Assembly (NCBI GenBank): GCA_025558095.1
Contig: JAIVFI010000033.1
Coordinates: 496,001 to 560,000, forward strand
Origin: Hyaloraphidium curvatum SAG 235-1
Lineage: Eukaryota; Fungi; Monoblepharomycota
Direction of reading: 5' to 3'
DNA length: 64,000 nt
In this document: in pieces, positions 1 to 64,000 of the stretch
Numbering within the stretch: position 1 is the first letter of the stretch
Layout: the number at the start of each line of letters is the position of its first letter
The notes under the pieces: generated by a model
Databases searched by the model: none
Told to the model about the DNA's origin: nothing
Seen by the model: only the letters and a program-made list of their open reading frames with translations
Translations under genes and position numbers: made by a program

Positions 1-561
1 TCCATGTCCCCCGCCTACTGGGGCGCCTCCTACTCTGTCGACGTGCTCGGGATGGACCCCTCCGCCGCCGCCTTCCAGGTGTCGATCTTCAACATCGCCT
101 CGACCGTCGGCAGGGTCGTGCAGGGCGCCGTGGCCGAGTACGTCGGCGGGCCGGCGACCAACCTCTTCTTCTCCATCCTCCTGTCGGGCACGCTGATCAT
201 GGCCGCGTGGCCCAACGTGCACTCGGCGGCGGGCATGTCGGCCTACATGGCCTTCCAAGGCCTCGCGGGCGGGTCTTACAATGGGATCTTGCCGCAGGTG
301 GTGTCGCTCAACTTCGAGCCGGACGTGCTGGCGACGGCCATGTCGATGATTTACTCCTTCTTTGCGTACGGCAGCCTCGCCGGCCCCGTGATCCAGGGCC
401 TGCTGCTGGACCTCAACACGAGCTACGGGCCGGACGGGACCAAGCAGGTGTGGTACCTGCCGATGCAGATGTACGCGGGTTCGGTGCTGCTGGTGTCGGC
501 GGTGTTTGCGGCGGGGCTGAGGATGTACATGTCGAGGGGGAGGGTGTTCGTGCAGATCTGA
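1..561 (+). CDS. MFS transporter, monocarboxylate (MCT/MCH-like) family; 3' part only
   Basis: Several hydrophobic TM segments; NIASTVGRVVQGAVAEYVGG (MFS motif A-like) and YGSLAGPVIQGLLLD; ends RVFVQI-stop. The 5' end lies outside the window. Confidence 0.8.
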   Translation, partial: SMSPAYWGASYSVDVLGMDPSAAAFQVSIFNIASTVGRVVQGAVAEYVGGPATNLFFSILLSGTLIMAAWPNVHSAAGMSAYMAFQGLAGGSYNGILPQVVSLNFEPDVLATAMSMIYSFFAYGSLAGPVIQGLLLDLNTSYGPDGTKQVWYLPMQMYAGSVLLVSAVFAAGLRMYMSRGRVFVQI

Positions 562-918
562 TCGGGGGGAGGCGGCGATGCTGTCCCGACGGTGCCAAAT
601 GCCAAAGCACGGATGTCAATCGGCTTCTCCTGGTCCGATGGTATTGCACATTTGAGCGAACCGTACATGCCCGACGGGCATGGCCAAACAGCTGAAGATT
701 ATGTTGCAGGTGCTGATGATAACGAATGCCGGAGATTCCCTCTCCATGTACGCCTGGATGGCTAGCTCCTCATTTGTCCTGATTACGTAGATTACACCTC
801 TCCGAGGCACAGAGTCACAGGCGGGCGCACCACACGAGGTGCACCACGCGCTCCACCCCATGCGCACTCGAAACCCGTCGTCCAAAGTGGCCCCTATGTT
901 CTAAAGAGCTACATCGGC

Positions 919-3565
919 ATGGGTCGAGCGAAGGGCGGTTCTGATTCGCCCCAGACGCGGCGACAGGTCGCTTTGTCGCGCGTGGCTCCTCGCGAAACGG
1001 GACAGAGATTCGCCGCCAGGACGACGACCGACTACTACTGGCGGGACGAGGTCAACGACGGGCAGAAGGAGCTCGATGCGGCCGGGCGCCGCTTTGGGGA
1101 CAACGGCGCCCGCGCGCTTGCGGAGGCGCTGGTCGGGAACTCGACTCTGGCGAGCTTGACTGTGGCATCTAACGACATCGGCGTCGAAGGCGCCCGCGCC
1201 CTGGCAGGGATGCTGAAGAGGAACCTGGCGCTGACAAGATTTTCCGTGTCTTGGAACTCCGTCGGGGCCGAGGGCTCCTGCGCGCTAGCCGAGGCTGTGA
1301 AAGAGAACACGGTGCTGACGATGCTGGAGCTGGACGGCAATGATATCGGCGTTGAAGGGGCCCGCGCCCTCGCGGACGCGCTGAAGGATAACTTGACGCT
1401 CACGACTCTGAGTATGGGCGAAAACTCCCTTCGGGACGAGGGTGCCCGCGCGCTTGCGGAGGCGCTAACGGCGGTCACGGCGCTGACGACCCTGCACTTG
1501 AGCGAGAACGACATTGGAGACCGGGGTGCCAACGCGCTTGCTGAGGCTCTGAAGGAGAACTCAGTTCTGACCTACCTGTACCTGGGCGAGAATGCCATCG
1601 GAGATGAGGGCGCCCACGCACTCGGAGAGGCTTTGAGAAGGAACTCGGTGTTGACGGAGCTGTGGCTCCGTAAAGCCTCCATCGGCCGCGATGGGGCCCG
1701 CAAGCTTGCACAGGCCTTGAAGGAGAACACGGCGCTGACGTCCTTGGTGCTGGATGAGAACAACATCGGGGACGAGGGCGCGCGCGCGTTCGCAGATTCG
1801 CTGAAACAAAACTCGGTGCTGACGAGGCTGAGCTTGAAGCAGAACCTCATCGGGGACGAAGGTGCTTGCTCGCTCGCAGAGGCGCTGACGGAAAACTCGG
1901 CACTGACGACCCTGGGAATGAGCGACAACGCCATTGGAGCCGAGGGAACCCGTGCGCTTGCGGACGTGCTAAAAGGGAGCTCGGCACTGAGGAACTTGAG
2001 CCTAAGCGGGACCGCCGCTGGTGTTGACGGCGCCCGCGCGGTCGCAGAGGCGCTGAGAACGAACTCGACGCTGGTTTATTTGAGCCTGCACGAAAACTCT
2101 ATCGGGGACGCTGGCGCCCGTGCGATGGCAGAGGCTCTTGAACATAACTCGGCGCTCACTGAACTTACGCTGCATTACAACGGTGTCGGAGACGAGGGTG
2201 CCTGCGCCTTTGCGGAGGCTTTGAGCGACAATTCGGTGCTGAAGAAGCTGGACCTGCGCAAAAACTCCATCGGGGACGATGGCGCGCGTTCTCTGGCAGC
2301 GGCTCTGATGAAGAACTCGATGCTGACGACCCTGAAGCTCAGCGAAAACGCAATCGGAATCGAAGGTGCCCGCGCTCTTCTTTCTGCGCTCGAGTACAAC
2401 CCGTCCCTTACCGAGCTCAAGTTCTACGATTACGACCACGCTATCCCTAAATCACTGCGCAAGCAAATCACTATGGCTGTCCAGGATCCTGGGAGAATGG
2501 ATTGGGCCATGCGCAGGCGGATGGACCTCCAAGTGGAGCGAGCCAGGGAGGCCCAGCTGCAGAAGACGGAGCCCACTGTCGATGGGCGCAGCGCGAAGAG
2601 CAGCTACGAAATCGATCCCAAGCACCTGGAACGGGGGGGGTACCTGGGGGCCGGGGCATACGGGATGGTGATTGAAGGCACGTACCAGAAACACACCAAC
2701 GTCGCACTCAAGATGATTCACGGCTGGAACTTGACGGGGATGCAGCTCGAGGAGGCGATCGTGGAGCTTGAGCGGGAGATGGACGTGTGGGCGCGGGTGC
2801 CATTCCATGCCAATGGTGGGGCACAGGCGCGCAATTGCAAGGCCTTTGGAGACTTATTCCGACTCGTCCATAATCGCAGTTCTGCCGCTGATGGGATGGT
2901 GTCGCCAACCGCTTTGCCTTGTCACCTTGCTGATGGCCGGTGGGACAGCGAAGAAGTACCTCGCGGGGCTCCGGAATCCTTGGGAGCAGCACGCGGTGCA
3001 CCGGCTCCTCTTCCAGGTCGCGCTTGGGATGAACCACCTGCATTCGAGGCCGACGCCGATCCTGCATCTCGACCTCAAGGGCGACAACATTCTTGTCGAC
3101 GAAGCCGGCGTTGCGAAAGTTGCAGACTTTGGAATGTCGAAGATCAGGGCTACGGCTTCTCTGCATTCCACCAACCGAGGTGGTGGAACGCCGGTGTTTA
3201 TGGCGCCGGAAAGTGAGTGCGTGCGGAATGACGTGCTCAAATGGTGACGACGCACTGCTATGCCAGGTTTTGCGACGCCGAAGCCGAGACCAGGCACGGC
3301 GACGGACGTGTACGCCTTTGGCATGACCATGTGGGAGCTCCTTTCGGGCGGCCAGATACCCTTTCTGCGCGAGGCAAGGGACCTCGGCCCCGACCTGTTC
3401 AAGGAACGGATCCGCTCCCAACCTAACTTTCGCCCGGCCCGCCCGTACGGGATCCCCGATGCCACGTGGGCGCTTATCCAGCGGTGCTGGACGATGGATG
3501 GCGCGGCGCGGCCGGGGTTCGGGGAGGTTGCCGACGAGCTGAAGAGGATCGCCGATTCCTTGTAG
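919..3565 (+). CDS. LRR-kinase #1: ~16 RNI-like 28-aa LRRs plus non-RD TKL-type protein kinase; apparently intact
   Basis: Repeats of LxxLxLxxNxIGDEGARALAEALKxNxx; kinase motifs GAGAYG, VALK, HLDLKGDN, DFG, GTPVFMAPE, DVYAFG. Introns 2816-2879 and 3213-3266 (GT..AG) join the three ORFs in frame. No signal peptide or TM segment. Start codon uncertain. Confidence 0.9.
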
Positions 3566-4179
3566 ATGGCCGCGCACAATTGGAATGGTTCGATCCCATA
3601 AACTGCAAACACCTGCCGGCCCCACACCCGTGCGCGCTATTTGGGCCGCGGGCGGGGGCCGGCAGTGACCGGGCACGTCGGGCTTTTCGGCTCCGGCCGT
3701 CTAGCGCGGCGCCGGCGCGGTGGGCGCGGTGCGCGGACCGGGGACGCGTTGGGGACCGCGGTCACCCGACCCGGTGTTCACACGCGGCTGGAGCCGCGCC
3801 GCTGTCGTCTGAGGGTTTGGCTGGCCTCGGACGGCGCGGCGCTCGCTCGGCAGGCCCTCGCGGCGCTTCTCCGTGATCCGGCGGCCGACGGTGGTCGCCG
3901 GCAAACAACGAGGCGCGCCCCCTCGGCGCGACTCGGAGGCTGCACGGCTTGGACACGGCCGCAGCCTTTTTTCCACGACTTCAGCGGACTGCAGCAACTC
4001 GTTGGAGCTCGTGGCAGCGCGTTGATCCGGCGCTGTGTCGGGGCTCCCTCGCTCGACACTCGGACTAATGCGAGGACAGGTGTCCCGTCGAAAAGGCTTG
4101 GTCTCGACGAGGTCTCGCCGAAGTAGACGCTGCGTTGGTGCGGCCTGCCTCAAACTGGCGATCCGTGCCCGCGCGTAGA

Positions 4180-4686
4180 GGACAGGGTCGCACTGGGCGC
4201 TTTGGGACCGGGAATCTGGCGGGCAAGTGCTTGACCTCGCTTCCGGCAAGTTCGTCGCCGTCGGAGCCTCCCCGGACGGCCTTCCCGCCTGCATCTCCAA
4301 GGATGGCCGCAGCTGCGCGCTTTTTGACCTGGAGGAGTGCGCATCCCGGGTGTTTGCGAGCGCCGCCAGCACGACGCCCTTCCTCGAGTGCGGCCGGGCC
4401 CTGCTCGAAGCAACCGGGGTGACTGGGCTCGAGAATCCCAGGCACTGGTGCAGCATTGCTGCCGCGGGCCGGGTGGCCGGGGGCGTACCCGGCTTTGGTC
4501 GGGTCGTCAACACTGTCTGTTGCACCAACGGCGAGCCCGGTGCTAACTACGACGGCTGATGCTGTCTCGACGACGACTTTGCCGGCGGTACAATCCGTAA
4601 GCCGGCCGAGCGCCGGAGGAAGCAGGACTAGGATCGGATCCACGGCCATGATCTTCGTCCTCGTAGTGGCGGCACAGTTTGCTTGA
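4180..4686 (+). pseudogene. Remnant of a Cys-module, S/T-rich, GPI-like surface protein
   Basis: PACISKDGRSC...ECGRALLEATGVTGLENPRHWC, then after a frame change near 4465 an S/T/P-rich stalk and hydrophobic tail TAMIFVLVVAAQFA-stop. No clear start. Confidence 0.45.
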
Positions 4687-4699
4687 TCGGCTCCAGCAC

Positions 4700-4798
4700 G
4701 GTGCGCCAGGAACGCGACGTGCTCGCTGACGGCCGCGGGGACGACGCGGTGCGCGTGCAACGCCGGGTTCTTCGGGAACGGAAGGACGTGCACCAACC
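4700..4798 (+). repeat. 99-bp inverted copy of an EGF repeat from the protease-EGF gene (16577-16675)
   Basis: ggtgcgccaggaacgcg...gtgcaccaacc is the reverse complement of 16577-16675 with one visible mismatch; it encodes CARNATCSLTAAGTTRCACNAGFFGNGRTCTN. Confidence 0.9.
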
Positions 4799-4966
4799 GC
4801 GACACCACCGTGGTAGAGCACGCAACGAGATGAAAAGCACTCGTGTATGTCCACTGCAACAAATCGAGTTTACATCAAGCAGGAAGGTACGGGGTCAGAT
4901 CTCTGCCGTCGAGGGCCATGAGGACGTGGTAGACGATGTCCCCCTGCACGACCACGAACTGTCCCA

Positions 4967-7689
4967 TCAGGAGGCTGCGCGCGGATTCCAGTCAGCAAAA
5001 GAAACGTCGGCCCGCTCGGCCACCCACTCGATGAAGCTCTCGTGCCTGTTTGCCGACGCCGCGTGGGCGACCACGGCGTAGTACGGTCCGATCCCGCGCT
5101 CGCGGCAGCCCTTCATCAGGCGGTACGAAAGCCACTCCGGTGCGTCGCGCTTGGAGAGGTCCATGTCGACGAGGGAGTCCGCGAGGAGGACCGTGAAGGC
5201 AGGGCTCTCGGTGGAGAGCCAGTAGATCGACTGGACGATCCTGGCCGGGGGAACACCGGGGAAGGGGAGGCCTGGGGTGGTGTGTGAGCAAGGCGGATCC
5301 AACGACAGGGGTGCAGAACATGCCCATGTTGTTAACAGCCTCGGCGGTGGCGGGCCGGTGGAGGGGGAACACGTTGATGTTGCGGTTGTTGAGCAGAGCG
5401 GCGACGTGGAGCTTCCGACCGTGGATCCGGATCACCATATGAGCCACAAGGAGGCTGCGACGAATGTCAGCGTCTGTCAATGGCCAGCGCACGACTACCC
5501 ACCCGGCAAAGTAACCGGCCCGTGGAGCGCAGTTCGTGACGGCGTAGTAGTGCCTCCCGTGGTCCTCCCTGATGAGGCGCCGCGCCAAAACCTCGCAGAT
5601 GGTATCGGCGCGGAACTCCTGCTCCGGAATCGAAGCAATCACCCGGCGCACCATCGGCGCCAACTCCAAAGCGTTGCAGTACGCCAGCTCGCCGACGGTG
5701 CTCTCCAGCGGAACCACCAGGGCCGGCGGCGCCTCCCCACGGAACCCGCACGGGCCGAGGTGGACCACGGCGCGGACCGTCGCGCGCACGGTGCTTCCCT
5801 CGGGAAGCCCTGCGACCAGGCAGGACCACGGGCCGGGGCCCTGGGCCGAGGCGTGCCGTTCCCCCGTCCAGTCGCCTTGGACCGAGACCACGTACGACGA
5901 GGCAAAGCCGGGGTCGGCGTCCCACTCGAGGAGGAAGGACGTGCTGCTGATCCGGCTCGCCCTGGAACGGCGCGTTAGCTACGCCGCGGTCGCACGCACG
6001 GCGATCGGGGGCGGGCCCACCTCAGGTTCGTGGGCAGCGAGGGGCATCCTGGGAATGGCACCTCCCGCGAGCGGTGCCGGAACGAGATCGAAACCGGGGT
6101 TCCGTCTTCCCTCGCCGGCCCCCCGCGGACCACGACGGCAACGTTCAGCGCCCCTGCCTGCTCGGCAAAGGCGGCGGCGGTCCGAACGGTGGTGCCGGCG
6201 GCGTCGAAAGCGGGGCCCGAGTCGGAAAACCCGGGGCCGATGGCGGGGAAAGCGGGGGGGAGGCCGTCGGCGCCCAGGCCCGCGGCGAAGGCGGCGAGGG
6301 CGTCCTTGGCCTGCCGCAGGATCGGAGGCAGGTGGAACACGGCCGACAGGACGCGGTCGTTGCGCACGTCGACGTCCGCAAAGGCCGGCCCGAAAGCCTC
6401 CGGGATCCCGGCGTCCCTGAGCGAGCGGAACCACAGGCCGGGGTACTTGACGGCGTCCTGGACGCGGAGCAGCGCGCCGCGGATGGCCGCCACGGGCGCC
6501 GCCCACCGCGCGAGGAGCTCCGCCAGCCCATCTTCGGCCGCCGCGGCGCGGTCCGCCTCGGCGCCCCTGATCCCGCGCAGCAACGGGCCGAGCGCGCCGG
6601 AGAAGCGCGCCTGGCACGAACGCAGGCTGGCGGAAAGCGACGGTTGCAGGCCCTCGGAGAGGAGCAGCTTGGGGACCAGTGGATCGGCCTCCTCGACGGT
6701 GCGGGCCAGCTCCGCGGCCTCGCGGAGGCCCATGAAGACCCCTTCCGCCGCGGAGAGCTGGCTGTCCTTCACCTGGCGCTGCAGCCTCGCGGCCCTGGGG
6801 GTTGCGTGAGCAGACTGCCCTTTGCGCTCCGCATGAGCGGGGGGCTAACCTGTCGTCGAGCAGGGCCAGTGGGTAGAGGTAGGCCACCTTGGCCCGGACG
6901 TCCTGGCGTCGGTCGACGGAAACGATCCTCCTCATGGCCTCGCACGCGTCGGCAAAGCTGTGTACCACCATGCCGAGCGGGACGTCGCCCTGGTAGTTGG
7001 TGGTGGTCTGCGCCGAGCTGAACTGGTGGAAATCGCGGACGTCCACGCTCCCGCCGCCGGAAACAGCAACGGCCACGAGGTCGACCGCGATCTGGAGGTT
7101 GCCCTGGACCGTAGCGACGTCCTCGCCGGCCGCAACCGTGTGCTGAAAGTCGAGGAAGGCGTCCGTGCCCTTGGCGAGGCCGACGACGACGTGGGTGGCG
7201 ACCCCGTGGTCGAACACTTGGCCGTGCGCGATCCTGTTGGCGCCGAGCTGGGACATGTTAAGCATCTGGAATCCCGTGCGCAGCTTGTGGCGGAATGTCA
7301 CGCGGGCGGTCCTCGAGTTGGACTTTTCGCGCCTCATGTAGTTTGCGGAACCCGAGACCGACACGAGGCCGCCCATGAAGGACCCCTTGACCGCGGCGCT
7401 GATGTCGAGGCTGTTGCAGACGTCGTCGAAGGTGTCGCCGGAAAAGAGCTCGTGGCTCTCGTCGGCGCCGGGGACGTCTGTCACCCCCACGAGCGCCTGC
7501 GGGTCCCTGCCGCCGGGGGTAAGCACACCTGACCACCAAGCAACGCCGTTGGCCCCACCAGAGGGTGACGCCGGGGATGAACTGGTCGGTGCGGGCGTCG
7601 TACGGGGTTCCCAGGACGCAGAGCGCGTCGCCCAGGACGGGCACCTTGAGCACGTCGGTGCGGGCTTCGAGCGCCGCGCGAGCGGCCAT
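4967..7689 (-). CDS. Stonustoxin/neoverrucotoxin-like (MACPF/CDC-fold) protein with FN3 domain and unknown C-terminus
   Basis: Spliced N-terminus VPVLG..LGTPYDARTDQFIPGVTLWD..LDISAAVKGSFMGGLVSVSGSANY..RTARVT..GVATHVVVGLAKGTDAF..YQGD..SFADA..AYLYPL parallels the stonustoxin pattern (PALG..LGMLYDAR..IPG..DIEASL..SFLGGLVEVGGSAKY..QSRVT..GLATHVV..YGANAFF..FHGD..TFEDA..VWLAPL). Introns 7507-7558, 6795-6849, ~5962-6020 and a likely GC-AG intron ~5272-5322. FN3-like PTNLRASRISSTSFLLEW..Y.V..V.GL..G..VRA. Confidence 0.8.
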
Positions 7690-8038
7690 CGGGGGTGTGC
7701 GGAGGGCGGACGTGCAGTTGGAAGGTGCGATGCGTTGCGTGGCCGGGTTGAGAGGCCCGGGCGGCCCTTTAGCTGCGCCGGCGTTGAGAGCGCGTTGAGA
7801 GCGCCCCGCGGGGGGCCATCGGGGCCGTGCGGCAGGGGGACCGCGGCGCCATCGGCCATGGCGTTGCAGTTGGCCGCGTCGAACTTCGCTGCAATGTACG
7901 ATAACTGGACACAGATAGGAGAGGTTGTGGACGGAGCGTCGGGGGGGTCGGTTTGCTTTAGCCTATACTATTCTAGTCCGTCCGTCGCGCAATCGAATAT
8001 ACGTTCCGCGTCGCACGCGCCGCAAGCACGCGTCCGCG

Positions 8039-9578
8039 ATGTTCGCAGCGATCGTCACCGTGCTCCTCGCGGGGGCCGTCGCGGCGCTGCTGCTGCTCCC
8101 GCGCGGGAAGGCCGACGGCGGCCCGCCCGACGCGCCGCGCGTCTCGTTCCTGCGGCTCATCCGCCTCCTCCGCGAGCACGGCGGCGACTTTGACGCGGTG
8201 CTCCTCGAGCTGTCGGCCGAGGCGCCGCTCGTGCGGCTGCCGCGGCTGCCGTTCCTTCCGCCGCTCCACTTCGTCACGGGCGACGCGGCCCTGGCCGAGT
8301 ACCACAACAGCAAGGACCTGAGCATGATGGAGGGGCTCAAACTGCTGATCGACAACTACAACGCGGCACCGAGCAAGGGAGACGCGCACGCCCGGCGGCA
8401 GGTGCAGCGCATGGCCCGCGCCATCTCGCCCGAGAAGCACACGACGTTCGTCAGGACCGCGTGGGAGGAGCTCACCCGTATCGTCGACGCGTGGCCGGCC
8501 GAGGGCGAGTTCGATCTGTTCCCGAAGATCTACGAGATCACCACCGAGCTGGTCACCACCGCGGTCATCGGCCGCGACCTTGCCGGCGACGCCCTGCGCG
8601 GCTTCATCGACGACGTGCGGACCGTGGACCCCATCGAGGGGCTGATCGCCGCGCCGTGGGCGCCGCTGCTCCCGCGCTGGCTGTTTTCCCGCACGCCCTA
8701 CGGGCGGAAGCTGGCCGGAGCCCACGAACGGGCGGCGGCCACGGTCAAAAGGCTTGCGGACGCGCGGGTCGCGAAGCTGGAGCGGGGCGAGGAGCCCGAG
8801 ACGGATTTCTTCAATTACATGCTGGAAGTTCTGAGGGAGGACCCCGAGAGCGAGGCCGACGGCAAGGCGTACGACTCGCAGGAGCTCGCCAGCATGTGCA
8901 CGGGGCTCATCTTTGCCGCCAACACCAACACCTTCGCCACGGCATGCTGGTGAGCTCGTCCTCCAACATCGGCGCTTGCTCCGACGACGTTGACTCGCCA
9001 CCCCAACGAGGACGCTCATCAACCTCCTCCACCACCCCGAGCACATGTCCGCGGTCCGCGCCGAGCTCGCCCTCGCCCGCGCCTCCCTCCCGCGCTCCTC
9101 GCCCATGACCCCCGCCTTCCTCGACCGCCTCGTGCACCTCGAGGCCTGCATCCGCGAGAGCATCCGGATCCGGATCACCGCCTCCGTGATCCGCGGCGCC
9201 GTGCGCGACACGGAGCTCGCGGGGCGGAGGGTGCCCGAGGGGGGGCTGGTGCTGGTCAAGGAGACGCACGTTCATACGCTGCCGCACGTGTTCCCCGAGC
9301 CGGACAGGTTCCGTCCGGAGCGACACCTCGCCGCCGACGGCGGCGGGATCGACCTCGCGCTGGCGCGGCAGGGCAAGCTGATCGTGTTCGGGGCAGGGAG
9401 GCACGCGTGCATCGGCGCCAAGGTCGCCACGCAGGTGATCAAGATGCAGGTGGTCAACTTCCTGGAGGGGTTCGAGAGGCTGGAGATCAGGGGGAAGGTG
9501 TCGGCGAGGACGGTGCAGTTTGGTGGGGTCGCCAGGCCGGCGGAGCCCGTGATCGTGGAGTACAGGAAGCGGGCTTGA
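8039..9578 (+). CDS. Cytochrome P450 (CYP51-clan-like, divergent)
   Basis: N-terminal anchor MFAAIVTVLLAGAVAALLLLP; I-helix IFAANTNT; ExxR (ESIR); PERH; heme motif FGAGRHACIG; intron 8950-9010. Confidence 0.9.
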
Positions 9579-10124
9579 AGGACCGCGCCGCCGGTGGACG
9601 ATGCAGTCGGTGACTGGACGATCTTGCTGCTGTACTGGGGAGAAGTCTGTCTGATTGAAGCGCGTCCCTCCAAGGGTCGCTTGCCCGGCCTCTCTTCATG
9701 CATGGGCGCCGATGGGACCAAAACAACTGCACGCAGGCCTTCTTCTCCGCCCATTCGCATCGTATCGACAGCTCGATCAGCACCCGCAGCCGCGTGCTCC
9801 CAGCGTCCACAGGAGCTAATCGCAACACCTGGCCTCTCCGCGTGCACACACGGCCGGCCCGCATCAGGGGTTTCTTCGTAGGACACTTCCGGATCCTGAT
9901 GCAGTCCTGCATCCTCGCATTGTATGGTTGTTATCCCACGAATGCGTTCGCAGCGGTGCGTATAGTTCGCAGAGAGAATCCGCCGGGTGCGAAATTTACG
10001 CAGCTCGCGGTCCCTAGGCTCCAGGGACGCGCTGGTTGAAAGCTTTCCATTCGACAGAGCGCTCTGGCGGCCCCGTTAACAGCCAGTCTCTGAGTCGTCA
10101 ACAGCAGCCCGCGACGCCGACGCA

Positions 10125-21992: not shown

Positions 21993-22399
21993 CGCGGCCC
22001 TGCAGCGGCCCCAGAGCGCTCCAAAAAGGCCTGCGACCGAGTGCCTGCGTGCCTGACTGACTGACTTTCGAGGAAGGGGTTTTCAGGGACCTTCATCTCG
22101 TCCCCCACGGGTAACCGGATTGGCCCGGATTTGCTGTAGAGCCATGCAAAGCATCTCCGTTGCCGGTTCGACGATCGTTTCCGGTCTGTTGTGGTACACG
22201 GCAGCAAGTCTCGAGGCCAGCTGGGGTCGGCCACATTGATTGTACTGGCCAGCGCTCATCCGATTCTGGCGCCAGCCAACGCATCCGCAAGCACCTCCGC
22301 ATCCTCCGTCCCCGCGGCCCCGCCCTGGATCCCGGTCGCCTCCCTCGCAGCGCCGGCGTATATTGCATCCGCGGCACCGGGCTGAATCCAAGTCGAATG

Positions 22400-23220
22400 T
22401 GAGTAACACCATTTGCCGACGAGCTCCGCGGCCGACGAACCTCGTAGAATACGCTCCAGAACTGCCTCAATCCGTCGTCCACGAGCCGCGCCAGCTCCTT
22501 GTCCCGCGGCCAGGCGGACTTGCAACCCCTTGAAGGCATCCGGGCATAGTCCACGACCCGCACCTCCACCCCCGGGCGCGCACCGAACCCGGTCCTCGAG
22601 CACGCCGACCTCGCCCTCGACAGCTCGTCTGCGAGCCATCTTCCCCACGGCGAGCCGCCCTCCCGGGGGCGGGAACGCCACTCCCCTGCCACGGGAAGAT
22701 CCACTACGTCGTAGACGAACTGCGTCCCAGGAGGATACTTGCCCGCGTCGACAGCGTTGCGGGTGAGCACGCCGATGGTGCGCAGGAGGCCCTTCCCGGC
22801 GGAGCAGTGGATCCCGGCGTGGGTGAGCTGGCGGCCGTCGGGGAGCACCACGCCGCCGACGTAGTGCTTCTCGGGGCGGCCGGGAAGGTACCGCATCTCG
22901 GTGTACTTCGGTGACGCGAGGTGGTTCTTGCCGCTCTGCGTCAACAGCGACATCTCCACGACGAAATCCGGCCGCGAACCCCCGGCGTCGACGTATTCGT
23001 AGTTCCCGTTGGGGAAGACCTTGTAGGCGCAGAAGCGGAGGTGCGCGTGCAGGGCAACGGACGATTCGACGAAGGAAGAGAGCGCCGCCGGGAGGCCGAA
23101 CCTCGCGCGCGGCTCGGGGTCGACGGCGGGCGGCGCGGGCAAGGCGCGCGCGGCATCGGCGCAGCCGGGGACTTCGGCGGAGAGCACATCATGATTTTTC
23201 GCGAGCCGGTGGGCGGCCAT
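22400..23220 (-). CDS. Hypothetical protein, orphan paralog X2
   Basis: Shares the collinear motifs with X1; homology ends at FWSVFYEVR (~22435). The ORF track extends to 22093, so the true end is uncertain. Confidence 0.7.
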
Positions 23221-23390
23221 CGCGCGGAGTAACCGGGGGGAGGGAACGGAGTTTGACGCTCTGGCGGTGACGTGGCGCGTGGCGCGAGTGAGGTGGAACA
23301 TTCCGCTCATCCGATCTAAACAGCGGCTCTCCACAGAGTATAGTTTGGAATTCCATTTGCCGCGACAGAGCAATAGGACCAACTACCCAG

Positions 23391-26280
23391 CTACGAACCG
23401 TGTACCCTGAGCTTCCTCCCTGTCACCGACCCCTCGGGCCACACCGTCATCTCGAGCCGTACCAACAACGTCTCCTCCCGCACCACCTCCGACCTCTTCC
23501 TCCGGAAGGCCGGGTTCCAGTACTCTACCCTCACGGACATCTCGATCTGCACCCGCGTCGGCCCGGCGGTGTCCACCCCTTCCTGCAGCACATCCACGCT
23601 CGCGAGTCTGCCCACGTTGACCCTGACCCCCACCCGCGAGCAGGTGGTCCCCGAATCCGTACCGGCGTCCGGGCCCCACCAGCACTGGTTCGGGTCGTAC
23701 AGAATGGCCGAACCCGTGGGGGGGAACGACAGGGAGGCACCCAACGTCGTCCGGGCGCCACTTAGCCACAGCACGCGGCGGCGCCAGGGGCCCTGCGGGC
23801 GGTCCGGGAGCACGAGCGTCGCCTGCCGGATGCGTACGACCCAGATAGTTGCCGAGGTCCGCACGCGGATGGCCCACAATGCCCAGTCGCCGGGGTATAT
23901 CGGGTTTGCGCCGGAGACGATCTCCGCCGTCGCCGTGGGAGCGGCCACCGCGCCCGCCACGTTCCTGTTGGCATGGCACCATCCGTCCGGCTCCGCAATC
24001 GCCGCTTCGACCTGGAACCGGGGGAGCTCCGGGCACGGCAGATCGCAGCGGGGCGCGAAGCTGACGCCGTAGGTCCCGACCGCACCGCACCCTTCCGCGA
24101 CGGCTACGACGATGCTTCCCGCCACCGACTCGGTGGTATCTGCAGGCTCCCGCGAGACGTCCACGCTCCACGCAAAGTCCCCGGCTAGAACCTGCCACTG
24201 CCCCGGCGTGGCCGAGTCGTAAAAGTACGACGCGCCAGGCTCGAGGTCTGGCGAGCCCGCGGCGGGGCCGGACGTCGAGAAGCCCCAGAGGACATCCGGC
24301 CACAGCGTGGAACACGGGCCGATCACGACGGCGTACCGGTGCCCGTGGCGGAGGGTGACAGCGGCGAGCGGTTCGGGCGCGAGGAACGGGATCGCCGGGT
24401 TCGTGTTGATGTCGGGATGGCCGAAAGACCCGATTGTTCCTGTGGCGAGCGGAGTGCCGGACGGAGGGGCGGGCTGCAGGCCCGAAGAGGCACTATACAG
24501 GGCCACGGGGCAGTCGAAGCTCTCGGGGAAGAGGCCCGATGCGAGGGTGATGCGATCCAGGCGGAGGTTGGAGGAGGAGCCGACCGTGAAGGTGGCCGCA
24601 GCGACGCCGGAAGCAATGGATCGGTTGCCAGCCACGGTCATGGAGCTTCCGTCCAGGGCGGCGTTCACGCCGACGAAGATGGGTGATTCCACCTCGAGGT
24701 CGAAGAACCAGTAGGCGCCGTTGCCCTCCGTGAGCCATGGCGACCCCGGCCCGTCTCTCCAAAGCCCAAACGAAGCGTCGTAACCGTTGCTCTCGAGAAC
24801 AATGGCCGAGACGTCGCCCCAAATGTCGGGGCTCAACCAGACGTTGGAAGAAATCTGGCTGCAGCCCAGCATCGCCACCGCGTACGATGTCCGGGGCTGC
24901 ATCACATAAGCCGTGATCTGCGGGAGGATCTGCCTGTCGAGCTCGGAAATGCGTAAGCCCAAACCGTTGGTTGAAGCAAACGCGGGCAGCACCACGCCCT
25001 GGTCCCGCGCGAGGAAGGTGGTGGTGGCCTCGTCCTGGATCGTGCCGCCGGGCGCCAACACGAGGGCAAAGTCGCACACGGGGTTGAAGGCGCCGTTGTT
25101 GTTGAAGAAAGACGTGCGGAACGCCCGGATGCGGGAGGGGCCCGGGCCCGTGGTGAAGACGTAGGCGTAGTCGGGGTGGGGTATGCCGCCATACTCCGCG
25201 TAGCTGTCAAGGTGGAACATATTGATACCGTAGCCCCGCAGCAGGCTGGTAGTCGTGATCTGCCGAAGACTGCCGGTGAGGGCGCCGCGGCCACGGCATT
25301 CGAAGAAGGAGACCCACATCATCGCCCAGCACAGCCGGAGAGCCGGTGGAGGTGCCCAATGCCGGCATCATTGTGTAATCAAGCCGGGAGTAGGTTGCGT
25401 TGAACCCGAGGAACATCTTCGTGTCACCGCCCGGCTGGCCCGGGAAAGTCACGTTGAACGCCGAGAATCCGATCTGCTGCATGGCGTTGAAGGCCGAGTG
25501 GGAGGCGCGGAAGATGGCGTACATCTCCTCGGGGGTCACCGTGCCCACGTAGACGCGGAAGTCGTCGGCCCAGCCGGGCCACGCCGTGTTAGCCGTGGTG
25601 CCGATCAAGGTCTGGGTGATGTCCGACATGTCGCCCACGCCGCTCATCACGGTGGCCCCGCCGACGTTGAGGCCGTTGATGTACATCCTGGCCTCCTTTC
25701 CGACGCTGGTGACGCCGACGTGGATCCACTTTGGCACCGACGGGCTGCCGTAGATGTCGGGCGCGCCGGCCTGCAGGCTCTGCAGGTCGGTGCCGGTCCA
25801 GATGTCCGCCTCGAACCTGCCGAGGCCCACGCCGAGATACAGCCGCGCGTCCCTGAAACCGGGCCCGATGGCGTCGATGAGAACCCCGCGCTCCTGGTCG
25901 CCGACGTGCGGCCAGATCCACGCGATGACGGCAAAGTCTTTGGTGCCGATGCCGTTGAGCAGGCCGTCGACGGCTATGCTGCTGCCTGGGTAGAGGGCGT
26001 CGCGGGCCGGCACCGAGCCTTGCAGCGGGTAGAAGTCGGCCACTCCCTGCCCGCCGCCGACCGTGCCGCCCGGGGCGGGCACGTTGCCGCGGCACGACAC
26101 CACGCCGATGGCGGCATCGAAGGCGAGTCGCTCATACAAAATGGCCGACGAGAGCGTCGGGCCTTGCCCGTACGTGCAGTTGTGCCCGGCGTCGGCAAGG
26201 CGGAGCCGGGCGGACAGGGACACAAAGAGCGCCGCCGCCGCCAATCGCAGGCGCCCCCAAGGCCGCCGATGCGGGCCCAT
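23391..26280 (-). CDS. Secreted LamG/ConA-like domain protein, copy 1 (head A, tail x)
   Basis: Signal peptide; LamG motifs DFAVIAWIWP, KWIHVGVT..MYING, GWADDFRVY; intron 25260-25317; tail CDLPCPELP..EPDGWC..GRKLRVHGS. Confidence 0.85.
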
Positions 26281-26357
26281 CTCGGCGTCCTCCTACCGGG
26301 CGGCCACGCGTGAGCCGCCCGAGACCGGGCCGTAACACGGTGGGAAAAGAGGGTTGG

Positions 26358-26365
26358 GCTAAGCC
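26358..26365 (-). promoter_or_regulatory. GGCTTAGC upstream motif of LamG copy 1
   Basis: The same 8-mer lies ~85-90 bp upstream of the ATG in all four LamG genes. Confidence 0.5.
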
Positions 26366-26479
26366 CACCAGCCTGGGGCGGCGGCCTTGCGGGGGCCATA
26401 TCAGACCCTGGCGATGACGCCCACCTTTTCGGCCCTCCCGGGAGCGTGGAAAGCCGAGTTCTTGATGCGTGAGCAAAGG

Positions 26480-27350
26480 AGTGGAAGCGATCAGTGAGGT
26501 GTTGACTTCCAGGGCGGAAAGAAGCGCGCTGGCGCCCTCGTCCCCGATGGAGTTCAATTCCAGGTCCAGGCTGGTCAACGCCAAGTTCCTCTTCAGCGCG
26601 TCGGCGAGCGCGCGGGCACCCTCGACCCCGATGGAGTTCCTGTAGAGGTTCAGGGTCGTGAGCACCGAGTTGCCCTGCAATGCTTCCGAAAGCGCGCGGG
26701 CGCCCTCGCTGCCGATGGAGTTGCTCACAGGGACAGGCTCTCGAGCGCCTTGTTTCCCTTCAGCGCGTGCGCGAGCACGCGGGCCTCGCCGTCCCCAATG
26801 GAGTTGGTGGCCAGGCTCAGGATCTTGAGCGTCTTGTTCCCCTTCAGCGCCTCCGCGAGCGCGCGTGAACCCTCGAACCCGATGGAGTTGCCGCTTAGGT
26901 GCAGTGCCGTCAGCACCGAGTTGCCCTTGAACGCTTCGCCTAGCGCGCAGGCCTCCGTGTCGCCGAGTTGCTCGTACCCCGCCTGGAGCTCCGTCTGCCC
27001 CGTGAGCCTGGTGCGCCAGTGCGCGGGATCGGCCTTCGACGTGGGGGCGAGCGCTTTCGGGGCTGGCGTCGGAACGGCGGAGAGTGGACCTGTGGTCGGA
27101 ACCGGCGCCACGGGGGCAGTCGCGGCGGCCGGCTGCTGCTTGATGGCGCGGTTGATCTGTTGGAGGAGCGATGGGGATATGTCGTTGGAGCTCAAATCAA
27201 GCTCCACCAAGGATCGGTTCAGTTCGAGCGCCGAAAGGAGCGCGCGCGCGCCCTGGTCCCCGATGGAGTTGCGGCCCAGGTCCAGTTCCGTCAGTGTTGT
27301 GTTTCCCATGAGCACCTCTGCGAGTGCACGCGCGCCCAGGACCCCGATGG
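26480..27350 (-). pseudogene. LRR gene fragment #4 (no kinase), frameshifted
   Basis: About seven 28-aa LRRs and the family N-cap ADPAHWRTRLTGQTEL; frame break near 26727; truncated at both ends between the two divergent LamG genes. Confidence 0.8.
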
Positions 27351-27727
27351 CGGCGCGGGGATGGCGGGCGCGGCATCCGGCCAACCGGGGAGCTCTCGGC
27401 GGAGTGTACATCAGTCCCGAAGCACGTCAGCGGGTAAAGAGACGCGGCACCCTGCTTCTTCTGATCAACCCTGTTCCTGCTTGCGACAGGAATGGACACG
27501 AAGTTCTGGAGGTCAGCTCATCACATTTCCATCGCCGGACTCGAAGCTTGGATGGCCGAATGGCGTATCAGGAAAGCGGCACAACCCAAGCCCACGAGGG
27601 CAAGAAGAGCCCGGGTCACCAAATGGCAGTCTACCGTCCTCTCCGCCCTAAGCGTGATTACTCTAGTGCAACTCAAAAATTGATGCGTCGCGTCAGCTTT
27701 TCGACCGAGTGGCGGCCGCGCGCACGG

Positions 27728-27735
27728 GGCTTAGC
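27728..27735 (+). promoter_or_regulatory. GGCTTAGC upstream motif of LamG copy 2
   Basis: 8-mer 90 bp upstream of ATG 27818. Confidence 0.5.
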
Positions 27736-27817
27736 CGAAGTCCAAATCCCGAGTCAATCGATGCGCCTGCCGTACCGCCGGCCCAGGGGTTCCGGCGACG
27801 GGCCTAGGCGCGCCGCG

Positions 27818-30712
27818 ATGGGTCCGCGCCGACGGACTCCGGGGCGTCGGCGATTCGCGGCGTCGGCGGCGCTGGTCGTGGTGTCCCTGTGGACGCTGCT
27901 CCGCCCGGCAGCCGCCGCGCACAACTGCACCTACGGGCCCGGCCCCACGCTCTCCTCTGCGATTTTGTACGAGCGCCTGGCGTTCGACATCGAGCTCGGC
28001 GTGGTGTCCTGCCGGGGCAATGTCGCCGCCGTGGGCACCGTGCTGTCGGACATTGTCGAGCTGACGGCTGCGGTCCCCACGCGGGACGCCCTGTTCCCGC
28101 AGGAGTCCCAGCAGGGGGGACTCAACGGACTTCTGTTTGTCAACGGGCTGATGAACGGCATCGGCGCCCGCGACTTTGCCGTCTCGGCGTGGATCTGGCC
28201 GCACATCGGCCCGGGCGAGGACCGCGCCTACCTGATCGACGCCTACGGGCCGGGCGGGTTCAACGACCTTCGTTTCACGATGGGCGTGGGGTTCGGCGTT
28301 TTGGAGGCTGCGGTGTGGACCGGCAGCTCCCTCCAGGGCGGCAACAGCGGCCAGGCCGTCGAGGTGGCGGGCCTGTCGAGCGTGCCCAAGTGGATCCACG
28401 TCGCCGTCACACGCACGGGGACGGAACTCAACTTCTACATCAACGGCCGCGACACGGGCACCGGGGCCGAGGTGCAGGCCGTCGGCGACTTTTCTGACAT
28501 CGCCAACATCACCATCGGCACGCAGCGCATCGGCGTCGCCTCGGCCAACCGCTGGTTGGGTCAGGTCGACGACATCCGCGTCTACGTGGGCACGGTATCC
28601 GCCTCCGAGATCTACGGCATCTTCCGCGCCTCGCACTCGGCGTACAACGCCATGCAGCAGGTCGGCTTCTCTTCCTTCAACATGACCTACCCCGCCGCCC
28701 CGGACGGCGATACGAAGATGCACCTCGGATTCAACGCCACCTATGACAGGACCGACTACTCGCTAACGCCGTCATTGGGCACGACGACCGGTCCGCCCGC
28801 CGTGCTGGGCGACGATGTCACCTTCACCGGCCCGCTCCGCGGCTTTGGCATCAGCATGCTGACGCTCCTCACCGACGACCAGGCCTTCCCGTTTGGTGGC
28901 TTCGAAAACGTCCACAACGCATGGGTTTTCACCACCGGGCCCAGCCCGTCGCGGATCCGCACCTTCCGCTTCATAATGTGGCCCGCCAGCAACTCCTACT
29001 CGAGCATCACCTGCGACTACCTGCTCGTCGAGGCGCCCGGCGGCGTCCCCGCGGGCGACACCATGACACAGTACCTCGCCAAGGACCCCGCCGTCAGGAT
29101 CCCGAGCTTCGAGGCTCCCATGTTCGGCTACACGCGCCCGGAGTTCGGGCGCAACCTGCTGCCGCAGATCACGTCGTACGTGATGCAGCCGTCGACGACC
29201 TACGCGATTACGGCGCAGTCGTGCGACAAGGGGGTCATCTACGTCATGCTGTCCATGGGGGCGGCGGCGTCCTTCACCGTGCTGGGAAACGGCTTCCAGA
29301 CCCTGCCAGGCATGCGGAACGATGGGCCCGGGGATTACTGGCGTAACCTCGGGATGCAGGACAACATGTGGCCGTTCGACCTGGAGGTGGAGACGCCCGC
29401 TTTCCAGGCCGCCGACGCCGCCCTGGACGGTACTTCAATGACCGTGGCCAACTCGAAGCCCGTGACCACGGCCTTTTACGTCGCCACCTCCTTCATCGTC
29501 GGCACGTCCAACCTCCGCCTCGACAGCTTCACGATCACCATGGGCTCCCCGCCCGCCGTTCCGGGCTCCCAGGGCTTCACCTGCACCGTCGAGCTGTACC
29601 GCGGCACCACCACGGGGCAGCCCGGCGAGCCCACCGGCGCCGCGCTCGCGACGGGCAGCGTGCGCCGCAAGGACTACGCGGATACCACCTCGGTGTTTTC
29701 CTTCCAGGCGCCCGAGGCGCTGGCCGCCGTCACGCTGCGCAAGGGGCAGCGGTACGCCTTCAAGTTCGGGCCGTGCGACACGGACGGCCTGTCGTGGGCG
29801 TACTCGGAGTCGGGGGCGCCGGCGGGGTCGCCGAGCGCGGAGCCGGGCACCTCGTTCGCCTACGAGCCGGAGATCACCTCGTGGGTGCCCGTCGCGGGGG
29901 ACTTTATCTGGACCGCGAGCTTTTCCAAGGAGCCGGCGGGGACCACAGAGACGGTGACGGGCAGCATGTCGGTCGCGGTCCCGCAGGCGGGATGCGGCGC
30001 GGTGGGGACCTACGGCCTCAAGTTCACCCCCTCCTGCGACGCGCCGTGCCCGGAACTGCCTGCGTTCCAGATCGACGCGGCGGTGGCGGAACCGGACGGG
30101 TGGTGCCGCGAGAACGCGACCTCTTCGACCTCGTTCGACGCGCCCACGGCCACGTCGTCGGTGGCGGAGCCGGACCCAAGGTACCCCGGCGACTACGCGG
30201 TCTGGGCCATCCGCGTGCGGACCTCGGCCGACATGAGGCGGGTGCTCATCCGCAACGGCACCCTCCTCCTCCCCGACCGCCCCGAAGGCGACCCCTGGCG
30301 GAGCCGCGCCCTGCGCACCACCGAGGGCGGGTTCACGCCGCTGGGTACCGCCGCGTCGTTCGGCACCGTGCCGGTGGTGCTCGACCGGCCCACGGTGCTC
30401 TACGATCCGACCGTGTGCATGTCGGGCCCCGACCCCGGCATGGATACGGGACCGTATTGCTCGCAGGCGGGGTTTCTGGTGACCGTGGGGAACGACCCGG
30501 CGGCGTACGTGCTCGAGGACGGGGTGGACACCGGGCTGACGCGGGTGGCGCTGGAGGTGTTTCTGGCCGTGCAGTACTGGGACGAGCCGATCCCCGCCCG
30601 CAGGAGGAGGAGGAGGGCGCAGGTGGAGCACGTGCTGGCGGTGCGGCTCGAGACGACGGTGCGGATGGGGAGGCCGGTGACGGGGAGGAAGCTCAGGGTG
30701 CACGGTGCTTAG
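27818..30712 (+). CDS. Secreted LamG/ConA-like domain protein, copy 2 (head B, tail x), intronless
   Basis: MGPRRR..signal peptide; DFAVSAWIWP, KWIHVAVT..FYING, GQVDDIRVY; continuous ORF to GRKLRVHGA. Confidence 0.88.
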   Translation: MGPRRRTPGRRRFAASAALVVVSLWTLLRPAAAAHNCTYGPGPTLSSAILYERLAFDIELGVVSCRGNVAAVGTVLSDIVELTAAVPTRDALFPQESQQGGLNGLLFVNGLMNGIGARDFAVSAWIWPHIGPGEDRAYLIDAYGPGGFNDLRFTMGVGFGVLEAAVWTGSSLQGGNSGQAVEVAGLSSVPKWIHVAVTRTGTELNFYINGRDTGTGAEVQAVGDFSDIANITIGTQRIGVASANRWLGQVDDIRVYVGTVSASEIYGIFRASHSAYNAMQQVGFSSFNMTYPAAPDGDTKMHLGFNATYDRTDYSLTPSLGTTTGPPAVLGDDVTFTGPLRGFGISMLTLLTDDQAFPFGGFENVHNAWVFTTGPSPSRIRTFRFIMWPASNSYSSITCDYLLVEAPGGVPAGDTMTQYLAKDPAVRIPSFEAPMFGYTRPEFGRNLLPQITSYVMQPSTTYAITAQSCDKGVIYVMLSMGAAASFTVLGNGFQTLPGMRNDGPGDYWRNLGMQDNMWPFDLEVETPAFQAADAALDGTSMTVANSKPVTTAFYVATSFIVGTSNLRLDSFTITMGSPPAVPGSQGFTCTVELYRGTTTGQPGEPTGAALATGSVRRKDYADTTSVFSFQAPEALAAVTLRKGQRYAFKFGPCDTDGLSWAYSESGAPAGSPSAEPGTSFAYEPEITSWVPVAGDFIWTASFSKEPAGTTETVTGSMSVAVPQAGCGAVGTYGLKFTPSCDAPCPELPAFQIDAAVAEPDGWCRENATSSTSFDAPTATSSVAEPDPRYPGDYAVWAIRVRTSADMRRVLIRNGTLLLPDRPEGDPWRSRALRTTEGGFTPLGTAASFGTVPVVLDRPTVLYDPTVCMSGPDPGMDTGPYCSQAGFLVTVGNDPAAYVLEDGVDTGLTRVALEVFLAVQYWDEPIPARRRRRRAQVEHVLAVRLETTVRMGRPVTGRKLRVHGA

Positions 30713-30987
30713 TCCGTTCGGTTGTGCTCGATCTGGGTCTGTTGATGTATCTGCTGTCTCATGGATCGTTTATTCGGATGAGCGGCCGCGTCCTCCCTGG
30801 CCGATTTCGGATGCAATCGCGATGATCGAATGATCGCAGCTCCTCCGTTCCGGCCCGCGCCGCCTCATCGTCGGCCCCCGGTGCCAGCAACGGCAAGCCG
30901 GTGGGCAAGGTCACCTGGGCGGGCATCGTGGATTCCCCCAGGATAAGAAGAGCAGGGCCCGGGTCACGGGGCTGGTCAAGGCGCTTG

Positions 30988-31151
30988 CGGAGATGGACGC
31001 GGTGCCGCCCGAGGAGATGGTCACGGTCGGCGTCGAGGAGGGGGAGGAGTGATGCCGGGTTGCACCGTGGTCCGCATGGGATCTTGATTCACGACGCGTG
31101 GATGACATTGCAAAAGATGCTCGAGACAAGACGTGGCTACAGTTTCCCTCT
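30988..31151 (+). repeat. 164-bp direct repeat, left copy (right copy 36156-36319)
   Basis: cggagatggacgcggtgccgcccgaggag...gtggctacagtttccctct occurs twice with roughly a dozen differences. Confidence 0.9.
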
Positions 31152-31336
31152 TCGATCCCCGGTTTTGCGGATCGGGCCATTGGAAAGACCCTGGCGATGA
31201 CGGCCACCTTTCCGGCCTTCCCGTGAGCGTCAAAATCCGAGTCGCAAGATGCAGAGGCATGAAAAAACGAGTGGAAGCTGCCGATCAGCGTCCTCAATGA
31301 GGAGCTAGCAATCCCACCGTACACTTAGAAATCCCC

Positions 31337-32330
31337 CTACGCCCCAAGAATCAGCTCCTCATCGACATTCAAACCAAAAGCGACCGGCGCGGGGGCCGGA
31401 GCGTTGACAGCGGCGGCTTCGGTGCACAGCTGAAGCCAGTGTTGGAGTTGGGCCGCGACGCCAAGAGCCCAGGCCACCGCGATCCGTTCGCGGAAGCGCC
31501 GCACAAAACGAGAGTAAAGGCCATCGAGGTCCACGGGCTGCCCATCGCGGCCGACGATCCCGGGATACTGGATGCGCCCCATCTCCGAGGAGAAGCGCGA
31601 GAAAGTGTCAGAGACAGCGCTGTACGAATCAAAAGCAATCACGATCAGAGGGTAGAAGTTGGCGTTGAAGACGAAACGGGAGTAGTCCTTCCTGGCGGCC
31701 TCGACCCGCCGTTCGACTGCGTGGCCCGGGACCGAGAAGACCAGGCCCGTGTGCAAGTGGGCCATAGAGGTGAGGGTCTTGATTTCGAGCAACCACCGTT
31801 TCCGGGTTTCGCGGTGCGTGATGAGAACGTCGCCAAGGCGGCCTGCATCCGCAGGCGTGGGCGGGGTGACAGTCTTGTAGCCATGCGCAAGGAGGTTTGG
31901 CGGCATGGGGTGCACGCGGAGGAGCGGGATGGAGCGAAGCGCCGCGCGGATGGCCGCGCAAATGTCGTCGTGACCAGGACTGAAGAGATCCCGGCCATAG
32001 CAGCCCGAGAACGCGTGCTCCCCCGTCAGCGACATGGCCGATCGCTTGCAGCCCCGCCGGCAGGGCAAGGAAAGACCAGGGTAGTCGGCCTCGTGCAGGA
32101 GCGGGAGGCAAAGCCGGAAGCGTACAAGTAAGCGGAATAAGTTGTTGCGAATGTGGTTGGCAAGCAGCGCGGGAGAGGCAGTCAGGAAAGCCGACAGGCC
32201 GTCCTGCGCCTGGACGAGCCGCTTGCGGCGCTCCAGACCGGCGGAAGTGTCGGGTTGCAAGGCAATCAGAGCCGCGAGGCGCTGGCGCCTCTCAGCCTCC
32301 AATTCCACGCTGCGACCGACGCGAGCAAGT
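31337..32330 (-). mobile_element. 5'-truncated RLE-type non-LTR retrotransposon (CRE-like) C-terminal region
   Basis: SAFLTASP..LFRLLVRFRLCLP; CCHC knuckle CRRGC..GEHAFSGC; degenerate RH motif GHDDICAAI; PD-(D/E)xK-like RLGDVLI..LLEIKT; RKDY; FRERIAVA. No RT domain in the window; GC is visibly lower than in the flanking genes. Confidence 0.7.
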
Positions 32331-33003
32331 TTCGAGCCATCGGACGCAGGGACGGTAAATGCACCAAATTGTTGACTGTCTGGTGCTACTTCGACTGGCG
32401 ATGCCTGGTTTGCAATCCTTGATTCATGTTTGTTCGGCGGCCTTATCCTATGATGCGTTCCCAAAGATACCAACGCCGCTTCATTGGATGGAAGCCGGAC
32501 GTACGGTCACGTTTGGATCGAGCAGCTTGACCATCGCCAGCGGAGCAGTTTTGTTCGATCTGTTCTCGTCCGGCACCGGCCGACAGAAGAACCGGTCTGT
32601 GCGTTGCCACTTTGCGGACGCCCCTGTGTCACACCCCCAAGCAAGTCAGCGAGTAGAGAGACGCAGCAACCGCGGGGATCGCATGGTCATGTTGCGCGTG
32701 GTGTTTGGAGGTCATCGTGCGGAATGACCGCGGGAACGGGATGGAGTTCAGGTTGTTGACGCGGCGTCGAGTCGCCATGCGCTGCCCCGTGATGCCATTT
32801 CCCCCGGCAGCGACCCGGGACCGTTGGCCCGCAACCGCAACCGTCCCCACAGTCGCGTTGTCGGGCGCGCGGCCCTCGGCATCCTCCGCGCCACGGGCGC
32901 GCCGCGACCGCAATAAGGAAGCATTTGCTCGGCCCCGGCCCGAGAAGGAAACGGCGGTGCGCGGTGAACGAGAGCCGGGCGGTCCCGCGACGCGACGACT
33001 TCG

Positions 33004-36000
33004 ATGCCGCCGCCGAAGGACAGCGCCGCGTACTGGCGCCAGAGGCTGGCGGGGAGGACTCAGCTCGATCTTGTTGACGAGCAAATTGGGGAAAGCGGCG
33101 CCCGGGCGCTCGCCGAGGCCTTGAGGGGTAACATCTCGCTGACCAAACTCGACCTGGACGGCAACTCCGTCGGCGACGGAGGCACTCGTGCGCTCGCACG
33201 GGCCCTGAAGGGGAACTCGGTGTTGACCACTCTCAAACTGGGTGTTAATGCCGTTGGGGATGAAGGCGCCTGCGCGCTTGCCGGGACGCTGAAGGGCAAC
33301 TCAGCACTGATGACTCTGGACCTGAGCCTGAACTCAATTGGGGCGGAAGGTGCCCTCGCACTCGCAGATGCGCTGAAGGAGAACTCGACGCTGGCCATCC
33401 TGCATCTGTACGGCAATTCTATCGGGGACGAAGGCGCCCGCGCACTCGCCGGCGCCCTGAGGCGCAACTCGACGTTGTCAACCCTGTATCTCTTCAGCAA
33501 CGACATTGGCGACGGCGGCGCCGTCGCGCTACTCTCGGCGCTGGAGCTCAACCCTTCCCTCGCGAAGCTAGACGTGGACTCCAACGGGATCTCCGGCACC
33601 CTGGTCGACCGGATCAAGTGCACCGTCGCGGATCCCGCGAGGAAGGAGAGGGCACTTGGGCCAAGCTGATCGGCCCCGGGATGGCACGAAGACGCAGATG
33701 GGCGTGCTGCACCCGCGGGCGGAGCAGATCCTGTTCGACAAGGCGCTCCTGGAGGCCGAGCCGGCCCAGCCGGCCGATCCGCTGCCACGTGCCGGGGGGC
33801 AGGCCGACGAGCGTCTCACCCAGGGGCGGCGCCAAGCCGATTTGGATGGGCCAGAGGCCCACATGAAGGATGTCGGGGACATCACGGAGCGGCATATTGT
33901 GTTCGCACGGCTGCAGGAGCAGTGGGGGGAGCTTGACCGCGCCGTGGAGGAGTTGGGGCTGCTTAAGCCCGTGGCCGCCGAGCAACCCTGCAAGGGGGAG
34001 CAGGTTCGGGAGCCGGGCCGACTCCAACGGGCTGAGAAGGTGCAGGTGCTCGAACCGCGAAGGCAAGATGCCGGGCAAGTGCGGAATCCCGAGACACGCC
34101 CGGTGGCCGAGCGGAGCGGGATATTCATCCGACGTGTGGAGGTGCTCGAGTCGCGTTGGAAGCCGAAGCGACCGCCGCAGGCTGGGCGGCCTCGGGAGGC
34201 CGAGCTGGCAGTGGATCTGGAGTGGGGGCCCAAGGTTGAGGAGGTCGAGAAGCCCGGGCGACGTCTGGAGGCCGAGCAGGGTACGCAAGCCGAGCGACGC
34301 CGGAACGCCGAGCACGTGGGGAAGCCCGAGCGACACCGGGAAGCCGAAGCTGTTCGCGAGGCGGAGCGACGCGAGGAGGTCAAGCCACCTCGGAAGGCCC
34401 AGCTGGCGCCGAAACCTGCACGACCGCAGGAGGGCGAGCAACCGCTGGGTGTTGGGCAAGTGGGGGAGTGCGAGCGACTACTCAAGAAGGCCAAACCGTT
34501 GCCGGAGCGACGCCGAGATGCGCCGCAAGTGCACGTGCCCGATGCCCTGCCAGAGGCCGAACGAGTGCACGAGGCTGAGCCCCGCGGGAAGGCCGAGCGG
34601 CATCCAAAACTGGAGCTACGGCCGGAATTCGTGCGACTTCTGGAGGCTGGGCCACTCGGGAAAGCCAAGCACCGGCTGCAGGCCGAGCAACCGCAGAACG
34701 CGGAGCGACGACAAGAGGCCGAAACCATTCCGAAGGCCAAGATACTTGGAGAGGCCAAGCCTCCGCCGGAGGCCGAGAAACCCCCGGAGGCCGAGCAGCT
34801 CACAGAGGCGGAGTGTGAGCGGCTGGCCAAGCTGGCGCGGAAGGCCGAGCGGCGGAGGATCGCGGCGGAGCAGGAGGCTGCGCGGCAGCGGCAGCGTGAA
34901 GCCGACGAGGCCGAGGCCCGCAGGAGGGAGGAACACCTTTTGGACGAAGCCAGGGCCCGGCAAGAGCAAGAGGCGGAGCTGGCACGCCGCCTGGATGAGC
35001 TGAGGGTGCGCGAGCAGGAGGTGGAGCGGAGGATGGTCGAGGCCGAGGAGAAGGCCAAGCAGGCATCGTCCCTCGTCGAGCGCGCCAGCTCGAGGAGCAG
35101 CTACGAGATCGACGGCAAGCACCTGGAGCAGGGACGATACCTCGGCGCGGGCGGTTGCGCGACTGTGCTCGAGGGAACGTACCAGAAGCACACCAAGGTG
35201 GCGCTCAAGATGATTCGCGGCTCGAATCTGACGGGCGACGAGCTGGAAAAGGTCATTGCGGATGTTGAACGGGAGCGCGATGTCGGTTCAAGCTTTCCCT
35301 ACCACGTCAATGGTCAGCCGGCTGGTCGCCGTCTTTGCTCGTACTGACTTCACGCCGCCCAGTTCTCCCTCTGATGGGATGGTGCCGCGAACCACTCTGC
35401 CTCGTCACGCTGCTCATGGCCGGCGGGACGGCAAAGAGGTACCTCTCCGGGCTCAAGCCGAAAGCCTACGAGCCGCGCGCAGTACACCAGCTTCTGTTCC
35501 AGGTCGCGCTCGGGATGAACCACCTGCACTCCCTGCCGACGCCGATCCTGCACCTAGACCTCAAGGGCGAGAACGTGTTGGTGGATGAGAATGGGATCGC
35601 CAAGGTCTCGGACTTTGGCTTGTCCAAGATCCGGACCACCGCCGCGCTGCAGTCGACTGCCCACGGCGGTGGAACGCCGGTGTACATGGCACCCGAACGT
35701 GGGTTCGCGCACGCGGACGGGTTGATCCTTGACTCGGGAAAGTTTCCGCCGCAGTATTTGCCGAGCGGCCGAAGCCAGGAACGGCCACGGACGTGTACGC
35801 CTTCGGGATGACCATGTGGGAGCTCCTTTCCCAGGGCCAAATCCCGCTTGCGGATGAGATTATGGACGAGGGCATGTGGATCCCCGCGATGCGCTGCGTC
35901 GACATGCAGGTGCTCGGTGCGCGGCTTCGGACCGACCCGAGATTCCGCCCTGAGCGACCGGGCGGGATCCCGGACGCCACCTGGGCGCTCATGCAGAGGT

Positions 36001-36080
36001 GCTGGGCGATGGATGCCGGAGCTCGGCCGGGGTTTGGGGAGGTCGCGGACGAGCTGAGGAGGATCCTTGATGCTCTGTGA
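33004..36080 (+). pseudogene. LRR-kinase #5 (~7 LRRs, long charged spacer, coiled coil, non-RD kinase); frame break after the LRRs
   Basis: N-cap DSAAYWRQRLAGRTQL; LRRs; frame break near 33660; kinase with altered G-loop [30 protein letters not shown]; introns 35313-35362 and 35699-35754. Confidence 0.78.
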
Positions 36081-36155
36081 GCGGCGAAACGATTCTGGGT
36101 ATTGGCGGGACTCGATGTTCTCGTGTATCTTCTTCCTTTGGATGCTTGGGCCTTT

Positions 36156-36319
36156 CGGAGATGGACGCGGTGCCGCCCGAGGAGATGGTCACGGTCGGCA
36201 TGGAAGAGGGGGAGGAGTGATGCCGGGTTGCACCGTAGTCCGCATGGATATCTTGATTCACGACATGTGGATGACATTGCAAAGATGTTCCAGACAAGAC
36301 GTGGCTACAGTTTCCCTCT
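36156..36319 (+). repeat. 164-bp direct repeat, right copy; overlaps the last codons of the TauD gene
   Basis: See 30988-31151. Confidence 0.9.
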
Positions 36320-37459
36320 GGCCCCCAGGATCCCCTCCGCCACCAGCGCCGGCACGTACCCGGGCGCCTCCTCGCACACGTGCCGCGGGCGGTCGCCGCC
36401 GATGGTGATGCGGTGCACGAGCCGGCGGTGGCCGTGGTAGTCGTTCACCGCGTTGTGCATCACGCACCGGTTGTCCCAGATCGTGAGCGTGCCGACCTCC
36501 CACTGCACGCGGCACTGGAACTCGTTCTGTGCGCCCCGGATCGCAAGGCAATGTTCAGTGCAAAGAACAGAACGCGCCCGCCCCGCAGCAACTCACCTTG
36601 ATCGCATGCGCCCAAAGGAACCCCAGCAGCGCCTTGCCCTCCTCGGCCCCCCACCCCTCGATCCCCTCGGTGTGCACCGCGCTCGTGTACAGCGCCCTCC
36701 TCCCCGTCTCGGGGTGCTGCCTCACCAGCGGGTGCGCGTTCCTGTGCACCGGCGCGGCCAGGTTGAACTTTGACCTGTCGAAGTCGCCCAGCGCGCCGGG
36801 CTGCTGCACGATGGCCTGGGTGGCGAAGTTGGCCTGCACCACGCGGAGGGGGTCCAGGGTGCGCCGGAAGGCGGGGGTGAGGGTCTCGTAGGCGAGGTAC
36901 ATGCTGGTGAAGAGGGTGTCGCCGCCGACCTCGGGCATCTCGCGCGCGAGGAGCATGGTGTACTTGGGAGGGTTGGGGAGGTACGAGGAGCTGCCAGGGG
37001 CGGGAGGGACGTCAAGGAGGGAGCAAAAGTAACGGGCGCAGGAACTTGCTCGCTATGCCAGGCCCCGCCAAAGTTCGTCGTCTGCTCCTCGGCCTTGGAG
37101 ATGGGCGTGATGTTGGGGAACTCGGGCGACACGCCCTGGAGCATGGGGTACACGTTGGACTCGCCGAACTGCCTCGCGACCCGCAAGTATGCCGCGTGAT
37201 CCAGATGGCCCTGGTCCCGGATGCAGACGACGCCGTAGCGCAGCAGCGCGTCCCGGATCTCGGCCATCACGGCGGGGTCGCCCTCCTGCTTGGCGAGGTC
37301 GACGCCGCGGATCTCTGCGCCGAGGGCGCCCGACAGCCGCTTCACTTTGATGTGCCTGTAGGTCGGGCGATCGCCGGCGGCCTGCAGCCACCGCCCGGCG
37401 GTCCAGTCGCTGCCGAGCTGCGACTTGGCGGTCTCCGCGGCCGCGGGCATGGCGGACAT
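36305..37459 (-). CDS. TauD/TfdA family 2-oxoglutarate/Fe(II) dioxygenase
   Basis: [15 protein letters not shown]; WHSD (HxD, split by a likely GC-AG intron ~36991-37049); [14 protein letters not shown]; [12 protein letters not shown]; [11 protein letters not shown]; second intron ~36528-36596. Confidence 0.9.
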
Positions 37460-37664
37460 GGCGGCTGCCGGCGCGCCGACCTCCACCCGCGCAGCACTGT
37501 CCGCTTCGGGGCGCCCTCCTTTCTTTGCGGTCGAGCGGTCGGCAACCTGCTCCGCTGCTTTGGGAGCGTGCGGTTTCGCCGAGGGCTCTCTGGACAAGGG
37601 ATCGAGTGAGTGGCGGCGACCGCTGGGAGACATCGAATCTCCGTGCGCCCTCCGCCGCCGAAGC

Positions 37665-39009
37665 ATGCCATCGTCAGCCGAGCTCGCCGCGCTGTGCGCC
37701 GCCGACCCCGAGTTCCGCCTGCACGCGCGGCGGTGGGACGGCGGCTTCGTCCTCAAAATCGGGGAGACCGCGCTGCAAGTGTCGCTCAAGGACGGGACGC
37801 CCGAGGCAGGCGAGCCGCAGGGCGACGACGTGGTCGAGATCCAGGCGTCGCAGGAGGTGTGGGATCAGGTGCTGGCAAAGGTGCCGCCGAGGTGCGTCCA
37901 TCGGTCGGCACATCTCCTGGTCCCTCTGGTTTATCGCCCTCGGATTTAGGTTCTTGAACCAACTGTGGCCCGCCACCGAATCCGGCCTCAAATCCACCCG
38001 CAACCACCTCGTCTTCTGCCAGCGCTACTCGGCCGTCGATCGCGCCATCGAGCTCCTCCGCGCCGCTACCTCGGGCCCCGCCCCGCAGCGCCCCGCCGCC
38101 TCCCCGCCCAAGCAGGCGGGCGACTTCGACTCCCCCGTGGGCCGCTACATCCGCCTCGACCTCAGCGGCGAGCAGCACCGCATCTACTTCGAGTCCGCCG
38201 GCGAGGGCATCCCCCTGCTGCTGCAGCACACGGCCGGCTCGCACGGCACGCAGTGGCGGCACCTCTTCGAGATGCCCGAGATCACCTCCCGCTTCAAACT
38301 GATCGCATACGACCTCCCGCACCACGGCAAGTCCGTCCCCCCCGAGGGCGCGGCGTGGTGGGCGCGCCCGTACAAGCTCACCAAGGAGCGCGCGATGGAG
38401 CTTCCCGTCAAGCTGGCCGAGGCGCTGCAGCTGGACAGGCCCGCGTTCATGGGGTGCTCCGTCGGCGGCCTCCTCGCGCTCGACCTGGCGCGGTACCACC
38501 CCGAAAAGTTCCGCGCGGTGGTCGCCGTCGAGCCCTCGCTCAAGGTGCGCGCCGACCTGTCGCAGTTCTGGACGCTCTGGGACCCGCGCATCTCCAACGA
38601 GTTCAAGGCCCGCATGATGCGCGGGCTGACCGCCCCGACCTCCCCCGAAAACCTGCGCCGCGAGACGGAGCACACCTACGCCGCCGGGTGGCCGCCCGCG
38701 TTCTTGGGCGACCTGCACTACTACGCCGACGACCACGACCTCCGTGCCGAGGCATCCAACATCGACACCGAAGCATGCCAGGTGCACATGCTGACGGGGG
38801 AGTACGACGCGTCGGCCACGCTCGAGGACGGGAGGGAGTGCCACGCGGCGATCCGGGGGTCGACGTTCGCGGAGATGCTGGGGATGGGGCACTTCCCGAT
38901 GAGCGAGGATCCGCAGGGGTTCGCGGGGTACCTGATGCCGATCCTGGACAAGATCGCGGCGGGAGGCGAGGGGGGGAAGCACGCGAACGGGGTCAGCGGG
39001 GATCACTGA
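37665..39009 (+). CDS. Alpha/beta hydrolase with N-terminal SCP2-like extension, bacterial-like
   Basis: GIPLLLQHTAG; DLPHHGKS; nucleophile elbow GCSVGG; GEYD; GHFPMSEDP; intron ~37892-37949. Confidence 0.85.
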
Positions 39010-39411
39010 TGGTGACGGGAAGCAGCAAGGGTGCTGTTCGTCGCAGTCACGGCGTTGTTTCGGTGTTTCCGCGTTCGAACACTCTCGGTGTCGTCATGAC
39101 ATGCTCATGATCTGCCCGACCTGCCACACTTGCTGCCTCCCCAGCTTCCCAGCCCTGTGTCCTAGCCATCCACGTCAAGGACTCGGGAACACCGTGTCGG
39201 CGGCAGTTGGGTCCGCAAGCATCGCGGTGGCGTCTTGGCCCCCCATCGTCTCCTTTCTGCAGCGCCTACAACCAATCATCACCGACGTTCTCGCTCTTCC
39301 CTGTATGAGGTTTCTAGCGCATCGATCGCCGGGACCATTCTGGAGAGCTGGAGGCGGCCGACCGTGCGGAACGACCGCCAACTGTCCCCCGTCCGCCCCG
39401 CTCCCACAGCC

Positions 39412-40116
39412 ATGGCCCCCCTCCCGGGCATCCTCCAGTTCATCACGTCGCTCGTCGACGGCGACGGCAAGCCCGTGCCGGCGGACGTTCTGGACTCGCT
39501 GCGGGACAAGGCCGTCGGGTGAACCGAACCGGGCCGCGGGTCCGGACGAATGGGCTGACCGGAGGGAGGGCAGGCTGTACTTCTCGGCGCTGTGGTGTCC
39601 GCCGTGCAGGCAGTTCGCGCCGAGTGGGTTCCGTCGGGTCCGTCGCTCGCCGCAACGGAAGGACGGCCTGACTCCGGCCCTCGGCCGGCAGTGCTCGCCG
39701 ACTACGCCTCGGCCCGCTCCAAGGACCTCGCCATCGTCTACGTCTCCAACGACCACTCGGAGCCCGAATTCCTCAAAAACATCGCCGGCAAGCCCTTCCT
39801 CGCCGTGCCGTACGCGGACCTCCGCGCGAGGCAGATCCTCTCCACCGCCCTCGAGATCGCCTCCATCCCGACGCTGGCCGTGTGCGAGCCCGGGACGGGG
39901 CTGGTGGTGAGCTTTGGGGGGAGGGAGGAGGTGACGTACCACAAGATGAGGAGGGCCGAGGATCCGCTGGCCAAGTGGGTGGGCAAGGGGGCCAAGGGGA
40001 ACCTGGAGGAGCAGGAGGAAGAAAGGAAAAGGAAGGAGGCCGAGGGGGGCGAGGGAGGGCAGGGAGGGGAAAGCAGTGGGTTCCACGCGGTGTGGGCTGG
40101 GCGTTCACTGTGCTGA
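39412..40116 (+). CDS. Nucleoredoxin/tryparedoxin-like thioredoxin-fold protein
   Basis: LYFSALWCPPCRQF; IVYVSND; SIPTL; two short introns (~39519-39573, ~39625-39691). Confidence 0.85.
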
Positions 40117-40224
40117 CCGCCCCGTACCCTTCGCCAGAGCTCTGAATCTCTTGCAAGGTGGACTGTGGTATCATGTGCCAGTTTCAATGAAGTAGATGTC
40201 TTCATCCTCCCGTTGCTTCCGCCC

Positions 40225-41557
40225 TCAGTAGACGGCCGACGCCCTCCCGCCGTCCTCGACCTCCTCCGCCTCCTCGACGCTCTCCCGCAGGTCCCTTACG
40301 TACTCCTCCACCGCGCCCTCGTGCAGCAGCGACAGCATCAGGTGCAGCCCGGGCGGCTGCCTCACCATCCCCGGCACCCATCCGCGGCGCGCCATCCCCG
40401 CGGCGATCGCGTCCGCGGACTTGCGGGGGTGCCCGAACGACACGATCGTCAGGTCCGGTTTCCCGTAGACCCGCATCCCGGGGACGCCCTCGATCCCCTT
40501 CACGTACGCTTCCCTCGTCGCGATCAGCCTCCTCGCCATGGCCACGTAGCCCTCCCTCCCCAGGTACCGCAGCACGGCCCACGCGGCGGCGACGGCGCCG
40601 CCCGGGCGGGTGCCGGCGAGCGTGTGCGTGGCGAAGCGGCCGTTGGGCCAGACGTCGAGGTCGAGGAGCTGGTGGGCGTGGAGGGCGGGGGTGCGGTAGA
40701 AGACGGTCGAGGCGGGCTTGGGGCACATTCCGAACTGCCGACCGGGAGGAGGCGTTAGGGGGTCGGGAGAGCCAACGAGTGGCGTTGCGGTGAAGCACCT
40801 TGTGGAGGTCCGCGGACAGGCTCGACACGCCGGGAAGGGCAAAGTCAAAGTCCGGGATGGGCAGCCCCAGGTCGCGCGCGAACGGGGCGAGGTAGCCCCC
40901 CACGCAGGCGTCCACGTGCAGCCACACGTCCTTGGAGATCGCCAGCTCCGACAGCGCTGGGATCGGATCGACGACGCCGTAAGGGAAGCAGGGGACCGAA
41001 CCGACGATCATGATGGTGTCGGCGTCGATGGCGGCGGCCATCTTCGAGACGTCCGCCCGCAGGTCCTCGCCCACGGGCACCCGCCGCACGGGGAGGTCCA
41101 TCAGCGCGGCGCCCTTGTCGAAGGCCGGGTGCGCCGTCACGGGAAGCACCAGGTTGCCTCTGAACTGGGAATCCCCCCGCTTCTGCCTGCTGTGGTCGCG
41201 GCACGCCTTGACGGCCATCACGATCGACTCGGTGCCGCCCGACGTCATGTTTCCCTGCGCGCCCGGCGGGCCGAGGAAGAGGTCCAGCGCCATCGCCACG
41301 ACCTCGTCCTCCATCCTCCTCAGGCTGTGGAACGCCCTCTTGCCGCCCAGCGCGTTTTCGGAAAAGTACGCGTTGAAGGCGGCCTGGCCGACCTCGGCGA
41401 CGCCCTCGACGGCGCCGAAGACGTAGAGCGGCACGCGTCCGGCCTTCCACGCGGCGTCGCCCTCTTTCATGTCCTGCAGGCGCGATGCGACCTCGGCGGC
41501 CGGCAGGCCCGACGCCGGGAACCTAGTCTGCGATTCGCTGGCGTCCGACGCGGGCAT
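40225..41557 (-). CDS. PLP-dependent group II enzyme, sphingosine-1-phosphate lyase-like (no N-terminal TM)
   Basis: TSGGTESI; AHPAFDK; FPYGVVDPI; HVDACVGG; SADLHK(FG) PLP lysine; GTRPGG; intron ~40735-40798. Confidence 0.85.
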
Positions 41558-41681
41558 ATTGAGGGAATAGAGGTGCTAGCGGGTTAGTTGAGGTGATTCG
41601 CGGGAGCCGCCACCGATCAGTCTCCCGCGACTGCCTCCCGCCCTCCTTCGCTGCCCATCGCGCGTCGTCATTCTCTGAGAG

Positions 41682-43114
41682 ATGGCACCGGGCCCGCGTC
41701 CCTCCCTGCTCCGCCCGCCCGCGCCGGACGTCGACCGCATGGGCGCGCTGCTCCCCTTCGACGACCCGGCGTGGATGCAAGACTGGTTCTCGCCGTACCA
41801 CTCGGCCTCGCACTTTGCCCTGGCCCGCTTCGTGCGCGCCTTCATGGAGGAGGAGATCCTGCCGCACGTCGAGGACTGGGAGGAGGCCGGCGAGGTCCCC
41901 GATGCGGTGTTCGGCAGGTTCGCCGAGCTCGGCCTGGTGGCGCTGCATTTCGCGCCCGACGACCCGGAGGTGTACGACCTGCTGCCGGAGGGGTTCCCGA
42001 TCCCGGCGGGCCTGCGGAGGGGTGACATCGATCACTTCCACAAGGTGGGCCGGCCTGCAGGGGGGCCTTTCATCGAACTGACGGCCTTCACCTGCCCTGA
42101 CGGCAGATGATCCTGCTGAACGAGCTGCACCGCGTCGCGTCGGCCGGCGTCATGGCGGGCTGCTATTTCGGCGGGAACGCCATGTCCCTCCCCTGCGTCC
42201 TCCGCCACGCCACGGACTCGGTGCGCCGCCGCGCCGTGCGCGAGGTGTGCTCCGGCCGCGCGAGGATGTGCATCGCCGTCACGGAGCCGGGCACGGGCAG
42301 CGACGTGGCCAACATCGAGTGCTCGGCGGTGCTATCGGAAGACGGGAAGCACTTCGTCGTCAACGGCACGAAAAAGTGGATCACGTACGGGCTCAGGTCG
42401 GACTACTTCCTCACCGCCGTCCGGACCGGCGGCCCGGGCGCGTCGGGAGTCAGCCTCCTGCTGATCGAGCGCGCGCACGGGGGCGTGCTCACGCGGCGCA
42501 TGAAGATGCAGGGCGGCCACGCTTCCCAGACGACGTTTGTCGAGTTCCGCGACACCAAGGTGCCCGTCGAGAACCTCGTGGGCGAGCTCGGCAAGGGCTT
42601 CCGCCTGACCATGGCCAACTTCAATTCGGAGCGGATCGACATGCTCGCCGGCGCGCTCACCTCCTCCCGCGTCGCGTACGGCGAGGCCCTGCGCTACGCC
42701 TTCGTCCGGCGCACCTTCGGCAAGCTGCTGATCGAGCACCCCGTGATCCGCGCCAAGCTCGCCGGCATGGTGCGGCAGATCGAGTCCGCGCAAGCGTGGC
42801 TGGACCTCCTCGTGCACCAGCAGTCCCGGTTCGCGCGGCTCCCCGGAGGCCGCGAGCTGTTCGACGACCGCGCGGCCCCTGCCATCGCGCTGCTAAAGGC
42901 GCACGCGACGCTCGTGATGGAGCACGTCGCCCGCGAGGCTGCGCAGATCTTCGGCGGGCTCGCGTACACGCGAGGGGGCCGGGGCGGCACGGTGGAGCGG
43001 GTGTACAGGGACAAGAACTGGTACGCGATACCGGGGGGCAGCGAGGAGATCATGCTGGATTTCGCGCTCAGGGACGGGATGAAGAAGGCGAGGGGGATGG
43101 GGGCCAGCCTGTGA
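41682..43114 (+). CDS. Acyl-CoA dehydrogenase
   Basis: IAVTEPGTGSDVA; VNGTKKWIT; FNSER; RRTFGK; QIFGGLAY; IPGGSEEIM; intron ~42045-42105. Confidence 0.92.
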
Positions 43115-43426
43115 GGTGCTGGCCGCGGGGGTGCCGGGTCGGGACGGCGACGGTGTGCGGGAATGGGTGCCGCAGTCCGCGCTCCGGGACCGGTGCTATC
43201 GAGCGATGCAGGCATTAGGGAACCGATTTGGGCGGCATAAGGATGGGGTGCGGACGGATGTTTCCGGCAAGCTGCCACCGAATTGACCCGGACGGGTCGA
43301 AATGACACTCTCCAAGAGCCAGAGCACTCTTCTTTGCCTAATGTGACATGTTGAAGTTGCCGGCAGACGGAAAGGAACGAGGACCGACGCTGCTGGCTCC
43401 GCTTGGCGTACAGCCGCAGGCGGCGG

Positions 43427-43434
43427 GGCTTAGC
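43427..43434 (+). promoter_or_regulatory. GGCTTAGC upstream motif of LamG copy 3
   Basis: 8-mer 87 bp upstream of ATG 43514. Confidence 0.5.
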
Positions 43435-43513
43435 AGGGTTCCCCCGTCTTCACACACACACCGGACAGAATGGAGCCCAAATGGCCCCGTCGGTCCTCCT
43501 AGACGACCGCAAT

Positions 43514-46461
43514 ATGTCTCCCGACCGGCGCCCGCGGGGGCGGCCCCGATTCGCGGCGGGGGCTGCGTTGCTTGCGGCATCCCTGTGGACTCTCTTCCGC
43601 CCCATTGCCGCGGGCCACAGCTGCACGTACGGGCAGCCGACCCTCTCCTCGGCGATTCTTTACGAGCGCCTGGCGTTCGACGTCGAGCTCGGCGTGGTGT
43701 CTTGCCGGGGCAATGTCGCCGCCGTGGGCACCGTGCTGTCGGACATTGTCGAGCTGCCCGCCGCGGTCCCCACGCGGGACGCCCTGTTCCCGCAGGAGTC
43801 CCAGCAGGGGGGACTCAACGGACTTCTGTTTGTCAACGGGCTGATGAACGGCATCGGCGCCCGCGACTTTGCCGTCTCGGCGTGGATCTGGCCGCACATC
43901 GGCCCGGGCGAGGACCGCGCCTACCTGATCGACGCCTACGGGCCGGGCGGGTTCAACGACCTTCGTTTCACGATGGGTGTGGGATTCGGCGTTTTAGAGG
44001 CCGCGGTGTGGACCGGCAGCTCCCTCCAGGGCGGCAACAGCGGCCAGGCCGTCGAGGTGGCGGGCGTGTCGACCGTGCCCAAGTGGATCCACGTTGCCGT
44101 CACCCGCACGGGGACGGAGCTCAGCTTCTACATCAACGGCCGCGACACGGGCACCGGGGCCGAGGTGCAGGCCGTCGGCGACTTTTCGGACATCGCCAAC
44201 ATCACCATCGGCACGCAGCGCATCGGCGTCGCCTCGGCCAACCGCTGGTTGGGTCAGGTCGACGACATCCGCGTCTACGTGGGCACGGTATCCGCCTCCG
44301 AGATCTACGGCATCTTTCGCGCCTCGCACTCGGCCTACAACGCCGTCCAGCAGGTCGGCTTCTCGAGCTTCAGCGTGGCCTACCCGGCCCAGCCCGGCGG
44401 CGACACGCAAATGTACCTGGGGTTCAACGCCACCTACGACAACACGTACTACATGCTGATGCCGTCGATGGGAACCTTCACCGGTGCCCCGGCCACAGTG
44501 GACCAGGTGGGTGTTCGTGTTGCGTTCCGCGCCGGCTGCACGCCGACGCGCCCCTCCAGGTCGTCACGGGCCCTCTGCGCGGTTTCGGCATCAGCATGCT
44601 GGCACAGCTGGACTTTTGGCGTCCGGATGCCGCCATCGCCACAGGCGGCTCCGCCTGGGTGTTCACCACGGGCGACCTCCCTTCCCGCATCCGAGTGCTC
44701 CGGCCCGATTTCACGCTGGACGGAAACACCCAGGCGCCCGTGTGCGACTTCTTTCTGGTAGAGGCACCCAACGGCATGATACAGCAGGAGGTCACGCAAA
44801 CGTTCCTTGCCCAAGACCAGGCTGTGGCGCTGCCCCAGTTCGAGCGCGTCGGTGCGGTGGTCCACCCCGTCCGCCCGGAGCTCGGGCGCGGGCTGCTGCC
44901 GCAAATCACGAGCTACGTGATGGCGCCGAGGACGACGTACGCTGTGGCGACGGCGTTCTGCAACGTCTTCCAGATCCCCTCGTACGTCGAAGCCGCTGGC
45001 ATCGGGTCGATCCTAGTGACGGAGAGCGGCTTCGCGGCACCGCTTTCGCTGGTGAGGACCGGAATCGGCGAACCCTGGTACTCGTATGGCACCGGCATCT
45101 ACCTCCTCTTCGACATCGAGGTCGAGGCGCCCGGTTTCCAGGGCGTGGACAACGCCGTGGATGGGGCGGCTTTGGTGCCCGACGGCGGCTATCTCATGAA
45201 CGCCGAGGCTGCCGTCGCTGCCTCCTTTACCGTCGGCGCTTCCAACCTCCGCCTGGACGGATTCACGATCCGCTTCTACGGCCCCGCCCTTCCCGAATGG
45301 TTCAGCTGCACCGTGGAGCTGCACCTCGTCGACACGACACTCAGCCCGCCCCTCCCCACCGGCCCCGCCCTGGCCACGGGCTCCATCCTCGCCTCGGGCC
45401 ACTCCACCTCCCGCACATCCCTCTCCTTCATGGCCCCCGAGGCGGTGTCCGCCGTCACGCTGCGCCGGGGGAAGCGATACTCGCTCAAGGTCGGCCCGTG
45501 CGACATGGATGTCTCGTGGGGGCACGCCGCCGCGGTGCCGTTCCGCAGGCGGCGCCGCCAGGGGCCGACGACCACCTCGGACGTGTCGCTGGACCCGTGG
45601 TTCCTGTACCTCGTGGGCACGGCCGAGTGGATCGCCGCCCCTGCGTACGACCTCCTCTGGAGCATGGACGTATCCAAGGAGCCGACGTCGGTGGAATCCG
45701 TGACGGGCCGCTTGGTGGTCACTCTCCCCCCGAACCAGTGCGGCACCAGCGGGACGTACGGCGTCGCGTTCACGCCTTCGTGCGACCTGCCTTGCCCGCA
45801 GCTCCCGGCCTTCCAGGTCGACGCCGGGGTCGCGGAGCCGGACGGGTGGTGCCGCGACAACAGGACCGCCGCGCCGTTCGGCGTCGGACCGCACACGGTC
45901 ACCGTCACGGAGGTCCCCGGGCCGGCGATCAGGTATCCCGGCGATTGGGCCCTCTGGTACCTGCGCGTCGTCACCGACGGGACCCACATGAAGAGGGTGG
46001 TGGTCCGCAACGCCACCTTGGAGCTCCCTGACCGGCCGGAGGGGAGCCCCTGGCGGAGCCGCGTGCTGTGGTTACCCAGCGGAGCGATGCCGCTGGGCAC
46101 CGCCGTCGGCTTCCCCGACGGCCTGCCCGGCACCGAGGGCGTGCTGTACCGGTTTCCTACGGACTGTGCCGCGGGCACGGCGAACGATACAGGGGCGGAC
46201 TGCGCGCGGTTCGGGGTGCGGATGAGCATGGGGAACTCCGAAGACAGCTACCTGCTGGAGGAGGGGGTGGACACGGGGACGACGAGGGTCGGGCTGGTGG
46301 TCAATGTGGACGTGGAATACTTCACGAATGCGCCGTCGCCAGGTCGGAAGAGGTCGGAGGGGGGCGGGCGGACGGCTTCGCTGGAGTTGCGGGCCGAGAC
46401 GACGGTGCGGATGGGGAAGTCGGTGGCGGGGAGGAAGCTCAGGGTGCACGGTTCGTGGTGA
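43514..46461 (+). CDS. Secreted LamG/ConA-like domain protein, copy 3 (head B, tail y)
   Basis: Head nearly identical to copy 2; intron 44507-44559; tail ends GRKLRVHGSW. Confidence 0.87.
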
Positions 46462-46805
46462 TATTTGGCGCTCTTTCTCATGGTCTGTAGTTGAAATTGC
46501 TGCCTGTGTCGTTCCCCGAGAAGAGATGCTTTGTCCGCAGTGAATCTCGGTTGGCACTGTGATGGTTTGCTTTTCGGACAGCTAAAGCACCGCTTTTCTA
46601 GGGGGCGAAAAGCAGCCGCTTTTCGCTATCTTGACCCCCCCTACTGTGAGCCGACGATGAGACGTCTTTGGTCGTCCCCGAAATGAATGCCTAGGTTCCA
46701 TCTTTTTCGGATTTCGGATTCCGGTTTCTAGGCGCACATTGGCGGAAACAAGTGGCAGCGGCTGACGATTCGAGGTCGCACCCAAGGCCCGATCCGCGGC
46801 ACGGT

Positions 46806-46813
46806 GGCTTAGC
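46806..46813 (+). promoter_or_regulatory. GGCTTAGC upstream motif of LamG copy 4
   Basis: 8-mer 90 bp upstream of ATG 46896. Confidence 0.5.
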
Positions 46814-46895
46814 GGGTCCACCCACCTTTCCCTTGCCCCCTCCCATGGTAGTGCCGGTTGCCCGGGTCCTCCGAGACCGGCAGACTGTGGCGGCG

Positions 46896-49800
46896 ATGAG
46901 CCCGCATCGGCGGCCGCGGGGGCGCCTGCGATTTGCGGCGGCGGCCCTCTTTGCGTGCCTCTCCGCCCCGCTCCGCCTTGCCGCCGCCGGGCACGACTGC
47001 ACGTACGGGCAGGGCCCGACGCTCTCCTCGGCCATTTTGTACGAACGCCTCGCATTTGACACCGTCGTTGGCGTGGTGTCGTGCCGCGGCAACGTGCCCG
47101 CCCCGGGCGGCACGGTCGGCGGCGGGCAGGGAGTGGCCGACTTCTACCCGCTGCAAGGCTCGGTGCCGGCCCGCGACGCCCTCTACCCGGGCGACAGCAT
47201 CGCCGTCGACGGCCTGCTCAACGGCATCGGCACCAAAGACTTTGCCGTGATGGCGTGGATCTGGCCGCACGTCGGGGACCAGGAACGAGGGGTGCTCATC
47301 GACGCCATCGGACCCGGTTTCAGGGACGCGCGGCTGTACCTCGGCGTGGGGTTCGGCAGGTTCGAGGCCGACATCTGGACCGGCACCGACCTGCAGAGCC
47401 TGCAGGCCGGCGCGCCCGACATCTACGGCAGCCCGTCGGTGCCAAAGTGGATCCACGTCGGCGTCACCCGCGTCGGAAAGGAGGCCAGGATGTACATCAA
47501 CGGCCTGAACGTCGGCGGGGCCACCGTGATGAGCGGCGTGGGCGACATGTCGGACATCACCCAGACCTTGATCGGCACCACGGCCAACACGGCGTGGCCC
47601 GGCTGGGCCGACGACTTCCGCGTCTACGTCGGCACGGTGTCCCCCGAGGAGATGTACGCCATCTTCCGCGTCTCCCACTCCGCGTACAACGCCGTGCAGC
47701 AGGTCGGATTCTCGGCTTTCAACGTAACCTTCCCGGCCCAACCGGGCGGGGACACGAAGATGTTCCTCGGGTTCAACGCGACGTACAATAACACCATCTA
47801 CAAGCTGACGCCTTCGAGCGGAACCTCCAGCGGCTCCCCGGCCGTTCTGGGCGAAGACGTGAGTTTCTCCTGGCATCCCGGCGCGGGCCGCAGGCTGACG
47901 ACGCCGCCAGGTTGCGGTCAGGGGCCCGCTCCGCGGTTTCGGCATCAACATGCTCGGACCCCCATTCAGTTGGCCGTACGGCGGGTACATTGCTCAGAAC
48001 CACGCGTGGGTCTTCACCACGGGCGACCTCCCCTCCCGAATCCGCGTGTTTCGGCCCGACTATACCTACGACGGGAACGTAAACGGGCAGCAGTTCGTGT
48101 GCGACTTCGTGCTCGTTCTGGCACCGAACGGCATGATCCAAGGCGAGGCCACCGAAACCTTCCTTGCGCGGGACCAGGGCGTCACCGTGCCCCAGTTTGA
48201 GCGGCCCGACCAGCCGGTGCACCCCGTCCGCCCGGAGCTCGGGCGCAGCCTGCTACCGCAGATTACTTCGTACGTGATGGCGCCCCGGACGACGTACGCC
48301 GTCGCGACGACGAACTGCAACATTGCGGCCTTCGCCAGCTACATCTTGCCCGGCGACGTCGGGCCGATCCTCGTGACGGACAGGGGCTTCAGTGCGGGGT
48401 TCGCGCTAATGAGGAACAACTACGGCGAAGCCTGGAGCAACTACGGCGGTCTCTACCTCTATTTCGACCTCGAGGTCGAGAACCCCGGTTTCCAGGGCGT
48501 GGACAACGCCGTGGACGGATCGGGCTTGGTACCCACGGGCGCCTACCCCACGGGTTGGGGCGTCAACGACATCGCAGCCTCCTTCACCGTCGGCCCCGCC
48601 GACATCCGCCTTGACCGCTTTACCATCCGTGTCCAGAACCTCACGCTCGACTGGTTCTCCTGCACAGTGGAACTGTACAGCGTCTCCTCCGGCCAGCCCG
48701 CTCTCCCCACCGGCCCCCCCCTGGCCGCGGGACAACTGATGGCCTCGGGCCATTCCGCCACCGCCACCTCGCTCTCCTTCATGTTTCCGGAGACGGTGGC
48801 TGAAGTGCTGTTGCGCCGGGGGCAGCGGTATTCGTTCAAGATCGGGCCGTGCGACCATGACGGGCTGTCGTGGGCGTATGTGACGACCCCGGGCCGCCGC
48901 ATCCGGCGCGGGCCCGTGACTAGTGGCGACGTTTCTGTGGATACCGGATTGTCGTACGACTCGTCGACGGGGCAATGGAGCACAATCCCCGCCGGGAACG
49001 AGCTGATCTGGAGCATGGACATCTCGAAGGAGCCGGTGCCGCCCTATGATTACGCGACGGGGAGCGTGGTGGTCGCCTTTCCCGCGGGACAGTGCGGTGC
49101 CACGGGCACGTACGGGGTCAAGTTCACGCCCTCGTGCGACCTGCCGTGCCCGGAGCTCCCCCCTTTCCAGGTCAACGCGGCGATCGCGGAGCCGGACGAA
49201 TGGTGCCGCGACAACAGGACCGCCGCGCCGTTCACCGTGGGCCCGCACACCATCACGGTGACCGAGGTTCCGGGGCCGACGATCAGGTATCCCGGCGATT
49301 GGGCCCTCTGGTACCTCCGCATCCGCACCGACGGCACCCAGATGAAAAGCGTGGTGCTCCGCAACGCCACCTTGGAGCTGCCGGACCGCGCCGTGGGGAG
49401 CCAATGGCGGAGCCGCGTGTTGTGGTATCCCGGCGCAGCGATGCCGTTGGGCAATGCCCTCAAGTTCCCGCCGGGGGGCAGCGAGATCCTTTACCAGGTC
49501 CCCAGCACGTGCGCCGCGGGCACGGCGAACGATACGGGGGCCGACTGCGTGCGGGTGGGGGTCAGGCTCAACATGGGAAACTCCCCGAACAGCCACGCGC
49601 TACAGGAGGGAGTCGACAGCGGGCTGACGAGGGTCCGCCTCGTGCTGAGCGTCGACGTCAAGTATTGGGATGAGACACAGCCAGCTCGGAAAAGGGACTT
49701 GGGAGGTGGCGGGACGGAGGCGCTCGTTGTGCGGGCCGAGATGACGGTCCGGATGGGGACGCCGGTGGCGGGGAGGAGGCTCAAGGTGCACGGTGAGTAG
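46896..49800 (+). CDS. Secreted LamG/ConA-like domain protein, copy 4 (head A, tail y)
   Basis: Head nearly identical to copy 1; intron 47859-47910; tail ends GRRLKVHGE. Confidence 0.87.
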
Positions 49801-49934
49801 TCGTTGGGCGGGCGGCCGAACGCCGCGCCGGTTTGCTGTCTATGTCGTGTTTCGCGGTGAGGAGATGAAAGAACAATGATATGGCTGCACGAGATGTTGG
49901 CACTCCCCAGGGAAGCTCTCTCCCAAATCGCCCC

Positions 49935-50279
49935 TCAGTACAGGATCGAGTACACCTTCCTGACCTTTTCCGTCACGGCGAACCTGCCCTTCCAACCCTT
50001 GGGCAGCACCAGCAGGCCCCCAGGTCCGATCTTGACCGGCTTGCCCCCGGCCGGCGTGACTTCGATCTCGCCGCTCAGCACGTGCATGCTCTCCGTCACC
50101 GGGAACCCGCCGTCCAGAAAGTCCGCGTGGTACGGGTCCGATTCCCACACGCCGCTCTCGAACTTGCCGTCGTTGAAGGCCTCGGTGCACGTGGCGTTGA
50201 CGCCGGGGCCGTCGGGCGCAGCGGGCAGCGCGCCGCGGACCTCGGCCGCGGTCATCGTGGAGTGCGCGAGGGAGGCCAT
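49935..50279 (-). CDS. Small cupin (DUF861/cupin_3-like)
   Basis: SGVWESDP..ESMHVLSGEIEVTP.GG..IGPG..VLPKGWKG..VRKVY. Confidence 0.85.
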   Translation of the reverse strand: MASLAHSTMTAAEVRGALPAAPDGPGVNATCTEAFNDGKFESGVWESDPYHADFLDGGFPVTESMHVLSGEIEVTPAGGKPVKIGPGGLLVLPKGWKGRFAVTEKVRKVYSILY

Positions 50280-50939
50280 GTCGAGAAAAGCGAGGCAGAT
50301 GATCTCGCCAAAACAGATTCTCAAAGAGCAGCGAGGTCCTGCCGCGATACGGTGCGGAACGGGAGCGGGCGCGCTGCAAGCGGGTGGCAGTGCGTCGGCG
50401 ACGCGATCGGCCGATCCGTTCCGTGGTCGGTGCGCGGCCCTGCACCGAGCTGTACACGAAAAGCGAAGCCCTGCCCCCCGAAATTTACCCGTCCATCTCG
50501 TAGAGCCACTGAGCCGTGCCCTCCACCCGACGACTTACCTCACCGGCCGCCCTCCCAGCCGCCGTGGACGCCCCCTGCAGCGACCCCGATCCTGAGCTAT
50601 ATCGTGCGATTTCAAGACGTGGTATGGCACCTTGCATGCTGGACCCTTTCGACAGTTAGGCTTCGGAACCAGGATTGTCGGATCCCGCGACGCGTCATCC
50701 GGTGCTGCGGAGATCGGCCTGCCCGGCATTAGACATCTTCCCGGCAATAGACATCTTCTTGATTCGCGGTGCCGGGATGGATACGCTACTATGGAGCTTC
50801 TTTCCGCATCCGCATGGGGCCTCCGACTTTCGTGTCAGGATGCGAAGCCTGCTCAGGGTCCGGATAGTCGGACGGGCGCTCATTGCAAGCGAGGCTCCGC
50901 ATCCCCATCCAGGCGGCCCAGACGCGTCCGACGAGCACG

Positions 50940-53072
50940 ATGGCGTCGAATCCCGCCACGGACGCGACTAAGCGCGCCATTGGCGCGTTCTGCGAGCACC
51001 TGCCGTTCTCGGACCGCCGGGACTTCGCCGACGCCGAGCGCGGGTTCATCGCGGCGCTCGAGGACCGCTACATCAAAGCCGCCGACGGACGCGTGGTCTG
51101 GGACATGGAGGCGTATTCGTTTCTCGAGGCCGAGTGCCCGGACACCGCGAACCCTTCGCTGTGGAGGCAGAGCCAGCTCAACATCAAGTCGGGCCTCTTC
51201 GAAGTTGTCCCCGGAATCTACCAGCTGCGCGGGTTCGACCTGTCCGTCATGACCGTGGTCGAGGGGAAGACTGGGCTCATCGTCATCGACCCGCTCATCT
51301 CGAAGGAGACCGCGGCGGCGGCGTTTGGGCTGTACGTCAAGCACCGTGGGACCAAGCCGGTCGTCGCCATGGTATACACGCACTGTGGGTCTCTGCCTAC
51401 TCTATATCGCCAGTCGTGACATCAATTTCTTATGGGGCGCGTCTCCAGCCCACGTGGACCACTTCGGCGGCGTCAAGGGCATCATCTCTGAGGACGACGT
51501 CTCGTCGGGCCGCTGCCAGGTCATCGCCCCCGCCGGGTTCATGGAGCACGCCGTCTCGGAGAACATCTACGCCGGTCCCGCGATGACGCGGCGCGCGGGG
51601 TACATGTACGGCGCCGCGCTCGACAAGGGGCCCTGCGGGAGCATCGGGTCCGGGCTGGGACAGACGACGTCGACGGGGGAGCCCACGCTGATAAAGCCGA
51701 CGGTGGACATCACGCATACCGGGCAGGAGATGGAGATCGACGGTGTGCGAATGGTGTTCCAGGTGAGTTGGCCTTGAAGTCGCGGAGCGCGCACGTCATC
51801 CTGAGTTGCGCCTTCCCAGATGACCCCGGGAACCGAGGCCCCAGCCGAAATGAATTTCTACTTCCCGGACCACAAGGCGTGCTGCACCGCCGAGAACGCG
51901 ACCCACACCCTCCACAACATCCTCACCATCCGCGGCGCCGTGGTGCGCGATGCCCACGCCTGGGGGCACTACCTGAACGAGACGATCGACCTCTGGGGGG
52001 ACGAGATGGAAGTTTGCTTTGCGTCCCATCACTGGCCCACGTGGGGGAACAAGAACTGCCTCGAGTTCCTCTCCGTCCAGCGAGACGTGTACCTCTACCT
52101 CCACGACCAGACCCTTCGGATGATCAACCAGGTGAACGCGAGGCCGCAGCCCGAAACCAAGACAGCCCAATGACCGCCGTTCCGTTGCGCAGGGCTACGT
52201 CGGCTCCGAGATCGCCGAAGTCTTGAAGGTCCCCCCGCAGCTCGAGGCCGCGTGGCACGCACACGGCTACTACGGCACCTTCTCGCACAACATCAAGGCC
52301 GTGTACCAGCGCTACATGGGATGGTACGAGGGCAACCCCGCGAGGCTGTGGCCCCACCCGCCCGAGGACTCGGCAAAGAGATACGTGAAAGCGATGGGCG
52401 GCGTCGAGAAGGCGGTGGAGGTGGCCAGGGAGGCGTACGAGGAGGGGGATTACCGCTGGGCGGCGCAAGTGCTGGACCACGTGCTGTTTTCCAACCCGAA
52501 TCACCCGGGCGCGAGGGAGCTGCAGGCCAACACGTTCGAGCAGCTGGGGTACTACGCCGAGAGCGGTACTTGGTCGGTGCCGTGCTCCTTGCTCGCTGGG
52601 ACTTGAGCTCATCGGGGCCTCGGTGTCGTGCAGGCGGAGCGCCTACCTTGCCGGCGCACACGAGCTCCGCAAGGGCAACTTTGGCACCCCCGCCGGTGGT
52701 TCTATCCCCGACTTCCTCAAGGCCATCACCGTCTCGCAGCTCCTCGACTCGATCGCCATCCGTATCGACGGGCCCAAGGCCTGGGATGAGAAGCTGCTCA
52801 TGTCGTGGGCCATCACGGACGAGGACAAGGTCTACGTCGCCGAGCTCCGCAACGGCGTGCTGAACCACAAGACGGCGGCCAAGCCGGCGGCGGGATCCAC
52901 CATCTTTACGCTTTCAAAGGCCGTTCTGACGGGCATCTTGACGCGGCAGATTGAGTTTCCGAAGGCGGTGGCGGAGGGGCTCGTCAAGGTGGAGGGGGAT
53001 CCGGGCGTGCTGCGGAGACTGGTCGCCGTTCTGGCGGAGTCGGACCCGAACTTCTCGATCGTGACGCCCTGA
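50940..53072 (+). CDS. Alkyl/aryl sulfatase (SdsA1/BDS1-like metallo-beta-lactamase fold plus SCP2 domain), copy 1
   Basis: DFADAERGFIA; NPSLWRQSQL; spliced YTHSHVDH; TPGTEAPAEMN; AENATHTLHN..RGA.VRD; SHHWP; GYYGT; FSIVTP-stop; four introns. Confidence 0.92.
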
Positions 53073-53238
53073 CTGTTGTGGATGCAGGCGCCGAAAAAGA
53101 GTGCCTGGGCGGGGTAATCGTCGGAATGGCGGTCGGTCAGACCCTGGCCAGGGTCGGCCGACTATCCGCGTCCCCGCACCGCTCCTCCGAACTGTGTCCC
53201 GCCCGGCAATTCCCCTTGCGGGCGAGGACAAAAAAGAA

Positions 53239-55478
53239 ATGGGCTCGCACCCGGCGACCGAGGCGACGAAGCGCGCGCTTGGCGAGTTCGCCAGGCACCT
53301 GCCGTTCGCGGACAAACGCGACTTCGAGGACGCGTCGCGCGGCCTCATCGCCGCGCCGGAGGAGCGCTACGTCAAAGCCGCCGACGGCCGTGTGGTGTGG
53401 GACATGGAGGCGTACGCATTCCTGGAGGCCGAGTGCCCCGACACGGCGAACCCGTCGCTGTGGCGGCAGAGCCAGCTCAACATCAAGGCCGGCCTGTTCG
53501 AAGTTGTCCCCGGGATCTACCAGCTCCGCGGGTTCGACATCTCGGTCATGACCGTCGTCGAGGCTGAGACAGGCCTCATCGTCATCGACCCGTTGGTCTG
53601 CAAGGAGACGGCAAAGGCCGCCTTCGCTCTGTATCTGAAGCACCGCGGCAAGAAGCCTGTCGTGGCAATGATCTACACCCACTGTGGGCCTGTCCTGCCT
53701 CGCTTCTGTCGAATCGGTGTCCTGATTTTGCGTTACCGGCACTTTCAGCCCACATCGACCACTTTGGCGGCGTCAAGGGGATCATCTCCGAGGAGGACGT
53801 CTCGTCGGGCCGCTGCCAGGTCATCGCCCCCGAGGGCTTCCTCGAACACGCCGTCGCGGAGAACGTGTATGCGGGGCCCGCCATGTCCCGCCGAGCGGGG
53901 TACATGTACGGTGCGGCGCTCGAGAAGGGGCCGTGCGGGAGCATTGGTTCGGGCTGCGACAGACGACGTCGACGGGGGAGCCCACGCTCATCCCGCCGAC
54001 GGTGGATATCAAGCACACGGGGCAGGAGATGGTGATCGACGGGGTCAGGATCGTGGTCCAGGTGGGCGACGGGCGTCCTGCTCCTCTCCCACGGAAAGCC
54101 CAACCCCTCCTTCCCTCGAAGGTCACCCCCGGCACCGAGGCCCCCGCCGAGATGAACTTCTACTTCCCCGACCACAAGGCCTGCTGCACGGCCGAGAACG
54201 CCACCCACACCCTGCACAACATCCTCACCATCCGCGGCGCCGTCGTGCGCGACGCCCACGCGTGGGGGCACTACCTCACCGAGACCATCGACCTCTGGGG
54301 GGACGACATGGAGGTGTGCTTCGCGTCGCAGTGGGTTCGCGGAGTGATCGGCCTCGGAGGCGCGCGCGCTGACCTTGTCGCTCTCGCTCGTCAGCCACTG
54401 GCCGACGTGGGGGAACAAGAACTGCCTCGAGTTCCTGTCGATGCAGCGCGACGTCTACCTCTACCTGCACGACCAGACCCTGCGATTGCTGAACCAGGTG
54501 ACCGCGCCGCGCTTCGCCCGCGGGACCGCCATCCGCTAACCCGCATCCCGCCAGGGCTACGTCGGCTCCGAGATCGCCGAGATGCTCCGCATCCCCCCCG
54601 CCATCGAAACTGCCTGGCACTGCCACGGGTACTACGGTACCTTCTCGCACAACATCAAGGCGGTGTACCAACGGTACGTGGGATGGTACGAGGGTAACCC
54701 CGCCAGGCTGTGGCCCCATCCGCCCGAGGACTCGGCGAAGAGATACGTCAAGGCTATGGGCGGCGTCGAGGAGGCGGTGGAGGTGGCCAGGGAGGCCTAC
54801 GAGGAGGGGGACTACCGATGGGCGGCGCAGGTGCTCGACCACGTGCTGTTTTCCAACCCGAACCACGCGGGCGCGAGGGAGCTGCAGGCCAACACCTTGG
54901 AGCATCTGGGCTACTACGCCGAGAGCGGCACCTGGTGGGTATCTGACCGGGCCGCCGGGCGTTCCCTCTCTCACCGCCGCCCCGCCAGGCGGAGCGCCTA
55001 CCTCGCCGGCTGCGCCGAGCTCCGCAAGAGCATCTTCGGCACCCCCATCGGCGCCGCCGCCCCCGACATCTTCCGCGCCCTCACGATCCCGCAGCTCTTT
55101 GACTCGGTCGCCATCCGCGTCGACGGGCCCAGGGCGTGGGACCTGCGGCTGAAGCTGTCGTGGGTCATCACGGACGAGAAGAAGGTCTACGTGATGGAGC
55201 TGCGGAACGGGGTGCTGAACCACAAGACGGCGCCCGCGCCGGCAGAGGGGTCGACGGTGTTCACGCTGAGCAGGGAGGTGCTGGGGGGGCCGTTCACGCG
55301 GCAGCTGGAGCTCGAGAAGGCGGCCAAGGACGGGCTGGTGAAGATCGAGGGGGACGCGGGGGTGCTCGCGAAGCTGGTGGCGGTGCTGCAGGCGCCGGAT
55401 CCGAACTTTGCCATCGTGACGCCCGGAGGTGCGCCGGGGCGACCTGTTGCCCGAAAAGGACGTCTCGATCGCATATAA
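53239..55478 (+). pseudogene. Alkyl sulfatase tandem copy 2, with a 1-nt frameshift and a lost stop codon
   Basis: Collinear with copy 1; frame break near 53950; GGA at 55425-55427 replaces TGA after IVTP; extra intron 54331-54394. The frameshift could be a sequencing error. Confidence 0.7.
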
Positions 55479-55654
55479 TCTTATTGTAGGATCACAGTCT
55501 CCCAATATCTACAACCTACATCCGCGTGGCCAAAGACAGTGCGTATCTACAAGTGGGTATCGTGTCGTGCCCCAGGCTCGCCATGGTCCAGAAGTCGCTG
55601 CCAAAATGTCGCGGAAACCCCCATGTCCCGCCGCACAAGTCCAATCTCCGTCGT

Positions 55655-56100
55655 CTAGTACGGCTTGTACCTCCCCGAGTCGGCCTCCGGGACGCGGTAG
55701 ACCGGCACCGCCTCGCCCCTCGCACCCGCCCTCTCCGTCGTGCTCTTCAGCAGCCCGTGGGTGCCGAGGAAGTTGAGGAACACCCTGCCCTTGTCGACCG
55801 GCACGTTCTGCATCCGGACATTTTAGTCGAACTCGATGCCGCGGGGCTGAGGACGCGTTGCTCACCCGCGCGAGCAGCTCCCCCAGCAGCACCGGCTCGG
55901 GGATGGCCCCGTGCTCCCCCCTGCTCCGGACCAGCCTGGCGAGGCGGAAGTACATCGCGACCACCATGAGCCAGCGGGGGTTCTCGCGGCGCACGGGCAC
56001 GGCGACCAGCGTCGAGCTCGAGTCGGAGGGGAGGGGAGGGAGAGGGCGCTTGCGCGGGGTCGTGGGGGCCGGGAACAGCGCTGCTCGGCAGACGCCATCA
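55655..56100 (-). CDS. Small hypothetical protein
   Basis: RENPRWLMVVAMYFRLARL..LLGELLAR, GT..AG intron ~55809-55865, then NVPVDKGRVFLNFLGTHGLLK..YRVP..KPY-stop. Start not defined. Confidence 0.4.
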
Positions 56101-56486
56101 GAACCGTCCTCAAATGGTGTTTGCGGTAGCGCGGTGCCCACTTCTGACGCGCCTGAGCGGGCGCTCCTGCGCGCGGCGCTGTTTGGCGGCCTTCGGCATT
56201 GCGTGCGCGTGCGGGCCGGCCGGCCTCGGGAGACGGCAAACAGGCTCGGAACCGGCGGCAGCCAGACGATGCGCCGCACGCAAAGGTCTAAGCTCGACAG
56301 GAGTCCGTCCGGCCTTCGAGGAGGAAGCACGGGGCCGGGGAATTCGAGCGTAAACAAGGTGTTTGGCGTTCGGCTGGCGCCGATCAACTTCCCCAGTCGG
56401 CACTGGGCTCAAGCACACTCGAGCTAGCTCGGTACTGGTCATAGTCCCCATAGATACGCTCCTAATATACAACATATTCTCCGGAC

Positions 56487-64000: not shown

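Follow-up and report, generated by a model that had tools for sequence, protein, structure and literature searches.

Probable interlocus gene conversion confined to the lectin-like head exon of a predicted secreted protein family in Hyaloraphidium curvatum

Results

The window, 64,000 nucleotides (nt) from the genome of the GC-rich fungus Hyaloraphidium curvatum, carries four intact paralogs, here called copies 1 to 4. Each encodes a Laminin_G_3 head behind a signal peptide and, after the head, a tail of about 620 amino acids (aa) without a known family. Copies 1 and 2 are divergent and copies 3 and 4 lie in tandem; copies 1 and 4 are inverted relative to each other and 21 kb apart, and copies 2 and 3 have the same orientation and are 16 kb apart. 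Copy 1 is on the reverse strand, with exon 1 (signal peptide and type A head, 321 aa; PF13385 E=1.6e-12) at 25318 to 26280, a 58-nt phase-0 GT..AG intron at 25260 to 25317 and exon 2 at 23391 to 25259, an open frame of 622 aa that aligns with the other tails, matches no Pfam family and has its stop at 23391 to 23393. The frame changes between its head and tail, and splicing restores GDD/ITTTSLLRGYG, homologous to the uninterrupted copy 2. The other three genes are on the forward strand. Copy 2 (27818 to 30712) is one uninterrupted coding sequence of 964 aa plus stop with a type B head, is identical to protein P0001 and passes from head to tail at 28816/28817 without an intron. In copy 3, the gene model places exon 1 (type B head, 331 aa; PF13385 E=2e-16) at 43514 to 44506 and a predicted 53-nt GT..AG intron at 44507 to 44559, and exon 2 (tail, 633 aa plus stop) at 44560 to 46461 follows from the model and the tail alignment. 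Copy 4 has exon 1 (type A head, 321 aa; PF13385 E=1.2e-12) at 46896 to 47858, a 52-nt GT..AG intron at 47859 to 47910 and exon 2 (tail, 629 aa plus stop) at 47911 to 49800, again from the gene model and the tail alignment.

Copies 1, 3 and 4 thus change reading frame from head to tail because the two are separate exons with a spliceosomal intron of 49 to 58 nt, GT..AG and in phase 0, between them. The intron occupies the same site in these three copies and in a fifth paralog, copy 5, on a different contig (C12), and has been precisely lost from copy 2. RNA-type contigs from run X1 omit exactly the 53 nt of the copy 3 intron and exactly 47859 to 47910 in copy 4, where the junction (GED/VAVRG) is shared by the public model P0004. 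At least copies 3 and 4 are transcribed and spliced. A bacterial gene with frameshifts is ruled out by this shared segment and its exact omission from the RNA-type contigs.

A six-frame search of the whole assembly (31.9 Mb in 55 contigs) returned five loci only, each with a full head and tail in open frames, and the family was found in a single genome only. The searches queried the exons apart, and the full-length query was the naturally intronless copy 2. Public annotation yielded three models for four of the loci, a fusion with an adjacent gene and a truncated model among them; no contigs encoding the public protein models of the family are on record, and the literature matches listed for H. 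curvatum concerned only mitochondrial or unrelated genomes. A functional link with LRR-kinases was considered and found unsupported; six-frame matches to the LRR-kinase family number more than 100 across the genome.

All four heads match the PF13385 profile, at 48.2 to 60.9 bits against a gathering score of 27.6, and the profile also matches P0002, P0005 and P0006. The AlphaFold2 head model is all-beta, with a pTM of 0.59 and a mean pLDDT of only 50. Judging by the signal-peptide-like N terminus and the Laminin_G_3 domain, these would be secreted proteins with a possible role in recognition or adhesion. A weak trend on this low-confidence model was that type A and type B heads are 61% identical in strands and 48% in loops (Fisher p=0.06).

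An earlier, sequence-only reading of this DNA had paired the heads of copies 1 and 4 (type A) and of copies 2 and 3 (type B) between blocks conserved in all copies, and this part held throughout, with every motif that it quoted found in its place. Between the blocks, copies 1 and 4 differ at 12 of 237 aa columns and copies 2 and 3 at 8 of 247, compared with about 115 of 253 between types, where the differences include indels in predicted loops. In the DNA of the head core, identity is 96.8% for copies 1 and 4 (18 differences in 560 nt) and 97.6% for copies 2 and 3, compared with about 58% between types, whose longest identical run is at most 22 nt. The bounding blocks, ERLAFD..GVVSCRGNV and DD.RVYVGTV/SHSAYNA, are 76 to 84% identical at the nucleotide level in all pairs. 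They are ordinary conserved coding segments and protein motifs, not dedicated recombination signals, and are conserved as well in copy 5 and two distant relatives, P0005 and P0006.

Near-identical heads of 560 to 656 nt exceed the length of short reads, and chimeric assembly of repeated heads could in principle have produced head-tail combinations that do not exist in the genome. Some contigs do carry copy 2-type letters on the copy 3 head at 43757, 43759, 43762 and 44188, and k-mer assemblies mix the two. The assembly, however, is in few contigs for its size, each pair of heads has 16 to 18 differences in the core and each head has unique flanking sequence, and an assembly swap would yield identical heads rather than heads 2.4 to 3.2% diverged. 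Independent RNA-type contigs also bridge head and tail without a mismatch in copy 3 (44287 to 45159) and copy 4 (47600 to 48386, run X1), and we regard an artefact as very improbable indeed.

The tails do not follow the heads. Tails 3 and 4 are 64% identical in aa and are the most alike pair in nearly all tail windows of the sliding-identity profile; copies 1 and 2 share 48.5%, copies 1 and 4 48.2%, copies 2 and 3 46.7% and the other deep pairs 45 to 48%, and nucleotide identity between tails is below 65%. The sequence-only reading had described two tail classes in all four combinations with the two heads. The pairing of tails 3 and 4 stood, but the class formed by tails 1 and 2 did not, and with it fell the two-by-two scheme: with copy 5 as outgroup, 16 aa tail sites join copies 1, 2 and 5 against 3 and 4, and only 7 sites are specific to copies 1 and 2. 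Most of the tail features shared by copies 1 and 2 are thus ancestral, because they are also present in copy 5. The alignments point to four separately diverged tails, of which 3 and 4 are the only sisters, and not to two tail classes.

Beta strands and cysteines are abundant in the tails, which have a dibasic site about 35 to 40 aa before the C terminus. No match was found in Pfam, even module by module at E values up to 10, or in the ESM Atlas at 0.9 or above, and sequence searches of the PDB gave chance matches only. The AlphaFold2 tail model has a pLDDT of 50.6, and Foldseek against the PDB returned generic beta-sandwich matches without meaning (TM 0.1 to 0.2). Only the last 250 aa or so recur elsewhere, in two distant environmental proteins.

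Sliding-window identity, which had been proposed as a check, shows a patch of high identity in the head and much lower identity in its flanks. The tract shared by copies 1 and 4 lies at 25396 to 26281 on the reverse strand in copy 1 (young core 25547 to 26106), where the maximum chi-square interval is 94.0% identical inside and 53.5% outside, and at 46895 to 47780 on the forward strand in copy 4 (young core 47070 to 47629; maximum chi-square and identity profile). It is patchy, a young core of about 560 nt within a stretch of about 885 nt that begins at the ATG, with a divergent island at 26107 to 26164 that is 79.3% identical. The tract shared by copies 2 and 3, both on the forward strand, lies at 27968 to 28623 in copy 2, with 16 differences in 656 nt and flanks of 70% and 81% identity, and at 43661 to 44316 in copy 3 by maximum chi-square and identity profile. 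Both tracts are internal to exon 1 and end in the two conserved coding blocks, 70 to 190 nt upstream of the intron, and on both sides the ends of the two young tracts are at most about 30 nt apart in the same blocks. The rest of each gene shows 35 to 55% DNA divergence within the converted pairs. In a Sawyer/GENECONV-type permutation test, the two fragments scored 192.6 and 183.0, and the permutations reached no more than 31 and 32 (p<0.0005 each).

Synonymous divergence is compressed by extreme codon bias (GC3 0.85 to 0.93) and gives relative ages only; on this scale, dS in the head cores is 0.117 for copies 1 and 4 and 0.079 for copies 2 and 3, compared with about 0.5 between types and, for the same pairs, 0.85 and 0.60 in the tails, where values range from 0.6 to 0.9. 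The flanks have at least five times the dS of the tracts. These values rule out purifying selection alone as the reason for the head identity, and a tail dS of at least 0.6 rules out a recent whole-gene duplication. The dN/dS ratio is 0.11 to 0.15 inside the tracts, which suggests that the heads remained under purifying selection after conversion, and about 0.8 between types A and B.

Separate head and tail trees, called for by the sequence-only reading along with a dS comparison, gave incongruent histories. Over exon 1 nt 0 to 900, 186 quartet-informative sites group copies 1 and 4 against 2 and 3, 3 sites group 1 with 2 and 2 sites group 1 with 3, and in the tail the signal changes to copies 1 and 2 against 3 and 4. 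The maximum likelihood head tree joins 1 with 4 (96/99) and 2 with 3 (100/99), and AU tests on the head reject 3+4 (1e-68) and 1+2 (4e-70). The tail tree joins 3 with 4 (100/100) and leaves tails 1 and 2 deeper, close to a trichotomy; 1+4 (2e-5) and 2+3 (2e-22) are rejected, and a clade of copies 1 and 2, absent from the best tree, is not rejected (AU p=0.145). Expressed as branch lengths relative to the copy 5 distance, the split of A and B heads is at 0.74, that of tails 3 and 4 at 0.23 and that of tails 1 and 2 at about 0.6.

Discussion

Our results are very probably explained by two recent and independent interlocus (ectopic, non-allelic) gene conversions of about 0.6 to 0.9 kb, limited to exon 1 and superimposed on a history that is recorded by the tails. 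Tails 3 and 4 are sisters, most simply through tandem duplication. The A and B heads appear to have separated no later than the first divergence among the four tails, and with a separation of that depth at least one of copies 3 and 4 would carry a head not inherited at their duplication. A double-strand break in one head may have been repaired off a paralogous head, with homology supplied by the conserved blocks or by earlier rounds of conversion; the tails, at their level of nucleotide identity, would be too diverged for this. A direct swap of A for B would be inefficient because cross-type heads have so little identity and such short identical runs. This low identity favours repeated homogenisation within a type and leaves the original swap without an explanation, and conversion here seems to have homogenised the head pairs as much as it re-assorted them.

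Alternatively, the head tree could be the true history, with an old block duplication giving the pairs 1/4 and 2/3, continuous concerted evolution limited to the heads, and an older conversion of the whole tail between copies 3 and 4. A faint surplus in the tail of sites joining 1 with 4 and 2 with 3 over sites joining 1 with 3 and 2 with 4 (about 62 versus 31; rooted nucleotide patterns, 43 versus 23), where a simple history predicts none, is in line with this, and never-broken exchange within a type would supply the high identity that conversion needs (PMC3924818). More events would be required, however, including the block duplication, an inversion of one gene to give the divergent and tandem pairs, and a tail conversion of 1.9 kb. 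Moreover, copies 3 and 4 are closest along nearly the whole tail with a fairly even dS of 0.3 to 0.9 across windows, as in a plain tandem duplicate, and the AU tests reject the head groupings for the tail as a whole. We consider this history unlikely.

The sequence-only reading had proposed cassette-like conversion of the head. Its conversion component is borne out by the bounded patch, the dS, the trees and the permutation test, but the cassette component is not, given four diverged tails, no silent donors and ordinary flanks. In its strongest form, selection would maintain two head types and repeatedly re-assort them onto tails through dedicated flanks, diversifying a recognition repertoire. 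The near-coincident ends of two independent young tracts in the same blocks speak for it, as do the retention of both head types with their high dN/dS and loop indels, and the patchiness of the copy 1/copy 4 tract, which suggests more than one event. On the other hand, the genome has only five genes and two head types, silent cassettes are absent with every copy intact and copies 3 and 4 expressed, the tails do not form two classes, and distant relatives share the conserved coding sequence of the flanking blocks. The loss of homology could by itself account for the coincident tract ends, and the observed outcome of both events is a homogenised pair. Such selected exchange is quite unlikely, and there is a similarly slim chance that the head is a swappable module whose two functionally distinct types are kept by selection and moved repeatedly among four to five diverged tails through the conserved blocks. 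If it were, H. curvatum, an early-diverging fungus, would have secreted binding proteins that form a small combinatorial repertoire, and the near-coincident ends and the patchy tract would be traces of recurrent exchange. Interlocus conversion restricted to the heads remains our preferred reading, and the case is an ordinary but very clean example of paralog gene conversion rather than a true two-by-two cassette system.

In the programmed antigenic-variation cassettes of trypanosome VSG, Neisseria pilE/pilS and Borrelia vlsE, segmental conversion swaps a variable part between conserved flanks. Unlike these systems, the H. curvatum family lacks both an archive of silent partial cassettes and a single expression site, and its copies are complete and separately promoted. 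The locus can also be likened to the MHC, where intergenic exchange occurs in a polymorphic cluster of recognition genes. In the plant NLR family RPP8 (bioRxiv 10.1101/694240), exchange between clustered paralogs, putative recognition genes as here, re-assorts a variable domain. The H. curvatum family is unrelated to RPP8 and MHC, has two head types only and is known from one genome. Its closest parallel is interlocus conversion in general (PMC3924818) and between the Tigriopus GOT1 paralogs (PMC3728101): presumably non-reciprocal transfer of an internal tract from one non-allelic paralog to another, high identity and low dS in the tract, trees incongruent with the flanks, ends where homology drops, and possible new combinations of gene parts. 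Interlocus tracts span tens to several hundred bp and are strongly identity-dependent (PMC3924818). What differs in H. curvatum is that conversion affected nearly the same part of one domain in two separate pairs, that one pair is inverted, and that the tracts in both pairs, at 560 to 885 nt, are at the long end of the reported range. The heads, above the gathering threshold at 45 to 61 bits and predicted to be all-beta, resemble the Laminin_G_3 / concanavalin A-like lectin-glucanase superfamily (PF13385), from whose members they differ in being joined to a tail of about 620 aa without a relative in Pfam, PDB or the Atlas.

The mechanism itself is already known, and nothing new is added to it as it stands. 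The locus offers a statistically overwhelming, textbook-clean instance of domain-restricted interlocus conversion in the little-studied Monoblepharidomycetes, warns that family trees depend on the exon chosen, and defines a lineage-restricted, predicted secreted family that public annotation handles poorly. If other isolates had further head exchanges, it could help to show how recombination is channelled by the conserved borders of a domain.

As a separate observation, exon 2 codons from about 450 to 540 have a dS of 0.30 to 0.34 between copies 3 and 4, compared with 0.5 to 0.9 elsewhere, which is no more than suggestive of a second conversion.

Gene architecture and transcription

In three of the four LamG genes of Hyaloraphidium curvatum, a GC-rich, early-diverging fungus whose assembly carrying the window comprises 31.9 Mb in 55 contigs, the head and tail motifs sit in different reading frames because a short GT..AG segment separates them. 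The four-copy DNA alignment places this phase-0 intron at exactly the same position in copies 1 (25260-25317, minus strand, 58 nt), 3 (44507-44559, plus strand, 53 nt) and 4 (47859-47910, plus strand, 52 nt), and it is precisely absent from copy 2 at 28816/28817. A fifth paralog on another contig (L006, G000:C12:772140-776969; exon 1 3368-4324, exon 2 1498-3318, both minus strand) has a 49-nt intron at the shared site, and the intron is therefore ancestral and was lost by copy 2, possibly through a cDNA-mediated event. This fifth gene is the most diverged paralog, with amino acid identities of 46-50% in the head and 37-40% in the tail, and the gene directly downstream of it encodes a protein kinase whose N-terminus resembles a signal anchor. 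Exon 1 encodes a signal-peptide-like N-terminus followed by a Laminin_G_3 domain (PF13385; 48-61 bits against a Pfam cut-off of 27.6), and exon 2 encodes a tail of 607-633 amino acids with ten conserved cysteines, in which neither a transmembrane segment nor a Pfam family was found.

Three public H. curvatum runs cover this stretch and were compared as Logan contigs. One of them, X1, behaves like RNA: an 820-nt contig matches copy 3 at 44287-44502 and 44556-45159, skipping 53 nt, and a 792-nt contig matches copy 4 at 47600-47858 and 47911-48386, skipping 52 nt, both with GT..AG ends and zero mismatches. In copies 3 and 4, both the introns and transcription are thereby confirmed, as is the physical continuity between the 3' part of the head and the tail. 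The copy 4 junction is identical in the public protein model P0004, which is truncated N-terminally. The copy 4 contig also skips 70 nt within exon 2 (48387-48456), a length not divisible by 3 with CT..AC ends, that is, GT..AG on the opposite strand, which may stem from a rare isoform, an intron on the antisense strand or a k-mer path of chimeric origin.

Recent homogenization of the heads

All of the motifs quoted in the sequence-only reading are present in the window, and its pairing of the heads is borne out. Between the conserved blocks, copies 1 and 4 (type A) differ at 12 of 237 amino acid columns and copies 2 and 3 (type B) at 8 of 247, compared to about 115 of 253 across types. Nucleotide identity reaches 96.8% (18 differences in 560) in the young core of the A pair (copy 1 26106-25547, minus strand, with copy 4 47070-47629, plus strand) and 97.6% (16 in 656) in that of the B pair (copy 2 27968-28623 with copy 3 43661-44316, both plus strand), while A and B heads are about 58% identical, their longest identical runs being at most 22 nt. 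The GC3 of the genes is 0.85-0.93, so that dS values are compressed and relative only; in the head core, they are 0.117 for the A pair (dN 0.018), 0.079 for the B pair (dN 0.009) and about 0.5 between types (dN about 0.42). The similarity of copies 1 and 4 is patchy, with 90.6% identity from the ATG to 26165, an island at the cross-type level of 79.3% (26164-26107), the core, 90.1% as far as 25396 and 50% thereafter. Within the first 900 nt of exon 1, 186 quartet-informative sites join copies 1 and 4 against 2 and 3, with 3 for 12|34 and 2 for 13|24; downstream, the 12|34 split prevails, at about 150 sites. In a Sawyer/GENECONV-type permutation test, the two fragments scored 192.6 and 183.0, and the permutation maxima were 31 and 32.

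Independent divergence of the tails

The proposal that tails 1 and 2 form one class was not upheld: their amino acid identity of 48.5% is hardly distinguishable from that of copies 1 and 4 (48.2%), 2 and 3 (46.7%), 2 and 4 (45.4%) or 1 and 3 (45.1%), and copies 3 and 4, at 64%, are the sole pair to stand out. In the same relative terms, dS is 0.60-0.88 over all tail pairs, with 0.60 (dN 0.28) for copies 3 and 4. With the fifth paralog as the root, 16 amino acid positions of the tail are derived in copies 3 and 4 where the other three agree, while 7 group copies 1 and 2, 12 group copies 2, 3 and 4, and 8 group copies 1, 3 and 4, which suggests that the branching of tail 1, tail 2 and the 3/4 lineage is close to a trichotomy. 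Shared motifs such as TTGP.PSRIR and W.(I/L)R.RTSA also occur in the fifth paralog and therefore represent the ancestral state. The arrangement is thus not a 2x2 design; four separately diverged tails, of which 3 and 4 are sisters, bear two recently homogenized head pairs. One stretch of exon 2 in copies 3 and 4 (about 45900-46170 and 49250-49520) shows 83-88% nucleotide identity and a dS of 0.30-0.34, compared to 0.5-0.9 elsewhere, and may reflect an older, smaller conversion between tandem neighbors or stronger constraint.

Rooted with the fifth paralog, the head-core tree joins copies 1 and 4 (support 96/99) and copies 2 and 3 (100/99), and the tail tree joins copies 3 and 4 (100/100), then copy 1 (85/92), with copy 2 outside. 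The AU test rejected 3+4 (p = 1e-68) and 1+2 (p = 4e-70) for the head, and 1+4 (p = 2e-5) and 2+3 (p = 2e-22) for the tail; 1+2 in the tail is missing from the best tree and was not rejected (p = 0.145). Since the trees are incongruent and dS is not uniform, the discordance between head and tail is real in the assembled sequence.

Probable mechanism: gene conversion

Relative to the distance to the fifth paralog, tree branch lengths place the A/B head split at a depth of 0.74 and the tail splits at 0.23 (copies 3 and 4) and about 0.6 (copies 1 and 2). The A/B split is deeper than the 3/4 tail split, so at least one of copies 3 and 4 has a head that was not inherited at their duplication. A faint surplus of 14|23 over 13|24 among the tail quartet sites (about 62 versus 31) leaves some room for a less likely reading, that the head tree is the true history and the tails of copies 3 and 4 were homogenized afterwards.

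Both tracts are internal patches with identity dropping on either side, the 3' drop lying 70-190 nt before the intron. Neither a single crossover nor exon shuffling at the intron fits patches bounded on both sides, while non-reciprocal interlocus gene conversion does fit them; a double-strand break in one head would be repaired from a paralogous head. The intron-loss site of copy 2 lies 70-190 nt past the tract shared with copy 3, making the loss a separate event. The two cores end within about 30 nt of each other on both sides (alignment columns 424-1013 and 394-1049), inside two blocks where every pair of copies retains 76-84% identity. Because the fifth paralog and two distant environmental relatives, P0005 and P0006, share this conservation, the blocks are coding sequence under ordinary constraint and also mark the end of homology. 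Interlocus conversion is strongly identity dependent, with tracts typically of tens to several hundred bp (PMC3924818). Homogenization within a type is therefore easy, and a direct exchange of A for B over a 58%-identical core would be hard. Of the suggested cassette-like gene conversion, head-restricted interlocus conversion is retained, with internal tracts, incongruent trees and dS in its favor, and the 2x2 cassette reading finds no support. The locus is a clean and very probably real case of such conversion, by an already known kind of mechanism, in a lineage-restricted family.

Protein family and genomic surroundings

Database searches used the exons separately and the naturally intron-less copy 2 as the full-length query. 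A word search of 5.8 billion proteins returned matches exclusively from H. curvatum; exhaustive profile searching, for which the five tails served as input, added P0005 from a metagenome and P0006 from a Logan contig, with E values near 3e-24. In these two, a signal peptide and Laminin_G_3 are joined to no more than the final ~250 amino acids of the tail, so the first ~350 appear to be species specific; that part weakly matches two small proteins (E of 6e-5 and 7e-4), and in one of them, P0008, there is a PEP-CTERM motif of the bacterial type. Structure models were poor (pLDDT of about 50), and a fold search with them was uninformative. The N-terminus, LamG domain, cysteines and dibasic site suggest a putative secreted lectin-like binding protein. 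Basic runs (RRKRS, RRRRRR, GRKRS and ARKRD; SRKRD in the fifth paralog) lie ~35-40 amino acids before the C-terminus, at approximately 23430-23520, 30590-30640, 46330-46380 and 49680-49720 in copies 1 to 4, and are followed by a conserved strand-like peptide ending GR(K/R)L(R/K)(V/T)HG. P0005 and P0006 have a similar basic site, and the run resembles a Kex2-type processing site.

Across the 64 kb of the window, the element GGCTTAGC has just four occurrences (about one expected by chance), at 26358-26365 (minus), 27728-27735, 43427-43434 and 46806-46813 (all plus). Every one precedes the start codon of a LamG gene by 85-90 nt, in the orientation of that gene and within otherwise unalignable upstream DNA. 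The element was not found upstream of the fifth paralog on C12, and it may be a promoter or transcription start site element.

The public model P0002 (1274 amino acids) fuses copy 1 (23391-26280, minus) to an unrelated downstream gene (22093-23382, minus) by splicing across a stop codon (...RKLRVHG-stop); each of the five paralogs keeps this stop, and the fusion is thus probably an annotation artifact. Copies 1 and 2 are divergently oriented, and between them lies an open frame with RNI-type leucine-rich repeats (LRR_6; 26132-27411, minus); an intact LRR-kinase gene occupies 20019-21992 (minus), its family having >100 six-frame matches genome-wide, several of them on the contig of the window.
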